Below, piece by piece: positions 1 to 64,000 of a stretch of 64,000 nucleotides of DNA. The DNA is taken from assembly GCA_013152275.1 (NCBI GenBank), contig JAADGS010000028.1, positions 1 through 64,000 of the forward strand. Reading direction: 5' to 3'. The DNA comes from Actinomycetota bacterium (GTDB taxonomy: Bacteria > Actinomycetota > Acidimicrobiia > Spongiisociales > UBA4744). The notes under the pieces were generated by a model. That model saw nothing but the letters and a program-made list of their open reading frames with translations. It did no database searches and was not told the DNA's origin. Numbering within the stretch: the first letter of the stretch is position 1; each line of letters opens with the position of its first letter. Both the position numbers and the translations under genes were made by a program.

Positions 1-2
1 TC

Positions 3-104
3 CGACACGACGCCGGATGGACCTACCAGCCCCTCCCCGACGGCGACCACCACTGGACCACCAAACTCGGCCACACCTACACCACCAGCGGTGCGCCGCC
101 CTGA
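3..104 (+). CDS. 3' end of a probable DUF222/HNH endonuclease-family protein (partial, runs off window)
   Basis: Manual translation RHDAGWTYQPLPDGDHHWTTKLGHTYTTSGAPP*. The GW...DG...WT..GHTY pattern is typical of actinobacterial DUF222-HNH C-termini. Confidence 0.65.
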   Translation, partial: RHDAGWTYQPLPDGDHHWTTKLGHTYTTSGAPP

Positions 105-167
105 CCGCCGTCACCCGCCCCAGGATCCCGATACTGTTCGAGGTAGGCTCCTCCTAAAAGGGACACG

Positions 168-998
168 ATGCACGATGTAGCCGGGAAAGTGGCGGTGATC
201 ACGGGTGCGGCTGGGGGCATCGGACTGGGCATGGCACGCGCTTTCGCCGACTCCGACATGCGGCTCGTGCTTGCCGACATCGACGTGAATCGGCTCATGG
301 ATGCCGTCGACGGACTCGAGAGCGCAGGGGCTGCCGTGCTTGGCGTACCGACCGATGTCACGGACCGGCCGTCGGTAGATGCCCTGGCGACCACTGCCAT
401 GGAACGATATGGAGCGGTCCACCTGCTGTGCAACAACGCAGGCGGGCCACTTCCGAAGTCTGTGATGGACGTGACGGCCGACGACTGGGAGCGCGTGCTG
501 AGCGTCAATCTGTTCGGTGTGATCAACGGGATCCATGCGTTCTTGCCGATCATGGAAGCTCAGGGCGAAGGACACATCAATGCCACGTCCTCGCTGAGCG
601 GCCTCGTCGCGTTTCCCCCGGTAGTGACGTACAACGTTGCCAAGTCGGGCGTCATCGCCGTGATGGAGACCCTCGCACGCGAGCTACGTGAGGCCGGTTC
701 GCCGATCGGAGTGTCGGTATCGTGTCCCGCTTCGGTGGCGACACACATCGTGGAGAACATGATGAGCAACGCCCGCAGGACCGGGTACGAACCATCGCTC
801 GACGAACTGACGGCAGCCGAACAGGCACAGGCCGGGCTGCTCGGAGGAGGCATGGATCCCGACGAGGTCGGTCGCATCGTGCTGGACGGCGTACGGCAGG
901 GGCGCTTCTGGATCTTCAGTCACCCCGAACTCATCGACGGCCCTATTCGCAAGAGGTTCGAGGCGATGGTCGCCGACGGGAGTCTTCCGGACTTCTAG
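168..998 (+). CDS. SDR family NAD(P)-dependent oxidoreductase
   Basis: TGAAGGIG, NNAG and YxxxK (YNVAK) motifs. Confidence 0.92.
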   Translation: MHDVAGKVAVITGAAGGIGLGMARAFADSDMRLVLADIDVNRLMDAVDGLESAGAAVLGVPTDVTDRPSVDALATTAMERYGAVHLLCNNAGGPLPKSVMDVTADDWERVLSVNLFGVINGIHAFLPIMEAQGEGHINATSSLSGLVAFPPVVTYNVAKSGVIAVMETLARELREAGSPIGVSVSCPASVATHIVENMMSNARRTGYEPSLDELTAAEQAQAGLLGGGMDPDEVGRIVLDGVRQGRFWIFSHPELIDGPIRKRFEAMVADGSLPDF

Positions 999-1309
999 GC
1001 TCCTCCCTCGATCACGCTGCCGGGCGAACGCGATCTTCTTGGCGGCGTACCGATCCCCACCCTTGCCCGAGCGATATGCAGACCCATGGCCATGTTCTCG
1101 TTGTCCATCGCCGCATCGATGGGAATCTCCGGCGACGACCCGATACCACCGACCCACCGTGACGATGGCCGGTCACCGCTCCTTGTCGACCGGCAGGTGT
1201 TCCGTCCGACATCTCCACCACGCCAATCACTCGTAACACACCACTATCTTGCCTTGTTGAGCTTGGGCCCGGTCACCGAGGTCGAAACTGTCCAGCTGAC
1301 TGCGACACG

Positions 1310-1381
1310 GCACATAGGTGCATAATCAATGCACATATGTGCATGCACCCGTTGACGCGCCCGTGAGTACAGGCATACAGT
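1310..1381 (+). promoter_or_regulatory. Tandem palindromic operator and sigma70-type promoter of the PTS operon
   Basis: Perfect 16-bp palindrome ATGCACATATGTGCAT (1329-1344) and near-copy GCACATAGGTGCAT (1310-1323), 21 bp apart. TTGACG (1352-1357), N18, TACAGT (1376-1381). Confidence 0.7.
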
Positions 1382-1431
1382 CTCTGCAAGTGATCTACTC
1401 ACGCTGACTGCGGGTATCTGGGAGGGTATTC

Positions 1432-2409
1432 ATGCCTGCGAGCGAGGAACGGCTCGAGTTGTTGGGCCAGATTGTCGTCTGGTATTACGAAGAGAATCTC
1501 GACCAGCGCGAGATCGCTCTTCGCATCGGAAAGTCGCGGTCGATGGTCTCCCGTCTGTTGCATGAGGCCCGGGATGCCGGATTGGTTCAAATCCGGGTCA
1601 AGTTCCCGTTGCGCTCATGTCCAGATCTGGAAGAGCGACTCGTGGAACGTTTCGGGTTGATGGAAGCTCGAGTACTCGATAACCGTGGTCTTGTGTACGA
1701 AACACTTCTCGCTCGCGTAGGCCGTCTGGCCGCACGGTCTCTGCAAGGTCATCTCCACTCCGACATGCGTATTTCCGTCGGTTGGGGAGCCTCCCTTTTC
1801 CATGTCGTGAGAGCGATGCCGGAGATACAACTTCGGGGAGTCTCGGCCGTGCAGATGATGGGCTCTATCGGCCAAGGCGACCCGGCCATCGACGGTTCCG
1901 GCATCGTCAGGCTGCTTGCCGAGAAGCTGAATGGTGACTATCACTTCCTGGCGACTCCTCTTCTCGTGGACCAGGAGGAAACCGCCCAATCACTCCTCTC
2001 TCAGCGGGCGATCAGCCACACATTGGACCTTGCCCGAAGAAGTGACGTGGCCATCACGGGTATCGGATCAGTCGGTCAGATTCCGGGTATTGTCCGTGCC
2101 GGATACTTCGACCAGGCGACGATCACCGAGCTGCAAGAACGCGGCATCGTGGGAGATCTGTTGGGGTTCTTGTTCGATGATCAGGGACGCCCTGCCGATC
2201 TGCCTCAGAACCGGCGAGTCGTGGCCATGCCGCTGGAAGACCTCACGTCCATACCGTTTGTCATGGGGGTCGCTGCCGGGAAAGGGAAGGCGACTGCGAT
2301 CCTCGCGGTACTCAGAGGGGGGTATCTCAACGGCCTCGTTACCGATTCCACCGCTGCCGAGGCGATCCTCCATATCGACGCAAACAAGAGTGTCAGCGAG
2401 GTGGCTTGA
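1432..2409 (+). CDS. SorC/DeoR-type sugar-binding transcriptional regulator
   Basis: N-terminal HTH (YYEENLDQREIA...SRSMVSRLL), GWGASL, and C-terminal sugar-binding domain (VAAGKGKA...LVTD). Confidence 0.92.
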   Translation: MPASEERLELLGQIVVWYYEENLDQREIALRIGKSRSMVSRLLHEARDAGLVQIRVKFPLRSCPDLEERLVERFGLMEARVLDNRGLVYETLLARVGRLAARSLQGHLHSDMRISVGWGASLFHVVRAMPEIQLRGVSAVQMMGSIGQGDPAIDGSGIVRLLAEKLNGDYHFLATPLLVDQEETAQSLLSQRAISHTLDLARRSDVAITGIGSVGQIPGIVRAGYFDQATITELQERGIVGDLLGFLFDDQGRPADLPQNRRVVAMPLEDLTSIPFVMGVAAGKGKATAILAVLRGGYLNGLVTDSTAAEAILHIDANKSVSEVA

Positions 2410-2846
2410 TGTTCGAATCCAAGACGATCGCCCTACTCGTCGTTCTCGTGGTTGCCTGGCTCATCCAGCTCGGTCTCTCCACTTGGCAAATGCATCGATT
2501 CCATTCACGTGCACTGTCTCTACGCCGCCTCGGAAGCGCCATGTCCATCGGCATGGCAGGCTCGAATTGGAAACGCAAGACCTATGTCGTCGTGGTCATC
2601 GATCAGTCCGACGTAGTCATTGCTTCAGAACGCCTCGCCGGTTTCACCATCTTCGCCGGTTTGAAGCCCGTTTCAAACGTCATCGGCCTCCGGCTCGATG
2701 ATCTTGGCATCGGAACTCCCCCTGCCGGAGTGAGCGAAAAGACCTGGAGAGCATTCGAACAGGCGGCCGGCTTTCTGCAGAGGGCAAGAGACAAGCGCTC
2801 CAGATCGATGGAATCGAGGGTGGACGGATCCGAGGAGGATGGCTGA
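2409..2846 (+). CDS. gutM: GutM/SrlM-family glucitol operon activator-like protein
   Basis: N-terminal hydrophobic helix ending WLIQLGLSTWQM, LAGFTIFA motif; lies before PTS glucitol genes; ATG overlaps the upstream stop. Confidence 0.75.
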   Translation: MFESKTIALLVVLVVAWLIQLGLSTWQMHRFHSRALSLRRLGSAMSIGMAGSNWKRKTYVVVVIDQSDVVIASERLAGFTIFAGLKPVSNVIGLRLDDLGIGTPPAGVSEKTWRAFEQAAGFLQRARDKRSRSMESRVDGSEEDG

Positions 2847-2925
2847 ATGACATAGCGCGCACGTGAGACCGGTTATCGCAGCGGACCGAAAGTAAACAGA
2901 CGCTGTCAGTCTGAGAGGAGAGACA

Positions 2926-3471
2926 ATGCAATTACTAGCAAGTTGGGCTGAAGCTTTCATCGGTGTCTTCAAGCAAGGTGCCGATGTCTTCTCCGGTCTG
3001 CTGGTCGGAATCGTCCCACTGCTCATCGTGCTGCTTACCGGCGTGAACGCGTTGATTGCGCTCATCGGGCCGGAACGCGTGAACAAGTTCGGTGAATGGG
3101 CAGCTCGCGAGGGGATCATCTACTACCCGATCAGGTATGTGGTCTGGCCCGTGCTCTCGGTGTTCTTCCTTACGAACCCGATGGCATACACCAACGGCCA
3201 GTTCCTCCCGGAGAAGTACAAGCCGGCGTTCTATGACGCTGCGGTGTCGTATGTGCATCCCCCGCTGGGGATCTTCCCGCACATCAACCCGGGAGAGCTC
3301 TTCGTTTGGCTCGGCATTGCGACCGGCATCGAGGCCCTTGGGTTGAATGTCACGGACCTTGCCGTCCGCTACTTGCTCACCGGACTCCTGGTCATTCAGA
3401 TCCGGGGAATCGTAACCGAGCGGATCACTGCCTTCCTGTGGAAGCGCAGCGGCCTGATCCCAGCCGCCTGA
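2926..3471 (+). CDS. srlA: PTS glucitol/sorbitol-family IIC component
   Basis: [18 protein letters not shown] and [16 protein letters not shown] motifs; strong RBS. Confidence 0.92.
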
Positions 3472-3487
3472 TCGAGGAGGATTGAAT

Positions 3488-4018
3488 ATGCAAGATTTCT
3501 TGACTCGACTTGGCAAGGGAACCGGCTTGGTGGTCGGAGCCCTGTTTCAGGCAGGACGTGATGCCGTAGACATCGTGTTGAAGACCGTGATTCCGTTCAT
3601 GGCATTCATCGCCTTCGTCATCGGCATCATCCTCGCAACAGGCGTCGGAGACTGGCTGGCCAACGGCCTCAAAGGCTTGGCCAGCAACGTGATTGGACTC
3701 CTCATCCTTTCGGTGATCATCGGTTTTCCGCTGCTTTCACCGCTGCTGGGACCTGGAGCAGTCATAGCGCAGATCATCGGTACACTTATCGGTGTTGAGA
3801 TCGGCCGAGGGAACATCTCGCCAACCATGGCGCTGACGGCCTTGTGGGCCATCAATCCCCAGGTTGGGTGTGACTTCATCCCGGTGGGTCTCGCGCTCGG
3901 AGAAGCAGAACCAGAGACGGTAGAGATCGGGGTACCGGCAGTGCTGTTCTCCCGGATGATCACGGGCCCGATAGCCGTGGTGATCGGGTGGGCAGCCAGT
4001 ATCGGAATGTACGCCTGA
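3488..4018 (+). CDS. srlE: PTS glucitol-family IIBC, C-terminal membrane domain encoded as a separate gene
   Basis: [16 protein letters not shown] and [32 protein letters not shown] motifs; RBS GAGGAGG. Confidence 0.88.
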
Positions 4019-4041
4019 TCGAGAGAGGAGGCGTTGTCCGA

Positions 4042-4590
4042 ATGGGTTTTCTGAAACGGCTCAAGAAGTCCCCCAAAGAAGCTGCTGAAACAACGGAGGA
4101 TGCGACTCGACCCGAGGCCGAAGAGATACCGGCCGCGGACGCAGAGTCCGCTCCAGACGAGGCCGGCGAGACCGTCGAGGTCTCCGCCGAGCCTGCGCAG
4201 CCTTCGCCTCCTCCCGGAGGGTATCGGAAGGTGCACGTCGGACGCGGTATGAAAGGATGGGGCACAGGACTGGTCATCCAGCCCGAGCCGGGAAGGGATC
4301 TGATCTACTCCGTGACCGGAGGAGGAATCCACCCAGTCGCGCAGCGCATCGCAGACCTCACCGGCGGGAGACCATTCGACGGCTTCAAGTCGAAAGCGGG
4401 CTTCAACGAGATTGCAGTCGCTGTCATCGACTGCGGTGGAACGGCTCGCATCGGTGTCTACCCCATGAAAGGTGTGCTGACCGTCGACGTGCACGGGGCG
4501 AGTCCCTCGGGTCCGTTGGCGCGGTTCATCACCGAGGAGAACTTCGTCTCGGGGGTTTCTGTCGATGACATCTCCTTGATCGAGGACTGA
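4042..4590 (+). CDS. srlE: PTS glucitol-family IIB (SrlE N-terminal domain) with acidic/Pro-rich leader
   Basis: GWG, VTGGGIHPVAQRIA, DGFK, DCGGTARIGVYP (phosphorylatable Cys), PSGPLARFITE..VSGV; own RBS (GAGGAGG). Confidence 0.88.
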   Translation: MGFLKRLKKSPKEAAETTEDATRPEAEEIPAADAESAPDEAGETVEVSAEPAQPSPPPGGYRKVHVGRGMKGWGTGLVIQPEPGRDLIYSVTGGGIHPVAQRIADLTGGRPFDGFKSKAGFNEIAVAVIDCGGTARIGVYPMKGVLTVDVHGASPSGPLARFITEENFVSGVSVDDISLIED

Positions 4591-4604
4591 GGAACGTCCG
4601 ACAC

Positions 4605-4635
4605 GATGGGATCCGGTCGACCACCGGATCCCATC
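4605..4635 (+). other. Intra-operon stem-loop (13-bp perfect stem)
   Basis: GATGGGATCCGGT-CGACC-ACCGGATCCCATC between the IIB and IIA genes. Confidence 0.6.
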
Positions 4636-4682
4636 CCACTCTCGATGGGCCTGGCCTACGGCCGGGTTGGGTGACTAATGCC

Positions 4683-5057
4683 ATGACCACCGTCAAATAC
4701 GAAGCCGCCGTGATCAGCGTAGGGGAAATGGCTGACGCGTTCGCCGCAGAAGGCATCCTGGTGTTCTTCGGCGAAGAGGCGCCTGAAGAACTCCACGAGT
4801 TCGCCATTCTCATCGATCACGACACGCTGCATGCCCCGGTCGAGGCCGGTGACATCCTCCAGATTGGCACAGAGCCGTACCCGGTGCTCTGTGTGGGAGA
4901 CGTCGCAAACGAGAACCTGGCCGCCCTGGGACATCTCGTCGTCAAGTTCAACGGGCGCACCGAGCCCGAACTCCCCGGAGACGTGAGCGTCCCCGAAGTT
5001 CCGGCACCGAACGTAACGCCAGGCACCGTTGTGCGAATTCTCAAAGGAGAGCATTGA
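4683..5057 (+). CDS. srlB: PTS glucitol/sorbitol-family IIA component
   Basis: FGEEAPEEL, VGDVANENLAALGH (phospho-His) and ELPG motifs. Confidence 0.9.
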   Translation: MTTVKYEAAVISVGEMADAFAAEGILVFFGEEAPEELHEFAILIDHDTLHAPVEAGDILQIGTEPYPVLCVGDVANENLAALGHLVVKFNGRTEPELPGDVSVPEVPAPNVTPGTVVRILKGEH

Positions 5058-6346
5058 TGCTGTTACCGCTACTGAAGTCGCGCGACGAGCGCGGGGAGAT
5101 CGTGCGCATCGGTCTTGCAGGCGCCGGCCAGATGGGTGAAGGCCTGGTCAGTCAGATGGAGACCATCTACGGCATGCGTGTGGTCGTCGTGGCCGACGTC
5201 GTACCCGGCCGTGCCACGGAAGTCTTCCTTTCCGCCGGTGTGGACGGAGCAGACATCATCGAGACCGAGGATCCCGACAAGGCTGCAGATGCCGTGCGTG
5301 CCGGCAAGCGTGTTGCCACCACCAGAACCCACCTCGCCGCAACGACCGAGCCGCTGGATGTGGTCGTCGAAGCGACAGGAATCCCAGATGTCGGCGCCCG
5401 TGTCGCCTATCACGCGATTCTGGCGGGCAAGCACGTCATGCAGATGAATGTCGAGACCGATGCCACCGTCGGCTACATTCTTCGCAAGATGGCCAATGCT
5501 GCCGGCATCGTCTACACGCTGACCGGAGGTGATGAGCCGGGCGCCACGATGGAGCTCTACGACTTCGCCACCAGTCTCGGATTCAAGGTCGTCGCCGCCG
5601 GCAAAGGAAAGAACAATCCGCTCGACCGCACGGCGAACCCCGATTCCATGGCCGAGACGGCACGGGACCGCAAGATGAATCCGAAGATGCTCGCCTCCTT
5701 CGTCGACGGCACCAAGACGATGGTGGAGATGACATCGCTGGCCAACGGCATCCAATTCATACCCGACGTACGGGGAATGCACGGACCCCATGTGACACAA
5801 GACACGCTGGCCCAAACGTACGTTCCTCGAGAGGCCGGAGGCATCGAGTCACACGAAGGGGTGGTCGACTTCGGCCTGGGGATCGCCCCCGGCGTGTTCG
5901 TGACATTCACGACGGACCATCCAAAACTGATACGTGATCTTCAATACCTGTCGATGGGTCCTGGACCGTACTGGGCGCTCTATCGCCCATACCATCTGAC
6001 GAGCCTGGAGACACCCGTGTGGATCGCCCGAGCTGCAATCATGGGCGAAACGACTCTCGCTACCGATGCTCCTCCAACGGCCGAGGCCATCACGGTGGCC
6101 AAGAGGCCTCTGGAAGCCGGTGAAACCATCGATGGTCTCGGCGGCTTCACCGTCTACGGACTGATAGAACGCGCCGATACCGCACGCCGGCAGCACCTTC
6201 TCCCTCTGGGTTTGGCACCGGGATCGAAAGTTCTGCGAGATATCGAAATGGGCGAAACCCTCACCTATGACGATGTCGCGCTGGACGAGTCGCTCACCGT
6301 CGTCAACCTGAGAAGGCTCCAGGATCTCGAAACGGCCGAGCACTGA
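5057..6346 (+). CDS. Homoserine-dehydrogenase-like NAD(P) oxidoreductase with C-terminal SAF domain (DXR-II/DRL family)
   Basis: GAGQMG, MNVETD, GDEPG, AGKGKNNPL, SFVDGTKTMVEM, GMHGP, LYRPYHL and SAF-type C-terminus (AKRPLEAGETIDGLGG). Confidence 0.85.
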   Translation: MLLPLLKSRDERGEIVRIGLAGAGQMGEGLVSQMETIYGMRVVVVADVVPGRATEVFLSAGVDGADIIETEDPDKAADAVRAGKRVATTRTHLAATTEPLDVVVEATGIPDVGARVAYHAILAGKHVMQMNVETDATVGYILRKMANAAGIVYTLTGGDEPGATMELYDFATSLGFKVVAAGKGKNNPLDRTANPDSMAETARDRKMNPKMLASFVDGTKTMVEMTSLANGIQFIPDVRGMHGPHVTQDTLAQTYVPREAGGIESHEGVVDFGLGIAPGVFVTFTTDHPKLIRDLQYLSMGPGPYWALYRPYHLTSLETPVWIARAAIMGETTLATDAPPTAEAITVAKRPLEAGETIDGLGGFTVYGLIERADTARRQHLLPLGLAPGSKVLRDIEMGETLTYDDVALDESLTVVNLRRLQDLETAEH

Positions 6347-6351
6347 AGCCC

Positions 6352-6942
6352 ATGGGAGGGCTACTCCGGCGAATCATGCGCCGCTCGGTCGATCGCGCCG
6401 TCCAGATGCAACCGCGGCGCGTCGATCGTATCCGTAACGACCTCCTCTACGCCGCCCCCTCGGAACGTGACCTGGTCGCGGAGATTCGTCGCGCCGGTGA
6501 ACGTCTCCTGGCAGCCGGATTGGCTCCCCCGACGCTGGGAGCGCTCGCCGTCCGTCGATCCGCCAAGTCGGCCACGCGAACCGCGGTTGGTACCGACCTT
6601 GGCTGCATCGACAATCGAGCACTGGACACGGTTCCGATCAATGATTCTGAGCCGCTGGTGACTGCCCTTGCATCCCACGAGGCGGCAGCATGGGGAGTGC
6701 CGCCCATGTTGCTGACCCTCGCCGAGAGTGGTCGTGTGCCGGACGCTGTCGTGGATTCCATGAGCGAAGCTGCAGGTTCCATCCGATTGGGTGTGGCGAC
6801 AGGACCCTTTCCAGAAGGTGTCACCGTGATCCGAGGGATTGGCGTAGTGGCCGCCGGGCGCGATCTGGACGATGCGGTCACACGGCTCGAAGCCGCCGAG
6901 ATTCTGGCCACGATCACCGTGCATATGACCGACAGGAGTTGA
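6352..6942 (+). CDS. Class II aldolase/adducin-fold protein, degenerate
   Basis: LVAEIRRAGERLLAAGL...GALAVR and GVVAAGRDLDDAVTRLEAAE patterns, but the metal-binding His residues are missing. Confidence 0.55.
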   Translation: MGGLLRRIMRRSVDRAVQMQPRRVDRIRNDLLYAAPSERDLVAEIRRAGERLLAAGLAPPTLGALAVRRSAKSATRTAVGTDLGCIDNRALDTVPINDSEPLVTALASHEAAAWGVPPMLLTLAESGRVPDAVVDSMSEAAGSIRLGVATGPFPEGVTVIRGIGVVAAGRDLDDAVTRLEAAEILATITVHMTDRS

Positions 6943-6946
6943 ACAG

Positions 6947-7219
6947 ATGGTTGAGACGACGGTCACCGTGAGACATGAAGTCGGACTGCACGCACGTCCG
7001 GCTGCGATATTTGTCAAGACCGCCCAAGGATTCGACAGCTCCATCACGCTCACGAATCTCACTCGTGGGAGTGACCCGGTTGATGCAAAGAGCATCATCG
7101 CCGTGTTCAAGATCGCGATAGCGAAGGACCATGAGGTTCGCATCCAGGCGGACGGACCCGACGAAGAGGCGGCTCTGCAATCACTCAAAGGACTCATCGA
7201 AAGTAACTTCGGAGAATGA
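6947..7219 (+). CDS. ptsH: Phosphocarrier protein HPr
   Basis: GLHARPA (His15) and DAKSI (Ser46 equivalent). Confidence 0.95.
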   Translation: MVETTVTVRHEVGLHARPAAIFVKTAQGFDSSITLTNLTRGSDPVDAKSIIAVFKIAIAKDHEVRIQADGPDEEAALQSLKGLIESNFGE

Positions 7220-8913
7220 ACCGCATCATGCACGGTGTCCCGGCGGCCGGTGGTATCGCCATCGGACCGGCGTTCGTATATCGACCGGAGATGCCCGAGA
7301 TTCCAGAAGGCCCCGTCGACGACATCCCCGCAGAGCAGGCGCGTCTGCTCGCCGCAATCGCAGCCGTCGATCGGCGCCTCGGTGAGCTCGAGGCAATCAC
7401 CGCCGGCCAGGCCGGAGACACTGCCGCCGAGATATTCGAGGTGCATCGAATGTTCTTGGCAGACCCGGCGATCTCTGCCAAGGCGGCCGACATGATCGCC
7501 ACCGAGGCGGCCACCGCCGAGGCTGCAGTGGTCGCGGTCACGGGAGCACTTGCCGACGAGTTCGCCTCCATCGGTGACGACTACTTTGCCCAGCGGGCGA
7601 TCGACGTGCGAGACATCGGACAGCAACTCGTGCGCGAGCTGATGGGGCTGGGCGCCGGAGGATTGTCGGAAGTCACCGTGCCGTCGGTTGTCATCGCCGA
7701 CGATCTGACACCGTCGGACACCATGTCACTTCCGGAGGGAACGGCGTTGGCTTTCTGCACCAAGGAAGGGAGCGCCACCTCCCATGCGGCGATTCTGGCC
7801 CGGTCGATGGGGATCCCGGCGATCGTCGGGCTCACGAACCTCGACGTTTCCACCGGTACGACGGTCGGGGTGGATGGTGATGCCGGTCTTCTCTACATCG
7901 ACCCCGACCCGGAACAACTCGCCGCTCTGCGCAAGAAGCGTGGACAACAAGTCCGACTCCTCACGGTCGCTGCCGAACGCGCCTCAGAACCGGCGGTCAC
8001 CACGGATGGGCATCGCCAGGAGGTCGTGGCCAATATCGGTAGCGTCACAGACGCCGAACGCGCCGAGCGGTCGGGAGCCGAGGGTGTGGGGCTGCTTCGA
8101 ACAGAGTTCCTGTTCCTCGATCGGGGAACCCTCCCCACCGAAGATGAGCAATACGAGGCCTATCGGTCGATTCTCGAGATCTTTGGCGACCGTCCCGTCG
8201 TGGTGAGGACTCTCGACGTGGGCGGCGACAAGCAGGTGCCCGGCATCGATCTCGAGAACGAGCTGAACCCGTTTCTCGGCAGACGCGGGATCCGCCTGAC
8301 CCTGGCAGAGCCCGACCTCTTCCAGACACAACTTCGAGCCCTCCTGCGCGCCGGAGTCCACGGCAATCTCAAGATCATGTTCCCGATGGTGGCCACCCTG
8401 GCCGAAGTCGAAGCGGCACGAGCAGCAGTCGACACGGCAGCGGCCACGCTCGACGGCCGCGGTGCGGAGCGGACGGCCTCCTTCGAAGTCGGAATCATGA
8501 TCGAAGTACCTTCGGCGGCACTCATCGCCGGTGCACTTGCACCACGGCTGGATTTCTTCTCGATCGGAACGAATGATCTGACCCAATACACATTGGCGGT
8601 CGATCGGACGAACCCAACGGTCGCGACCATCGGCGACCCGCTCCATCCCGCAGTTCTGCGCCTGATCCAGATGGTCGTCGAAGCCGCCCACACGCACGGA
8701 AAGTGGGTTGGAATGTGTGGAGAGATGGCAGGAGATCCCCTGGCGGTCCCGGTACTGCTGGGTCTCGGCATCGACGAGTGGTCCATGAACCCACCATCGA
8801 TCAGCATCGTGAAGGATCGCATCAGGTCATGGTCCACGGACGCTGCCAGAAAGGTCGCCGACCGCTGCCTTCGGGCATCCTCGACCGCAGAGGTGAGAGA
8901 CATCTTGACCTGA
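7216..8913 (+). CDS. ptsI: PEP-protein phosphotransferase (Enzyme I)
   Basis: TSHAAILARS, GVGLLRTEFLF, RTLDVGGDK, SIGTNDLTQY and GMCGE motifs. Confidence 0.96.
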   Translation: MNRIMHGVPAAGGIAIGPAFVYRPEMPEIPEGPVDDIPAEQARLLAAIAAVDRRLGELEAITAGQAGDTAAEIFEVHRMFLADPAISAKAADMIATEAATAEAAVVAVTGALADEFASIGDDYFAQRAIDVRDIGQQLVRELMGLGAGGLSEVTVPSVVIADDLTPSDTMSLPEGTALAFCTKEGSATSHAAILARSMGIPAIVGLTNLDVSTGTTVGVDGDAGLLYIDPDPEQLAALRKKRGQQVRLLTVAAERASEPAVTTDGHRQEVVANIGSVTDAERAERSGAEGVGLLRTEFLFLDRGTLPTEDEQYEAYRSILEIFGDRPVVVRTLDVGGDKQVPGIDLENELNPFLGRRGIRLTLAEPDLFQTQLRALLRAGVHGNLKIMFPMVATLAEVEAARAAVDTAAATLDGRGAERTASFEVGIMIEVPSAALIAGALAPRLDFFSIGTNDLTQYTLAVDRTNPTVATIGDPLHPAVLRLIQMVVEAAHTHGKWVGMCGEMAGDPLAVPVLLGLGIDEWSMNPPSISIVKDRIRSWSTDAARKVADRCLRASSTAEVRDILT

Positions 8914-8921
8914 CTGAAGGA

Positions 8922-10094
8922 TCAGCCTTCGAGATGTCGAGCGAACGTCTCGAGGAACCTCGCCCCGTCGGCTCCGTCGGCCACCCTATGGTCCACCGTG
9001 AGTCCGACCTCACAGGTGAGCGCCGCCTTCACTCCACCATCCGCCGTTGCCACCGGCCGCATCCGAATGCTCCCCACCGACAGGATCGCAGCCTGCGGTG
9101 GGAAGACCAGAGCGGCGAATACATCGACCCCGAGACCGCCGAGGTTCGAGAGGGTGATCGAAGGCTGCGCCATGTCTTCCTGGCTGGGCGAACCGATCCG
9201 GGCCCGCTCGAGAGTCGAGCGCACGATACGATCTGCCTCGTCCGGATCGACGAGGTCGGGATCCGATACCGCTGCGACGATCAGTCCCACGTTCGGTCGG
9301 TCGATCGCCACTCCGATCCGAACCGTGTCGAACGGCACGGGTTCTCGCTGCCGGTCGTCCCACCGGCTGTTCACCTCGGGATGCTCTCGCAGCGCGCCGG
9401 CGAGCGCCCTCACGAGTTCGGTCGTCCAACTGCGACCGCCTTTGTGCGCTGCGGCGCGATCGAGAACGATCGTTCGGTACAGCGTGAACTGAGGGATCGC
9501 CGCGGACCTGCCCATGATCTCGGCGGTGGCTCGACGCACCGAGAGCTTCCTCGCGGTATCGACCGGCATCGCCGAACTCTGGGACGGAGCAGGAGTCTGC
9601 TCAGGGACACGATCGGCATGCTCTCCAGGGCGAGCCTCGCGTCGCCGAACGAACGCCTCCACGTCGGCCGAAGTCACTTGACCACGTGCCCCCGTGGGCT
9701 CGACCTCGGCCAGATCGACACCCAGCCGGCGGGCGAGTAGTCGCGCCGGTGGCGCTGCCGGCACGATGCCGTGTGAAGCCTCTGCGGACGCAGGTGGTGA
9801 CGGCTCGCGCTCGGTCAGCTCCAATCCGGCGAGCAGGTCGCCGGTCTCGGACGCAATCGTGGCGATGGTGGCGCCCAGCGGAACCACCGTGCCGGGCTCG
9901 ACCAGCAACTCGACCACCGTGCCTTCGTACGGGGACACCAGCTCCATGTCGACCTTGTCCGTCGCCACGTCGGCGATCGGCCGACCTTCCGACACGTGAT
10001 CACCGGGTGCGACGAACCACTCGAGGATGGTCGCCTGTTCCATCGTCGCGGTCATGGCAGGCAGGCGAATCTCGAGGATGTTCTCGCCGGTCAT
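8922..10094 (-). CDS. Dihydrolipoamide acyltransferase (E2)
   Basis: Lipoyl motif ATDKVDM, E3-binding domain (PPARLLARRLGVDL...TGARG), catalytic DHRVADG. Confidence 0.92.
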   Translation of the reverse strand: MTGENILEIRLPAMTATMEQATILEWFVAPGDHVSEGRPIADVATDKVDMELVSPYEGTVVELLVEPGTVVPLGATIATIASETGDLLAGLELTEREPSPPASAEASHGIVPAAPPARLLARRLGVDLAEVEPTGARGQVTSADVEAFVRRREARPGEHADRVPEQTPAPSQSSAMPVDTARKLSVRRATAEIMGRSAAIPQFTLYRTIVLDRAAAHKGGRSWTTELVRALAGALREHPEVNSRWDDRQREPVPFDTVRIGVAIDRPNVGLIVAAVSDPDLVDPDEADRIVRSTLERARIGSPSQEDMAQPSITLSNLGGLGVDVFAALVFPPQAAILSVGSIRMRPVATADGGVKAALTCEVGLTVDHRVADGADGARFLETFARHLEG

Positions 10095-11083
10095 GCGTTC
10101 ATCAGCTCCTTGGCAGACCGCTCGATATCATCTACCTGAGGAATCGTTGCCCGTTCCAGCTCCTTGGCATACGGCATCGGATTGTCTCTTCCGCACACAC
10201 GCCGTACCGGAGCGAGGAGGTAGTCGAGCGCGTCGGATTCGACCACTCCTGCAACGACTTCGGCACCGACGCCCACTGCGGTCGGCGCCTCGTGGCCGAC
10301 GAGGAGTCTCCCCGTCTTCCTCACCGACCCACGGACGGTTTCGATGTCGAGTGGCCGCACCGTCCGCAGATCGACGACTTCCGCGTCGATGCCCGCATCG
10401 GCAAGTCTCTTCGCCGCCTCCAGCGCCTTGACCGTCATGATCGAATACGCGGCGATCGTCAGATCGGTGCCATGACGAACGACCTTGGCTTCGCCGATTC
10501 GCGCGGGCGTGTCGGCAATACGGGCTCTCGATTCGAAAGGACCTTCGGTCTTGTACAGGAGCTTGTGCTCGACGAACACCACCGGATTCGGATCCAACAC
10601 CGATGCCAGCAACAGGTCGTGTGCGTCTTGCGGAGTGGCGGGCAGCACGACCTTCAGCCCCGGCACATGCGCGAACCAGGCCTCGAGACTCTGGCTGTGT
10701 TGAGCGGCTCCGGTCCCGCCACCCCCGGCCGCTCGCACGACCATCGGGACATCGACGTGTCCTCCGTACATGAAGTGCAGCTTCGCCGCCTGATTCACGA
10801 GGGGATCCATTGCGTTCACGATGAAATCGAAGAACTGCACTTCCACCACGGGTCTCAGCCCGGTGATGGCGGCGCCGACCCCCAGTCCGACGATGACCTC
10901 CTCGGAGATCGGTGTATCCCGAACTCGGTCCTCCCCGAACTCCTGGACGAGTCCGTCGGTGATGCCGAATGCCCCGCCGTAGATGCCGATGTCTTCACCG
11001 GCGAGGAATACTCGGGGGTCCTCCGTCAGCAGCAGCCGGAGCGCTGCTCCGACGGCCTTCGCGTACGAACTCGTCTCAGGCAT
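10091..11083 (-). CDS. TPP-dependent dehydrogenase E1 beta subunit (AcoB/PdhB-like)
   Basis: GEDIGIYGGAF, DTPISE, AAQHSQSLEAWF and DLRTVRPLD motifs. Confidence 0.93.
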   Translation of the reverse strand: MPETSSYAKAVGAALRLLLTEDPRVFLAGEDIGIYGGAFGITDGLVQEFGEDRVRDTPISEEVIVGLGVGAAITGLRPVVEVQFFDFIVNAMDPLVNQAAKLHFMYGGHVDVPMVVRAAGGGGTGAAQHSQSLEAWFAHVPGLKVVLPATPQDAHDLLLASVLDPNPVVFVEHKLLYKTEGPFESRARIADTPARIGEAKVVRHGTDLTIAAYSIMTVKALEAAKRLADAGIDAEVVDLRTVRPLDIETVRGSVRKTGRLLVGHEAPTAVGVGAEVVAGVVESDALDYLLAPVRRVCGRDNPMPYAKELERATIPQVDDIERSAKELMNA

Positions 11084-12056
11084 ACGTGGCTCCCTCCAAG
11101 TCGTCTACGAGCGCGGGTGGTGCCTTGTAGGCAGCCGCCACCGCCGCTCGTATTCGCTCACGAGCCGCCGCCTGTACGGCGGCGATGTCCCCGTCTCCGA
11201 GCCAGGCGAGTGAGCGAAGACGCTGCTCATAGAGCATGAGCGGATCTTTCGTGGTGCGCCATTCGTCGATCTCCTGCTGTGTCCTGTAGAGATTGCGATC
11301 CGACTTCGAGTGGCCCCTGTAGCGGTAGGTGACGAATTCCAACAGACTCGGCCCTTCGCCCGATCGGGCACGCTCCACGGCCTCTTTCGAGTGTTCGAAC
11401 ACCGCGACCACGTCGTTGCCGTCCACCTGGACGCCAGGCATGCCGTAGGCGGATGCGCGGTTCGCCACCGACCCTCCGGCCGTCGACTTCTCCTGGGCCA
11501 TGGACATCCCGTACTGATTGTTCTCGCAGGCGAACACGACGGGAAGTGACCAGATCGATGCAAGATTGAGCGCCTCGTGGAACGCACCTTCGTTCGCGGC
11601 ACCGTCTCCGAAGAAACAGGCGACGACCTTTCCGGTCTCCTGCAATCGCTGCGAGAGAGCTGCACCCGTGGCGATGGTCATCGATCCGGCGACGATTCCG
11701 TTGGCGCCGAGGTTTCCGCTGTCCACATCCGCGATGTGCATCGATCCGCCTCGGCCCCGGCAGTATCCCGTATCTTTCATCAGGAGTTCGGCCAGCATCC
11801 GCTCGGGGTCTGCCCCGTGGGCGAGGGCGTGGCCATGACCTCGGTGTGTCGAGGTGATGAAGTCACCCTCGTCGAGAGCGTCACAGACCCCCACCGCCAC
11901 GGCCTCCTGGCCGATCGTGAGATGCATCGTGCCGTGCAAGAGCCCTCTCGAGAAGAGCTCTTCGACCGCTTCTTCGAAGATGCGTATCGACCACATTCCC
12001 TTGAGTACATCGGCCGCCTGGGCGGCATCGGTTGGATCCATTCTTGCCATACTCAT
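11076..12056 (-). CDS. TPP-dependent dehydrogenase E1 alpha subunit (AcoA-like)
   Basis: HLTIGQEA, STHRGHGH, GRGGSMHIAD, TPP motif GDGAANEG...ENNQY, TYRYRGHS. Confidence 0.93.
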   Translation of the reverse strand: MSMARMDPTDAAQAADVLKGMWSIRIFEEAVEELFSRGLLHGTMHLTIGQEAVAVGVCDALDEGDFITSTHRGHGHALAHGADPERMLAELLMKDTGYCRGRGGSMHIADVDSGNLGANGIVAGSMTIATGAALSQRLQETGKVVACFFGDGAANEGAFHEALNLASIWSLPVVFACENNQYGMSMAQEKSTAGGSVANRASAYGMPGVQVDGNDVVAVFEHSKEAVERARSGEGPSLLEFVTYRYRGHSKSDRNLYRTQQEIDEWRTTKDPLMLYEQRLRSLAWLGDGDIAAVQAAARERIRAAVAAAYKAPPALVDDLEGATYA

Positions 12057-12997
12057 TCCCTCACATACCTGCGGGCCGCCTCACCGTGGAGTGCCGCTGC
12101 CGCAGCCGATTGATCACATACGAGGACATCGAGAAGCCCACCGGTCAAGGACGCGGCGATCGCCTGGCCCTTTGCCACTCCGGCGGCGACACCGACGACA
12201 CAGGGAATCGCCCGCAGCTGATCGAGACTCAACGCGACGACCCGACGGCTGAGCGGTCCCTGGAGCTCCTCTCCACCCTGATCGATGAGCCGGGCGCAGA
12301 TCACCGCCTCCGGTTTCATCGACCCCTGATAGCCGGCCGCGATGGCTCGTTCCGCGAAACCTTCTCCAGGTATGCCGATACCGACCAGCGCGATACTTGC
12401 GGAGCGGGCGAACTCGAGCTCGGTTCGTATCCTGGGGTCGGAAAGGAGCTCCTCGGCGACCGCCTCGTCCTCGACGAGGGCGGGTGCGTGCAAGAAGCGA
12501 TGGCGGCCACCCAACGCCTCGGCCAGCATCCGAACGAGTTCGTGGCCCGACGCGGCCGGTGCCATGGTCAGATCCCCACCGACTTGCACAACCTCGATGT
12601 CCCGAGGCTCCTCCACCGCAACGTTGCGGACGGTCGCCTCGACGCTGCGCCCCCAACCGATGGCGACCCGATCGCCATCGCCGACGTGTCCCACGAGCCA
12701 CTCGGCGGCAAGATGCCCCACCGAAGCGAGCGTGTCGCCACCAGCAACCAGCACTATCGCCTCACGTATCCCGAAGCGTTCAACGAGCTCCTGCTCCAAG
12801 GCTCCGTGACGTCGCAGTGGATGATCTATCACGAACCGGATCACACCTTCGCGACGCGCGGCATCGAGCAACCGGGACACGTTGGATCGACTCGTGCCCA
12901 GATGGTGGGCGATTCGGTCCTGCGACCAGCCCTCTATGTAGTAGCGCTCCGCGGCCTCGGCGAGACGACCGCGACGACTTATCGACTCAGAAATCAC
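12053..12997 (-). CDS. Second SorC/DeoR-type sugar-binding regulator
   Basis: YYIEGWSQDRIA...SRSNVSRLL HTH, GWGRSV and VAAGVAKG motifs. Confidence 0.9.
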   Translation of the reverse strand: MISESISRRGRLAEAAERYYIEGWSQDRIAHHLGTSRSNVSRLLDAARREGVIRFVIDHPLRRHGALEQELVERFGIREAIVLVAGGDTLASVGHLAAEWLVGHVGDGDRVAIGWGRSVEATVRNVAVEEPRDIEVVQVGGDLTMAPAASGHELVRMLAEALGGRHRFLHAPALVEDEAVAEELLSDPRIRTELEFARSASIALVGIGIPGEGFAERAIAAGYQGSMKPEAVICARLIDQGGEELQGPLSRRVVALSLDQLRAIPCVVGVAAGVAKGQAIAASLTGGLLDVLVCDQSAAAAALHGEAARRYVRE

Positions 12998-13022
12998 AAC
13001 TGTGACATGGTATCACAATTGC

Positions 13023-13745
13023 TCAGCCGTCGGTATTCCAGCTTCCGCCGTGCCAGTCGTAGGCAAGGTCCTCGGCGACGAAGATATCCTCGACGAACGT
13101 GACCTTGATGTTCCGGGGATCGCCCGGAACGTAGCGAATGGGAAGATCGCTGAAACGCTCGACGGTCTCCGCGGTGTCGACACCCTCGAATCCGGCCCTC
13201 TCTGCCCGCCGATAGGCGTGAAGGAGCGGCAGCGCGTGGAAACCCTGGGGTGTTTGCACCTTCCGAAGATCTCCCTCGGCGAGGGACACGATAATCCCGT
13301 CCTTCGTCTGATAGAGGGGCTCTTCGGGGACGTAGCCCGGAATCGCCCCGCCGTCGCGACGTGCACGTGCGATGACGAGTTCGAGGAGCTTGGTGGACAT
13401 GAACGGCCTCGCCCCGTCATGGATGACGACACAATCGATCTCGCCCGATTCGATCCGATCCGCCAGAGCCGCAAGACCCTCGTATTCACTCGCCTGGCGA
13501 GTTGGGCCTCCCTCCACGATCATCGTCGGTGTTCCCGCCTCGTTCTGTTGCACGAGTAGTTCCGCCTGTTCACGATCCACCTCGCGAATCACGAGGACGA
13601 TGACATCCACCGCGTCGGAGCGGCCCATCGTGTCGAGCGAATAGGCCAGCATCGGACGACCCCGAATGGGCAGATACACCTTGTTGATGTCGATCCTTGC
13701 CCTGGAACCCGACCCTCCGGCAAGGAGAATGGCGGCAGTCGTCAT
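13023..13745 (-). CDS. ispD: 2-C-methyl-D-erythritol 4-phosphate cytidylyltransferase (IspD/TarI family)
   Basis: LAGGSGSR...NK, GGPTRQAS, HDGARPF, VQTPQGF and NIKVT motifs. Confidence 0.85.
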   Translation of the reverse strand: MTTAAILLAGGSGSRARIDINKVYLPIRGRPMLAYSLDTMGRSDAVDVIVLVIREVDREQAELLVQQNEAGTPTMIVEGGPTRQASEYEGLAALADRIESGEIDCVVIHDGARPFMSTKLLELVIARARRDGGAIPGYVPEEPLYQTKDGIIVSLAEGDLRKVQTPQGFHALPLLHAYRRAERAGFEGVDTAETVERFSDLPIRYVPGDPRNIKVTFVEDIFVAEDLAYDWHGGSWNTDG

Positions 13746-13808
13746 GTGCGTGCATCCGGCACTAGCAGAGAGGTATCCGACGAAACACGCTCTACACTAG
13801 TTGGCTCC

Positions 13809-14342
13809 ATGCGATTTCCACCTGTCACAAGCCCACACATGCTCCGCCCCTTCGGCTCCCGCCAACTCGGATTGTGGGGCGATCGGGAGCACGTCGTCGT
13901 CTTTGCCGTCATGGGCGGCCGCTTCGCCGGACCTACGCTCCAAGTGCACGCACCCACACTCCTGCAACGCCTGGAGCAGCTGTCGCCCGATATCGACACC
14001 CTCGTGTTCGTGGACGAACCGTTCCCGGACAGTGCGATGGTCGAGAGAATCGACGACATGCTCGAACAGTTTGCATCTCAGCAGGTCGACGCACTCGCGG
14101 CCTACGTGGCTGCCACCGAAGCCATAAAGCGGGTGCATGGGGATCAGGTCCTCCACGGCGTCGACCGTTCCACACTGATCGCGGTGAAGGGGCCCGAGAT
14201 CATCTCCCGAGAGGCGCTGGTTCGTGCAGTGGACATCATGGACTCCCGACCGTGGACCTGCCCGTTGCTTCTCGTGGCGCGCTCCGGGGGGCGCGTGGCG
14301 CGATATCAGGGTCCGATCATGAAGGACGAGAACGCGCGTTGA
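13809..14342 (+). CDS. Degenerate IspD-like protein (C-terminal half similarity only; start uncertain)
   Basis: ATEAIKRVHGDQVLHGVDRSTLIAVKGPEI matches the IspD DTIKRV...DR..L...QTPQ arm by eye; no GxGxR motif. Confidence 0.55.
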   Translation: MRFPPVTSPHMLRPFGSRQLGLWGDREHVVVFAVMGGRFAGPTLQVHAPTLLQRLEQLSPDIDTLVFVDEPFPDSAMVERIDDMLEQFASQQVDALAAYVAATEAIKRVHGDQVLHGVDRSTLIAVKGPEIISREALVRAVDIMDSRPWTCPLLLVARSGGRVARYQGPIMKDENAR

Positions 14343-16063
14343 GCGCTCCCCCGTCGACGTTCCGATTCGCCGTCATCGCCGACTCGCACATCCGTCGACA
14401 CGACGGCGGCGGGTACCCCTCCGACGGCGCCATGCTGGAGCGCAACCGATTCGTTGTCGATCTGATCAATCGACTCGGGCCTTCGTTCGTCATCCACCTC
14501 GGAGATATCGTCCATCCTCTTCCGGTCGAAGCCGGGCACGAAGCCGCGGTGCGCCTCGCCGCCGATCTCTACCAGGGCATCGAGGTTCCCCTGCATCACC
14601 TGCCCGGCAACCACGATGTCGGGGACAAGCCGAATCCGCAGGTCGCGGTGCCGCCGGTAGACGACGCCGCCTACGACGTTTTCGAACGGCACTGGGGGCC
14701 TGCCTACAGGTCGTTCGACCACGACGGCTGCCACTTCGTGCTCATCGACACTCCCATCCTCAACTCGGGGCTCGAGAGAGAGCGTCGGCAGCGCCGCTGG
14801 ATAGAGAACGACCTTGCCGCAGCGGCGGGACGGCGTATCTTCCTGTTCAGTCACTATCCGCCGTTCATCCGCGACCGAAACGAGGCCGAGAACTACGACA
14901 ATCTTGCAGAGCCGGCAAGATCCTGGCTCATCGACCTTGTCGAACGGCACTCCGTCGAAGCATGGTTCTCCGGGCATGTCCACAACTTCCTGTACAACCG
15001 TCACCGCTGCGACTTCTACGCTCTCCCGTCTACGGGCTTCGTGCGACCGGACTACTCGGAACTGGCGGCGATCCCACCCGAGGCAGAAGCAGGACGCGAC
15101 GATCGCGCGAAGCTGGGATTCTTCATCGTCGACGTCACCTCGGACGGACACGTCGTCCGGCCGGTTCGCACCTACGGATGCACAACGACCGATCGCCTTC
15201 CGGTACCGGCCGAAACGTCGGCGGCGTCGGACTGGACCTGTCCGGTCGGGGTCACGCTCCGCCACGACTGGATGGCCACGGTCGGTTTGCCGACCGATGG
15301 GCTCGACCCGTTCGTGCGAAAGATGGTCCGCAACGACTACCCCCTGCTCGCCCTCCAGGAGTCGAGGATCACCGATGTTCGTGTTCCGGCGGAGGACATC
15401 ATGTCCGCCGATCGGCGTCGACGCCTCACCGATCTCGGCCGGCTGGGGTTGCGTTTCACCGTCTTCTCGGTGGGACCACCCGACGCTGCGATCGTGAGCG
15501 CCATCGACGAGAGCACACCTGCCGTCGTCCGCTGGGAGATCATCATCCAACCGGACCGGATCGAACCCGTGCTCTCGAACCTCGGCCGATCTCCGGTTCC
15601 CAGGGCCCTCGCCCCCATCGTCCCCATCGGATCAGGCGGTATCCAACACTTCGTCACACACGGGTTCGATCCGCGGGCCGACGATCTCCTTTCCCGTTCC
15701 GTGGACGCAGGGGCCGCAGAGTTGTTCGAGGAGTTCGTCTACCGGGTCGCGCCCGGTCACCCCGTCGAGAAAGCCGCCTCCCTGGCGATCCGGTCCGCTC
15801 GAGCGATCGGCATCGGAGCATCGATGATCATCGAGATGCCTCGCGGCGGCGAGGCCGATGTGTTCGACGACGATGAGCAGATCGCGCATCGGGCCATTGA
15901 AGCGTCGGCCGCACGTCTACGGCATCCCGACATCCCGATGTTCCTCGACGGCTTCATGGATCACGACCGTGGCTACTACCGCCGTCACGGTCTCATCGAC
16001 CGCCGATGCAACCCCCGACCGGCGCTGCACGCGCTGATCAACTTCGCGAGATCTCCCCGCTGA
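14339..16063 (+). CDS. Calcineurin-like metallophosphoesterase with large C-terminal domain
   Basis: DSH, LGD, GNHD, FSH and GHVH motifs. The TTG start overlaps the upstream stop; the ORF-track N-terminal extension is probably spurious. Confidence 0.85.
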   Translation: MSAPPSTFRFAVIADSHIRRHDGGGYPSDGAMLERNRFVVDLINRLGPSFVIHLGDIVHPLPVEAGHEAAVRLAADLYQGIEVPLHHLPGNHDVGDKPNPQVAVPPVDDAAYDVFERHWGPAYRSFDHDGCHFVLIDTPILNSGLERERRQRRWIENDLAAAAGRRIFLFSHYPPFIRDRNEAENYDNLAEPARSWLIDLVERHSVEAWFSGHVHNFLYNRHRCDFYALPSTGFVRPDYSELAAIPPEAEAGRDDRAKLGFFIVDVTSDGHVVRPVRTYGCTTTDRLPVPAETSAASDWTCPVGVTLRHDWMATVGLPTDGLDPFVRKMVRNDYPLLALQESRITDVRVPAEDIMSADRRRRLTDLGRLGLRFTVFSVGPPDAAIVSAIDESTPAVVRWEIIIQPDRIEPVLSNLGRSPVPRALAPIVPIGSGGIQHFVTHGFDPRADDLLSRSVDAGAAELFEEFVYRVAPGHPVEKAASLAIRSARAIGIGASMIIEMPRGGEADVFDDDEQIAHRAIEASAARLRHPDIPMFLDGFMDHDRGYYRRHGLIDRRCNPRPALHALINFARSPR

Positions 16064-17099
16064 CAATCGCCTGCTGCGCGACGTCACCGAGCATGCGCGC
16101 CCCCGCCCCGAACGAGGCGAACCGCTCGTCGTGCGTGAACCCTTGGTGGTACCGGTAGTAGATCTGCTGGGCGATCACCGCCAGCTTGAACAGCCCGAAC
16201 ACGTAGTAGAACACCAGGTCGTCGATATCGATACCCGTGAGCCCGGCGTAGCGTTGCGCGATCTCGACACGAGTGCGGCTCCCCGGCGCCGCCGTCGGCC
16301 CTCCCGCGATGTCCATCAGCGCGCGAGGATCGCCCGGCTCGGCCCAATACGCGAGACTGGAACCCAGATCCATGAGTGGATCGCCGAGCGTTGCCATCTC
16401 CCAATCGAGCACCGCGCGCACCCGGCCCAGATCGTCAGGATCGAGAACCAGGTTGTCGAGTTTGAAATCGTTGTGAATGAGCGCGGTACCCGTCTCGACC
16501 GGCCGGTTCTTCGCGAGCCACGAGATCGTCCGGTCGATCGACGCCACAGGTTCGATCATCGCATCATGCCAGCGGCGAGACCAGCCATCGACCTGACGTT
16601 CGACGTAACCGTCGGGATGACCAAGTGTCTCGAGCCCCGCTCCGACGACATCGATGCCGTGGATCTGTACGAACGTCTCCACAAACGCATCGCAGACACG
16701 GCCCATCGTCGAAGCGTCCGGGGGCGGAGTCCCACCACGAAGGATGACGCCGTCCACCCGCTCCATCAGATAGAAGGGCACTCCGAGGATCGAAGGGTCC
16801 TCGCAGAAGGCGATCGGCTCCGGCACTTTCGGCCAGACCGGTTGCAGATGGGTGAGGATTCGGTACTCACGGCTCATGTCATGACCGGACTTGACGTGCG
16901 CTCCCAGCGGAGGACGACGCAGGACCAGTTCGCGATCCCCGATGCCGAGCAGGTACGTCAGGTTCGAGTGACCCGACGGGAACTGGGACACCTCGATCGG
17001 TCCGCCCAGTTCGGGGAGCCGAGAAGCCAGCCAGTGCTGCAACGAATCGACGTCGATCTCTTCTCCGGCACGTACGGGACGCGCCTCCTGCGCCTTCAT
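16038..17099 (-). CDS. APH/choline-kinase-like phosphotransferase (ACAD10/11 kinase-like)
   Basis: GHSNLTY, VLRRPP, HDMSREYR, HNDFKLDN and LDWEMATLGDP motifs. Confidence 0.9.
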   Translation of the reverse strand: MKAQEARPVRAGEEIDVDSLQHWLASRLPELGGPIEVSQFPSGHSNLTYLLGIGDRELVLRRPPLGAHVKSGHDMSREYRILTHLQPVWPKVPEPIAFCEDPSILGVPFYLMERVDGVILRGGTPPPDASTMGRVCDAFVETFVQIHGIDVVGAGLETLGHPDGYVERQVDGWSRRWHDAMIEPVASIDRTISWLAKNRPVETGTALIHNDFKLDNLVLDPDDLGRVRAVLDWEMATLGDPLMDLGSSLAYWAEPGDPRALMDIAGGPTAAPGSRTRVEIAQRYAGLTGIDIDDLVFYYVFGLFKLAVIAQQIYYRYHQGFTHDERFASFGAGARMLGDVAQQAIVSGEISRS

Positions 17100-18295
17100 C
17101 GATCCCGATACCCGTACTTCGCCAGTTCCGTGCGGGCAACGACGTTGCGGTGCACCTCGTCGACACCGTCGTAGATGCGAGCGGCCCGCTCATGTCGATA
17201 CCAGTAGGCGATCGGCGTGTAGTCGGTCATACCCATCCCGCCGAGCATCTGCAGGGCCTTGTCGAGAACCCTGCCGAGCGTGTTGGCGACGTAGAACTTG
17301 ATCGCCGAAACCTCGGTGCGAGCTCCACGGATCCCCTCCCGTTCGATCTTCGCCGCCGCATCGAGCACCAGCAGTCGGGATGCGTTCACCTCCACCCTGC
17401 TGTCCGCGATCCAGTGCTGGACGACCTGGCGTGACGCGAGCGGCCTGCCCGGGGCAAGTTCCCGATCGACCGCGTGCCGGCACATGATCTCGATGGCCCG
17501 CTCGCAGACACCGATCCATCGCATGCAATGGTGGATGCGCCCGGGCCCGAGGCGCTCCTGTGCCAAAATGAATCCCGAGCCTTCGGGGCCGATCCGATTC
17601 TCCACGGGCACCCTGCAATCGGTGAACGCCACCTCAGCGTGACTCGCCCATCCCGATCCGGTCTCCCCCATCACCGATGTCTTGCGCACCAGTTCGAACC
17701 CGGGAGTATCGGTGGGCACGATGATCATGCTCGCCCTCCGATGGCGTTCAGACGCCTGCGGGTTCGTCACGGCCATCACGATCGTGAACGCGGCCCCCTC
17801 GGCCGAAGACGTGAACCACTTGTCACCATTGATCACGTAGTCGTCCCCGTCTCTCGTCGCTGTCGTCGCCAGCCACGTGGGATTCGATCCCGCACGGCCC
17901 GGTTCCGTCATCGAGAAGCACGACCGGATCTCTCCGTCGATCAACGGGTACAGCCATTGCTGCTTCTGTGCCGCGCTTCCATGCCCCAGCAGCAGCTCCA
18001 TGTTTCCGACATCGGGAGCCTGGGCGTTGAATACGAAATGCCCGAGTGGCGTCCGGCCGAGTTGCTCGCTCACCTGTGCGAACTCGACGAGCGACAGGCC
18101 CGGACCGCCGACCTGCTCCGGCAGATGAGGAACCCACAGACCCATCTCCTTCACTTGGCGACGGAGTTCCCGCAGTTTCGGAGAGACGCCGGCAAAGCCT
18201 CCTGCAAGGAACTCGGATTCGATCGGAACGACCTCCCGATCGATGAAGCTGCGCACGACGTCGAGTACTGCACCGAGTTCGGTCGAAGTTGTCAT
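17096..18295 (-). CDS. Acyl-CoA dehydrogenase (ACAD11/LvaC-like)
   Basis: APDVGNME, SCFSMTEP, AQERLGPGRIHHCMR and RIYDGVDEVH motifs. Confidence 0.92.
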   Translation of the reverse strand: MTTSTELGAVLDVVRSFIDREVVPIESEFLAGGFAGVSPKLRELRRQVKEMGLWVPHLPEQVGGPGLSLVEFAQVSEQLGRTPLGHFVFNAQAPDVGNMELLLGHGSAAQKQQWLYPLIDGEIRSCFSMTEPGRAGSNPTWLATTATRDGDDYVINGDKWFTSSAEGAAFTIVMAVTNPQASERHRRASMIIVPTDTPGFELVRKTSVMGETGSGWASHAEVAFTDCRVPVENRIGPEGSGFILAQERLGPGRIHHCMRWIGVCERAIEIMCRHAVDRELAPGRPLASRQVVQHWIADSRVEVNASRLLVLDAAAKIEREGIRGARTEVSAIKFYVANTLGRVLDKALQMLGGMGMTDYTPIAYWYRHERAARIYDGVDEVHRNVVARTELAKYGYRDR

Positions 18296-18353
18296 GGCCG
18301 TCAGTCTCACACAGGCATCGGAGCGACGCAATCACCGTGGACCGCAGGTTCCG

Positions 18354-18380
18354 GGAACCCGGCAGCCGCCTCGGGTCGTC
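18354..18380 (+). promoter_or_regulatory. ECF sigma-type promoter GGAACC-N17-CGTC
   Basis: Motif repeated with identical spacing at 28404-28430 (-) and 59419-59445 (+). Confidence 0.65.
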
Positions 18381-18405
18381 CAAGCCACGAACGAACGGAG
18401 GGACC

Positions 18406-20373
18406 ATGCGCCGACTCACCATCCTGCTCACTGCACTTGCAGTCTTGACGTCCGCCTGTGCCGAGGTCGGCACCGTGGGAGGCACGACGACAGCTCCAAC
18501 CACTCCCGGTGTGTTCGGTGCCGCACTGCACAGCTTCGATCAGTGTGAAGATCTGCTCGATTACTACATCGAAGAGGCGATGCCGCTCGTCGGACCGTAC
18601 GGTCTGCCGGGGTATGGGTCATATGGTCCCGCCTTCCTCGAAGAAGACGTAGTCCGCGCTGCTCCGGGCCGGCGCGCAACGCCTTCGACGACCCAGGCGT
18701 CCGCTGCAAAGGACTACTCGGGAACGAATGTCCAGGTGGCAGGTGTCGACGAGGCGGACATCGTCAAGACCGACGGCAATCGTATCTTCGCTCTGGTGAA
18801 CGGCTCCCTGCAGATCGCGATTCCACGGAACGACGGGGTCGAGATCGCCGGAAGCCTCGAGCTTCGTGACTGGTGGCCGGACCAGATGCTGCTCTTCGGC
18901 GACACCGTGCTCCTGATCGGCCAGGACCGGCAGGGTGGAGCGCGACCCCTCGCGCCCGAGATGGGCATCGCGGCGCCACCATCGGCCGTGACCCGTCTGG
19001 CCCAGGTGGACGTGTCCGATCCGTACCGTCCCAAGCTCGTCCAGACCCTCTGGCTGGACGGCGGATACGTCTCGTCCCGCCTCGTGGGCTCCCGGGCAAC
19101 CGTCGCGATCACCTCATCGCCGGTCGGCTTCGACTGGGCGTATCCGGAAGGATCCGGGCTTCGATCCGAACGGCTCGCGACTACCAAGAACCGCCAGATC
19201 GTCCGAGATTCGAAACTCGACAACTGGCTCCCCTACTACGTCCTCGAGAGCGGCGGCCGCACCACGGAAGGCAGGCTGCTCGACTGCTCGTCGGTGATGG
19301 TGCCCAACGAGTTCTCCGGTCTGAACACGCTGTCGATACTGACGTTCGATCTCGAGAACGGAATCGGCTCCTGGGATGACGCCGGTGTCGTCGCGTCGGG
19401 AAGCACGCTGTATGCGACGGCCGAGCGCGTCTACGTGGCAACGCAGCCATGGATGAACTGGGGGCTGCTCGCGCAAGATGAGATCCGCAACGAAGCGAAG
19501 CGGTATCACAGCCGGATCCACGTGTTCGACACATCGGGAAGTCCGCGCTACGTCGCCAGCGGTGAAGTGACCGGGTTTCTCTTGAACCAGTTCTCGATGG
19601 ACGAGTACGACGGATCGCTGCGGGTGGCGAGTACGACCGCCCCGCAAGGCTGGTGGTGGTCCGACGAGTCCGAAAGCCTCGTGACGATCCTGCAACTGGA
19701 GGGCAACCGGCTCGCCGAAGTGGGCAGAATCGACGGTCTTGGACGCGGTGAGCGCATCTTCGGAGTCCGTTTCATCGACGACACCGGATATGTCGTGACG
19801 TTCCGTCAGACCGACCCCCTCTACACGATCGACCTGTCGAATCCGAGACGACCGAAGGTCGCCGGTGAGCTCGAGCTCCTCGGGTACTCCGCGTACCTGC
19901 ACCCCGCCGGTGACGGTCTGCTGCTCGGACTCGGCCAGGACGCCGACAAGACCGGAAGGACGAAGGGCACCAAACTCTCGATGTTCGACGTCTCGGATCC
20001 TGCACATCCTGTCAAGATCGACCAGGTGACGATGGACGGCGGCTACTCGCAGGCCGAGAACGACCATCACGCGTTCACGTTCTGGAACGGACTCGTGCTC
20101 ATGCCGTACGAAGGTTGGGGACGTGACGGCTCCTCGTACGACAGCGGCATTCTCGCCGTGCGTGTGAACGGCCGGAAGCTCACCTTCGAGAAGATCTTGC
20201 GTGCCTTCGAGGACGGGCCCGTCACCGGAAACGACATGGACCGGCTCGAGCCGTGGCGCTGGGCGCCCATTCGGACGATGGTGATCGGACCGAACATCTA
20301 CACGATCACCCAGGGTGGGATCGCCGTGCACGACTTCGACACGCTCGACCGAGTCACGTTCGAGCGGTTCTGA
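18406..20373 (+). CDS. Secreted beta-propeller domain lipoprotein (COG4880-like)
   Basis: Lipobox LTSAC; YSGTNVQVAGVDEADIVKTDG, LLNQFSMDEY, VTFRQTDPL and GYSAYLHP motifs. Confidence 0.88.
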   Translation: MRRLTILLTALAVLTSACAEVGTVGGTTTAPTTPGVFGAALHSFDQCEDLLDYYIEEAMPLVGPYGLPGYGSYGPAFLEEDVVRAAPGRRATPSTTQASAAKDYSGTNVQVAGVDEADIVKTDGNRIFALVNGSLQIAIPRNDGVEIAGSLELRDWWPDQMLLFGDTVLLIGQDRQGGARPLAPEMGIAAPPSAVTRLAQVDVSDPYRPKLVQTLWLDGGYVSSRLVGSRATVAITSSPVGFDWAYPEGSGLRSERLATTKNRQIVRDSKLDNWLPYYVLESGGRTTEGRLLDCSSVMVPNEFSGLNTLSILTFDLENGIGSWDDAGVVASGSTLYATAERVYVATQPWMNWGLLAQDEIRNEAKRYHSRIHVFDTSGSPRYVASGEVTGFLLNQFSMDEYDGSLRVASTTAPQGWWWSDESESLVTILQLEGNRLAEVGRIDGLGRGERIFGVRFIDDTGYVVTFRQTDPLYTIDLSNPRRPKVAGELELLGYSAYLHPAGDGLLLGLGQDADKTGRTKGTKLSMFDVSDPAHPVKIDQVTMDGGYSQAENDHHAFTFWNGLVLMPYEGWGRDGSSYDSGILAVRVNGRKLTFEKILRAFEDGPVTGNDMDRLEPWRWAPIRTMVIGPNIYTITQGGIAVHDFDTLDRVTFERF

Positions 20374-21543
20374 TCAGGCCGGTCGGTGCTCCGACGGCCG
20401 GACCAGGAACCAGAGGGTGACGAGCGCAAGAAGCTCGGCTGCCAGGACAAAGGCCATGACGGCGACCGTGGAGATCTCGTACAGGCGGCCCATCAGCACG
20501 GCCCCGACGAGCAGCGCGATGCCGTACACGGCGGTGAACGCACCGTATGCGGTGGCACGGCGTTCCGGTCGGGAGAGATTCGCCACCGCAGCGCGCATGC
20601 TCGACTCCGCCACGCCCATCGCTGCACCCCACGCCAGACCACCGACCCAGATGAGCGACAGATCGACACCGAAGACCATGGCGGCGACTCCGAATCCGAC
20701 CGGCGCCCCGACGAGTGCGACGAGCCCCCAACGGTCGTACGATCTGCCCGCGATGAGCGCCGCACCTGCATCCACCGCCATCGCGGCGGAGAACAGCAGC
20801 GGCACCTGCACATCGGACAGGACTCCGCTGGTCGTCAGATGAAAGGCGATGAGCGGAAACGGTGCGAGTCCGAGGCCGGTGAATGCTGCGAATGCGAGGT
20901 ATCGACGCAACGGCCTGTCGATATGATCGGGCGTCAGAGACGTTTCCGCCGCCGGTGGTTCTCCCACACGCCGGCGCACCCACAGCAGCACGACGCCCAC
21001 GAAGACCGCCGGAACCGCGAGGATCGAGAATGCGAATCGGTAGTCGCCACCCTTCACGCTCAGCGCGGCGGCGAGGAGCAGTGGACCCAGAACGGCGCCG
21101 GTCTGATCGAGCGCCTCGTGCAGACCGAACCCCCAACCGTGACCGAGCGGCTCGGTGGCCACCGACAGCAGCGTATCGCGTGCAGGGGTGCGCACCGCCT
21201 TCCCCAGTCGTTCTGCGACAACCAACGCCAGGGCGAGATCCACACGGCCCACCCAACCCAGAAGCGGTACCGCGACCATCGTGAGGCCGTACCCGCCGAT
21301 CGTCAGCGCCCATCGCCGACCCGTACGATCCGCGACGACGCCGGCAACCGCCCGCAGGCCGTACCCCACGAACTCCCCGAGGCCGGATATCAGCGCAACG
21401 GTGGCGGCGGTGGCTCCCAGCGTCGCCAGAAAAGGCCCGAGGACACTTCGCGCACCCTCGTAGACGACGTCGGCAAGCAGAGAGACCACTCCGAATGCGA
21501 GGACGATTCGGAGCGCACGCGACCGAACTTGAGCATCGTCCAT
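20374..21543 (-). CDS. MFS transporter
   Basis: VSLLADVVYEGARS, GKAVRTPARD and GLHEALDQTGA; many hydrophobic segments. Confidence 0.88.
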   Translation of the reverse strand: MDDAQVRSRALRIVLAFGVVSLLADVVYEGARSVLGPFLATLGATAATVALISGLGEFVGYGLRAVAGVVADRTGRRWALTIGGYGLTMVAVPLLGWVGRVDLALALVVAERLGKAVRTPARDTLLSVATEPLGHGWGFGLHEALDQTGAVLGPLLLAAALSVKGGDYRFAFSILAVPAVFVGVVLLWVRRRVGEPPAAETSLTPDHIDRPLRRYLAFAAFTGLGLAPFPLIAFHLTTSGVLSDVQVPLLFSAAMAVDAGAALIAGRSYDRWGLVALVGAPVGFGVAAMVFGVDLSLIWVGGLAWGAAMGVAESSMRAAVANLSRPERRATAYGAFTAVYGIALLVGAVLMGRLYEISTVAVMAFVLAAELLALVTLWFLVRPSEHRPA

Positions 21544-21573
21544 TCCAGGCGACCTTACTCCGGGTGCCGCCCC

Positions 21574-22911
21574 CTATGGCAACGTGAACCAGAAGATACT
21601 TCCGCCACCCGGCGCGGGATCCAGCCCGATCTCCCCTCCGTGCGCTTCGACGATGCGCCGGCTGATCGCCATTCCGAGTCCGGTGCTCGCCTCTCCCCCG
21701 GTGGGCCGGTTGGACAGCTTTCCGAAGTAACTGAACAGTCGTTCCCGGTCGGCGCCCGTGATACCCGGACCCTCGTCCTGGACGTCGACCCTGCACCCGG
21801 AAGGCACCTTGTGCACGGAGACGCGAACGGTGGTGCCGGGAGGCGAGTACTTGACCGCGTTCGAGAGCAGGTTGTCCACCACTTGGCGAAGGCGGGCCGG
21901 ATCGGCCTGCACGAGCCCGCCCTCCGTCGGAATGAACTCGATCGTCATGCCCTTGTTCTTTGCGAGCTTCCGATGCCGTTCCACCTCGAGACCGAGGAAC
22001 GCACAGAGGTCCACCTCCTGGCGATGCAGCTCGAGAACCCCGGACTCGATCTGGGAAACGTCGAGCAGATCGTTGATGAGCTCGAGCATGTACCGGGCCT
22101 GCTGAACGATATCTTCGACGAAGACGCGCTGCTCCTCCTCGAGGGCGCATGCCGCCAGATACTCGGCGGCCATGAGCACTGCGGAGACCGGGTTACGAAG
22201 GTCGTGGGCGGCCATGCCGAGGAAGCGATCCTTGGTCTCGTTCAGCCGAGCCAGTTCCCTGTTCTTTTCTTCGATCGCGGCCCCGCGCGACGCTATCTCC
22301 GACATCATGTGCCCTCGCTCGACGATGGTCGAGAGTTGCGAGGCGATGCGCAGGAAGGTTGCGACATGGTCGGGAGTGTACGCGTTGCGAGCCACACTCG
22401 AGAAGAACATGAACCCGACCGCCGAACCATTGTTCGTCAAGGGGCAGGTGAGCGACGATCGGATACCTTCTTCCAGGATGAGGCCGGTCGATTCGGAGTC
22501 CGGCTTGAATCGGAAGTACGCACCCAGGTCGTTGATGATTCGGGGTTTCCCGGTTTCGATGATCTGTTGGAGACTGCTTCCCTCCAGGGCCGCCGAGTAG
22601 CCGGTGGCGAGCTTCACCGTCGGAAGGTCGGACTTCACCCACTTTGCGGAGACGCGATCACCCTCGATCAGTGAGAAGCTGATCCTGTTGTACGGGATGA
22701 CTCCACGAAAGCTCTCGTAGACCTTGTCGAGAATGTCCTCGAGGAGAAGACCATCGTTGATCAACGTCGTGATTCGATCGAGCGTCTCCATCTCACGGAT
22801 TCGAAGTTCCAGCTGGTCGGCAACAGACTGCAGGGTCGCCGCGATTCTCCCCACTTCGTCGGGAAAGGTGGAGGCGGCGGCGATCGGATCGGCCAGTTGC
22901 ATAGGCTTCAC
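21574..22911 (-). CDS. GAF-domain sensor histidine kinase (cytoplasmic)
   Basis: H-box AAHDLRNP, N-box NLLSNAVKYS, DEGPG and GLGMAI; GAF region (GIRSSLTCPL). Start 22902 or 22911. Confidence 0.9.
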   Translation of the reverse strand: MKPMQLADPIAAASTFPDEVGRIAATLQSVADQLELRIREMETLDRITTLINDGLLLEDILDKVYESFRGVIPYNRISFSLIEGDRVSAKWVKSDLPTVKLATGYSAALEGSSLQQIIETGKPRIINDLGAYFRFKPDSESTGLILEEGIRSSLTCPLTNNGSAVGFMFFSSVARNAYTPDHVATFLRIASQLSTIVERGHMMSEIASRGAAIEEKNRELARLNETKDRFLGMAAHDLRNPVSAVLMAAEYLAACALEEEQRVFVEDIVQQARYMLELINDLLDVSQIESGVLELHRQEVDLCAFLGLEVERHRKLAKNKGMTIEFIPTEGGLVQADPARLRQVVDNLLSNAVKYSPPGTTVRVSVHKVPSGCRVDVQDEGPGITGADRERLFSYFGKLSNRPTGGEASTGLGMAISRRIVEAHGGEIGLDPAPGGGSIFWFTLP

Positions 22912-22966
22912 GTCATTTCCTCACTGCCGGCTACCACATACTCATCGGCAACCACGCCGGTGTCCC

Positions 22967-23725
22967 TTAGCGCCTCGCCACCCAACGCTCCAACACGGAA
23001 GCATGCTCGAGCAGATCGAGATCGAGCCCCATCTCCGGATGAGGAACGTCGAGGATCCGAAGGTCCAGTTCGAGAGCCTTCGAGATTCCCCGCTCCGCCT
23101 GCGTGAGGCTGAGACGCCGAACCAGATACCGAAACAGAAGGCCCCATCCGATCAGCCGTGCAGTCTGCAGCGTGTTCTTGCGCGCTCCGGCAAGCGGTTC
23201 GAGCCGAGCCTTCAGACCAGACGCCATCGCCGGACGGAAGAGGATGAAGTCGGCCGCGGTGAATTCACCGTCGGTGAGTCGCCAGTACTCGTTCGGATAG
23301 TCCGGGTAGCCCGCCTGAACGACGTCGCGGCGGATCACGCCGGCCACGGCGTCGTGCGCATGGGCCGCCGAGGTGAACCAGTCGACCATGGCCCCGGTCA
23401 ACAACGGAATATCGGACGAACAGCCCGCGGCGATCGGCATTGCAGGGTCACGGGCAAGCAGCACGTCGACGCCCGCCATGAAGTTGTCGACGAGGCCACC
23501 ACGATTCGGGACGGTCTCCACGATCTTCGGAGACACGAACACCCCGGGCTCGGTCCCCACGATCACGATGCAATCGATCGTCTCCGCGTCCGTCAGCGCG
23601 TCGACGACCCGCTGGCCGACCGTCATGCCCGCGACCTCGACCTGCGCTTTCGGAAGACCCCGGGTCAACGAGTAGAGGCTGTCACCCGGCATCGGCACGC
23701 CGCCCGCGAGTACGACACAATCCAT
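22967..23725 (-). CDS. MobA-like NTP transferase
   Basis: VVLAGG, PKA, SSDIPLL and DLD motifs. Confidence 0.75.
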   Translation of the reverse strand: MDCVVLAGGVPMPGDSLYSLTRGLPKAQVEVAGMTVGQRVVDALTDAETIDCIVIVGTEPGVFVSPKIVETVPNRGGLVDNFMAGVDVLLARDPAMPIAAGCSSDIPLLTGAMVDWFTSAAHAHDAVAGVIRRDVVQAGYPDYPNEYWRLTDGEFTAADFILFRPAMASGLKARLEPLAGARKNTLQTARLIGWGLLFRYLVRRLSLTQAERGISKALELDLRILDVPHPEMGLDLDLLEHASVLERWVARR

Positions 23726-25059
23726 CAGGGCGTCGCCGCCTTCACCGCCGCCAGGCGTTCCCCGTACAGCGAGTATCGGCGTGCGGCGTAGGCCGCCACC
23801 ACGACGCCGAGCAGCGGCGCGCCGGAGATGAGGATCCGGAGGCCCACTGCGACATTGTGCGGCTGCACGACGAGCGAGGGGTCGTAGCCCGTGATCGCCA
23901 GCATCCCACCGATCAGCGTGCCCTGGAAGGCAAATGCCGCCCGGATGACGAACCCGTGCATTCCGAAGAACATCCCCTCGCGACGCACCCCGTGACGAGC
24001 GGCATCTTCGTCGATCACGTCGGCCAGCATGACCTCACGCAACATGAGCAGTCCGGCCAGGCCGACGCCCAGGCCCCCCGCCGCGACGAGTGCCTGGTCA
24101 TACGAGCGGACGACTCCGAGCGGAATCAACAGAAGACCGAAGAGGCCGAGCGCGACGATGATGGCCGAGCGGCTCTCCCACCGTTTCGCCGCCCACGTCC
24201 ACAGGGCGAACGAAGGTATGGCGACGACGAACGCGACACCGCTGATCAGGCCCTGCCGAAGACCGTCGTTCTCCCCCAGCACGTATTTCGCGAACAGCGG
24301 CACGACGGCGGGAAGAACGATGAGCATGAACTCGATGGCGGTCGACATGACGAGAAACCATCGGAACGAACCGCTGCGAAGCGTCATCCGGACGGCCGTC
24401 TTGAACGGAACCTCCGATGCGACGGACGTGCGAGCAGGCTCGAAACTCCCACCGAGGGAGATGAAGAACGCGAGGCTCGCCAAGGCTCCGAACAGGACTC
24501 CCATCGCGGCCCACCCGATGGCGTCCGCGAGGCTCTTGGCGAACGTCACGCCGACGATCACACCCAGAATCGCGAACCCTTGCCGCCACCCTGCCACGGC
24601 GGCCCGAGGGCCCTGCTCCGGGTACATCGCGGGAAACAGCGCAACGTAGTTGATGGTGATCGCGGAGAACATCGCATCGAAAACGCATATGGCGATCAGG
24701 AAATACCACCAGAGGCCCCCACCGAGCCCGAGTCCCAATCCGGCGGGCGGCATCCAGATCAGCGCGAAGCTGATACCCAGCGGTATCGCGAGCGCCACGA
24801 TCCACGGGATCCGCCGACCCCAGCGGGTGCTCGTGCGATCGGAGAGTTGACCGGCGATCGGATCGTTGACCATGTTCCACAAGGTGTACAGCACCCAGGC
24901 CCACGTCATCGCAAGAGGGGCGAGGCGAAGCACGTCCAGATAGAAGAACTGCACCCAGCCGATGAACGCCTCGTAGGAGAGCGAGACACCGAACGTCCCG
25001 AAGGCCCACAGCACCTTGTGCCGCGTCGAGAGTCGCTGCCGGTGAACCCATGTGCTCAT
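23725..25059 (-). CDS. MelB/GPH-type MFS sugar transporter
   Basis: WNMVNDPIAGQLSDRTSTRWGRRIPW and DVIDED...RREGMFFG motifs. Confidence 0.88.
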   Translation of the reverse strand: MSTWVHRQRLSTRHKVLWAFGTFGVSLSYEAFIGWVQFFYLDVLRLAPLAMTWAWVLYTLWNMVNDPIAGQLSDRTSTRWGRRIPWIVALAIPLGISFALIWMPPAGLGLGLGGGLWWYFLIAICVFDAMFSAITINYVALFPAMYPEQGPRAAVAGWRQGFAILGVIVGVTFAKSLADAIGWAAMGVLFGALASLAFFISLGGSFEPARTSVASEVPFKTAVRMTLRSGSFRWFLVMSTAIEFMLIVLPAVVPLFAKYVLGENDGLRQGLISGVAFVVAIPSFALWTWAAKRWESRSAIIVALGLFGLLLIPLGVVRSYDQALVAAGGLGVGLAGLLMLREVMLADVIDEDAARHGVRREGMFFGMHGFVIRAAFAFQGTLIGGMLAITGYDPSLVVQPHNVAVGLRILISGAPLLGVVVAAYAARRYSLYGERLAAVKAATP

Positions 25060-25140
25060 GGACGCAGAGGCTACCGGCCAGATAGCCTCCGCACCGGTCC
25101 ATCGGGCCGAAATCTCCGGCGGTGCACTATCTTGCGGGGC

Positions 25141-25920
25141 ATGCAGACGCCCGTCCAGCGAGCCGTCGACATCCTCGGCCGAGCCGCCCACATCCTCGTG
25201 TTCACCGGCGCCGGGATCTCCGTCGAGTCCGGGATCCCCGATTTTCGCGGTCCGGACGGCCTCTGGTCTCGAGTCGACCCGTCGCTGTTCGAGATCGGCC
25301 GCTACCTGTCGGACGCCGCGGCCCGCCGTGAAGTCTGGCGAATCCACCTCGCCGGAGAGCTCGACATCGGCGATCTACAACCGAATCCGGCCCATCGCGC
25401 GGTCGTGGATCTGTGGAAGAGCGGTCGGATGGCCGGCTGCATCACCCAGAACATCGACGGGCTCCACCAGAAGGCAGGTCTGCCCGAGACCGAAGTCGCC
25501 GAACTCCACGGCAACTTGAGGCGCGTTCGTTGCGTCTCCTGTGCCAGGGTCTGGCCCGCAAAGGAGATCCTCGACCGAATCGACGCAGGCGAAGCCGACC
25601 CCCGCTGCCCCGATTGCCACGGCATCCTCAAGTCGACCACCGTGTTGTTCGGCGAGTTGCTGCCGGGTGCGGCCATCGCCCGGGCCCAACAGATGTCCGA
25701 CGAGGCAGATGCCGTCTTGTCGATCGGAAGCACGCTTTCGGTGTACCCGGCGGTCGATTTCGTCCTCGACGCCGTGTCTCGCGGCGCTCCGCTCGTGATC
25801 GCCAACCTCGGACCGACCGATCGAGATGACCTCGCGGCCGTTCGGGTAGACGGGCGGGCCGCTTCAACGGTCCCCGCCATCGTCGGAAAGCTCCTTGGTG
25901 CACCACCCGAAGGACCGTGA
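25141..25920 (+). CDS. cobB: NAD-dependent protein deacylase (sirtuin)
   Basis: TGAGISVESGIPDFRG, ITQNIDGLHQKAG, ELHG, CxxC...CxxC and GSTLSVYP motifs. Confidence 0.93.
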   Translation: MQTPVQRAVDILGRAAHILVFTGAGISVESGIPDFRGPDGLWSRVDPSLFEIGRYLSDAAARREVWRIHLAGELDIGDLQPNPAHRAVVDLWKSGRMAGCITQNIDGLHQKAGLPETEVAELHGNLRRVRCVSCARVWPAKEILDRIDAGEADPRCPDCHGILKSTTVLFGELLPGAAIARAQQMSDEADAVLSIGSTLSVYPAVDFVLDAVSRGAPLVIANLGPTDRDDLAAVRVDGRAASTVPAIVGKLLGAPPEGP

Positions 25921-25938
25921 GAGCCGCCGGCGGCAACG

Positions 25939-27396
25939 TCAGCCCACCCGTTCTCGCCACACTCCGAGGCCGACGGCGGCGAGAAACCCTGCGATCGCGA
26001 GCAGCTGCACCCAGTCTCCCACCCGGTTGTACAACGTTGGTCCCAACGTCCGGAATCCGACCTCGCCACGAAGAATGGCGGGCTCCATGATCGGCGTGCG
26101 ATCGGTGATCGTCCCGTCGGCGGTGATGAGAGCACTCGAACCGGTGATCGAGGCGTGCACCATGTCGATACCGTTCTCGGCCGCCCGCATGCGAGTCATC
26201 TCACTGAACTGCAGCGTCGCCGCCGAGCGCCCATAGCCGGACTCGTTGGTCGTCACCACCACGAATCTCGCACCGGCGCGCACCGCTTCGCGTACGTGAC
26301 GGGGGAACGCGGCCTCGAAGCAGATCACCGAGGCGAAGGGGCCCTGTGGAAGATCCCACACGACAGGGTGCGTCCCGGGAACCATGTCCCGAGACACACG
26401 ATCGATCTCCTTCACCCAGCCCAGGTACCGCCGAAACGGCACGTACTCGCCGAACGGCACCCCCTGACGCTTCCTGTACTCACCGACGACGACACCATCC
26501 GGACCGTAGAGAACGTTGGCGTTGACGAACCCGGTGTCTCCCACGGCGCGGGTCGACCCTACGAGAATCGAGGCGTCCAATCGCACCGCCTCCGCGGCCA
26601 CAGCCTCCCCGTTCTGCGGATTGGTCAGCGTCTCGGCCCCATACTGAGCCGAGCTTTCGGGCCAGATGACGAGATCCACGCTTCCCGCTTCCAGGGTGCG
26701 TGTCAACGCAAGATGCGAATCGAAGATCTCCTGGTTCTCACCTGGGCAGTAGCGTCCGGGGCACGGACTCGACCCCTGGATCACGGCGACACGCAGCACG
26801 TTTCCGTCGGTCTGCGGCGGCCAGAGAGATCCGGCGAGCAGGAGCACGAGCGCGGTTCCGACGGCACCGGCCAGCCAACGGGCACTCTTGCGTTCCAGGA
26901 CGAGGACGAGACCTGCGGCGATCCCCACCGCCAGCACCGAAAGGCCGGTCTCCCCTACCCACTGCGCCGTGGCCCGCAAGGCCGGAACGTCACCAACCGC
27001 GGTACCGAGCGAACCCCACGGGAAACCCCCGAACGGCCAGTGGCCACGTACCCACTCCGTCGCCGCCCAACCGCCCACGACCACCATCCACCACAGACCC
27101 GGCGCCCATGCGCGGGTCCGCCAGACGATCCAACCGAGTGGCACGAGATACAGCCCCATGACCGGAAACAGCACCGCCGCGCCGACGCGCGTGCTGATCG
27201 CCACCCACCACAGCAACGAAGTGAAGAAGACGATCCCGAACAGATACGTGGCTCCGGCCGCCGACCAGCGACCCTTCGCTCGCCGCAAACCCCACAGCAA
27301 CGGAACAGGAGCGATGAAGACGATCGCTCCCCAACCCACGGGAGGAAACGCCAGCCACAACAGGCCTGCAGACACGAGTGCACCGAACCAAACCAC
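25939..27396 (-). CDS. lnt: Apolipoprotein N-acyltransferase
   Basis: GGFPW, WPES, K...VPFGEYVP, ICFE and RAAE motifs. Confidence 0.93.
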   Translation of the reverse strand: MVWFGALVSAGLLWLAFPPVGWGAIVFIAPVPLLWGLRRAKGRWSAAGATYLFGIVFFTSLLWWVAISTRVGAAVLFPVMGLYLVPLGWIVWRTRAWAPGLWWMVVVGGWAATEWVRGHWPFGGFPWGSLGTAVGDVPALRATAQWVGETGLSVLAVGIAAGLVLVLERKSARWLAGAVGTALVLLLAGSLWPPQTDGNVLRVAVIQGSSPCPGRYCPGENQEIFDSHLALTRTLEAGSVDLVIWPESSAQYGAETLTNPQNGEAVAAEAVRLDASILVGSTRAVGDTGFVNANVLYGPDGVVVGEYRKRQGVPFGEYVPFRRYLGWVKEIDRVSRDMVPGTHPVVWDLPQGPFASVICFEAAFPRHVREAVRAGARFVVVTTNESGYGRSAATLQFSEMTRMRAAENGIDMVHASITGSSALITADGTITDRTPIMEPAILRGEVGFRTLGPTLYNRVGDWVQLLAIAGFLAAVGLGVWRERVG

Positions 27397-27415
27397 GGCC
27401 GCACGCTAGTCGATG

Positions 27416-27450
27416 CCGGGGGCTTCACCCGACGGGGGTGAAGCCCCCGG
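27416..27450. terminator. GC-rich hairpin, probable terminator after the DUF4349 gene
   Basis: CCGGGGGCTTCACCC-GACGG-GGGTGAAGCCCCCGG, 15-bp stem. Confidence 0.7.
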
Positions 27451-27456
27451 TAGCTC

Positions 27457-28356
27457 TCAGGCCTCGTCACCGTCGTCCGTGTCCGCCCGTCTGCGCCGCC
27501 GGACGATCCACATCACCAGCCAGACGACCAAGGCGATCGGCACGAGAATGACGATGAGGACGGGAAGGAAGAAGGCCACCAGCCAGATCGCCGCGGATGC
27601 GATCCATTGCAGCGCGACGATGAGCCCCCGAACGGCCTGACGGAGGATCGAACCGGCGCTCCATCCCTCCCTCGCCAGTGGCGCGACGGCCTCAGAGGGG
27701 GTCAGGGTCACATCGACGGTGGCCAATGCAACCTGGGAGTCGAAGAGCCGCTGTCTGCCCTCGAGTTGCTCGATCTCACCACGTACCTGGCGAATGCTCT
27801 CGAATACGGTGAGAAGATCGTCCGCCTTTGCTTCCGGCCGATCCCGAACTTCGGCGAGCAGCAGGCGTAGCTCCTCCTCGTACGCGCGCAGATTGCGCAG
27901 CTGCGCCTCGATGTCGGAGTATTGCTCAGAGATGTCCTGCGAGGACATGTCCAAGGATCGCACGTCGATGGCCCCCGCCTTCAGCGCATCCAGGAACTGT
28001 GCCAGCCGGTCGGCGGGAACACGCACCTGAAGTCGTGCGAACGTGGTCTCGTCCACACCGCCACCGTTGCGGTACAGACTCTCGTTCGAGACAAAGCCGC
28101 CGAACTGATCGGCCAGCCGCTCCACGGAGCGCGCCCCCTGTTCAGGATCCGCCACCTCGAGGTCGATAGAGACGTTCTTGATGATCTTGCGGTCGGTCAC
28201 GGCCTGGTCGGTCACGGCCTGGTCGGTCCCCGGCTCCGCAGCACCGGTTGCTGCAAACCCTCGCGCGGGTGCGGCCTTGTCCAGAACGGTGCTCTCACCC
28301 GACCCGCACCCCGCCAGCAGAAGCACCAGGCCTGCAATCGCAATTCCACGTTTCAT
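27457..28356 (-). CDS. DUF4349 domain lipoprotein
   Basis: Lipobox LAGC; RKII...VRVP...DISEQYSDIEAQL; coiled coil; C-terminal TM segment. Confidence 0.85.
   Translation of the reverse strand: MKRGIAIAGLVLLLAGCGSGESTVLDKAAPARGFAATGAAEPGTDQAVTDQAVTDRKIIKNVSIDLEVADPEQGARSVERLADQFGGFVSNESLYRNGGGVDETTFARLQVRVPADRLAQFLDALKAGAIDVRSLDMSSQDISEQYSDIEAQLRNLRAYEEELRLLLAEVRDRPEAKADDLLTVFESIRQVRGEIEQLEGRQRLFDSQVALATVDVTLTPSEAVAPLAREGWSAGSILRQAVRGLIVALQWIASAAIWLVAFFLPVLIVILVPIALVVWLVMWIVRRRRRADTDDGDEA
28191..28228. repeat. 15-bp in-frame tandem repeat (TDQAV x2.5)
   Basis: GGTCGGTCACGGCCT twice plus a partial copy. Confidence 0.8.
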
Positions 28357-28403
28357 GTCCCACTCCTCGTCGTCATCCGGGAACCGCCCGGTGTCAAGGG
28401 TAA

Positions 28404-28430
28404 GACGTCACATGCGGAAGGCAAGGTTCC
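28404..28430 (-). promoter_or_regulatory. ECF sigma-type promoter GGAACC-N17-CGTC
   Basis: On the minus strand upstream of the DUF4349 gene. Confidence 0.65.
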
Positions 28431-28475
28431 TCGAACGCCGGCACATACCGGAACCTGAAGTACGCTGAAGGTCGT

Positions 28476-29333
28476 ATGGCATTGTATGAACCCATCGACG
28501 ACATCCCCGACCTGGTCGCTCCCGCGCTCATCGCCGCCTTCGACGGTTGGGTGAACGCAGGCTCGGTCGGCACCCGGGCGGCGGCGTCCCTCACACGCGA
28601 CGGCAGGCAAGTCGTGACCTTCGACGGCGACGCACTGTTCGACTACCGGGCATCGCGTCCCGATGTCGAGTTCGTCGAAGGAGTGATGCAGGTTGTTCGC
28701 TGGCCCGAGATCACACTCACGCACGTCCGACATGAACGCGACCTGCTCGTGCTGACGGGCAACGAGCCGGACTTTCGGTGGAAAGCGTTGAGCGTATCGA
28801 TTGCCGAGATCGCAGAATCATTCGGCGTTGTCGAAATGGTTTCTCTCGGAGGCGTGCCGGCGGCGGTCCCCCACACCCGACCCGTGCGAATCCTCACGAC
28901 GGCCTCTCGAAAGAATCTCATCCCCGATGACGAGCAACTGCCCCAAGGCGTCCTCAAGGTCCCTGGCGCCGCCGTCAACATCGTGGAGCAGGCCATCACC
29001 GGCAGAGGTATTCCGGCAGTCGGGTTCTGGGCGCAGATTCCGCACTACGTGGCGGGACCGTACCATGCCGGAGCAATCGCTCTCATCGAGCGTGCCGCCC
29101 GCCACCTCGGCATCGACCTGCCGTTGGGCGGTCTCGTCGACGAAGCGGCGGAACAGCGCAGGGAACTCGACGCAACCGTTGCCGACAAGCCGGAGGCGGT
29201 TGCCTACCTGCAGCGCCTCGAAGAGTTGGTGGCACGGCAGCAGACGATTCCGAGTGGCGAGGAGATCGCTTCGGAAGTGGAACGGTTCCTGCGAGAGAAT
29301 ACGGAGAACCCTTTCGGAGATCAGGAGGGCTAG
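28476..29333 (+). CDS. PAC2 family protein
   Basis: AFDGWVNAG, DYRASRP, EPDFRW, VPHTRP and WAQIPHY motifs. Confidence 0.9.
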   Translation: MALYEPIDDIPDLVAPALIAAFDGWVNAGSVGTRAAASLTRDGRQVVTFDGDALFDYRASRPDVEFVEGVMQVVRWPEITLTHVRHERDLLVLTGNEPDFRWKALSVSIAEIAESFGVVEMVSLGGVPAAVPHTRPVRILTTASRKNLIPDDEQLPQGVLKVPGAAVNIVEQAITGRGIPAVGFWAQIPHYVAGPYHAGAIALIERAARHLGIDLPLGGLVDEAAEQRRELDATVADKPEAVAYLQRLEELVARQQTIPSGEEIASEVERFLRENTENPFGDQEG

Positions 29334-29381
29334 GAGCCTCCCGGGCCGGCTCCGAACGGGGCGATCTGCCAGAATTGAGAT

Positions 29382-29912
29382 ATGGCGGTGTTGGCAGACA
29401 TGCTGACCGGATTGCGAGCACTCATCGCCTTGCTCCTGGTGGCGATGGTTGGCCAAGGTCGGCTCGAGACCGCCGCCGCACTTCTCGCAACGGCCTGGCT
29501 GACCGACTACTTCGACGGCAAGAGCGCCCGTGCCGCCTCGCGGCCGACACATCTCGGTCGATGGGATCTTCAAGCCGACACGTTCGTCGGTGCCGGCCTG
29601 ATGGTCGGGCTGGCTCTCGGAGGGTATGTGAGCTGGGCCGTCGGGTTGCTCGTCGTCGTGGTGTTCGGTGGGGGCTGGATCGCACTGGGGAACGATTCGC
29701 TCTCGTCTGTGCTTCAGGCAATCTCCTATGGCCTGTTCATGTGGCTGGCATACTCACGATCGGTCGGCGGTTGGTGGCTTCCGCCGGTCGTCATCCTGAT
29801 CATCGCCATCCTGAACTGGGAGCGGTTCATCCACGATTCGATTCCTGGCTTCCTCGAGGGCATCGCCGAGCTGCTCTCTGCCACCCGGCGCCTCGTCAAA
29901 CGCACCTCCTGA
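29382..29912 (+). CDS. CDP-alcohol phosphatidyltransferase family protein
   Basis: DYFDGKSAR...LGRWDLQAD motif. Confidence 0.85.
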   Translation: MAVLADMLTGLRALIALLLVAMVGQGRLETAAALLATAWLTDYFDGKSARAASRPTHLGRWDLQADTFVGAGLMVGLALGGYVSWAVGLLVVVVFGGGWIALGNDSLSSVLQAISYGLFMWLAYSRSVGGWWLPPVVILIIAILNWERFIHDSIPGFLEGIAELLSATRRLVKRTS

Positions 29913-29964
29913 GCAGGCCCGAACGTGGGAACGATCGGTTCGAGTCGGCACCCACGGCCGCGCG

Positions 29965-30669
29965 TCACACCATCCGGGTGGTTTGGGGTCGCGACGAGTA
30001 CAGGTAGCCGATGAACATCAGGATCGCGCCCAGGAACTCACCGACATACAAGGCCACCGGTATGCCGAAGCGCTGTGCCGAACCACCGAATGCCGGCATC
30101 ATGGCCCCGATCGCGATGAGGATGTTCCCGATCATCAGGTTCACCGCAGCTCTCGTTCTCCAGAAGTGGTACGCCGAGTAGATCGCTCCCCCGACAAGCA
30201 TGACCACACCGTAGAGATTGAAGAACGGTGTCAGTATCCGAACGCCGGAGCTGACGATGGCGGGTCCGCTCAGTTCCCCTTCGAGCATCTTGCTCGGGTC
30301 GAGTTGCGCCCCGGCGACCTTGACCAGCGCGTACAACGAGCCGAGCGCCAGGATCACCATGAGAATGTTGGCCAGTTTCACTCTCCCAAAGCGCCGATGC
30401 ACCAGCAGGTAGACGGTGCCCTGGCCGAGCCATGCGGCGACGAGGATCGCGCCAAAGAGGTACCAGAGTCGAAACACGAGCGGACTCCAGCCGGCGAAGC
30501 CATAGATCGCCTCCATCGCTCCACCGATGCCGTACATGACGAATCCGGTACCCCACAGCAACATGTAGGGATGCCTTCGATCGAGCCACCTGCGAAGCAC
30601 CATCCAGGCGAAAACGAACGAGATGGCCGATGATGCAGCCGGCAGATACGCGCTCAACAGTTCCTGCAT
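29965..30669 (-). CDS. Multi-pass membrane protein of unknown function
   Basis: About 7 hydrophobic segments; RBS GGAG. Confidence 0.75.
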   Translation of the reverse strand: MQELLSAYLPAASSAISFVFAWMVLRRWLDRRHPYMLLWGTGFVMYGIGGAMEAIYGFAGWSPLVFRLWYLFGAILVAAWLGQGTVYLLVHRRFGRVKLANILMVILALGSLYALVKVAGAQLDPSKMLEGELSGPAIVSSGVRILTPFFNLYGVVMLVGGAIYSAYHFWRTRAAVNLMIGNILIAIGAMMPAFGGSAQRFGIPVALYVGEFLGAILMFIGYLYSSRPQTTRMV

Positions 30670-30680
30670 GACGGGGACTC

Positions 30681-30791
30681 CTACGACGTGAGAATCAGGT
30701 ACAGCGTGATCCCGACAAGGGAGGCCGCCGCGAACGTAAGGACGATGAGGATGATCGGAACGACGCGACTCTGTGGCTCTTGTGGATCCAT
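30681..30791 (-). CDS. 36-aa single-TM small protein (absent from the ORF track)
   Basis: MDPQEPQSRVVPIILIVLTFAAASLVGITLYLILTS*; RBS AGAGGTG; upstream TTTACG-N17-TAGCGT. Confidence 0.7.
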   Translation of the reverse strand: MDPQEPQSRVVPIILIVLTFAAASLVGITLYLILTS

Positions 30792-30858
30792 CACACCTCT
30801 TCTGACCTGGACACGCTACGGGCAGGAAACGCCGACGTAAAGTCGGATCCGAGGTTCC

Positions 30859-31455
30859 TCAAATCTGGTCGAGGAGCTTGCTCCGCTTCTCGGCGAATTC
30901 CTCGTCGCTGAGGACTCCGTCCTTGTGCAGCCTGGCCAGCCCCTCGAGCTGCTCGACAGGTCCGGTCCCACCCTGAAGTGCGAGCATCCGGTCCTCCCGC
31001 AACCGGTAGATCTCGGACTGGATCCCTTCCGGGTCCGGAATGTCGCTGAAATGACTCTGGCCTTGCTCTCCCGCCGATTCGATGATCAGGTCCCCCGATC
31101 GCAACAGCCGTTCCCAGAACGTCTGGGTGAAGGTCGCGTCGTTCATCACCTCGAGTGGTATCTCCTTGCCGTGCCGGGAAAACATGCCTCGGCGGACGAT
31201 GAGTCGTTCATTCGTGATGATGTAGTGGGTGAAGAACCACTGGGTGAACCGCGGCGCGAACAGCACGAGCCAGATCGCAACCACGACGGCGAGACCGACC
31301 CACATCCACGCGCCCTCGGCACGTACGGCGATGACGATGACGCCGACGAGGGCGATCACCGACACGAAGACCGGCCAGATGAGCTGTTTCCAATGGGGAC
31401 GGAACGCAAGATCGACACGCTCGCCGCTGCTGAGAAGACGTTCGGGATACTTCAT
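30859..31455 (-). CDS. Bacterial PH (bPH_2) membrane protein with C-terminal SHOCT domain
   Basis: RPHW, YIITNERLIVRRG, GDLIIESAG; SHOCT-like LEGLARLHKDGVLSDEEF. Confidence 0.85.
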   Translation of the reverse strand: MKYPERLLSSGERVDLAFRPHWKQLIWPVFVSVIALVGVIVIAVRAEGAWMWVGLAVVVAIWLVLFAPRFTQWFFTHYIITNERLIVRRGMFSRHGKEIPLEVMNDATFTQTFWERLLRSGDLIIESAGEQGQSHFSDIPDPEGIQSEIYRLREDRMLALQGGTGPVEQLEGLARLHKDGVLSDEEFAEKRSKLLDQI

Positions 31456-31507
31456 GCATGTCAGCCTATCGGAATGCCACCGACGGTGTTCCTCCTAGGA
31501 TGCCGGC

Positions 31508-31999
31508 ATGAAGCCCGCCACACCGGATCGTCTCTTTCACTTCCTCGACGGCCTCGGCATCGCGACCGAAACCGTCCATCACGCGGCGGTGTTCACCGTC
31601 GAGGAGGCCCGCTCCGAACGCGGTGAGCTGCCGGGAGGTCATTCGAAGAGCCTGTTCCTGCGCAACAAGAAAGGCAAGATGTGGCTCGTCGTCGCCAAGG
31701 AGGACCGTCCGATCGACCTGAAGGATCTCGCCGGACGGCTGGACGCAGGACGTTTCTCGTTCGGAAGTCCCGACCGACTCATGCGAACCCTCGGGGTCAT
31801 ACCGGGTGCAGTCACGCCGTTTGCGGTCCTCAACGATGCCGAGGGCGCCGTGCAGGTGGTCCTCGACCGTGGCCTCATGGCGCTGGATCCGCTCAACTTC
31901 CACCCGTTGGACAACACGATGACCACGAGCATCGCCTCCGCGGACCTCCTGAAGTTCCTCGAGGCGACCGGACACCAGCCGCTGATCGTCGACCTTTGA
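31508..31999 (+). CDS. ProX/PrdX (YbaK superfamily) aminoacyl-tRNA editing protein
   Basis: VFTVEE, KSLFLRNKKG, LGVIPGAVTPF and NFHPLDN motifs. Confidence 0.88.
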   Translation: MKPATPDRLFHFLDGLGIATETVHHAAVFTVEEARSERGELPGGHSKSLFLRNKKGKMWLVVAKEDRPIDLKDLAGRLDAGRFSFGSPDRLMRTLGVIPGAVTPFAVLNDAEGAVQVVLDRGLMALDPLNFHPLDNTMTTSIASADLLKFLEATGHQPLIVDL

Positions 32000-32605
32000 T
32001 CAGAAGTCGCGTACGTACCGGCCGGCCTCCGGGCGAAACCCCATACGTTGGAGATACCGGTTGTGGGACACACTGCCTCCGTCGCTCACCAGCGTCGTGT
32101 ATCCACGGTCTCGAAAGAGATCGGGATTCCGATCGAAGAGGAATCGTCCCGCTTTCAGATCCCGGTGCGCCGGCGTCACGTAGTCGAGCAGGACCCGCAT
32201 GACACCCGGAGAGTCGGGTTCTCCGATGAAGATGCCGGCGGGAACCATGTCTCGCAGAATCAGCACGGCGAACTGGTCGGAGCTCGGCGCAAGCCGATAG
32301 GACGGCTGGAATCGTGCAATGTCCTCCTCGTAGAAGCGGACCAGACCGGCGACGTACAGCGAGTCCGGTCGGACCTCCAAGATCGTGAAGTACTCCTCGT
32401 CGGTGAAGACCTTCCAGAGGAAGTAGACGTTGATGACGATGATGGCCGCATTCACCAGGACGATGGGGACGGCGCCGATCAGAGCGGCGTAGATGCCGAA
32501 CAGCACCGCGCCGATCAGGCTGATGACACGAAGTCGCACGACGGACGTCATCGCCAATGAAAGCACGACGAGGCCCGAAGCCACATAGCCGAGAATCTCT
32601 ACCAT
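32000..32605 (-). CDS. YgjV-like membrane protein with soluble C-terminal domain
   Basis: GYVASGLVVLSLAMTSVVRLRVISLIG; LDYVTPAHRD motif. Confidence 0.7.
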   Translation of the reverse strand: MVEILGYVASGLVVLSLAMTSVVRLRVISLIGAVLFGIYAALIGAVPIVLVNAAIIVINVYFLWKVFTDEEYFTILEVRPDSLYVAGLVRFYEEDIARFQPSYRLAPSSDQFAVLILRDMVPAGIFIGEPDSPGVMRVLLDYVTPAHRDLKAGRFLFDRNPDLFRDRGYTTLVSDGGSVSHNRYLQRMGFRPEAGRYVRDF

Positions 32606-32647
32606 CGGCCGCAGCGTACCGCTTCGAACCCCCGGGCCCGACCGAAT

Positions 32648-33727
32648 CTACAACACGACGGGATGTCGTATCGGTCCCCAGGATCCCGGCCGGTCCTCGA
32701 ACACTCCGGAGACCACCGTGCCACAGGATCCACAGCACCCTCGATCGATGTTCCACGCCGTGATCGAGTAGCCGGATCGGCCGATCAGCTTCGCGCCGCA
32801 CGTGGGGCACCACGTGCTCTGGGTCACCTCATCGGGGATGTTTCCCGTGTAGACGTACCACAGCCCGTTCCCCATGGCGATCTCTCTGGCACGTTCGAGC
32901 GTCGAGAACCGGGTTTGCGGCACATCCAGCATCTTGAACGCCGGATGGAACGCGGTGAAATGATGGGGAACGTCCGGACCGAGCGTGTCGGCGATCCAGC
33001 GTGTCATCTCGTCGATCTCCTCTTCGGAGTCGTTCAGGCCCGGTATCAACAACGTGGTGATCTCCAACCACACGTCGGTCTCGTGACGAATGTACGCCAG
33101 CGTGTCCAGAACCGGCTGCAGTCTGCCTGCGCAGTACCGGTGGTAGAACTCATCCGTGAATGCCTTCAGGTCCACGTTGGCGGCGTCCATCGCCTCGAAG
33201 AACTCTGCACGCGCCTGCGGATTGACGTACCCGGCGGTCACGGCGACCGCTTTGAGACCTGCACGATGGGCCGCGTCTGCCGTGTCGACCGCGTACTCAT
33301 GAAAGATGACCGGATCGTTGTACGTGAAGGCGACGCCGGCACAATCGAGGCGTTTCGCAGTGTCGGCGATCCCTTGCGGCGACAAGCGCTGCGCCAAGAT
33401 GTCATCGCCGCGCGCCTTGGAGATATCCCAGTTCTGACAGTACCGGCATGCCAGGTTGCAGCCGGCCGTCCCAAACGACAGCACCGAGGTCCCTGGCAGA
33501 AAATGATTCAGGGGCTTCTTCTCGATCGGATCCACCCAGAAACCGGTCGATCGCCCGTAGGACGTGAGCACGATCTCGTCCTCGCGTCTCGCACGCGTGA
33601 AACACAGGCCGCGCTGCCCCTCCCGCAGCTTGCACTCCCGAGGGCACAGATCACACTGAATCCGGCCGTCGTCGAGCGCGTGCCAGAACTTCGTCGGGAC
33701 GATCGACCATGCGGGCTCGGGATCCAT
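32648..33727 (-). CDS. amrS: AmmeMemoRadiSam-type radical SAM enzyme
   Basis: CDLCPREC, DPIEKKPL, CNLACRYCQNW, YTGN and CPTC motifs. Confidence 0.9.
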   Translation of the reverse strand: MDPEPAWSIVPTKFWHALDDGRIQCDLCPRECKLREGQRGLCFTRARREDEIVLTSYGRSTGFWVDPIEKKPLNHFLPGTSVLSFGTAGCNLACRYCQNWDISKARGDDILAQRLSPQGIADTAKRLDCAGVAFTYNDPVIFHEYAVDTADAAHRAGLKAVAVTAGYVNPQARAEFFEAMDAANVDLKAFTDEFYHRYCAGRLQPVLDTLAYIRHETDVWLEITTLLIPGLNDSEEEIDEMTRWIADTLGPDVPHHFTAFHPAFKMLDVPQTRFSTLERAREIAMGNGLWYVYTGNIPDEVTQSTWCPTCGAKLIGRSGYSITAWNIDRGCCGSCGTVVSGVFEDRPGSWGPIRHPVVL

Positions 33728-33756
33728 ACCCCAAGACTACGCCCGATCCGGTGCCG

Positions 33757-34719
33757 TCAGGGAATCAGCAGCACTTTTCCCGTCGTCCGTCGACCCTCCA
33801 GCGCGAGGTGCGCCGCCGCCGCATCGGACATCGCAAACCGTTGGCCGATGGCGACGTTCAGCCATCCGTCCAGAATCCCGCGAAAGACCTCGCCCGCCCT
33901 GTGCTCCAGCTCGTCGGGCGATGCAATGTGGTGGAACAAGCTCGGCCGTGTCACGTACAGGGACCCGTTGCGGCTCAGCTCCTGCAGATCGAACGGTTCG
34001 ACCGGACCCGAAGACTGCCCGAAGAGAACGACCATGCCCCGAATACGCATCAGGGCGAGGCCGTCGAGGAACGTGGTCCTGCCGACACCGTCGTAGATGA
34101 CGTGGAGCGGCCTCCGGCCGGCCGTCTCCTCGACGACCTGGACGAACTCCGAGTAGTCGCAGGCGACCTCGGCGCCGAGGGACTCGGCGATTCGACGCTT
34201 TTCCGAGGTTCCGGCCGTGGCGAACACTCGTGCCCCTGCCTGCACGGCCATCTGGATGAGCAGCCTCCCCACGCCGCCCGCCCCGGCGTGAACGAGACAC
34301 AGCTCTCCTTGCCGAAGAGGGTACGTGTCATGAACGAGGTAGTGCGCCGTCATCCCCTGGAGCATGGTCGCCGCGGCGATCTCGAGGTCGACGCCCTCGG
34401 GCACGGCGACGGCCTGATCGGCTGCAACGAGCGTCTGCTCAGCATAGGACCCCCGAGCCGAAGTCCAGGCAACACGATCACCGACCTTCCAGCGCCGGAC
34501 GCCGCCGCCGACGGCATCGACCACACCGGCTCCCTCGAGGCCGAGAACCAGCGGCAGATCCACCGGATAGAGGCCGCGCCGGTGATAGGTGTCGATGTAA
34601 TTCACGCCCGCAGCAGCAACCTGAACTCGGATCTGGCCCTCACCGGGGTGAAGGTCGGGAACCTCGTCCCAGGACAAGACTTCGGGACCTCCGTGGGTCG
34701 CAAGACGAATGGCATGCAT
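33757..34719 (-). CDS. qor: NADPH:quinone oxidoreductase (zeta-crystallin family)
   Basis: GVNYID, LQGMTAHYL, HAGAGGVG, FGQSSG and TTGKVLL motifs. Confidence 0.9.
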   Translation of the reverse strand: MHAIRLATHGGPEVLSWDEVPDLHPGEGQIRVQVAAAGVNYIDTYHRRGLYPVDLPLVLGLEGAGVVDAVGGGVRRWKVGDRVAWTSARGSYAEQTLVAADQAVAVPEGVDLEIAAATMLQGMTAHYLVHDTYPLRQGELCLVHAGAGGVGRLLIQMAVQAGARVFATAGTSEKRRIAESLGAEVACDYSEFVQVVEETAGRRPLHVIYDGVGRTTFLDGLALMRIRGMVVLFGQSSGPVEPFDLQELSRNGSLYVTRPSLFHHIASPDELEHRAGEVFRGILDGWLNVAIGQRFAMSDAAAAHLALEGRRTTGKVLLIP

Positions 34720-34785
34720 GGGCTTCCTCCTCTTCGCCGGCATCACCGTAGCCAGGGGCCGCAGTGCCCCGAGCAACTCGGCCGA

Positions 34786-35262
34786 TCACGATCGGACGGC
34801 GTGAGATTCCGACTCGGCGTTGGCGATCACGAGTCCCCCACCGACCGTCAGCGCATCGATGTGCAGGATCGGCGCGCCATCGGGCAGTGTCTCCGGATCC
34901 GGGATCTCGATCTGGGCCGCACCGCCGATCACACGATGGTCGACTTCGACCCGCCAACTCCTGCAGACCAGGACACGTGCTCCGCCGGCGAGAACCCGCA
35001 GGTCGAGCCTTGCCCCTTCCGGATCGAGAAGGGCCTGACGAAGGTCGATATCGACACCTCCCATGGCGACGATCACCCGTCCGGAACGGAGGCGCGTGGA
35101 GACACTCTCGTAGCTACGGCCATCCATGAGTGCCACGAGTTTGAAGTCGTCTGCATCCTCGTCGGCGTTCTCGCCGATGATTCTCGTGAGTGCGAGCGCC
35201 GTCGCTTTCATGACGACTTCCGCTGCGATCATCCAAAGAAGGATCTTGAACAGCTTCTTCAT
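34786..35262 (-). CDS. LiaF/DUF2154-like hypothetical protein
   Basis: MGGVDIDLRQA and repeated GG-containing beta-strand pattern. Confidence 0.6.
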   Translation of the reverse strand: MKKLFKILLWMIAAEVVMKATALALTRIIGENADEDADDFKLVALMDGRSYESVSTRLRSGRVIVAMGGVDIDLRQALLDPEGARLDLRVLAGGARVLVCRSWRVEVDHRVIGGAAQIEIPDPETLPDGAPILHIDALTVGGGLVIANAESESHAVRS

Positions 35263-35312
35263 CGGTACCTCCGTCTACAAGCCTAGAGGTGTGTGCATCG
35301 AAGGGCCGACGC

Positions 35313-35921
35313 TCACGAGGCGAAGAAGAACGCCTTCACGCCGTCGAAGAGATACTGGGCCCCGATCGCCACGAGGATCAGGCCCATGAATCGGATGATG
35401 AGGACACCGCCACGGCCGCGAATGAATCGTCCCGCCGACGCCGAGAGAGCGAGTACCAGAAACAGAATCAACGCGATGATCGCGACGGCGACCAGCACCA
35501 CGAGATCACCTTCCAGGCTTCCCGATTTGGCCGTCAACGTGATGACCGTGGTGATCGCCCCGGGACCGGCCACCATCGGCATCGCAAAGGGCACCAGGAT
35601 CGAGTCCTCCTCGCTGATGGGACGATCCGAATGCTGCACGCGTGTCGGACTCCCCTGCAACATCTCCAGGCCCATGAGCACGATGACGACACCGCCCGCC
35701 GCCTGGAACGCCGGCATCGAGATCCCGAACGCCTCGAGTATCCACCTGCCCCCGATCGCCGAAAGGGCCAGGATCGCGAACACCACGGCGGAAGCGAGGC
35801 CCGCGTATCGCCGGCGCGTCTGACGATCGGAATCCTCGGTGATACTCAGGAATATCGGCAGAGCACCCACCGGATTGGTGATCGCGAGCAACGCGGCAAT
35901 TGCCTGGGCAAGTTCGCTCAT
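35313..35921 (-). CDS. MarC family membrane protein
   Basis: ITNPVG, VPFAMPMVAGPGAI and RFMGLIL motifs. Confidence 0.92.
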   Translation of the reverse strand: MSELAQAIAALLAITNPVGALPIFLSITEDSDRQTRRRYAGLASAVVFAILALSAIGGRWILEAFGISMPAFQAAGGVVIVLMGLEMLQGSPTRVQHSDRPISEEDSILVPFAMPMVAGPGAITTVITLTAKSGSLEGDLVVLVAVAIIALILFLVLALSASAGRFIRGRGGVLIIRFMGLILVAIGAQYLFDGVKAFFFAS

Positions 35922-35967
35922 CGCCGAGAGTCTACCGACGAAGCCACGAGTCTCGCATCACCGGCGC

Positions 35968-36402
35968 TCAGAGGTCTCTGCCACGTCGGCGCAACTCGGA
36001 CACCAACGCCTCGTCCTCGTACCGCATCAGGTCGGGCGACCACTGGAGGAGCGCGACCGGCTTTCCTTCGGCCTCTTCGAGCAACCCGATGACGACATCT
36101 CGCAGCGTCCGAGCCCAAGCCCGTCCTTTCGCATCGGCCTGTTGCGACAACGTTCCGTCGGCGTTGACCGTGAACACCCCCACCTCCACTCGCGGGTTTG
36201 CCCTGGACCCACGCTCTCCGTACACGAGGATCACGGAACCCACAGGGACGTCTTGTACTCCCCCCGTTGCGATGAACTCGCCTTCAAACGCCCAGCCGGA
36301 ACTCTTGGCCTCGTCCACCCTCTCGACCACCTTCGCCCAGTTCTTGTGACGCTCGTCACCGAAGAGCGGAACGGAGATCGCGACGAGGGGCCGGTCGTTC
36401 AT
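35968..36402 (-). CDS. Hypothetical protein
   Basis: Protein-like frame (KNWAKVVERVD...AFEGEFI); TACAGT just upstream of the ATG. Confidence 0.65.
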   Translation of the reverse strand: MNDRPLVAISVPLFGDERHKNWAKVVERVDEAKSSGWAFEGEFIATGGVQDVPVGSVILVYGERGSRANPRVEVGVFTVNADGTLSQQADAKGRAWARTLRDVVIGLLEEAEGKPVALLQWSPDLMRYEDEALVSELRRRGRDL

Positions 36403-36433
36403 AGGTCCACTGTACCGAGGTAATGTCGGTGCC

Positions 36434-37414
36434 ATGAAGAACGTGCGATGGGGCATCATGGGAACAGGCCGGATCGCGTCCGCACTCGTCGAGGCCGTGC
36501 GCCAGGTGCCGGGCGGAGAGATCGTTGCCATCGGTTCCTCGTCGAGAGAGCGAGCGGAAGCCTTTGCCGATCTCCACGACATCCCCGGCCGGTACGCCAC
36601 ACACGAGGACGTCGCCAACGACCCGGATGTGGATGTCGTCTACGTCGCCACGACCAACGACCTGCATCACGCCAACACGCTTGCGGCCCTCGAACACGCA
36701 AAACCGGTCCTTTGTGAGAAGCCCTTCGCTCTCAACCTTCGGCAGGCCGAGGAAATGGTCGCCGCCGCTCGAAATCGAGATGTGTTTCTGATGGAGGCGA
36801 TGTGGATGCGCTTTCAGCCGGCGATCAGTCGCCTCGAGGCCATCATACGTTCAGGACGCCTCGGCAAGGTCCGCTCGGTCCAGGCCAACTTCGGATTCCT
36901 CGCAGGACCCCACCCCAGCGGCCGTCTGTTCGACCCCTCACTCGGCGGCGGAACGGTCATGGACCTCGGCGTCTACGTGGTGACCTTCGCCACGATGCTC
37001 CTCGGCACCCCCGATCGCATCGCCGTGACAGCCGAAATGTCCGATGCAGGGATCGACGAGCAGGCCGGAATCGTCCTCCACCATCGCAACGGAGGCGTGT
37101 CCACGCTGAGCACGTCATTCGTGGCAGATTCGAATATGGAAGCATTCGTCTCCGGATCCGACGGATACGTCCGAGTCCATCCTCCGTTCCACCACTCCCC
37201 CATGCTCTCGATCGAGCGACGGGGAAGCGTCGTCGAGACGATCGATACGAGCTACGAGGGATCGGCGTACCGGTTCGAAGTCGAAGAGGTACACCGGTGC
37301 CTTCTGGAAGGGGCGACGGAGAGCCCCCGCATGGGCCTCGACGACACGCTGGTGGTGATGCGCACCCTCGATCGGATCCGAGAGCAGATCGGGCTGACGT
37401 TTCCGGGGGAGTAG
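36434..37414 (+). CDS. Gfo/Idh/MocA family oxidoreductase
   Basis: WGIMGTGRIA, CEKPF, MEAMW and GGGTVMDLGVY motifs. Confidence 0.92.
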   Translation: MKNVRWGIMGTGRIASALVEAVRQVPGGEIVAIGSSSRERAEAFADLHDIPGRYATHEDVANDPDVDVVYVATTNDLHHANTLAALEHAKPVLCEKPFALNLRQAEEMVAAARNRDVFLMEAMWMRFQPAISRLEAIIRSGRLGKVRSVQANFGFLAGPHPSGRLFDPSLGGGTVMDLGVYVVTFATMLLGTPDRIAVTAEMSDAGIDEQAGIVLHHRNGGVSTLSTSFVADSNMEAFVSGSDGYVRVHPPFHHSPMLSIERRGSVVETIDTSYEGSAYRFEVEEVHRCLLEGATESPRMGLDDTLVVMRTLDRIREQIGLTFPGE

Positions 37415-37420
37415 GACCGT

Positions 37421-37990
37421 TCAGTCCCGCCACCGATTGGCGAGTTTGTCCGCGTACTCGTTCCACCGGTAGCCGGCATGCCCCTTGATCCACTCCAACG
37501 TCAGTTCGGGCCGCCAGCCGTAGTACGCCTTCTTCACCAGATCCACGTTCTCGACCGGCCCCGTCCTGCGCTTCCATCCACGCTTCTCCCACCCTGCCGC
37601 CCACTCGTTGATGGTGCGTACCACCAGATTCGAATCCGAATAGATGGTCATGGGGGTGCCCTCGGGAACGAGGTCGAGTGCCGCAATCACCGCGGTGAGC
37701 TCCATACGGTTGTTCGTGGTGTGCTCCGCGTGTCCAAATGCCTCGGCGACGATCTCGTCGTCGACGACGTAGACCGCGCCCCAACCGCCGGGGCCGGGAT
37801 TCGGTGAGGCGCTCCCATCGGTGAACACCCCGGTCGTCGGCCCGTCGTCGACCGCCGCTGCCGGACGGTCCTGCCTCACGGCATCCCGACAGGTGCGACA
37901 CACCGACGGTTCCCATCCCGGGAAGCGGTCGAGGACATGCCGGGGCAGCGAGAAAACGGCTCCACAGGTTCGACAGGTGAATCGAGGCAT
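37421..37990 (-). CDS. rnhA: Ribonuclease HI with N-terminal CxxC-x19-CxxC zinc-ribbon-like extension
   Basis: FTDGS..NPGPGGW, TTNNRMEL, SDS and WIKGHAG...NEYADKLA; N-terminal CRTC...CRTC. Confidence 0.9.
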   Translation of the reverse strand: MPRFTCRTCGAVFSLPRHVLDRFPGWEPSVCRTCRDAVRQDRPAAAVDDGPTTGVFTDGSASPNPGPGGWGAVYVVDDEIVAEAFGHAEHTTNNRMELTAVIAALDLVPEGTPMTIYSDSNLVVRTINEWAAGWEKRGWKRRTGPVENVDLVKKAYYGWRPELTLEWIKGHAGYRWNEYADKLANRWRD

Positions 37991-38254
37991 GGCCGTAAGG
38001 ATACGCCGACGCGGTGTGCCCTCGGAACTCCTTCGGAACGGTTCATGCGGCAGCCGTCCGGGGCTGGGAGGCTCACCGTACCCCCCGCTGGGGCAACGGG
38101 TATAGCGGGCACGGATGGAGGGTAGCCAACCGGACGGCCGGCCGCATGCATCACGGTACCCGCTTCTCGCGAGCTTGTGCAACCACTCCCATGGATCCGC
38201 GCCCATACGGCACATGACTCCGCTACACCTCCGGCATGCTCGAACGGATACCCG

Positions 38255-39619
38255 TCAGGGCACCAGAATGGGGTCGGTCCGGCCGTCGCCATCGACGTCC
38301 GCGCACTCGGGCGCGACATCGCGATCCAGGATCGGAGCGACGAGGGCACTGAACCTGCGCCATCGCCACGCTCCGGACATCGCGACACCGTCCGTCTCAT
38401 CCGAGCCGTATCCGGAGACAAGGCTTGCGCCGCAGGCCGTGAGGCGCCGCGACCACTCCGAATCCCCTCGCTCGCCGGGCTCGCCGGACTCGAAATCGCG
38501 ACCGAGGCTCCACCATCCGGTGCCGAGCATCACCGCGTCACCGTCCGGATCGTCCCATCGCACGAAATGCACCCGTCGGTCGCGATGCTGCACCGCCGCC
38601 ACCCGGTATGCGGCGACACCGTCGGCGTCGGCAAGGACCTCGAGGATCGCCCCTTCCTTCGTTTCAGGATCACCCTGATCGAAGAGGAAGTTGCCGAGGC
38701 TCGTCGCCACCACGGTCGGTCGTGCACCATCGATCACGAAGACGGGCTGGACGACATGTGGCCCGCTCCCCCACACGACGTCCACGCCCCAGCCGTGGAG
38801 CTCCCCGGCAAGCTCCGCCATGTACGGGTCGGTCCGTGTGCGGTATTCGACCCCGCCGTGTACGGCCACCACGAGCAGATCCACCAAGGGGCGCAACCCG
38901 GTCACCGCGGTACGGACCGTCTCGTCGTTCCACGGTGCGATGCCCGCCCGATCATCACCTGCCGGGGTACCCGCTCTCGTCGCGTCGAAAGCGAGAAACC
39001 CCACGCGAAGGCCCCGCACCTCCACGATGACGGGCCGCACGGCTTCGCTCAGGTTCGCCCCGCCGCCGACCGCCAGCATCCCGGCATCATCGATCGCCTC
39101 GACACTGTCGATCACCGATGCCCGCCCGGCGTCACCCGCATGGTTGTTCGCCACCGACAGGACATCCGCCGCGGCGAGCAGCCGCGCCGTCTCCGGCCTC
39201 GCCTCGAGCGCGTACGGATTGAGCGCGATGTGTCGCCGATTCGTCAACGGCGACTCCATGTTCGCGCCGGCGATATCCACCTCCGAGAGGACGGATCGCA
39301 CGTCCTCGAAGATGCTCTGCGGGTCGCTGCGAACGATCCGCGACAGACCACGGCCGAGCATGACGTCACCCACCATCGCGATGCGGACGGTGGGGCGCCG
39401 TGTCGTCTCCAGCGTGGCGAACGTCGTCGTGGTGGTCGACGTCGTCGTGGTGGTCGACGTCGCCGTGACGGCCGGAGGGACGGACGTCGCCGTGGTCGAA
39501 GTCGTCGGAGCCGGAACATCGGACGGAGACCGGGCAGGTCCGGATGCCCGCGGCACGCATCCGCCGACGAGCAAGGCCACCGCAGCGATGCCCACATGGA
39601 ATACGACCCGGGTCGTCAT
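38255..39619 (-). CDS. CapA/PGA_cap family metallophosphatase-like lipoprotein
   Basis: Lipobox VGGC, Thr-rich linker, GDVMLGR, NMESP, ANNH, HGGVEY, GPHVVQP and SLGNFLFDQ. Confidence 0.88.
   Translation of the reverse strand: MTTRVVFHVGIAAVALLVGGCVPRASGPARSPSDVPAPTTSTTATSVPPAVTATSTTTTTSTTTTTFATLETTRRPTVRIAMVGDVMLGRGLSRIVRSDPQSIFEDVRSVLSEVDIAGANMESPLTNRRHIALNPYALEARPETARLLAAADVLSVANNHAGDAGRASVIDSVEAIDDAGMLAVGGGANLSEAVRPVIVEVRGLRVGFLAFDATRAGTPAGDDRAGIAPWNDETVRTAVTGLRPLVDLLVVAVHGGVEYRTRTDPYMAELAGELHGWGVDVVWGSGPHVVQPVFVIDGARPTVVATSLGNFLFDQGDPETKEGAILEVLADADGVAAYRVAAVQHRDRRVHFVRWDDPDGDAVMLGTGWWSLGRDFESGEPGERGDSEWSRRLTACGASLVSGYGSDETDGVAMSGAWRWRRFSALVAPILDRDVAPECADVDGDGRTDPILVP
39421..39466. repeat. 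18-bp tandem repeat encoding a Thr/Ser linker
   Basis: ACGTCGTCGTGGTGGTCG twice plus a partial copy. Confidence 0.75.
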
Positions 39620-39624
39620 TCTCG

Positions 39625-40518
39625 TCAACGGTCGATCTTGCCCGGCAACAGAAACGGGTACGGGCGCCGGCGAACCTTGTGATGCCACCACCGGTCGATT
39701 CGGCGAAGACGCTGCAGAAGCTCCCACATTCGAGCGTCACTCGCGTAGTAGCGCCTGACTTCATCCGTGCCGATGGGATCCGACAACCTGCGATTCGCGT
39801 GCTCGAGCGCCAAGGGAATGAGTGAGATGAGCCGTTCCTTGTGGAACTGCGCAACCAGATTGAGGATGGTGGTGCGGACGTCGAAGTAATCGTCGATGAT
39901 CCCTTGAACGAGAAAGCGCTTCACGATCCCCCGCAGAGCCCAGGGCAGTGATGCGAGGAAGATGTCCACGTCGATGCGATCGACCCCTTGGTCGTCTTTC
40001 AGGAGAGGCGTCGTAACGTCGAAATAGACGAGATCATCCCCGTCGACCGCCCAGTTCGAGATCTGTGCATCGATCCCGATCTGGGCGCCTATGGCCGCCT
40101 CGGTCTTTGCGAAGACCTGGTCGAAGAGACGGATGGCCTGTTCTTCCGTTGCCTCCCTGAGATAGGCGTGCCCGACGCACTCGGCGGGAAGCAACGGCTG
40201 GAGGATGTACACGGCGACATCTCGACCGTCGAGCCCCAGTATCTGATGCGATGTCGGCACGACCGCGACATCGACGGCCCGCAACCCTGTCACATAATCC
40301 TCGAGAAGGGCGAGATACGCCTCGACTCCGTCACCGCGTCGAAAGGTCGGAAGCCGCTTCGCCACGGCCATGCCGTCGATACCGGCCCAGGACACGACCG
40401 TCGTGATCTCGCCGTACCCGACGACATCGAGTCCTTCGGCGCGACCCGTGGCGAACGCCTTCTGAAATCGTTCTTCCAACGCCTCCAGGTCGTCGACCCG
40501 AACAGGTTCGAGGTTCAT
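39625..40518 (-). CDS. DUF6206-like protein, probable protein-kinase-like fold
   Basis: GYGEIT, VAKRLP, DAQISNW and YFDVTTP motifs. Confidence 0.65.
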   Translation of the reverse strand: MNLEPVRVDDLEALEERFQKAFATGRAEGLDVVGYGEITTVVSWAGIDGMAVAKRLPTFRRGDGVEAYLALLEDYVTGLRAVDVAVVPTSHQILGLDGRDVAVYILQPLLPAECVGHAYLREATEEQAIRLFDQVFAKTEAAIGAQIGIDAQISNWAVDGDDLVYFDVTTPLLKDDQGVDRIDVDIFLASLPWALRGIVKRFLVQGIIDDYFDVRTTILNLVAQFHKERLISLIPLALEHANRRLSDPIGTDEVRRYYASDARMWELLQRLRRIDRWWHHKVRRRPYPFLLPGKIDR

Positions 40519-41726
40519 GTGAAGATGCTCCGGACGCGGGCGATGATGTCTTCGACTTGCTCATCGTCGAGGATCAGGGGCGGAAGGAACTGCAGCACCG
40601 AGCGATCGTTCTCGGCCCACACGGCGAAGATACCGGCGTCCAAGAACATCTTGGCGGCCATCACGGCCGCGTCGGGGGCCGGGAAGGCCAGCCCCATCAT
40701 CATCCCTCGCCGGCGAAGGTTGAACGGCAGGTCGGAGAGCCCGCTCCGGAAGCGTTCGCCAAGCTCGCGGACACGGGTGAGAAAGCCGGGTGTCTCGACG
40801 ATGTCCAAGACCGCGAGAGCGGCTGCACATCCCGGTTCTGCGCCGCCGAACGTGGAAAGGTGCACGAACGGCAGCTCGTCGAAGAAAGAGAACACCGCGG
40901 GACTCATCAACGTGGCGCTGATCGGATAGATCCCTCCACTCAACCCTTTTCCCGTGACGAGGATGTCCGGAACGGCGTCGAGTTGTTGATAACACCACAT
41001 GGTTCCCGTCCGACCGAGCCCGGTCTGCACTTCGTCGAGCACGAGGAGAGCGCCTCTGGATCTCGCGAGCTCCGCAACCGATGCAAAGTAGCCGTCGGCT
41101 GCGATCGGCATGCCGAGAGTCGCCGGCACCGGCTCGAGGAGTACGGCGGCAGTGTCGGAATCGATCTCGCCGGCGAGCGCATCGATGTCGTCGAACGGGA
41201 CCTGCACGAAGCCGGGAAGGTTCGGACCGAACGGTGTGCGGTATTCGGGATCACCGGCTGCCACCGAGAGCCCCGTGTGCCCGTGGTAGCCGCCTTTCGC
41301 GGAGACGATCTTCTGTCGACCGGTCACCCCTCGAGCCGCCTTGAGGGCGAGATCGATCACTTCTCCCCCTCCCACACCGAAGATCACGCCCGACAGTGCC
41401 CCGCCGGTCGTTGCGACGAGCCGCTCCGCGAGCCTCGCCCGCATCCCGGAGACGAGATGATGATTCCCGATATCGAACGAGTCCAGCGCAGTTCGGACGG
41501 CACCGAGGACACGCGGATTCCTGTGACCGAGGTTGAAGACACCACCATTGCAGTGGCAGTTGTAGAAGCGGGTTCCGTCGTAGGCGTCCGTGAAGATGGC
41601 ACCATCCCTGGATCCCATCACGAGACCGAGCTCCAACCGGCGATACAAGGCCACTTTGCCGGGAGAGATGTACGTGCCGTAGGCGTCGTAGGTCGCATCG
41701 CTCGTCGGATACTGTCGAAAACTCAT
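40515..41726 (-). CDS. Class III PLP-dependent aminotransferase
   Basis: GYHG, LEP, DEVQTGLGRTG, GKGLSGG and STFGG motifs. Confidence 0.92.
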   Translation of the reverse strand: MSFRQYPTSDATYDAYGTYISPGKVALYRRLELGLVMGSRDGAIFTDAYDGTRFYNCHCNGGVFNLGHRNPRVLGAVRTALDSFDIGNHHLVSGMRARLAERLVATTGGALSGVIFGVGGGEVIDLALKAARGVTGRQKIVSAKGGYHGHTGLSVAAGDPEYRTPFGPNLPGFVQVPFDDIDALAGEIDSDTAAVLLEPVPATLGMPIAADGYFASVAELARSRGALLVLDEVQTGLGRTGTMWCYQQLDAVPDILVTGKGLSGGIYPISATLMSPAVFSFFDELPFVHLSTFGGAEPGCAAALAVLDIVETPGFLTRVRELGERFRSGLSDLPFNLRRRGMMMGLAFPAPDAAVMAAKMFLDAGIFAVWAENDRSVLQFLPPLILDDEQVEDIIARVRSIFT

Positions 41727-41779
41727 CGCACCTCCTTCGCCAGTCCAGACTACGTCGCAGCCTCCTAGAGTGGAGGGAA

Positions 41780-42556
41780 ATGAGGCGGGCCATCAGAGAC
41801 AGCGTCGTGGTGCTCACCGGCGCTTCTTCAGGGATCGGCAGGGCGACGGCACTCGCCCTCGGCACCAACGGCGCAAACGTGGCCGTCGCCGCCCGCAGAG
41901 AAACACTCCTCTCAGACCTTGCGGCAGAGATCACAGCGAGGGGTGGCCAGGCGCTCGCCGTACCCGTCGACGTCACCGAGCGTGACCAGATCAGGGACCT
42001 GATCGAGCGTACCGTGCAACGATGGGGGCGGATCGACGTCGTCGTGGCGAACGCCGGAATCTGGCAGAGTGCCGCCGTCGAGGCAACGGCGCCCACGGAC
42101 TGGCAGACCGTCATGGCGGTGAACTACTTCGGGGCCCTCAACACCGCCCTGGAGGCGCTCCCCTTCCTGGAGCGGGGAGCCCAGTTGGTGTTCATGAACT
42201 CTCTCGATGGCAAGAAGGGGGTTCCCTCGGAAGCGGCTTATGCGGCGGCAAAACATGCACTTTCGGGGTTCGCCGGCGTCGCCCGCCAGGAACTCGCCAG
42301 TCGGGGAATCGCCGTGACGAGCATCTTTCCGGGAAGAGTGGACACCGCGCTCATCGATGGACTCCGGGTCCCGGCGATCCAGAGGAAGATGCCGCCCGAG
42401 AGAGTCGCAGAGGCGATCCTCTCGGCGATCCGGCGGCCTCGCCCGGAGATCTATCTCCCCGCATTCGGTGGACGCGTCTATGCGTGGCTGGGAGCATTGG
42501 CTCCAAACCTGTCGGACAGGCTCACGGCGCTCCTCGGCCTGCAGGGCAGGATGTAG
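41780..42556 (+). CDS. SDR family oxidoreductase
   Basis: TGASSGIG, ANAG and YAAAK motifs. Confidence 0.9.
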   Translation: MRRAIRDSVVVLTGASSGIGRATALALGTNGANVAVAARRETLLSDLAAEITARGGQALAVPVDVTERDQIRDLIERTVQRWGRIDVVVANAGIWQSAAVEATAPTDWQTVMAVNYFGALNTALEALPFLERGAQLVFMNSLDGKKGVPSEAAYAAAKHALSGFAGVARQELASRGIAVTSIFPGRVDTALIDGLRVPAIQRKMPPERVAEAILSAIRRPRPEIYLPAFGGRVYAWLGALAPNLSDRLTALLGLQGRM

Positions 42557-42748
42557 GACGATTCGGAGCCGGGCACGGAGACGTCCGAGTTCGTCGACGA
42601 CGGCGGTTACGCGCCTGGCGCGCCTGTACGGACACACCGCAACCGAAAAGGGTCTTTCGCCTCTGGTCGGCTTCCGATGACAGACAGATGATGGGGACAG
42701 TTCAGGGGACCGGAGCCGGTAACGTCTACGTGCCAGGCGCCGGTACCC

Positions 42749-42896
42749 GAGAGAGCCGGGAGCAACTCGACCCCAATCGATCCCACACCCCTCCCGGCTC
42801 TCTCCTCGCGTCCAACATCCGAGAAGGACAGCTCGTCTCGAGGCTCCCACCGGGAGACACTCCCGGCTCTCTCCTCGCGTCCAACATCCGAGAAGG
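42749..42896. repeat. Two identical 37-bp direct repeats with 32-bp spacer plus an inverted partial copy (REP-like cluster)
   Basis: CTCCCGGCTCTCTCCTCGCGTCCAACATCCGAGAAGG at 42791-42827 and 42860-42896; reverse complement of its first 14 nt at 42749-42762. Confidence 0.85.
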
Positions 42897-42959
42897 GCCG
42901 TTCGACCCTGGTCGTACCCCCATGAGCCTGCAAGAATCCTGCGCACCGAAAGGCGGTCC

Positions 42960-43421
42960 ATGTTCGTCTCCTACTTCTCACAAGTCCCTGTGCCCTTCGA
43001 CATAGCCGTCGAACGACTCGAGCCGGTGCTCGGTGAACTCGGCGGATGGGCCCACGAGGCATACCGGAATGGCGAGAAGCTGCGAGCGAGAATCGGAATG
43101 GGAAAGGTCGCACCCATGATCGCGAAGACCGTCGTACTGGAGACGGCCACCCCTGAGCGGGGACTGGACAGCTTGATCATCCCCGTCTCCTGGAGGGCGA
43201 CGGGGGCGCCGATGTTCTTCCCCATGATGCGGGCAGATCTGCACCTGCTACGGGTCTCGAAGGACACGACCCAGATCAGACTCAGTGGCTCGTACACGGT
43301 CCCTCTGGGCTCGATAGGACAGATCTTCGACGATGCGCTCCTCCATCGCATCGCAGAGGGCACGATCGAGAACTTCGTCAATCGTATCGCAGAGGCGCTG
43401 ACGACGACACGACGGGAATAG
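42960..43421 (+). CDS. Hypothetical protein (possible SRPBCC-like fold)
   Basis: WRATG..FFPMMRADL and SGSYTVPLG...LHRIAE patterns; upstream AAGGCGG. Confidence 0.7.
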   Translation: MFVSYFSQVPVPFDIAVERLEPVLGELGGWAHEAYRNGEKLRARIGMGKVAPMIAKTVVLETATPERGLDSLIIPVSWRATGAPMFFPMMRADLHLLRVSKDTTQIRLSGSYTVPLGSIGQIFDDALLHRIAEGTIENFVNRIAEALTTTRRE

Positions 43422-43435
43422 GCCGCCGGGCGGAA

Positions 43436-44113
43436 TCAGAAACGTTGTGTGGTGCGAAAACGACGAGCGGCCGTTCTCGCCCGGCGCAAGGGTTCCGGAG
43501 TACGAAACCGGCCCGTCGCAAGCTTCACGATCTCCACGGCAAGCTCCGGGTCCGTTCGCCATCCGGCGTGCACGCACAGGGGACGCACCCCGGCCCTTGT
43601 CCGCAGCCAGTACCCGACGACCTCTCCTCCCAACGTCAGTGGGGACCGGGACCAGCGCTGCTCCCGGGGCCACACGCCGGAGGCCAGGAGCGGACGGTGC
43701 GTTACACCGACCGTGGGAATGGCGAGGACGGCTCCGAGATGCACGGCGAGCCCGCAACGACGGGGGCTGTCTCGCCCGGTCGCATTCACGATGAGCACGT
43801 CGGGCTCCCCTTCGAGAGCATCCACGGCTGCTGCGAGAAGCGGCCCTTCACGAAGCGCGAGGAGCCCCGGCCGGTAGGCGGCACCGGCAGGGCCCCTCAC
43901 CACTGCAACCTGGGCATGCCGTCCACGCTGCATCATCACGGCCGCGGCCCATCCCGGGTCACCGGCGTCGCCTGCTCCCGTCCCACCTCTCGGAAAGCAG
44001 ACGAAAACGCCACCGACGGACGGGGTCCCCGACACGGCGAAGACACTCGGCTGCATCGAACCGAGGCAAGCCTGCACATCGCGGAGATCCTCGGCGGTGC
44101 GTGGCCAGTCCAT
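43436..44113 (-). CDS. nfi: Endonuclease V family protein with atypical active site
   Basis: YRPGLLALREGP, PRRCGLAVHLG, PTVGV and FRTPEPLR motifs. Confidence 0.8.
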   Translation of the reverse strand: MDWPRTAEDLRDVQACLGSMQPSVFAVSGTPSVGGVFVCFPRGGTGAGDAGDPGWAAAVMMQRGRHAQVAVVRGPAGAAYRPGLLALREGPLLAAAVDALEGEPDVLIVNATGRDSPRRCGLAVHLGAVLAIPTVGVTHRPLLASGVWPREQRWSRSPLTLGGEVVGYWLRTRAGVRPLCVHAGWRTDPELAVEIVKLATGRFRTPEPLRRARTAARRFRTTQRF

Positions 44114-44147
44114 ATGCCAAGGGTATCGAGACCCCGGGGAGTGTCGA

Positions 44148-44759
44148 CTACTTCTTCTCGGATTCGTAGAAGGGACTGGTGCCGGCCTGATGGTCGGTGA
44201 CATCGATGATCTGTCCGAGATCCGGAATCATGCGACGAAGGATCTGCTCGATTCCCTGCCGCAACGTGACCGAGGCGAGTCCACATCCTTGGCAGCCGCC
44301 GAGTAGCCGCACGTACACGTCCCGGCCCTCGACGCCCACGAGCTCCGCCGATCCGCCGTGCGAGACGATCGCCGGATTCACCTGTTGCGAAAGGACCTGA
44401 GCGACCTGCTCGGCCAACGATCCCGTCGGCGTCCCGACCGAATCCAGATCGAAGGTCGGGCTCGCGGGCCGGTTCGGGTTCTCCATGGCCAACCCACCGG
44501 CCTTCACGTCCAGGAGAGCACCGTCGAGCTTCTCGATGTCTTCATTTCGCAGAGCGAGCGCAAGTTCACCATGGCGCTCGATGCGGTGTGTCCGCTCCAC
44601 GTCCGAGAGCGGCACGAAGCTCAGCTCGTACGCGAAATCGTTGCCGTGCATTCCGGTGACTTCCAGCAAGAGCGCTGCTTCGAGATCACCGGCCTCCTGG
44701 TCCCGGATCTCGATGATCTTGGTGCGGGCGAGGTCGGTGATCGTGAGTGTTCGTGCCAT
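44148..44759 (-). CDS. nfuA: Fe-S carrier NfuA/NifU family protein
   Basis: VNPAIVSHGG, GGCQGC and DVTDH..G..PFY motifs. Confidence 0.9.
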   Translation of the reverse strand: MARTLTITDLARTKIIEIRDQEAGDLEAALLLEVTGMHGNDFAYELSFVPLSDVERTHRIERHGELALALRNEDIEKLDGALLDVKAGGLAMENPNRPASPTFDLDSVGTPTGSLAEQVAQVLSQQVNPAIVSHGGSAELVGVEGRDVYVRLLGGCQGCGLASVTLRQGIEQILRRMIPDLGQIIDVTDHQAGTSPFYESEKK

Positions 44760-44878
44760 TGCGGGTCACATCGTACCGGGGGCCCGACGCAACATCCGGT
44801 CCCTGTTTCGGCTTCGCCGGCTCACGGTCCCAGGCAGGCTGCAAGCCCCTACCGACGAGAAACGACGATCATGGGTCC

Positions 44879-46096
44879 GTGAGCACCGCAGTCATCATCC
44901 TCCCCACCGGAACCTACCGTGCAGGCGACTTCATCGAGGCAGCCAGATCGCTGGGAGTGGGTCTGATCATCGCCTCCGAGGAACGCCACACCCTGCTGGG
45001 CGACGAGGGATTCATCCCCATCGACTGTGCGGATCCACGCCGTTCCGCGGAGGCCATCGTCGAAGCCGGCGACCACCACCCGATCGACGCCGTGATCCCG
45101 GTGGACGATGCCGGCGTCATGATCGCGGCGATAGCCTCCGAGGGGCTCGGACTGGCTCACAATCCCCCCGCAGCGGTCGCCGCCACCCGCAACAAGGCGA
45201 TCCTGCGCAGGGCGCTCGAGGAACGCGAAGTTCCACAGCCCGCCTTCGAACTCGCCGCACCCTCGAGCGATACCGTCGCACTTGCGGAATTCGTCGGAGT
45301 CCCGGTGGTGATCAAGCCCCTTTCGCTCTCTGCAAGCAGAGGTGTCATCAGGGTCGACCACCCGCTTCAGGTCCCGCCCGTGGTTGAGCGAATCCGTCGT
45401 ATCCTCGCCGTCGCCGGCCGGAATCCGAACGAACCGATCCTCATCGAGCGTTACATCCCGGGGAAGGAGATCATCCTGGAGGGGCTCCTCGTCAAGGGGG
45501 TGCTGAGCGTCCTGGCCTTCTTCGACAAACCGGAGCCGATGAGGGGCCCCTACTTCGCAGAGACCATGCTCGTGACACCATCGAGGCTCCATCCCGAGAT
45601 CCTCGAGGAGGTCGAGACGGTGACCGCTCGAGCCGTCCAGGCGTTGGGTCTGCGGGAAGGCCCCATCCACGCCGAGCTTCGCATCGACGGGAGTCGGGTG
45701 GCGATCATCGAGGTGGCAGCTCGCTCGATCGGAGGGCTGTGCGGCCGGTCCTTGCACTTCGGGCTCCTCGGAACGACCTTGGAGAATCTGTTGCTCAGGC
45801 ATGCCCTCGGGTTGCGCCTGAACACCCGACGCGAAGATATCGCATCGGGCGTTCTGATGATCCCTGTACCGAGTGCGGGAACGTTGCAGACGGTCGACGG
45901 ACTCGACGCCGCCAGGGACGTGACCGGCATCACCGAGGTCGTCATCACGATCCCCCCGGGCACGTACGTCATTCCGGTCCCTGACGGAGCACGCTACCTC
46001 GGCTTCCTCTTCGCGAGAGCAGACACTCCTCTCGAGGTCGAGACGTCTCTGGCAGCGGCCCGAAGCGAACTCGAAATCGTGATCACCCCGGACTGA
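44879..46096 (+). CDS. ATP-grasp domain protein
   Basis: PVVIKPLSLSASRGVIR, ERYIPG, HAELR and EVAARSIGG motifs; GTG start inferred. Confidence 0.85.
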   Translation: MSTAVIILPTGTYRAGDFIEAARSLGVGLIIASEERHTLLGDEGFIPIDCADPRRSAEAIVEAGDHHPIDAVIPVDDAGVMIAAIASEGLGLAHNPPAAVAATRNKAILRRALEEREVPQPAFELAAPSSDTVALAEFVGVPVVIKPLSLSASRGVIRVDHPLQVPPVVERIRRILAVAGRNPNEPILIERYIPGKEIILEGLLVKGVLSVLAFFDKPEPMRGPYFAETMLVTPSRLHPEILEEVETVTARAVQALGLREGPIHAELRIDGSRVAIIEVAARSIGGLCGRSLHFGLLGTTLENLLLRHALGLRLNTRREDIASGVLMIPVPSAGTLQTVDGLDAARDVTGITEVVITIPPGTYVIPVPDGARYLGFLFARADTPLEVETSLAAARSELEIVITPD

Positions 46097-46145
46097 TCAC
46101 CGATCATTGCCGGGTTCCCGGCTCCAATCGCGCAATAATGCTCCA

Positions 46146-47648
46146 ATGCACTTCACCCGATCATCAGGCGTGCTCGTCCACCCGACGAGTCTTCCCGGCC
46201 CACCCGGCATCGGCGACATCGGGCCTTCTGCGCATGCGTGGCTCGACGAGCTCGCACAGATGGGGTGCGCGCTGTGGCAGGTTCTCCCACTCGGTCCGAC
46301 CGGCTACGCCGACTCCCCGTATCAAAGCTTCTCGAGCTTCGCCGGGAATCCCAACCTGATCAGCCCCGAGAGTCTCGTCACCGAAGGCCTGCTCGACGAG
46401 GCGGAGATCCGCAGCGCCCCTGCGTTTCCAGACGATCGCGTCGACTACGGAACCGTCATCGGGTGGAAACGCGATCTGGTGGATCACGCCTTCGCCAACA
46501 TCGGTGGGCTGCAAGACGATTTCGAACGCTTCCGGTACGCGAATCGGAATTGGCTCGGCGATTACGCCCTGTTCATGACGCTGAAGGATCTCTACGGCGG
46601 CAGATCCTGGACGTTGTGGCCTTCCTTGCTGAGGGATCGCGACCCGGCACAGATGGAGAAGGCATCCTCGGCCTACGCGACAGAGATTCGCCGTCATGAG
46701 TTCGCTCAGTTCCTCTTCTCTCGGCAGTGGAATGCGCTACATCGCCACGCGCGTTCGCTCGGCATCAGCATCATCGGAGACATCCCGATCTTCGCCGCCG
46801 GAGATTCCGCCGACGTATGGGCGAACCGCCGACTCTTCCAACTGACCGAAGCCGGAGAACCTGCCTTCCAGGCAGGGGTGCCACCCGACTACTTCTCCGA
46901 GACCGGCCAACTGTGGGGCAATCCTCTCTATCGCTGGGATGAACACCGACAAACCGGATTCGCGTGGTGGACCGAGCGTTTTCGGGCCGTGCTTCGGCTC
47001 GTCGATATCGTCCGGATCGACCATTTTCGCGGATTCGTCAACTACTGGGAAGTGCCTGGAGGAGCACTCGACGCGGTCGAGGGAAGATGGGTCGACGGGC
47101 CCGGAGAGATCTTTTTCAAGACCATCCAGCGAGAACTCGGGACGCTCCCGATCATCGCCGAGGACCTCGGCGAACTGGACCCCCGAGTGCCCGCCCTGCG
47201 CGACCTCCTGGGGTTCCCGGGAATGAAGGTCTTTCAGTTCGGATTCGACACGGACCGGACCAGCGAGTTCCTCCCACACAACTACCCACGCAACAGCGTC
47301 GCCTACACGGGAACACATGACAACGATACGACCAGAGGCTGGTTCGAGAGCCTCGACGACGCCCGACGCTCATTCGTGTTGGAGTATCTGGGAACCGACG
47401 ACAGCGAAATCGCATGGGACATCATGTGGGCCGTCTGGAAGTCGAGATCGGTCTTCGCTCTCGCCCCGCTTCAGGATCTGCTCGATCTCCCGACAGAAGC
47501 CAGGATGAACCGCCCCGGCACCACGTCCGGCAACTGGCAGTGGCGCGCGACCGCCGGTGCGGTCGACACCGAGGTACGACAACGCATGCAGGCGTTGAAT
47601 CGAGCCACCCGACGCAAGCCGGGAAAGCGGAGGAAAAGCGGCGAATAG
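46146..47648 (+). CDS. malQ: 4-alpha-glucanotransferase (GH77)
   Basis: WQVLPLGP, GVPPDYFS..GQLWGNP, RIDHFRG, AEDLG, TGTHDN and MNRPG...NW motifs. Confidence 0.95.
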   Translation: MHFTRSSGVLVHPTSLPGPPGIGDIGPSAHAWLDELAQMGCALWQVLPLGPTGYADSPYQSFSSFAGNPNLISPESLVTEGLLDEAEIRSAPAFPDDRVDYGTVIGWKRDLVDHAFANIGGLQDDFERFRYANRNWLGDYALFMTLKDLYGGRSWTLWPSLLRDRDPAQMEKASSAYATEIRRHEFAQFLFSRQWNALHRHARSLGISIIGDIPIFAAGDSADVWANRRLFQLTEAGEPAFQAGVPPDYFSETGQLWGNPLYRWDEHRQTGFAWWTERFRAVLRLVDIVRIDHFRGFVNYWEVPGGALDAVEGRWVDGPGEIFFKTIQRELGTLPIIAEDLGELDPRVPALRDLLGFPGMKVFQFGFDTDRTSEFLPHNYPRNSVAYTGTHDNDTTRGWFESLDDARRSFVLEYLGTDDSEIAWDIMWAVWKSRSVFALAPLQDLLDLPTEARMNRPGTTSGNWQWRATAGAVDTEVRQRMQALNRATRRKPGKRRKSGE

Positions 47649-47693
47649 CCCCGGCCGGGTCGATACGGCCAGGTGGGCCACTAGATTGCCGGC

Positions 47694-49652
47694 ATGACAC
47701 GCCCCATCACCGCGGAGGACCTCTGGATGCTTCCCCGTGTCGGCGACCCGGTCGCAGGCGGCGGAATCGTCGTGGTTCCCGTCACACGGTTCGATCTCGA
47801 TGACAACAAGGCGACGACCGGCCTGTACCTGCTCACTCCGGACGAGCCGAGGCTCCTCACCAATCCGAAACAGGATGCAAGATCGCCCGCCATCGCGCCG
47901 GACGGCACCCGCATCGCCTTCGTTCGCTCGGAGAACGCCGACGAACCGGCGCAACTCCATGTGTTGCCACTCGATGGAGGCGAGGCCGAGCGCCTCACCG
48001 ACATGCCGCTCGGTGTGGTCGGGCCCAAGTGGATGCCCGACGGAGAAGGGCTGCTCTTCCTCTCCCCGTTGTTCACCGAGGCTCCGACCGTGGAAGGCAC
48101 CCGGAAACTGCGAGACCGGCGCGAGGATGCCGCCGTCAAGGCCCGCGTGACCGAAGATCGCCTCTACCGCCATTGGGATCGCTGGCTGACCGACGGGAAG
48201 GTTCCACACATCTTCTTGTTCGACTTCGCCTCACGAGAGATCCGAGACCTCATCCCCGACTCGCAACGGTGGTGGAGTTGGGACGAAGAGGCCGACTCCT
48301 ACGATGTTTCGCCGGATGGGAAGGAGATCGCCTTCTCCGCCGACACGAGCGAACCACCGCATGACCGTCCTCGCACCGCCATCTTCACGACCCCGGTCGC
48401 CGGCGGAACGACCCGCTGCCTCACTCCCGACGGCACCGGGCATGAGCTTCGGCCCCGTTATAGCCCGGATGGAAACCTCATCGTCTACGGGATGCAGCGC
48501 GAAATCGATTACTACGCGGATCGCGTTCGGCTGGTGAGCTACGAGCGGCAATCGGACGAACACCATGTCCTCACGGAAGCTTGGGACCGTTCCGCATCCT
48601 CATGGGAGTTCACCGCGGAGGGAGACCTCGTACTTACCGCGCAAGACCATGCACGGGTGAATCTGTACCGGATGCCGCCGAAAGACGTGGAGCCACGGCA
48701 GATCGCCGGAGGGGGGACCTTCGGCCATCCGGCACCCGGCAAGGACACCTTGTTCGCCACCTTCCAGGACCTCAGCCATCCGCCGGAGGTCGTGGGTGTC
48801 GACACATCCGGAAGCCGACGCCTGACTCGCTTCACCGAAGATCTGATGGGCGAGCTGCGACTGGGCGATGTCGAGGAGATCATCTTCGACGGAGGCGGCG
48901 GCGACCCGGTACAGGCGTTCGTCGTCTACCCGCCCGACTTTGATCCCGACCACCGCAGGCCGCTCGTGCACATGATCCACGGGGGCCCCCATGGCATGTT
49001 CGGGGACACATTTCACTTCCGATGGAACGCGCACACGTTTGCGGCCCCCGGCTACGTCGTAGCCTTGGTGAACTTCCACGGTTCGACTTCCTGGGGTCAG
49101 GACTTCGCGACATCGATTCACGGCGCCTGGGGCGATCTGCCGACACAGGACATCCTGTCGGCGACCGACCATCTCCTCGAGCGAGGGTTTGTCGACGAGG
49201 ACCGCATGGCCATCACCGGAGGCTCGTACGGCGGCTATCTGACGACATGGCTGACAACGCAGACGGATCGATTTGCCTGTGCAGTCGCCCACGCGGCGGT
49301 CACCGACCTGCCCGGGATGTATGCGTCGGACGTGACGATGGGCAGGATCCGTGCCTACGGCGCCGAGTATTGGGAAGACCCCGACACCGTGGACCGCTGG
49401 AACCCTGCACGTCACACGGCGGGCTGTCGGACGCCCACGCTCGTCATCGCCGGAGAGCGCGACGCACGCGTTCCGCCGACACAGGGTCTGGAACTCTACG
49501 GGATCCTCAAGGCCAAGGGGGTAGAGGCCCGCCTCGTCTACTACCCCGACGAGAACCACTGGATCCTCAAGCCGCAGAACTCGTTGCACTGGTATCGAGA
49601 GGTCCACGGATGGCTTGCTCGCTACCTCGGCGAGGCCTCGACCACCGGTTGA
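47694..49652 (+). CDS. S9 family peptidase
   Basis: Propeller SPDG repeats, IHGGP, GGSYGG, DARVP and DENHW motifs. Confidence 0.92.
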   Translation: MTRPITAEDLWMLPRVGDPVAGGGIVVVPVTRFDLDDNKATTGLYLLTPDEPRLLTNPKQDARSPAIAPDGTRIAFVRSENADEPAQLHVLPLDGGEAERLTDMPLGVVGPKWMPDGEGLLFLSPLFTEAPTVEGTRKLRDRREDAAVKARVTEDRLYRHWDRWLTDGKVPHIFLFDFASREIRDLIPDSQRWWSWDEEADSYDVSPDGKEIAFSADTSEPPHDRPRTAIFTTPVAGGTTRCLTPDGTGHELRPRYSPDGNLIVYGMQREIDYYADRVRLVSYERQSDEHHVLTEAWDRSASSWEFTAEGDLVLTAQDHARVNLYRMPPKDVEPRQIAGGGTFGHPAPGKDTLFATFQDLSHPPEVVGVDTSGSRRLTRFTEDLMGELRLGDVEEIIFDGGGGDPVQAFVVYPPDFDPDHRRPLVHMIHGGPHGMFGDTFHFRWNAHTFAAPGYVVALVNFHGSTSWGQDFATSIHGAWGDLPTQDILSATDHLLERGFVDEDRMAITGGSYGGYLTTWLTTQTDRFACAVAHAAVTDLPGMYASDVTMGRIRAYGAEYWEDPDTVDRWNPARHTAGCRTPTLVIAGERDARVPPTQGLELYGILKAKGVEARLVYYPDENHWILKPQNSLHWYREVHGWLARYLGEASTTG

Positions 49653-49703
49653 ACCTCTGCCGGACTCCCCCCGAGGCGCCACCAAACCCCCAGGTCAGCA
49701 GGT

Positions 49704-49728
49704 TCTTACGCGCAGAATGCGCGTAAGA
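49704..49728. repeat. Perfect hairpin (REP-like or terminator)
   Basis: TCTTACGCGCA-GAA-TGCGCGTAAGA. Confidence 0.6.
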
Positions 49729-49789
49729 TGATTTTGTCATTCGCCTCAACCATAGGTTTACCGTGAGGCCCCTCCTCTATCCTGGACAC

Positions 49790-50422
49790 ATGACCGACAC
49801 GGCAATCATCATCTCCGGGGGTGACAAGGTCCCACCGGCGGTCGCAGACGGACTTCCTGCGGACACGTACGTGATCGCTGCGGATTCCGGGCTGGACCTC
49901 GCGGCAACGCTCGGCATTCGGGTCGACATCGTGATCGGAGACCTCGATTCCGCGTCGGCGGCGGCGCTCGAAGGGGCGCAACGGCGGGGCACTCGGATTC
50001 AGCGCCACCCGGTGGACAAGGACGCCTCGGATCTCGAGCTCGCATTGGCGCACGCGCGCGAGAAGGGGGTCTCTTCGCTCATCGTGATCGGTGGGCACGG
50101 CGGCCGCATGGATCACTTCCTGGCAAATGCGTCCCTCCTGGCCGCGCAGACGGGTCTCGACATCGAGTGGCGGACCGGAACGGGCTGGGCGCATCGAGTC
50201 AACGGAACGTTGCTCCTGCGGGGCTCGCCGGGAGAAACGATCAGCCTGCTCGCATTCGGCGGACCGGCGAAGCGTGTTCGGACATCCGGTCTTCAATGGC
50301 CGCTGCACGGGGAGGACCTCGACCCGGGCGGCACTCGAGGACTGTCGAACCGGTTCATCGGGGAACAGGCGAGAATCGCCGTTGCCGACGGCAACCTGCT
50401 CGTGATCCTCCCCGAGAGATGA
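49790..50422 (+). CDS. thiN: Thiamine diphosphokinase
   Basis: AADSG, GDLDS, KDASD, GGRMDH, GLQWPL and GLSN motifs. Confidence 0.9.
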   Translation: MTDTAIIISGGDKVPPAVADGLPADTYVIAADSGLDLAATLGIRVDIVIGDLDSASAAALEGAQRRGTRIQRHPVDKDASDLELALAHAREKGVSSLIVIGGHGGRMDHFLANASLLAAQTGLDIEWRTGTGWAHRVNGTLLLRGSPGETISLLAFGGPAKRVRTSGLQWPLHGEDLDPGGTRGLSNRFIGEQARIAVADGNLLVILPER

Positions 50423-50493
50423 GCCGAAACCGCTTTTGCCGTTGATAGTTCGCCTCAATCTGATATGTTCAGGAGATCGAGTGGAGGGTCGGA

Positions 50494-51054
50494 TTGAGAA
50501 ATCTGTGGAGGCTGCTCTTCGCAGGGCTGCTGATCGTATCCGTGCTGCTGTTCCCGGCAGCCGCAAACGCCGCCATCGAGGGTGGCTGCACGGGGTCCGC
50601 CGTGATCGACGGGATCACCTACGGGCCCGACAACGACACACCGAGTAACCCCATCGTCATTCCTATCGAAAAGGACGGCGTTGTCGCCACATGGCAGGGA
50701 TCGGTCAACTTCCTGAATACGAACCACCACGGGAGTCTCGGCATGGTGGTCGGTCCGTGGACCATCAAGATCGCCGACTGGGGGGATCCCAACAGCGGTG
50801 ATGCACGATCGGCGAGCGGCACCTACGACCTGGATCAGTTCAAGGCGCAATTCCCGGTGCCGGTATCACTGATTCCGCGTGGAATCTATGAGCTCTCGGG
50901 CTTCCACCAGGCGGCCGGAGGACGCTGTGACGGACACGTGATGGTCAAGATCGATGGATCTCCGCTCTCGAGTCCGCTCGGCATCGTTTCGGTGGCGGGC
51001 ACCTTCGTGACCGGGCTCGCACTGTTTGGAGCGGCGTTCGGGAGGAAAACCTGA
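50494..51054 (+). CDS. Secreted, C-terminally anchored hypothetical protein
   Basis: Signal peptide ending ANA, beta-rich domain with two Cys, C-terminal TM segment. Confidence 0.7.
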   Translation: MRNLWRLLFAGLLIVSVLLFPAAANAAIEGGCTGSAVIDGITYGPDNDTPSNPIVIPIEKDGVVATWQGSVNFLNTNHHGSLGMVVGPWTIKIADWGDPNSGDARSASGTYDLDQFKAQFPVPVSLIPRGIYELSGFHQAAGGRCDGHVMVKIDGSPLSSPLGIVSVAGTFVTGLALFGAAFGRKT

Positions 51055-51236
51055 TGAGAGGCAAGCCAGTTCTCGGGACGATCTCCGGTCTCTTCTTCGG
51101 ATTCTTCGTCGCCTTGCTGCTTCAGCAGTTCGCCATCGCGCCCCTCACGACGACGACCTTGATCGGGCTGCCGATCGCAGGCATCGTGCTCGGCATTCTC
51201 CTTGCCGCGTGGGCACCGTTCGGGCGGCGACGCTGA
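51054..51236 (+). CDS. Small two-TM membrane protein
   Basis: 60 aa, hydrophobic; ATG overlaps the upstream TGA. Confidence 0.7.
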   Translation: MRGKPVLGTISGLFFGFFVALLLQQFAIAPLTTTTLIGLPIAGIVLGILLAAWAPFGRRR

Positions 51237-51261
51237 GCCAGGAGAACACGGGCGTCCGGGG

Positions 51262-52107
51262 TCATCGGATCGAAGCGTTGGTGAGCACCGTCTCACCCGT
51301 CTCTTTCACGGATGCCCGCAGGATGACACGATCCTCGTGTCGCCACAGGGATGTCAAGATGGTCTGACCGGGGATCACCGGTTTGGAGAAACGGGCGCGA
51401 TAGGTGCGGACCTTCGAGACATCGCCATCGAACATGCCATCGACCGCCGCCTTGCACACGATCCCATAGGTGCACAGCCCGTGCAGGATCGGTCGGGAGA
51501 ATCCCGCCATGGCGGCAACGGCCGGGTCCGCATGCAGCGGGTTCTTGTCTCCATTCAGCCTATAGAGCAGCGCCTGCTGTTCCAGCGTCGGCGACTCCAC
51601 CACCAGATCTGGGTCCCGGTCCGGAGCGATGTCACCGGGGCGAGGACCCGGCGCACCGCCGAAGCCCCCTTCGCCACGAAAGTACAGCCCCCCTCTCGCG
51701 GTGTAGAGCGGTTCTCCGCTCGCGTCCCTCCCCACGACTTCGATGACCACCAGCGCGCCTTTGCCTCTGTCCCAGATTTCGGCGATCCGCCCCGACTGCG
51801 TGACGGTCGCCGATGTGGGCAACGCTCGGTGTACGACCACTTCCTGATCACCGTGGACGAGCAGAATCGGGTTGAACGTCAGCCCCTCCACCGCGCCGAT
51901 GCCAAGCATCGAGGACATGACGGGGATCGTGGCGAACGAGGGCAGCACCTTCAGATCGGCCTCGTAGACATATCGAAGCTCGTTCGGGTCGGTTGCCGGA
52001 ACGCCGGCCCCGACGCCGATCTGATACAGGATCACCCTGTCCTCATCCCAGGACTCGGTCGTCTCGGGAAGCGGAGCGCCGAGGGCCCGATCAAGGTCAA
52101 TCGGCAT
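51262..52107 (-). CDS. MaoC-type (R)-enoyl-CoA hydratase 2
   Basis: YRLNGDKNPLHADP, ILHGLCTYG and RFSKPVIPG motifs. Confidence 0.9.
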   Translation of the reverse strand: MPIDLDRALGAPLPETTESWDEDRVILYQIGVGAGVPATDPNELRYVYEADLKVLPSFATIPVMSSMLGIGAVEGLTFNPILLVHGDQEVVVHRALPTSATVTQSGRIAEIWDRGKGALVVIEVVGRDASGEPLYTARGGLYFRGEGGFGGAPGPRPGDIAPDRDPDLVVESPTLEQQALLYRLNGDKNPLHADPAVAAMAGFSRPILHGLCTYGIVCKAAVDGMFDGDVSKVRTYRARFSKPVIPGQTILTSLWRHEDRVILRASVKETGETVLTNASIR

Positions 52108-53017
52108 CGTCTTCCCCCTGCAGCGACCGCAGCAGCAACGCGATCTCGTCCGAGATCTGCCCGAGAATCTCGAATCCGTCGGTGTCACGAATCTCGTCGA
52201 GGTGGGCGGCGATCTCCTCGACACTCGGGACGACACCCGCACCCGCAAACCACCCCTTCGTCGCTCCGATGAAGAACCGCGCGTAACGGCCCCCGCCGGC
52301 CGAGAAGATCTCGTGGGTGAACGCACACTCCTCCGATGCCAGATAGACCACCATCGCCGCGACCTGTTCCGGGTCTATGAACTTGGCGAGCTCCCCGAGC
52401 AGGTCTTCGGTCATCCGTGTTCTCGCCAGCGGGGCGATCACATTCGACTTGATGTTGTACTTGGCTCCCTCGATCGCCAGGACGTTCGAAAGTCCGACGA
52501 GGCCCATCTTGGCGGAGCCGTAGTTCGACTGGCCGAAGTTTCCGAGAATACCGGCGTTCGACGAGGTGAAGACGAGCCGTCCATAGCCGTGCTCTCTCAT
52601 CACCCTGAATGCAGGCTGGGTGACGTAGAAGGCCCCTTCGAGGTGCACGGCCAGGACCGCCTTCAGGTCGGGCGTTTCCAGCTTTGCGAAGCTCTTGTCC
52701 CTGAGAATGCCCGCATTGTTGATGACGATGTCGACGGTTCCGTACTCGTCGAGAGCCGTCTGGACGATTGCGGCTCCTCCGTCGGGGGTTGCCACAGAGT
52801 CGTAGTTCGCGACAGCCTCGCCGCCGGCCGCCTCGATCTCTTTGACGACACCGTCGGCCGGCGCAGCCGCGCCTCCGACGCCGTCCACGGCTCCGCCGAG
52901 GTCGTTGACGACCACGCGGGCACCACGACGGGCAAGTTCGAGAGCGTAGGTTCTGCCAAGCCCCCCTCCGGCACCGGTGACGATGGCCACCCGCCGATCG
53001 AAGACGATATCCGACAT
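52097..53017 (-). CDS. SDR, MFE-2-type 3-hydroxyacyl-CoA dehydrogenase
   Basis: TGAGGGLG, VVNDLGG, NNAGILRD and GNFGQSNYGSAK motifs. Confidence 0.9.
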   Translation of the reverse strand: MSDIVFDRRVAIVTGAGGGLGRTYALELARRGARVVVNDLGGAVDGVGGAAAPADGVVKEIEAAGGEAVANYDSVATPDGGAAIVQTALDEYGTVDIVINNAGILRDKSFAKLETPDLKAVLAVHLEGAFYVTQPAFRVMREHGYGRLVFTSSNAGILGNFGQSNYGSAKMGLVGLSNVLAIEGAKYNIKSNVIAPLARTRMTEDLLGELAKFIDPEQVAAMVVYLASEECAFTHEIFSAGGGRYARFFIGATKGWFAGAGVVPSVEEIAAHLDEIRDTDGFEILGQISDEIALLLRSLQGEDDAD

Positions 53018-53070
53018 GGTCTCCTCCTCGTGGTCGTTCTCCTCAACAGTACGAACGGAGGTGCGAGCCG

Positions 53071-54603
53071 TCAAAGCTCGATGATCACGCCCTCGTTCGG
53101 GCGCAGTTCGTGCTGCACGTCCCGCCCGTCCCGATCGAGGCCGGTGGAGAGCAGCACCGCGCCTTCCACGTTCACCGTGCGCGGTTCGGCGTCGAAGTTC
53201 AGAGCGACGACGAACCGGTCCTGGCCCAGCGAGCGCTCGTACACGAAGCACCCAGACGGAGCGTCGAACGATCGATACGCCCCGATCTGGAGCGCCGGCG
53301 TTTGCCTGCGAAGCCCGAGCAGCTCCTGGTAGAGCCGAAGGATCGAAGTGGCATCTTGCGCCGTAACGCAGCGCAGCCGGCTTCCCTCCGCCACGGGAAG
53401 CCACGGAACGCCGTCGGTGAAGCCTGCGTGCAGACTCGTGTCCCATTCCATCGGTGTTCTGCACCCGTCCCGCCCCATCCCGGGCATACGCCTCCCCCAC
53501 GGGTCCCGCTGCAGCTCCGGAGGGATGTCGACCTGCTCCATGCCGAGCTCGTCGCCGTAGTAGAGCGTCGGCGTTCCTCGCAGTGTGAGCAACAGCATCG
53601 CGGCCACCCTGGTCCGCTCGGATCCGATCCGAGTGGCGAGACGTACCGTATCGTGATTCCCGAGGACGTAGTTGGGCCAACCTCCCCGGGGGACGGAGCC
53701 GTCGCACGCGTCGACCAGGCGGCGTATGACGCCGGCGTTCCACGGCGCGTGCAGCAGCGTGAAGTTGAACGGCATGTGCAGCTCGTCGAGATGCCGACCG
53801 TAGTACGAGGCCCAGCGCCCCCAATCCGGTTCGTGAATCTCCCCGATGGAGAATCTCGGAGGATCGTAGGAATCCAGGACGGAGCGAATCTTCTTGAACT
53901 CCGCGTGCAGGTCCTCGTGAGCCCTGCTTCGCAGCGGCTCTTCGGTCGGCGGTTCGGGATCGTCGCGAAGCTCCGGGTCCTTCATGATGAAGTCGACGAC
54001 ATCCATCCGAAAACCGTCGACACCACGATCGAGCCAGAACCGAAGCGTGTCGAGCATCGCCGCCTCGACTGCAGGGGTGCGCCAGTTGAGATCCGGTTGC
54101 TCCGCCAGAAACGAGTGCAGGTAATACTGCTGCGTGTTCTCGTCCCACTCCCACGCCGGACCGCCGAAGACGCTCTGCCAGTTGTTGGGCAGCGATCCGT
54201 CGGGTTTCGGATCGGCCCAGACATACCAGTTGCGCTTCGGGTCATCTCGCGAAGACCGTGACGCCTCGAACCAGGGATGCCGATCCGATGTGTGATTCGG
54301 CACCCAGTCGATGATCACCTTCAGTCCCCGCTCGTGCGCCTCGGCGAGAAGCCCGTCGAATTCGTCGAGCGTTCCGAAGATCGGATCGACGTCGCAGTAG
54401 TCGGAGACGTCGTACCCGAAATCGGCCATCGGTGAGGGATAGAACGGCGACAACCAGAACGCATCGACACCAAGCGTGTCACTCACGTAGTCGAGGCGCC
54501 GCCGAATGCCTTCCAGGTCGCCGATCCCGTCCCCGTCGGAGTCCTGAAAGGACCGCGGGTAGATCTGATAGATGACACCCGTCTGCCACCAGGGCCGGCT
54601 CAT
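53071..54603 (-). CDS. GH13 alpha-glucosidase
   Basis: YQIYPRSF, DFGYDV, VPNHTS, DGFRMDV, GNHD and RDGCRTPM motifs. Confidence 0.92.
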   Translation of the reverse strand: MSRPWWQTGVIYQIYPRSFQDSDGDGIGDLEGIRRRLDYVSDTLGVDAFWLSPFYPSPMADFGYDVSDYCDVDPIFGTLDEFDGLLAEAHERGLKVIIDWVPNHTSDRHPWFEASRSSRDDPKRNWYVWADPKPDGSLPNNWQSVFGGPAWEWDENTQQYYLHSFLAEQPDLNWRTPAVEAAMLDTLRFWLDRGVDGFRMDVVDFIMKDPELRDDPEPPTEEPLRSRAHEDLHAEFKKIRSVLDSYDPPRFSIGEIHEPDWGRWASYYGRHLDELHMPFNFTLLHAPWNAGVIRRLVDACDGSVPRGGWPNYVLGNHDTVRLATRIGSERTRVAAMLLLTLRGTPTLYYGDELGMEQVDIPPELQRDPWGRRMPGMGRDGCRTPMEWDTSLHAGFTDGVPWLPVAEGSRLRCVTAQDATSILRLYQELLGLRRQTPALQIGAYRSFDAPSGCFVYERSLGQDRFVVALNFDAEPRTVNVEGAVLLSTGLDRDGRDVQHELRPNEGVIIEL

Positions 54604-54613
54604 CGTCGCCCCG

Positions 54614-57142
54614 TCATGCTGCGCGGCGGCCATCTCCGACACGGCCCTTCCGGTGGGGGCCGACGTGTGAGAACATCGAACGGTTCAGATTGTGAACGAA
54701 CCGCCTGCTGTGCCGGTCTCGTCGGTCCAGGCGGGCGTAGACCGCCATCTTCACGACATCCGTCACGAAGGCGAAGAGGATCGCGTACCCCCAGATCAGA
54801 CCGATCGCTCCCCACGAGATCGGGGTCACGAGGCCGAACCCGTAGGCGACGAGCACCGTGGCCGCCAGCTTCGTCGCGATCGCCGACCAGATGACGACCG
54901 GCGCGGGGTACGGCTTCTTCAGCCAGAAGCCCCTCGTCCGGGCCACGAAGAGCGCCAGGTGACCGGCGACTGCCATCTTGAGGAACACGAACGTCTGCAC
55001 CTGACCCGTATCCAACTTCAACCACTTGAGTGCGAGCAGCAACATCAGGAAGCTCCCCGTCATCCCGACCATGCCCATGGCACTGGCGACGGAGATGACG
55101 CGGCGCATGTCCCACCTGACAGGATCGGGGGCAACGTCGGTGTGGTCGTAGGCGATCGTCATGATGGGAACGTCGTTGAAGAACGCGAGGAGAATGATCA
55201 TGATCGCGGTGATCGGATAGAAATCGAACGCGATCATCGTCGCCACGACGAACACCATGATGCGAACCGTCTCGCTGATCCGATAGATCGCGTACGAGTT
55301 CATGCGCTCGAAGATACGCCTGGCCTCCTCGATCGCCTTGGCGATCACCGAAAGGCCCGGCGCCGTCAGAACGAGGGCGGCGGCGGCCCTTGCCGCCGCG
55401 GTGGCACCGGACACGGCGATACCCACCTCGGCTTGTTCGAGGGCCGGAGCGTCGTTCACCCCGTCGCCCGTCATGCCGACCAGATGTCCTCGTTGTTGGA
55501 GCGCCTTGACGATGCCGTACTTGTGCTCGGGGAAGACCTCTGCGAATCCATCCGCCTCCTCGATCGCCCGCGCCGTCTCCTCGCTGATGTGCTCGACACC
55601 GTCCTTGAGTAGTTCGTCCGCAACGAGGATGTTCTCTCCCAGTTGCAGCTCATGGGAGATCTCACGTGCGATGGAGAGGTTGTCACCTGTCACCATCTTC
55701 ACGGCGACGCCCTCCTGCCTCACCTTCCGGATCGTGGCGGCCGAATCTTCACGCGGGGGGTCGGAGAGCGGAAGAAGGCCGAGGAACTCCCACGCGTCGC
55801 CGTCGGTGGTCTTCGCCACCCCCAGCGTCCGATATCCCTTGCCGGCCAGCTCGTCGATCTGCTGCTGTACCGCGCTCTGCACCTTCTCGTCGAGGTGGCA
55901 GAGGCCCAGGATCACCTGGGGCGCCCCCTTGGTCACCTTGAACGTCCGGCCGGACCCGTCCTCGATCGTCGCCTCCGTACGCTTGCCGATCGGATCGAAA
56001 GGCATGAATGCCTTCTGCGTGTACCCCTTCAAGACGTCTGGATCCTTCAGCCCACCGATGACCGCCATATCGATCGGGTCCTGGTTGTCCGTTTCCGAGG
56101 CCAGAGCACCGGCAAGGGCCAGCTCGGTTTCGTCGTGACCATCCGCAACGAGGGGGTCGCCCAGCGTCAGGATGTTCTGGGTCAGCGTGCCTGTCTTGTC
56201 GGAGCACAGGATGTCGATGCCGGCCATCTCCTCGAGCGACTGCAGCCGAGTGACGATGGCCTTCATCCTGGAGAGCGCCATCGCTCCGACGGCCATCGTC
56301 ACCGACAGCACGGCGGGCATGGCGACCGGGATCGATGCCACCGTCAGGATCAACGCGAACTGGACGAGTTGGATGACATCCGATCCCCGGAACAGCTGCA
56401 CCACGAGCAGCACCGCGACGAGTGCAATGCTGACATAGATGAGGAAATCGCCGATCTGGAGCACGGCCTTCTGGAAGTGTGAGACGGCCCCGGCTTCTTC
56501 GACGAGCGCCGCGGTCTTGCCAAAGTAGGTTCCACTCCCCGTTGCGACCACCAGGGCGATCATCTCCCCTTGCTTCGCAACAGAGCCGGAGTAGGCGACG
56601 TCACCGGGTTTCTTCGTGACGGGAAGGGACTCGCCGGTCAGGGCCGACTGGTCGACGCTCAGGTACTGCCCATCGAGCAGCTTCACATCCGCGGGGATGA
56701 TGTCTCCCAGTCTGAGCCGCACGATGTCGCCTGGCACGAGCGCTTCGGCACGAACCTGACCCCATGTCCCGTCTCGTTTGACCTGTGCCTGAAGAGCGAG
56801 CTCCTGTTTCAGGGCCGCGACTGCATCTTCGGCCTTGTGCTGCTGCCAGAATCCCACGACCGCGTTGAAGAGCAGCAAGATGACGATGATCACGAAATCG
56901 GTCAGATGCCGGACGAGAGCAGACAGAACTGCGGCGATCTCGATCATCCACGGAATCGGCCCCCAGAAGTATGACAAGAACTGGAGGAGCGGACTGACCT
57001 TCTTCTCCTGTAGAGCGTTCGGTCCATATTCCTCGAGACGCCGACGGGCTTCGGATGAGGTGAGACCGTCGGGGCTGGTCGACAGGGCCTGAAACAGCGC
57101 GTCGGACTGCTCCTTCTCCGCATCGTTGATACTCAGCGCCAC
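54614..57142 (-). CDS. Plasma-membrane H+-efflux P-type ATPase (P3A)
   Basis: DQSALTGES, IPVAMP, CSDKTGTLTQN, KGAPQ, DPPR, GDGVNDAPAL, IFERMNSYAIYRI and FFND motifs. Confidence 0.9.
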   Translation of the reverse strand: MALSINDAEKEQSDALFQALSTSPDGLTSSEARRRLEEYGPNALQEKKVSPLLQFLSYFWGPIPWMIEIAAVLSALVRHLTDFVIIVILLLFNAVVGFWQQHKAEDAVAALKQELALQAQVKRDGTWGQVRAEALVPGDIVRLRLGDIIPADVKLLDGQYLSVDQSALTGESLPVTKKPGDVAYSGSVAKQGEMIALVVATGSGTYFGKTAALVEEAGAVSHFQKAVLQIGDFLIYVSIALVAVLLVVQLFRGSDVIQLVQFALILTVASIPVAMPAVLSVTMAVGAMALSRMKAIVTRLQSLEEMAGIDILCSDKTGTLTQNILTLGDPLVADGHDETELALAGALASETDNQDPIDMAVIGGLKDPDVLKGYTQKAFMPFDPIGKRTEATIEDGSGRTFKVTKGAPQVILGLCHLDEKVQSAVQQQIDELAGKGYRTLGVAKTTDGDAWEFLGLLPLSDPPREDSAATIRKVRQEGVAVKMVTGDNLSIAREISHELQLGENILVADELLKDGVEHISEETARAIEEADGFAEVFPEHKYGIVKALQQRGHLVGMTGDGVNDAPALEQAEVGIAVSGATAAARAAAALVLTAPGLSVIAKAIEEARRIFERMNSYAIYRISETVRIMVFVVATMIAFDFYPITAIMIILLAFFNDVPIMTIAYDHTDVAPDPVRWDMRRVISVASAMGMVGMTGSFLMLLLALKWLKLDTGQVQTFVFLKMAVAGHLALFVARTRGFWLKKPYPAPVVIWSAIATKLAATVLVAYGFGLVTPISWGAIGLIWGYAILFAFVTDVVKMAVYARLDRRDRHSRRFVHNLNRSMFSHVGPHRKGRVGDGRRAA

Positions 57143-57182
57143 ACGGACCACCACCTTGCTGCTTGCGTCACCGCTTCTTGCG

Positions 57183-58307
57183 TCAACAGAATACGACGTG
57201 CGCTGCGCGAAGCGCAGCGATCTCCTCACTCCGAAAGCCGAACGATTCCAGGACCTCCTCCGTGTCCTGACCCGGTTTCGAGACCGGCCCGGGCGTATCG
57301 ACGGGAGTGCGACCGAACCGCGGTGCAGGAGCCGGCTGCACGATGCCCTCCACTTCCACGAACGTGCGCCTCGCACGGTTGTGCGGGTGCGCCGGCGCCT
57401 CTTCGAGTGAAAGCACCGGTGCCACACACGCGTCTGCGGTATCGAAGATGGCGGTCCATTCCGCTCGCGTTCTCGTAGCGAAGGTTCGCCGGAAGAGCTC
57501 CCTCATCCGAGGCCACTGTGACCGGTCGTACTGATTCGGAACGGCGTCGGTATCGAGACCGAGCCGGTCGAGCAGCTCGGTGAAGAACTTCGGCTCCAAC
57601 GCTCCGACAGCCATGTAGTTGCCGTCCGACGTCTCGTACACACCGTAGAACGGCGCGCCGCCGTCGAGCAGATTGTCGCCACGCCGCCGCGACCACAAAC
57701 CGGCCGACAGCATGCTGTGGACAAACGTCGTCAGGAGCGCCGAGCCGTCGACCATTGCCGCATCGACCACTTGGCCTCGACCGCTCCGGGCCGCTTCGAG
57801 AAGGCCTGCGAGCATGCCGACGGCCAGCAGCATCCCCCCGCCGCCGAAGTCCCCGAGCAGATTGAGTGGCACGACGGGAGGTCCGCCGGCAAGTCCGATC
57901 GGATACAGAGCGCCGGACAGCGCGATGTAGTCGATGTCGTGGCCGGCGACCGATGCCAACGGCCCCTCCTGGCCGAAGCCGGTCATGCGCCCGTAGACGA
58001 GCCGCGGGTTCCGGTCGAGGCAGGCATCCGGTCCGATTCCGAGACGTTCGGCGACACCCGGACGAAAGCCTTCGATCAGACCATCGGCCCGCTCGACGAG
58101 CCTGAGGACGACACCTGCGGCTTCGGGATGCTTGAGGTCGACGGCGATCGAGGCTCGCCCCCGGTGCAGAAGCTCCGGATACGGCTGAGGGTCGGGTCTC
58201 TCGACACGTACGACGTTCGCTCCCAGATCGGAGAGCATCATGCCGCAGAAAGGACCCGGTCCGATCGAGCCGATCTCGACGATCGTCACACCGTTGAGCG
58301 GGCCCAT
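57183..58307 (-). CDS. CaiB/BaiF CoA-transferase family, alpha-methylacyl-CoA racemase-like
   Basis: GPGPFCGM, EGFRPGV, GHDIDY, DFGGGG and PAPAPRF motifs. Confidence 0.9.
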   Translation of the reverse strand: MGPLNGVTIVEIGSIGPGPFCGMMLSDLGANVVRVERPDPQPYPELLHRGRASIAVDLKHPEAAGVVLRLVERADGLIEGFRPGVAERLGIGPDACLDRNPRLVYGRMTGFGQEGPLASVAGHDIDYIALSGALYPIGLAGGPPVVPLNLLGDFGGGGMLLAVGMLAGLLEAARSGRGQVVDAAMVDGSALLTTFVHSMLSAGLWSRRRGDNLLDGGAPFYGVYETSDGNYMAVGALEPKFFTELLDRLGLDTDAVPNQYDRSQWPRMRELFRRTFATRTRAEWTAIFDTADACVAPVLSLEEAPAHPHNRARRTFVEVEGIVQPAPAPRFGRTPVDTPGPVSKPGQDTEEVLESFGFRSEEIAALRAAHVVFC

Positions 58308-59077
58308 CAGCGCGGGCCGAGTCTGGCTGCCGCGTCGAGGCGGATCACTTCCCCGTTGAGCAGAGGATTCTCGGCGATGGCAACGACCAACCCACCGAGG
58401 TCCTCCGGGGTGCCCAGCCGCTTGGGAAACACGTGGAGCTTCGTGAGCGCGCTCCTGATCTGCTCGTTCATCCCACCCAGCATCGGGGTGTCCATGATGC
58501 CCGGAGCGATCGTCATGACCCTGATGCCCAGCGAGGCGAGATCACGGGCGAGTGGCAACGTGAGCGACACGATGCCACCTTTCGAAGCCGAGTATGCGGC
58601 CTGACCGACCTGGCCTTCGAATGCGGCGATCGAGGAGACGTTGACGATCAGTCCTCGTTCACCCTCCTCGTTCGGCCGATTGTGACTCATCGCCGACGCG
58701 GCTCGGCGGGTGACGTCGAAGAGCCCGATCAGGTTGACGTCGATCACCGCCCGAAACCGGTCCAGAGGGAACACGGACCCGTCGCGTGCCACGACACGGT
58801 GCCCGGCGACGATCCCGGCGGCGTTGACACAGATGTCTACGCGTTCGAACGCCTGGATGACGGCCTCGATCGCGGCCTCGACAGACTCCGTGTCGGTGAC
58901 GTCGACGGGAATGAACACCGCGTCCGATCCAAGGTCGTGCGCGACCTCGGCTCCTTTCGAAGCGGGCAGGTCCAAGATCGCGACTCGCGCCCCCCTTTCG
59001 AGCAACTTCCTCGCCGCCCCGGCGCCGAGCCCACCGGCGCCACCGGTGACCAACGCAACCGCTCCTTCGATCTGCAT
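58307..59077 (-). CDS. SDR, HSD17B10-type 3-hydroxyacyl-CoA dehydrogenase
   Basis: TGGAGGLG, AAFEGQVGQAAYSASKGG and NGEVIRLD motifs. Confidence 0.9.
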   Translation of the reverse strand: MQIEGAVALVTGGAGGLGAGAARKLLERGARVAILDLPASKGAEVAHDLGSDAVFIPVDVTDTESVEAAIEAVIQAFERVDICVNAAGIVAGHRVVARDGSVFPLDRFRAVIDVNLIGLFDVTRRAASAMSHNRPNEEGERGLIVNVSSIAAFEGQVGQAAYSASKGGIVSLTLPLARDLASLGIRVMTIAPGIMDTPMLGGMNEQIRSALTKLHVFPKRLGTPEDLGGLVVAIAENPLLNGEVIRLDAAARLGPR

Positions 59078-59078
59078 C

Positions 59079-59399
59079 TCAACCACCTCCTGTCGCTGCT
59101 TGTACCTCACGCAAATACGCGACCACACGATCGATCTGGTCGTCGGTGAGCGACGATCCGAACGACGGCATCCGACCCAGTCCGTGCTCGATGGTGAACC
59201 GATAGAAGTCATCGGTCATGTTCGCCGCGTCCGAGCCGGGTCCGAGCGCTGGTCCGAACCGCCCACCGAGCTCGTCGCCGTGGCACGAGGCACAGAGCAT
59301 CCCATACACCTGGCGGCCGGTCGCATCCGGCGGCAGACGGCTACCGGAGCATGCGCTCACCACGGACATGAACACGATCAACGCGACAAATCTCTGCAC
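59079..59399 (-). CDS. Mono-heme c-type cytochrome lipoprotein
   Basis: Lipobox VSAC, CASCH, GPAL and distal Met in GRMPSF. Confidence 0.85.
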   Translation of the reverse strand: MQRFVALIVFMSVVSACSGSRLPPDATGRQVYGMLCASCHGDELGGRFGPALGPGSDAANMTDDFYRFTIEHGLGRMPSFGSSLTDDQIDRVVAYLREVQAATGGG

Positions 59400-59418
59400 A
59401 ATGTGCGAGCCTACATTG

Positions 59419-59445
59419 GGAACCCGACCGAGGCGCAATATCGTC
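59419..59445 (+). promoter_or_regulatory. ECF sigma-type promoter GGAACC-N17-CGTC
   Basis: Upstream of the SIMPL gene; same spacing as the other two copies. Confidence 0.65.
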
Positions 59446-59467
59446 TCATCATCGAAAGGAGTGCCCC

Positions 59468-60181
59468 ATGCGCCGTATCCTCATCGGAGCAGTCGCAGCA
59501 TCGCTGCTCCTGGCCGCGTGCACGCCGGACGTCACGATCACGAATGCCTCGGCCGGTACGCCTCAGGGAATCAACGTCACCGGTCAAGGCAAAGTGAGCG
59601 GAACACCGGACACACTCACGATCGACCTGGGAGTGAGCGTGCGCGGCGACTCCGTCACCGAAGCCGTCCAGGAGGCGGCCACTCTGGCCGACCGACTCAT
59701 CGCCGCGCTCGAGAAGGGCGGCGTCGCCGAGAAGGACATCCAGACCGTCAACTACTCGATCTCCCCCGAATACGACTACCGAAACGACACCCGCAAGCTG
59801 CTCGGCTACAGGGTCACGAACACCATCTCGGCCAAGATCCGGGACATCGCGGCCGCCGGCACCGTCATCGATGCCGCCACCGCCGCGGGTGGGGACGCCG
59901 TGCAGGTCTCCGGGGTACGGTTCTCACTCGAGGACAACGGATCCCTGCTCGAAGCGGCCAGGAAGCGAGCCTGGGAAGATGCGCGAGCCAAGGCAGAGCA
60001 ACTCGCGGCGCTGTCCGGGGTGACGCTGGGATCTCCGACGTCGATCAGCGAAACGTTGACGACGCCGCCCGCCCCGGTGTTCCGGGCTTCAAGTGACCTC
60101 GAAGCAGCGTCGACACCGATCCAGCCCGGCTCGCAGACGGTCACGGTGACGTTGAGCGTCGAGTTCTCGATCTCGGGTTGA
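59468..60181 (+). CDS. SIMPL (DUF541) domain lipoprotein
   Basis: Lipobox LAAC, VTGQGKV..TPD, DARAKAEQLA and PIQPG motifs. Confidence 0.9.
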   Translation: MRRILIGAVAASLLLAACTPDVTITNASAGTPQGINVTGQGKVSGTPDTLTIDLGVSVRGDSVTEAVQEAATLADRLIAALEKGGVAEKDIQTVNYSISPEYDYRNDTRKLLGYRVTNTISAKIRDIAAAGTVIDAATAAGGDAVQVSGVRFSLEDNGSLLEAARKRAWEDARAKAEQLAALSGVTLGSPTSISETLTTPPAPVFRASSDLEAASTPIQPGSQTVTVTLSVEFSISG

Positions 60182-60189
60182 GTTCGACT

Positions 60190-60684
60190 TCAACCGAAGA
60201 CGGCTGTGCCGGCGACCGTGAGCAATGACACGACGACACCGGCGATCAGTACCCCGACAGCGATGAGTACGGTCGCTTTGCGACGATCCACACCGAACAC
60301 GAACGCGGCCAGCGCACCGCTCCACGCCCCCGTGATCGGCAAAGGGATGGCGACGAAGGTGATCAAGGCGAGTTCGCGCAGGCGGTCGAAGCGCGCCGTG
60401 TGACGCCGCCGCGTGTGGGCGAAGAGACGGTCGAGGATCCGGTGCAGCCAGCCCCAATGGTCCTCCGCCCATTCGGTCACAGGCCCAAGGAGGACCAGGA
60501 TGAACGGAACGGGAAGGATGTTGCCGATCACCGACCAGACAAACGCCTGAGCGACCGGCATGTCGAACGCCCGCACGGCGAACGGGATCGAGAAGCGAAG
60601 CTCGGAAACCGGCAGCGCCGCCAGGAGAAGCACCGCCAGCGGCTCGGGGAAATGACGAACGAGCGACTCGAGTGCTTGCTGCAT
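60190..60684 (-). CDS. COG2426 small multidrug export-like membrane protein
   Basis: LPVSELR..IP, GNILPVP and FVAIPLPITGAWSG motifs. Confidence 0.85.
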   Translation of the reverse strand: MQQALESLVRHFPEPLAVLLLAALPVSELRFSIPFAVRAFDMPVAQAFVWSVIGNILPVPFILVLLGPVTEWAEDHWGWLHRILDRLFAHTRRRHTARFDRLRELALITFVAIPLPITGAWSGALAAFVFGVDRRKATVLIAVGVLIAGVVVSLLTVAGTAVFG

Positions 60685-60712
60685 GGATGCAGTATTGCGC
60701 CCTGTCGGCCTT

Positions 60713-60742
60713 TTGACACGTTCGCGCTGGGATTACTACGAT
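60713..60742 (+). promoter_or_regulatory. Sigma70-type promoter TTGACA-N18-TACGAT
   Basis: Consensus -35 and a TAnnnT -10, with no convincing + strand CDS downstream. Confidence 0.65.
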
Positions 60743-60748
60743 CTGACT

Positions 60749-60895
60749 GTCGGGTGTCACCCGCACCCGGCACCCCAACAAGCGCATTGGGCTGCGAGCA
60801 TGGACTCCCTGGCGCCTGCTCGATACAACGGCCCATTGTGGCTCTTCGCAAGGAGAGCAACGAGGCTCCGGCTCTACCCCCTTGCCGGAGCCTCG
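60749..60895 (+). ncRNA. Candidate structured small RNA (~150 nt, four stem-loops, C-rich loops)
   Basis: Starts 7 nt after the -10 element. Consecutive hairpins include G-U pairs, a GCAA tetraloop and a terminal 12-bp stem. Confidence 0.6.
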
Positions 60896-60928
60896 CCCTA
60901 TCCGGACCCTGTTCGGATCCAAGGCGAA

Positions 60929-62002
60929 TCAGACCGAGAAGCGGACCACGATGACGTCACCCTCGCGCATCACGTAGTCTTTTCCCTCGACGCGTATGAC
61001 ACCGGCATGCTTGGCGGCGTCCCATCCACCTGCAGCAACGACGTCGGTGATCGAAGCAATCTCCGCTCGGATGAATCCGCGCTCGAGATCAGAGTGGATC
61101 TTGCCCGCGGCTTCCGGTGCTCTTGCTCCCGCTCGCACGGTCCAGGCATGCGACTCCTTGGGCCCGACCGTGTAGAAGGTCAGCAGGCCGAGCGCGCCGT
61201 AGGCGGCGCGCACCATCTCCGCAAGGGCGCCCTCACCCATTCCGAGACCCTCGAAGATCTCCCTCCGATCCTCCGGGTCCATCCGGGCCGCCTCGGCTTC
61301 GATCCGTACGGAAAGGGCGACGACCGTGTCACCCTCTGGTACCAGCGCCGATACGCCTCGGACGAGAGCCTCGGAATCAGGTTCCTCCTCACCGACGTTC
61401 ACGACCCACACCGCCGGGCGCAGCGTCAACGGCGCAAGATCTCTGAACGCTTCGCGGTGGGCATCGGACCATTCTCCGGCGCGCAGTGGCCTCCCCTCTC
61501 CGAGGAACTCCGCCGCCTCGGCGATCGCCGCGGCGGCACGCTTCTTGGTGGCGTCTGCAGAAGCTTCCTTGGCGATACGGGGTCGGCGCCGTTCGAACAC
61601 GTCTGCGTCGGCCATCGTCAGCTCGAGCAGGAGATCCTCGGCCTGCGCAACGGCGTCGGTACCGGATTCATCGGACGGTACGCCCTCGTCGTCGAAGGCC
61701 CGCAACACCATGATGAGCCCCTCCATCTCCCGCAGCCTTCCGAGGAACTGCGATCCGAGACCGCTGCCGTGCGCTCCCATGGCCGGAAGATCGAGAAGTT
61801 CGAGCACGGCGTGCACGATCTTCTTCGAATGCTCGATCTCGGCCGCCGCCTCCAGGGCCGGGTCGGGGATCGAGGCGACCCCGATGTTTGGAGACACCGT
61901 CGAGAACGGGTGGGGCGCGGTCGGTGTATCGAGTCCCGTGAGCGCGTTGAACAGCTCCGTCTTGCCGACGTTCGGAAATCCTACGATGCCGAGGCGTGCC
62001 AT
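60929..62002 (-). CDS. ychF: YchF/Obg-like ATPase
   Basis: GFPNVGKT, LLTFYTVG, AAGKIHSDLERGFIRAE and EGKDYVMREGD motifs. Confidence 0.88.
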   Translation of the reverse strand: MARLGIVGFPNVGKTELFNALTGLDTPTAPHPFSTVSPNIGVASIPDPALEAAAEIEHSKKIVHAVLELLDLPAMGAHGSGLGSQFLGRLREMEGLIMVLRAFDDEGVPSDESGTDAVAQAEDLLLELTMADADVFERRRPRIAKEASADATKKRAAAAIAEAAEFLGEGRPLRAGEWSDAHREAFRDLAPLTLRPAVWVVNVGEEEPDSEALVRGVSALVPEGDTVVALSVRIEAEAARMDPEDRREIFEGLGMGEGALAEMVRAAYGALGLLTFYTVGPKESHAWTVRAGARAPEAAGKIHSDLERGFIRAEIASITDVVAAGGWDAAKHAGVIRVEGKDYVMREGDVIVVRFSV

Positions 62003-62070
62003 GTCCGTGCACTGTAGCTTTGATCCCGACATGGCGAACCGCACGACTACGGTGGATCCAAGGAGGTGTG

Positions 62071-63066
62071 ATGAGAGTCTCGGTGATCGGAGCAGGCTCC
62101 TGGGGAACGACCGTCGCGGCCCTTACCGCCCGTGAACATCCGACGTACCTCTGGGCCCGGCGTCCTGAGCTTGCGGAGGCGATCGCCGCGACGGGAGAGA
62201 ACCCGGACTACTTTCCGGGATACCGGCTTCCGTACGGCCTTCACGCCACCAGCGATCTCTTCGAAGCCATCGACGGCGCCGACGTGATCGTCATGGCCGT
62301 CCCCTCACACGGATACCGATCCGTCCTCGAGACCATGGCGGCACGGATCCCTGCGGAAACGCCACTTCTCAGCCTGGCCAAAGGGATCGAGCAGGGCAGC
62401 CTGCTGCGCATGACGGAAGTGACCGACCAAGTGCTCCAAGACCACGATCCGACACACGTCGGTGTGCTCACCGGCCCGAATCTGGCCGCCGAGGTGATGG
62501 ATGGGCAGCCGGCGGCGACGGTGATCGCCATGAAGGACGAAGTGCTTGCCCGGCGGCTGCAAAGTCTGTTCATGGGTCCCACGTTTCGCGTCTACACGAA
62601 CGATGACGTGGTCGGCTGTGAGACCGCAGGTGCTCTCAAGAACGTGATGGCCATCGCTGCCGGCATGTCCGAAGGCCTCGGGTTCGGCGACAACAGCATG
62701 GCGACACTGGTGACGCGAGCCCTCGCCGAGCTGACCCGACTCGGTTCGGCCATGGGAGGACGGCCGAGGACCTTCGCAGGGTTGGCCGGCATGGGCGACC
62801 TGATTGCCACGTGTGTTTCCGCCAAGAGTCGAAATCATCGGGTCGGCGTGCTGCTCGGTCGGGGACGCAAGATCGACGACATCATCGCCGAGATGAACAT
62901 GGTCGCCGAAGGGGTCAAGACCACGAGGGCCGTGCTGGACCTTGCGAGCCGGCATGGGGTCGAGATGCCGATCGCCACCCAGGTGGGACAGGTGCTCTAC
63001 GAGGGAGAGAGCCCGCGAGAGGCGGTGCTCAACCTGATGACACGAGCGGCGAAGGCCGAAACCTGA
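62071..63066 (+). CDS. gpsA: NAD(P)H-dependent glycerol-3-phosphate dehydrogenase
   Basis: GAGSWGT, AKGIE, GPNLA, GALKN, GDLIATC and AEGV motifs; RBS AGGAGG. Confidence 0.95.
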   Translation: MRVSVIGAGSWGTTVAALTAREHPTYLWARRPELAEAIAATGENPDYFPGYRLPYGLHATSDLFEAIDGADVIVMAVPSHGYRSVLETMAARIPAETPLLSLAKGIEQGSLLRMTEVTDQVLQDHDPTHVGVLTGPNLAAEVMDGQPAATVIAMKDEVLARRLQSLFMGPTFRVYTNDDVVGCETAGALKNVMAIAAGMSEGLGFGDNSMATLVTRALAELTRLGSAMGGRPRTFAGLAGMGDLIATCVSAKSRNHRVGVLLGRGRKIDDIIAEMNMVAEGVKTTRAVLDLASRHGVEMPIATQVGQVLYEGESPREAVLNLMTRAAKAET

Positions 63067-63127
63067 CTTCCTGTCCTGACTTCCTGTCACTATGAGCGTC
63101 GCATACCGACGCCGGCATTGACAGGAA
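63063..63127. repeat. 13-bp tandem duplication plus nested inverted repeat between convergent genes
   Basis: CTGACTTCCTGTC twice; TTCCTGTCA (63081-63089) / TGACAGGAA (63119-63127) enclose GCGTCG / CGACGC. Confidence 0.6.
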
Positions 63128-63191
63128 AGGGAGGGTTCTGTTTCTCGTCAATGGAAGCGTCACCTACGAGGGCACGCTGCACGCGACCGGA

Positions 63192-63461
63192 TCATCGGGC
63201 TTTTCCGACCACGATCGATACCAGGCGCACATCGAACGCATCCTCCGCCGTGTGATCGTCCGACTTCGTGACATCCAGGTGAGCGCCCTGCGCCGGAGAT
63301 CCCTGTGCGAGGATCTCGAAGTGTCCCTTCAGTGCCTCGGGCGTCACATGGCTCAACGCGCCGATCTCGATACGGATGCGCTCGACGTGTGCCGCGGCAT
63401 TCGCCAGCGCAACCTTTTCCACCTCGGACACGAGGTCGCCGACGAGTTTGGCCTCATGCAT
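63192..63461 (-). CDS. hypA: HypA-like nickel metallochaperone (short, no Zn finger)
   Basis: MHE N-terminus, IGALSHVTPEAL..HF, GAHL; hydrogenase context. Confidence 0.8.
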   Translation of the reverse strand: MHEAKLVGDLVSEVEKVALANAAAHVERIRIEIGALSHVTPEALKGHFEILAQGSPAQGAHLDVTKSDDHTAEDAFDVRLVSIVVGKAR

Positions 63462-63876
63462 CTTCCAGTTCCTTCACCAGCTCCACCACTGCGGTCGCGA
63501 CGGCCGGCGACATCGCCGTCCCATGTTCGATCTGACCTGCTTCGATGCCGTAGACCACCAAGGAACGAGGTAGTCGACCCATCGTCCTCGCCAGTTCGAT
63601 GACTGCCGCCGGCCCGAACGCATGTGTCGACGAGAATGCCCCCACCGGCAGGCGATCCGCCATCGCATCGAACCTGTGCACCGTCCCCGGAGGCGCCCCC
63701 GATCGCATCGCGTCGACGATGACGACGTCGTCGTCGGCGTCCCACAGCTCGAGCATGTCGAACGACCCAGTGACGCGTCGTTCCACGGACCACGCCGCGA
63801 CCTTGGTCGCGACCTCCCACCCTGCGGCATCGTCGCCGCGGTCCGGGTTGCCGATCCCGATCAGCCTGCGCGCCAT
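63454..63876 (-). CDS. Hydrogenase maturation protease
   Basis: [21 protein letters not shown] and YGIE motifs. Confidence 0.9.
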
Positions 63877-64000
63877 GTGTCGCCGACCCTTTCCACCGTG
63901 AGATCGAGGAAGTGCGTTGCGCAGGAGATGCATGGGTCGTAGTTCCTGATGGCTTGTTCCAACTGCCACTGCAGGGTGTCATCGTCCAGATGGGTCCGTC
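63861..64000 (-). CDS. NiFe hydrogenase large subunit, 3' end (group 3b-like; partial)
   Basis: Manual translation ...[33 protein letters not shown]2 motif DPCxSCxxH plus a cleavable tail. Confidence 0.88.

Follow-up and report, generated by a model that had tools for sequence, protein, structure and literature searches.

The window (the whole stretch of DNA analysed, 64,000 nucleotides) carries an island of about 12.0 kb, at about 1022-13050, which consists of a PTS-DRL operon and a sorC2-E1α-E1β-E2 operon. The forward-strand genes run SorC1, GutM, the IICs, IIB, IIA, DRL, an aldolase-fold gene, HPr and Enzyme I (EI); convergent to them on the reverse strand lie E2, E1β, E1α, SorC2 and IspD. 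The features are as follows.

168-998, SDR gene, 434 bases upstream of the locus
1318-1344, no strand, two overlapping palindromes (GTGCA-N7-TGCAC and a 16-bp perfect palindrome) upstream of sorC1
1352-1381, forward, sigma-70-like promoter match (9/12 matches) upstream of sorC1
1432-2409, forward, SorC/DeoR-family regulator SorC1 (PF04198, 231 bits)
2406-2846, forward, GutM-type activator (PF06923, 67 bits)
2926-3471, forward, PTS Gut-family IIC, SrlA (NF049923, 223 bits, cut-off 150)
3482-4018, forward, PTS IIC component, equivalent of the C-terminal SrlE half (NF049924 positions 156-330)
3988-4590, forward, PTS IIB, equivalent of the N-terminal SrlE part (NF049924 positions 1-121)
4671-5057, forward, PTS IIA, SrlB type (PF03829, 107 bits)
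5054-6346, forward, DXR-II/DRL-type oxidoreductase (NAD(P)-binding, DRL catalytic and SAF domains)
6352-6942, forward, class-II-aldolase-fold protein of 196 aa without Zn ligands, between DRL and HPr
6947-7219, forward, HPr (Pfam and NCBIfam match)
7216-8913, forward, PTS EI (TIGR01417, 563 bits, above cut-off)
8922-10094, reverse, E2 acyltransferase (lipoyl, E3-binding and catalytic domains)
10091-11083, reverse, ThDP-dependent E1 beta subunit
11076-12056, reverse, ThDP-dependent E1 alpha subunit of the DRL-linked E1 group
12053-12997, reverse, SorC/DeoR-family regulator SorC2, which heads the E1/E2 operon
13001-13017, no strand, palindrome TGTGA-N7-TCACA between ispD and sorC2, the single match in the window
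13023-13745, reverse, IspD, backbone neighbour of the island (Pfam, NCBIfam, genome comparison)

Pfam and NCBIfam profile searches found all genes of both operons present and apparently intact, and confirmed the genes listed in the sequence-only reading (gut PTS, HPr, EI, SAF oxidoreductase, E1/E2, ispD and two SorC regulators). The ThDP motif GDG..NN of E1α, the lipoyl TDKV and catalytic DHRVADG motifs of E2, the HPr His and the IIB Cys are intact. That reading extended the locus to 16063, but the metallophosphoesterase ORF included there is backbone and lies outside the locus. Absent from it were the split, permuted SrlE, the 196-aa aldolase-fold gene, the upstream SDR gene and the backbone status of the phosphoesterase ORF.

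A genome of the same genus lacks the island at exactly the same site: G136:C37 fuses window positions ~967-1021 directly to ~13051 onward. PTS, DRL, EI and E2 DNA was sought elsewhere in G136 (95% complete), and none was found. Both operons were gained or lost as a single indel block within the genus. The same-genus comparison places the conserved backbone, ispD-s198-phosphoesterase, outside the island.

The PTS of the island is the only one in the genome, with a single tblastn hit each for EI, HPr and every EII part. SrlE is split into two genes with its parts in permuted order, as in most related loci; homology in the IIB ORF (3988-4590) begins at about 4222, and its start codon is only tentatively placed. 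Gut-family PTS transporters carry polyols. Testa reportedly described in 2004 the transport of 2-C-methyl-D-erythritol (ME) by the Salmonella sorbitol PTS. The island has SrlA-, SrlE- and SrlB-type parts and GutM in common with the srlAEBD-gutM-srlR-gutQ operon of E. coli and Salmonella. However, it differs from that operon in the form of SrlE, in lacking SrlD and GutQ, and in having SorC-type regulators, its own EI and HPr, and a dehydrogenase of another family. Among the best 25 of the 218 NCBIfam families matching the upstream SDR, none is a sorbitol-6-P dehydrogenase.

The DRL gene shares its first 4 bases with the end of the IIA gene. Its product matches the DRL structure of Brucella abortus (PDB 3UPL/3UPY) over residues 7-425 (E value 1.7e-100) and retains G121, K191, K193, T229, H250, R320, Y322, E174 and F178, nine residues named as substrate-binding or DXR-II-specific in Carretero-Paulet et al. 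2013 (PMC3847144), the study that defined this family of type II DXP reductoisomerases. In an alignment of 79 DRL rows (78 loci and the window), G121, K191, K193, T229, R320 and Y322 are retained throughout (79/79), whereas the DLO-type anchors differ; H250 is variable in 12 of the 79. In quick trees, whose anchor rows sit on long branches, the window DRL falls in a clade with the DRLs of S. fredii NGR234 and Rhizobium N324 on a branch with an SH-aLRT of 100, and the C. necator N-1 anchor and the Natronococcus and Paracoccus rows lie outside. The S. fredii and C. necator anchors were assumed to be the Table 1 proteins of PMC3847144. By structure match, residues and tree grouping, the oxidoreductase is assigned to DXR-II (DRL). 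The earlier claim of a DXR-II at 5057-6346 is borne out by the Brucella match, the kept residues and the shared domains, and the protein groups with the DXR-II anchor, apart from the DLO-type ones.

In a sister Acidimicrobiia subclade, the DRL is 63-66% identical to that of the window. The genomes of this subclade encode IspH (5/5) and no DXR-I (0/5); therefore, DRL must be the DXR there, which supports DXP/MEP chemistry for the clade. In PMC3847144, complementation experiments demonstrated DXR activity of DXR-II members solely in the biosynthetic direction, from DXP to MEP. The window gene is instead coupled to a PTS and to E1/E2.

The E1α and E2 of the island have pyruvate dehydrogenase models as their top NCBIfam matches, but below the cut-offs, whereas E1β is above the cut-off of a pyruvate dehydrogenase subfamily model. 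The source genome contains five other E1 pairs, and in a tree that included no experimentally proven AcoA, the DRL-linked E1αs separate from its five other E1αs (SH-aLRT 90). The window E1α is 50-73% identical to DRL-linked E1αs versus 39.6% to a plasmid-borne gene with the annotation acetoin:DCPIP oxidoreductase alpha. The island shares with AcoABC(L) a heterotetramer-type ThDP E1α/β and a lipoyl E2, and its proposed chemistry is alike, the conversion of a CH3-CO-CHOH-R acyloin to acetyl-CoA and an aldehyde. Unlike that system, it has neither an E3 gene nor a sigma-54 AcoR-type regulator within its bounds, and the substrate proposed for it is a phosphorylated C5 acyloin. Yokota and Sasajima are said to have reported in 1986 that pyruvate and acetoin dehydrogenases form 1-deoxyketoses.

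The linkage of the modules was surveyed across genomes. Gut-PTS genes lie directly upstream of DRL in 66 of 80 DRL loci, and E1α/β (at least 45% identity) lies within 10 kb of DRL in 39 of the 80. Flanks of 9 kb or more on each side are available for 46 loci; the PTS is present in 36 of them, of which 26 also have E1 and the other 10 lack it within 10 kb. Five carriers without a nearby E1 were tested, and all (5/5) have an E1α match elsewhere in the genome (69, 55, 54, 52 and 46% identity), the lowest of these falling in the paralog range. The combination of PTS, DRL and E1/E2 recurs in Acidimicrobiia, Chloroflexota and Spirochaetota, the co-occurrence covers four phyla, and E1/E2 takes at least four arrangements relative to DRL. 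A version without PTS, SorC-DRL-E1α-E1β-E2, is found in L062 and on rhizobial plasmids; the Rhizobium N324 locus adds an ABC transporter, a PfkB kinase, LpdA and a class II FBP aldolase. The linkage that the sequence-only reading saw in the window recurs in many loci but not everywhere: the gut-PTS and DRL loci of Brevibacillus, Listeria and Ligilactobacillus, all Firmicutes, have no E1/E2 within 9-10 kb, and in Ligilactobacillus the cluster is followed by fsa and tkt in place of E1/E2. This distribution also bears on the view that the locus is an ordinary sorbitol PTS with a replaced dehydrogenase, whose proximity to a standard pyruvate or acetoin dehydrogenase is accidental. SrlA does exceed the NCBI equivalog cut-off for glucitol PTS, and E1β the pyruvate dehydrogenase one, but the co-occurrence in varied arrangements across four phyla, the single indel block, the sub-threshold E1α and E2, and the five other E1 pairs leave this view scarcely credible. 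In addition, PMC4165912 places the canonical sorbitol operon of L. salivarius, with its SDR dehydrogenase, at a separate locus.

We suggest that the island most likely serves as a self-contained unit for the catabolism of a branched C5 polyol, with ME favoured. EI, HPr, IIA, IIB and the two IICs would import ME and phosphorylate it to MEP at the expense of PEP, and DRL, running in reverse, would convert MEP to DXP. E1α/β and E2, with an E3 from another locus of the genome, may then act on DXP: ThDP would attack the methyl-ketone acyloin, glyceraldehyde 3-phosphate (GAP) would leave, and the acetyl group would pass via lipoamide to CoA (net, DXP + CoA + NAD+ → acetyl-CoA + GAP + NADH). This route, ME to MEP to DXP to acetyl-CoA and GAP, had been put forward in the sequence-only reading. 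Judged from gene content and comparison, it is the best reading, and we put its likelihood slightly above even. The DXR-II type, the co-occurrence, the single block and the mevalonate-pathway carriers speak for it, whereas ispD proved to be a backbone gene. No published account of a complete ME catabolic route was found in the literature.

The ispD gene is indeed present beside the E1/E2 operon, but it is not an island member. Because it is the genome's single copy and lies on the conserved backbone, its adjacency alone shows no dedicated gene for diversion of MEP here. In MEP-pathway genomes, imported MEP may also reach isoprenoids via IspD, in this case the housekeeping enzyme next door. It could be argued that the locus serves salvage rather than catabolism, with ME going via MEP and IspD to isoprenoids, DXP made by DRL going to thiamin and pyridoxal, and E1/E2 being an unrelated 2-oxoacid or acetoin dehydrogenase. 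The adjoining ispD in Acidimicrobiia and the Firmicutes loci without E1/E2 would fit, as would the Ktedonobacteria Ktedonosporobacter and Thermogemmatispora, each with two genes that exceed the IspD family cut-off, one of them inside the cluster. However, the cluster also occurs in two genomes with HMG-CoA reductase, one a complete Anaerolineales chromosome and the other a Spirochaetaceae MAG, neither of which has DXR-I, IspD or IspH. The cluster therefore cannot serve isoprenoid synthesis in these two mevalonate-pathway carriers, which agrees with a catabolic, backwards-running DRL. The source genome, moreover, already encodes DXS and DXR-I. Together with the E1/E2-DRL linkage in at least four arrangements and in PTS-less operons, and the common indel of both operons, these facts make salvage very unlikely.

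The coupling of DRL to PTS and E1/E2, the presence of DXR-I in the genome and the relatives without an MEP pathway imply the reverse direction. A forward-running DRL would be retained if the PTS imported 1-deoxy-D-xylulose as DXP, with E1/E2 burning DXP and DRL feeding MEP to isoprenoids. Such a scheme makes the E1 substrate directly and uses DXR-II in its known direction. Nevertheless, MEP would be useless in the two mevalonate-pathway genomes, where DRL still directly follows IIA, no other gene is coupled to the PTS as tightly as DRL, and the Gut family carries polyols; we regard the scheme as extremely improbable.

A closer competitor keeps the logic of PTS, polyol phosphate, DRL, acyloin phosphate and E1/E2, and changes only the polyol, to another 2-methyltetrol or branched polyol, or to a 1-deoxy-polyol, with DXR as a side activity of the family. 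The variable H250 is consistent with it, as is the aldolase/epimerase-fold gene of 31 of the 80 loci, which could adapt stereoisomers, although in its product the catalytic Zn ligands are missing. The Firmicutes pairing of DRL with a PTS alone resembles ordinary polyol-phosphate dehydrogenases. On the other hand, the DXR-II fosmidomycin- and substrate-contact residues are retained in all aligned rows, DRL is necessarily the DXR of the sister subclade, and the substrate of the second IspD in the Ktedonobacteria clusters is MEP. We therefore consider a different polyol unlikely and prefer ME.

The proposed ME route has a counterpart in the Lsr pathway of autoinducer-2 (LsrK, LsrG, LsrF, LsrR), in which a phosphorylated 1-deoxy-pentulose derivative is also cleaved to acetyl-CoA and triose phosphate, likewise under a SorC-family regulator. 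The Lsr enzymes differ, however: that pathway uses a kinase, an isomerase and a thiolase-like aldolase and yields DHAP as its triose phosphate. For the step proposed for DRL, a parallel is the D-apionate oxidoisomerase ApnO of D-apiose catabolism, which linearises a branched sugar derivative by oxidation-coupled rearrangement but has a KARI-like fold unrelated to DRL; a 2026 paper (PMC13753588) describes ApnO as unique among such enzymes in having a catabolic role.

SorC1 and SorC2 are 41% identical, and SorC1 scores 164 bits against the LsrR model, under the cut-off. SorC1 with GutM, and SorC2, may activate the two operons via distinct palindromic operators, with the phosphorylated intermediates as the probable signals. 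The sigma-70-like match upstream of sorC1 is weak evidence for a promoter, since one such match was seen in 900-16200 against 2.3 expected by chance. The palindromes at 1318-1344 are a candidate SorC1 operator, and GTGCA..TGCAC-like sites also precede sorC1 in L009 and L016. Similarly, the palindrome at 13001-13017 is a candidate SorC operator; 9 spirochaete and Chloroflexi loci have a site of this TGTGA-N7-TCACA kind immediately before sorC.

The wiring of the island at 1022-13050 as a route for 2-C-methyl-D-erythritol (ME) is well supported by the comparative evidence; the substrates are putative, and ME would be converted through MEP and DXP to acetyl-CoA and GAP. The window covers the opening 64 kb of contig C8 in a genome of 3.07 Mb and 100 contigs, and the PTS that it carries is the only one of this genome. 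All of the genes named in the sequence-only reading were borne out by the ORF listing and the family scans. On the forward strand, the order is sorC1, gutM, srlA, the C-part of srlE (IIC), the N-part of srlE (IIB), srlB (IIA), the gene of the DXR-II-type oxidoreductase (DRL), HPr, and EI. The convergent genes on the reverse strand, with frames that overlap or nearly abut, are those of E2, E1beta, and E1alpha, followed by sorC2 and ispD. The stop of IIA is overlapped by the start of the oxidoreductase, and E1alpha, E2, HPr, and IIB all retain their catalytic motifs. The earlier reading lacked the split and permuted SrlE, the gene for a 196-amino-acid protein that separates DRL from HPr, and the upstream SDR gene at 168-998. 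The G+C content is 0.58 to 0.59 at 1001-4000 (sorC1, gutM, and the first PTS genes) and 0.61 to 0.68 elsewhere in the first 20 kb. Positions 1-114 of the window match 16808-16921 of contig C76 of the same genome, via a contig-start segment of the same-genus genome G136, with which the beginning of contig C47 overlaps as well; this is probably a multicopy element that breaks the assembly.

The oxidoreductase (5054-6346) has the domain set of DXR-II, with 216 bits for PF21135, 27.8 bits for PF08666, and a weak PF03447 match. It matched the sequence of the Brucella DRL crystal structure with an E value of 1.7e-100 over residues 7-425; the NCBIfam scan returned no family for it. According to the available portion of the family paper (Carretero-Paulet 2013, PMC3847144), K191, K193, and T229 (Brucella numbering) anchor the substrate and fosmidomycin, G121 and H250 are specific to DXR-II, and E174, F178, R320, and Y322 are dimer residues. 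The window protein keeps all of these residues and has V351 replaced by T. In an alignment of 79 rows (78 related loci and the window), G121, K191, K193, T229, R320, and Y322 are invariant (79/79), and H250 is kept in 67 rows. Of the anchors, C. necator N-1, which is listed as DLO2, as well as R. gallicum and Persicobacter, carry T229P or T229I, as in the non-DXR paralog type (DLO). A quick maximum-likelihood tree built from 88 rows, with few anchors on long branches and with the plasmid loci taken to be the Table 1 entries of PMC3847144, placed the window DRL in a clade with the proteins of S. fredii NGR234 (listed as DXR-II) and Rhizobium N324 (SH-aLRT of 100), and the C. necator, Natronococcus, and Paracoccus rows fell outside this clade. 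This placement agrees with the sequence-only reading, which had proposed a DXR-II, and the oxidoreductase is, as judged from its sequence, a DXR-II. Its nearest relatives are from Acidimicrobiia MAGs. A plasmid of Paracoccus sp. TOH (locus L107, 259-1929) encodes a distant relative with a SAF domain, at 29% identity, that lacks the DXR-II signature residues; its gene lies between those of a tricarboxylate transporter permease and a 3-oxo-tetronate kinase. This context hints that DLO-type members act in the catabolism of four-carbon acid sugars.

All components of a Gut-family PTS are present, namely, SrlA-type IIC, SrlE-type IIBC, and SrlB-type IIA. SrlA exceeds the NCBIfam cutoff, and IIA is above the Pfam cutoff and below the NCBIfam cutoffs. 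SrlE is split into two ORFs at 3482-4590, with the IIC part (model positions 156-330) preceding the IIB part (model positions 1-121), and each is below the whole-protein cutoff. This order is common to most loci of Acidimicrobiia, Chloroflexota, and Spirochaetota, and the usual fused IIBC is kept in Brevibacillus, Listeria, and Ligilactobacillus. No SDR that could be the partner SrlD (sorbitol-6-P dehydrogenase) was found in the operon, and the SDR gene at 168-998 falls beyond the limits of the island. The sorbitol PTS of Salmonella reportedly transports ME, a result ascribed to Testa in 2004. The text of PMC3994034 names an "ATP-dependant kinase" for this step. As described in the available part of PMC4165912, the canonical sorbitol operon of L. 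salivarius, which includes an SDR dehydrogenase gene, is found elsewhere, and the DRL-linked PTS of this species is thus probably not for sorbitol.

Like acetoin dehydrogenase, the complex encoded on the reverse strand comprises ThDP-type E1alpha and E1beta and a lipoyl-bearing E2. It differs from AcoABCL in that the regulator at the window is of the SorC type and an AcoR-type regulator was not found there. No E3 (AcoL) was found in the island, and contigs C22 and C92 contain candidates; the versions of the cluster from Rhizobium N324 and C. difficile include LpdA. Besides the island pair, the genome encodes five E1 pairs, which are 33 to 48% identical to it. Compared with the pyruvate dehydrogenase cutoffs, E1alpha (354 against an NCBIfam cutoff of 393.85) and E2 (192 against 445) are below, and E1beta passes a subfamily model of pyruvate dehydrogenase (348.5 against 321). 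E1alpha is 50 to 73% identical to DRL-linked E1alphas; its identity is 39.6% with a plasmid-encoded protein that bears the annotation acetoin:DCPIP oxidoreductase alpha and whose gene neighborhood is not an acetoin cluster. In a tree that included no proven AcoA, the DRL-linked E1alphas of several phyla stood apart from the five paralogs of the genome with moderate support (SH-aLRT of 90). Pyruvate and acetoin dehydrogenases are said, from work of Yokota and Sasajima in 1986, to form 1-deoxyketoses. A role of E1/E2 as a substitute DXS was rejected, as the genome has a full DXS (672.7 bits, above the cutoff).

The co-occurrence of the modules was surveyed across 80 DRL loci, the best ones in the species genomes of GTDB. 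Gut-PTS genes are directly upstream of DRL in 66 of them, and E1alpha/beta (at least 45% identity, within 10 kb) are found in 39. Both sides of DRL extend for 9 kb or more at 46 loci, of which 36 have the PTS; E1 is also present in 26 of those 36 and was not found within 10 kb in 10. PTS, DRL, and E1/E2, which the sequence-only reading had expected to travel together, do so in that proportion. The other full-flank loci are one with DRL and E1/E2 without the PTS and nine of a biosynthetic subclade. The placement of E1/E2 varies in four ways: the genes may follow DRL immediately within one operon, precede it on the same strand, or be oriented divergently or convergently to it. All five tested carriers without a nearby E1 have an E1alpha match elsewhere, with identities of 69, 55, 54, 52, and 46%, the last being ambiguous.

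Two plasmids show the cluster without the PTS. That of S. fredii NGR234 has the order SorC-DRL-E1a-E1b-E2, with 58% identity for E1a. That of Rhizobium sp. N324 (locus L101, 5538-21268) has SorC-DRL-E1a-E1b-E2-LpdA-class II FBP aldolase, and on the divergent side are an ABC transporter, a PfkB sugar kinase, and two ORFs without a Pfam family. In N324, the kinase would replace the PTS and LpdA would supply E3, and an FBP aldolase fits a triose-phosphate product. No E1/E2 was found within 9 to 10 kb of the gut-PTS and DRL loci of Brevibacillus laterosporus, Listeria monocytogenes, and Ligilactobacillus salivarius. These three loci, like the 10 full-flank PTS loci without a nearby E1, weigh against the proposed route. 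On the L. salivarius plasmid (locus L113, 10001-17572), DRL, the gut-PTS, GutM, and SorC are followed by fsa (fructose-6-phosphate aldolase) and tkt (transketolase), which may reflect chance on a plasmid rich in sugar metabolism or a different fate of the product. Across the class, 40 of 251 genomes had a match at an E value of at most 1e-60 and only one genome besides that of the window exceeded 60% identity, which left too few close orthologs for a phyletic-profile test.

A DRL that links a polyol PTS with a ThDP-dependent cleavage complex would make sense only as the enzyme turning the PTS product into the E1 substrate, namely, MEP into DXP. PTS-DRL-E1/E2 occurs on the complete chromosome of a member of Anaerolineales (L056) and in a MAG from Spirochaetaceae (L024). 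No DXR-I, IspD, or IspH was found in either genome, and HMG-CoA reductase is present in both; MEP would therefore have no biosynthetic use in these carriers. It might be supposed that deoxyxylulose is the imported compound, an alternative that is opposed by the retention of DRL in these two genomes, where MEP would be useless. The window genome has DXS, DXR-I, and IspH, so that biosynthesis does not require its DRL.

A different situation was found in a 9-row subclade within the starred 21-row Acidimicrobiia clade of the window protein, in which DRL has no adjoining PTS or E1/E2.

Loci of the subclade with DRL and without adjoining PTS or E1/E2
L030, L031, L033, L036, L037, L041, L046, L047, and L058: DRL at about 10001-11270 in each

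The subclade DRLs are 63 to 66% identical to that of the window. Their context comprises a member of the mannitol dehydrogenase family, one of the IMPase family, DRL itself, and an EI-like gene; an HPr-like gene is also close by, and EII is missing. Since DXR-I was found in none and IspH in all of the five subclade genomes searched, DRL is probably their only DXR, and this speaks indirectly for DXP-MEP chemistry in the family.

The island behaves as a unit. DRL was not found in G136, which is 95% complete, and contig C37 of this genome joins the equivalent of about 967-1021 of the window straight to that of about 13051 onward, with 85 to 91% nucleotide identity. The left junction bears an imperfect copy of the ispD 3' end. 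Searched with 900-13200 of the window as DNA, G136 matched only in the two flanks and, weakly and over short stretches, in E1 paralogs. In G088, a genome of another family, the whole block is collinear at about 70% identity. The junction and this collinearity together indicate that about 12.0 kb (1022-13050), containing both operons, occurs or is missing as one block.

The backbone genes are ispD, the divergent ORF 13746-14342, and a metallophosphoesterase gene. IspD scored 145 bits with PF01128 and 160.6 bits with TIGR00453 (below the cutoff of 181.3), and as the only real match in the genome, it is considered a housekeeping gene. The sequence-only reading had counted ispD as a member of the locus; the gene is indeed present, but its membership in the island was rejected for this genome, where the sole copy is retained on the backbone. 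In Ktedonosporobacter rubrisoli and Thermogemmatispora aurantia, there are two IspD genes each above the family cutoff, one of which is inside the cluster, directly upstream of gutM. The link to MEP is thus stronger in these Ktedonobacteria than at the window. ORF 13746-14342, on the forward strand, contains a weak IspD-like stretch (Pfam E value of 5e-4, model positions 107-174) and keeps its place next to ispD in G136 as well as in 10 loci; a 105-amino-acid ORF on the reverse strand, 13742-14059, overlaps it and is probably its shadow.

DXR-II has been found in bacteria that have DXR-I or lack the MEP pathway (Carretero-Paulet 2013, PMC3847144, available portion), and no pattern explains the distribution of Dxr-II in the available part of a 2026 review (PMC13001223). 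Genomic context is not mentioned in the accessible text of PMC3847144, nor are sorbitol and PTS. The literature searched, in which subscription journals were largely uncovered, yielded no account of how ME is catabolized or of a link between DXR-II and a PTS or E1/E2. ApnO is presented in the available part of a 2026 paper (PMC13753588) as the only oxidoisomerase with a catabolic role. We give an even chance to the proposal that the island encodes an undescribed pathway for growth on ME with a new DXP dehydrogenase (acetyl-transferring), and that the burning of ME, not isoprenoid synthesis, is the main cause of the patchy occurrence of DXR-II. If true, this would add a new catabolic pathway, a new substrate class for the ThDP/lipoyl dehydrogenase complexes, and a second example of a catabolic oxidoisomerase, and would offer a simple explanation for the puzzling distribution of DXR-II. 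It would also bear on the action of fosmidomycin-type inhibitors in bacteria with a nonbiosynthetic DXR-II. 2-Methyltetrols are products of isoprene oxidation, and the carriers would be a sink for ME from plants and bacteria and possibly for isoprene-derived 2-methyltetrols. The window contributes the 12-kb indel, the assignment of ispD to the backbone, the sister subclade in which DRL is probably the sole DXR, and the mevalonate-pathway carriers, and the hypothesis is directly testable using cultured carriers.

With regard to regulation, an overlapping pair of palindromes at 1318-1344 lies upstream of sorC1 and adjoins the only promoter-like site. Another palindrome, TGTGA-N7-TCACA at 13001-13017, separates ispD from sorC2 and occurs only once in the window. 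In nine loci of spirochaetes and Chloroflexi, a site of this kind (TGTGAA..TTCACA) immediately precedes sorC, and in three of them it falls in the divergent E1alpha-sorC gap. These sites suggest that a SorC-controlled promoter of its own, independent of ispD, probably drives the E1/E2 operon. A single operator common to both operons of the window was rejected, as the two palindromes are different.

The protein encoded at 6352-6942, which was considered as an aldolase or an epimerase, has a class II aldolase fold, with PF00596 matched by 25 of 25 members and a profile E value of 8e-20 against FucA. The positions of the Zn-binding H92, H94, and H155 and of the catalytic E73 are not kept, and the Acidimicrobiia members have a deletion around the catalytic glutamate. 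A canonical Zn aldolase was rejected because of the loss of the three His ligands and the Glu. The gene is conserved after DRL in 31 of the 80 related loci.

Follow-up and report, generated by a model that had tools for sequence, protein, structure and literature searches.

What does the 244-nt gap between ychF and the neighbouring export gene contain? In the window (the whole 64,000-nt stretch of DNA analysed in this work) the gap is bordered by a putative small multi-drug export protein gene (PF06695; 60190..60684, - strand) and by ychF (PF06071, PF01926; 60929..62002, - strand). A preceding sequence-only reading had assigned to it a novel small RNA (sRNA) with its own promoter. The candidate RNA gene housed by the gap is on the + strand, divergent from the export gene and convergent with ychF, and it overlaps neither of them. 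Its promoter is present as had been claimed: the -35 box TTGACA (60713..60718) and the -10 box TACGAT (60737..60742), separated by 18 nt, form the sole promoter-like site between 60000 and 61600 (expected number 0.1 ± 0.3). Both boxes are kept among the homologues (TTGACA, TTGACG or TTGACC and TAGGAT, TATGAT or others, respectively), while the spacer between them changes freely. Upstream promoter-like sites were found in 38 of 70 family hits (defined below) and in 7.9% of control windows. Transcription from this SigA-type promoter presumably starts at ~60748 and proceeds to the end of the last hairpin (P4), which would yield an sRNA of ~150 nt (60748..60900); both ends of this predicted RNA were deduced from the positions of the promoter and of P4. 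Some 28 nt separate the 3' end from the ychF stop codon (60929). The family model R2 gave 132.8 bits for 60748..60900, a sequence that was included in building R2. The gene is single-copy in the window's genome.

Some features of the surroundings were also recorded. The export gene appears to be leaderless, with a -10-like hexamer (AATACT; CATACT in many homologues) 6 nt before its ATG (60684-60696, - strand) and back to back with the RNA promoter. At one homologous locus (L033, genome G024) an insertion-sequence-like end, which we take to be of the IS21 type, abuts the RNA promoter and provides its TTGACA; a similar end is carried by contig C21 of the window's genome. The YchF protein encoded at 60929-62002 (- strand) is the genome's only copy and is divergent: it has DLPAM where other YchF proteins have DIAG or DIGG, presumably the DxxG nucleotide-binding motif. 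Similar variants occur in families f7-f10 and the usual form in f2, f4 and f11. The YchF of the window's genome may be a catalytically altered protein.

The four stems predicted earlier were all found, at the same places, in the minimum-energy fold. For the + strand of 60713-60895 the fold had a z-score of -4.78, with 0 of 200 shuffled sequences folding as well, and for the - strand a z-score of -1.83, with 10 of 200. Limiting the + strand to 60748-60900 gave a z-score of -6.60. The 5' hairpin P1 (60748..60772) is variable in sequence and kept in structure, and its loop is often C-rich. The stem stood as first described; the loop, originally given as UCACCCG, is smaller, since further pairing leaves the 5-nt loop CACCC. 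A hairpin of at least 7 bp follows the -10 box in all 50 homologues selected, with z below -1.5 in 46 of them; the homologues, like the -10 hexamers accepted, had been picked by eye. P1 is followed by an unpaired, C/A-rich linker of the CCCCAAC type (60773..60782), which recurs in homologues.

P2 (60783..60840) is a long covarying stem with a bulge on its 3' side (60823-28). Compensatory changes were seen in 11 of its 12 core pairs on alignment A4 (54 sequences), which is model-fitted and hence leans towards the structure, and in 5 of the 12 on the plain MAFFT alignment A2 (25 homologues). Its loop carries the conserved motif CCCUGGC (60807..60813), a candidate seed; CCCTGGY occurs in the 90 nt that precede P4 in 63 of the 70 family hits, compared to 3.6% of control windows. 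P3 (60841..60858) is optional. The GNRA tetraloop noticed previously is indeed present in the window (GCAA), but the loop is CUCG, UUCG or another sequence elsewhere and the whole hairpin is absent in family f6, therefore it does not represent a conserved contact. In two homologues (L069 and L103) P3 is duplicated in tandem.

P4 (60861..60895) has the near-invariant stem GGCUCCGG/CCGGAGCC and the loop UCUACCCCCUU (60873-83), the second candidate seed, in which C5-7UU is conserved in the family. Four of the 12 pairs never vary among 54 sequences and six covary. U-rich tails follow P4 in many homologues and are weak in the window's copy; P4 likely doubles as an intrinsic terminator. Conserved sequence is thus concentrated in the C-rich loops (CCCUGGC in P2, C5-7UU in P4) and in the P4 stem.

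The stems covary among homologues, as would be expected of a functional RNA on the earlier proposal. On A2, P2, P3 and P4 were paired in 95-100% of cells, and 36 cells showed double changes compared to 11.4 ± 3.6 after shuffling and at most 11 in slid controls; on A4, 27 of 34 pairs covary. The ratio of G-U to A-C cells was 47:3 on A2 and 101:11 on A4. This excess fixes the + strand, in agreement with the strand preference previously read from the window's own G-U pairs. In model R1 the three outer P2 pairs were out of register (17.5% paired) and R2 inherited these columns, therefore the outer P2 helix is omitted from the covariation claims. The unpublished genome G034 supplies a single row per alignment and, of the two f5 matches (see below), one; no claim depends solely on it. 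A small peptide as the product is unlikely: an ATG was found in 12 of 25 homologues, with lengths spread over all three frames.

BLAST detected homologues in 18 of the 19 genomes from the same family, all with E-values of 8e-21 or lower; the one genome without a hit is 79% complete. The exact pattern of the last hairpin retrieved 79 stretches from the genome collection: 54 were labelled Acidimicrobiia/Acidimicrobiaceae, 12 Actinomycetota/Actinomycetes, 5 bacteria and 8 other phyla. Nine were dropped before counting, namely the eight from other phyla and a coding-like one that matched the last hairpin alone, leaving the 70 family hits. Among the order's near-complete genomes, model R2 matched 17 of 41; by family, the matches were 5/5 (f1), 1/1 (f3), 1/5 (f4), 2/2 (f5), 3/3 (f6) and 4/4 (f12), and none was found in the near-complete genomes of f2 and f7-f11, with 72 candidates scored per genome. 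The RNA was thus found in six of 12 sampled families of one Acidimicrobiia order. A shorter pattern occurred in 41 of 109 other genomes of the order, in some of them by chance, and in 9 of 291 genomes outside it; seven of the loci outside the order were inspected and lacked the family features. Taking into account that the matches inside the order are partial and that the inspected outside loci are devoid of these features, the predicted RNA family is patchy within a single order, probably UBA5794 in the GTDB scheme. Viral contigs did not match the family, searches with R1 near ychF in 28 other genomes yielded nothing above background, and a loose two-motif pattern had no more matches than its control.

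Two weak R2 matches, L202 (26 bits) and L204 (24 bits), lie beside different genes and were left out of the counts. The first (L202:1510-1585, genome G025) is a separate pair of C-loop hairpins immediately preceded by a small Cys-rich ORF. The last hairpin of this pair is similar to P4, and the pair scored 29 bits, below the cut-off, with the CcsR1 model. The second (L204:1500-1600, genome G159 of another order; R2 23.9 bits) is a hairpin resembling a terminator; it has the same UACCCCCUU loop, and a long hairpin stands in front of it.

How does this RNA relate to known ones? Scanning Rfam for 6C, Ms1 and 6S, the check proposed with the original description, returned no family at the cut-off, which upholds the novelty claimed there. 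The best match was 6C (RF01066), on the P4 hairpin alone, with 24.4 bits (E 5.3) against a cut-off of 47; the first impression that the C-rich loops recall 6C-type sRNAs was right in that 6C is the closest relative. The predicted RNA, absent from Rfam at the cut-off, thus represents an uncatalogued sRNA family of 6C-like design. No published description of it appeared among the papers listed in a search of mostly open literature, although motif tables from large comparative screens could bear on its novelty; the word 'Acidimicrobiia' was absent from the papers in part of these listings and from PMC9130861. In the available text of PMC5014011, 6C is defined by two loops with six or more C each. 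The window's RNA has runs of three C in the P2 loop and five in the P4 loop; in certain homologues one loop or both have C5-7. The order of the elements is like that in 6C, a variable first hairpin followed by C-loop hairpins, but in the window's RNA P3 stands between the latter. The C-loop hairpins are adjacent in family f6 and in L029, the shortest homologue, a bare two-hairpin RNA with C5 loops. We do not file the RNA as a member of 6C and infer a 6C-like way of working by analogy.

According to the available text of PMC6486639, mycobacterial 6C represses the panD and dnaB mRNAs through its C-rich loops, which bind G-rich ribosome-binding sites without a chaperone. For the ~150-nt RNA we lean, with some reserve, towards a comparable action in trans, because its C-rich loops are exposed and conserved, its layout is 6C-like and canonical 6C was not found in the window's genome. 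In this mechanism a housekeeping (SigA-type) promoter would drive the structured RNA, P1 would shield its 5' end and P4 would end the transcript as a terminator. The CCCUGGC and CCCCCUU loops would serve as seeds, each forming several G-C pairs and thus pairing chaperone-free, and their pairing at the G-rich ribosome-binding sites of many mRNAs would block translation.

The first alternative is that the RNA is a strongly diverged true orthologue of 6C which moved beside ychF; the mechanism would be unchanged and the ancestry different. This appears somewhat improbable. The shared layout, the shared CCCUGGC, the position of 6C as best Rfam match (on P4) and the reduction of L029 to two hairpins with C5 loops speak for it. 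So does the failure to find canonical tandem 6C in the window's genome. That result was obtained with a tandem-hairpin scan of our own, which recovered 6 of 6 control loci; it was used because the whole-genome search with the 6C model, which scores part of the candidates and left Corynebacterium below the cut-off, was too insensitive to show absence. The scan gave one C5 hit in the window's genome and two in G009 that look like repeats, and one of these hits, when checked, was a repeated element without a 6C match. Against orthology stand the low score of the RNA itself and the absence of a 6C match in 20 homologue loci (9 + 11), where control loci scored 89.5 and 47.9. In the reverse direction R2 recognised just 1 of 6 6C-model loci, with 21.2 bits, which is below unrelated single hairpins; the reciprocal scores are thus at background. 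In addition, orthology would need a swap of the loop order, and the 8 kb around the homologue (contig C90) of the gene flanking canonical 6C contained no match to 6C or Ms1. In an actinobacterial genome outside the class (L044, G141) we observed a second, sub-threshold 6C-like RNA (38.3 bits) whose -10 box is TAGGAT and whose final hairpin closely resembles P4.

Returning to the trans-pairing proposal, targets were sought in the window's genome. G-rich start regions are available: AGGGAG precedes 63 and AAGGGG 28 of 2992 predicted starts. When 906 orthologue pairs of the window's genome and G009 were compared, GCCAGGG and AAGGGGG were common to the start regions of none. Joint duplexes, judged by the ten best, did not exceed in strength those obtained with shuffled loops, neither for the P2 loop (-14.7 versus -15.3 ± 0.7 kcal/mol) nor for the P4 loop (-13.7 versus -14.9 ± 0.7 kcal/mol). 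Because the comparison covered 2.39 Mb of the ~3.2 Mb of G009 and used gene starts from a simple in-house gene finder, targets may have been missed. Seed complements were not clearly avoided (8th to 84th percentile). Ranking duplexes in the single genome yielded no credible target, the top one being an insertion-sequence-like end. An S9 peptidase gene (window 49514) contains 13 nt perfectly complementary to the P4 loop, but this site lacks conservation: of 23 orthologues, 2 have it in full and 7 have AAGGGGG, a share close to the frequency with which the GGG codon is used (22%). Where GCCAGGG was conserved between genes, it belonged to tRNA-like sequences or to the reverse strand of the RNA itself, and these occurrences were taken as chance.

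The lack of conserved targets in the 906-pair comparison argues against trans pairing. So does the P2 loop of the window's RNA, with three C only, if it is set against 6C-panD pairing, which seemed to require five G-C pairs in the available text of PMC6486639. Neither of the two validated 6C targets of mycobacteria fits: the dnaB start region of the window's genome has no G run, and panD was not found there. A mode of action with many targets and weak sites would yield little signal in the 906-pair test, and the same would hold for a protein-binding role.

Such a role is the second alternative: the RNA would act as a scaffold or sponge, with RNA polymerase or a C-tract-binding protein as possible partners, and would present its loops and the P4 stem as protein sites and not as seeds. 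The near-invariance of the P4 stem exceeds what base pairing needs and hints at protein contact, four pairs being invariant in 54 sequences; the P2 and P4 loops have the pattern CCCU(G/U)(G/A)C in common, and conserved mRNA sites were not found. Moreover, 6S and Ms1 were undetected in the window's genome, in searches that scored part of the candidates and, for Ms1, had no positive control at the cut-off. On the other hand, the RNA has no long duplex with a central bubble of the 6S/Ms1 type, neither it nor its homologues match the Ms1 or 6S models, P3 is dispensable, as is P1 in paralogues, and 6C, the closest characterised C-loop RNA, pairs with mRNA. We regard protein binding as unlikely. A bolder version, in which the RNA represents a new class of protein-binding RNAs, would be a long shot. 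RNA polymerase or a translation factor would then dock on the invariant GGCUCCGG stem and the CCCUGGC loop, the paralogues would tune the complex, and the RNA would take the place of 6S, Ms1 and 6C, all three undetected in this lineage.

Does the RNA depend on its neighbours? The position of ychF was compared for the 52 hits that have it in range: it lies downstream of the RNA in 37 of them, on the opposite strand in 35 and on the same strand in 2, whereas in the other 15 it is upstream and on the same strand. The two are separated by other genes in genus g4. Two copies are carried by several genomes of f12 and f6, and a second RNA type of ~100 nt, devoid of P1, is found at a locus unrelated to ychF. 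The three orientations and the paralogues elsewhere show that the predicted RNA is a stand-alone gene, independent of the neighbouring genes, and they exclude a flank-tied terminator, leader or antisense role as its main function. An element acting in cis, whether as a leader of the export gene, as an antisense regulator of ychF or as the bidirectional terminator or 3' UTR structure of the latter, is consequently very improbable: P4 does fold on both strands 33 nt from the ychF stop and most homologues are near ychF (52 of 79 pattern hits), but the orientations, the unlinked paralogues, the intervening genes in g4, the RNA's own conserved promoter, the + strand bias of G-U pairs and the lack of overlap with either flanking gene all speak against it. 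For the same reasons, no overlap and three orientations to ychF, the suggestion in the sequence-only reading that the RNA is antisense to both flanking genes is functionally unsupported. At six f4-type loci (L046, L053, L058, L064, L091 and L129) glycine riboswitches were observed at a distance of no more than a few hundred bases from the RNA.

This work adds an uncatalogued, well-covarying sRNA family without an Rfam match for common, uncultured actinobacteria of soil and sediment. If the RNA works like 6C, chaperone-free regulation by C-rich loops reaches beyond Actinomycetes. The natural variants of the present family, which differ in the presence of P1 and P3 and in the number of loop C (C3 to C7) and include pairs of paralogues, would allow a test of which loop features set target choice, a question still debated for 6C.

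Among known systems, the 'cuckoo' sRNAs CcsR and ar14 of Alphaproteobacteria (RF02791, RF02344) resemble the RNA in their modular hairpins, exposed C-rich loops and several copies per genome. They belong to a different phylum, however, their loop is CCUCCUCCC, a motif absent from the alignment of the RNA family, and their models matched neither the RNA nor its homologues. Ms1 (RF02566) and 6S (RF00013) are likewise stand-alone structured RNA genes, Ms1 being actinobacterial, whereas the present RNA lacks their long duplex and central bubble and has half the length of Ms1. From 6C (RF01066; B11/ncRv13660c, scr3558, cgb_03605) it differs in length (~150 versus 93-109 nt), in its loops (C3 and C5 versus C6 or more), in its long bulged P2, optional extra hairpin and C/A linker, in its location (by ychF/gpsA, 6C by Ms1), in forming paralogues and in the missing G run at dnaB of the window's genome. 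Both occur in Actinomycetota and have a SigA-type promoter, assigned for the present RNA by sequence and conservation. True 6C loci share the layout of a variable 5' hairpin, a C-loop hairpin and a C-loop terminal hairpin, and the last loop of the 6C model also runs into CCCUGGC.
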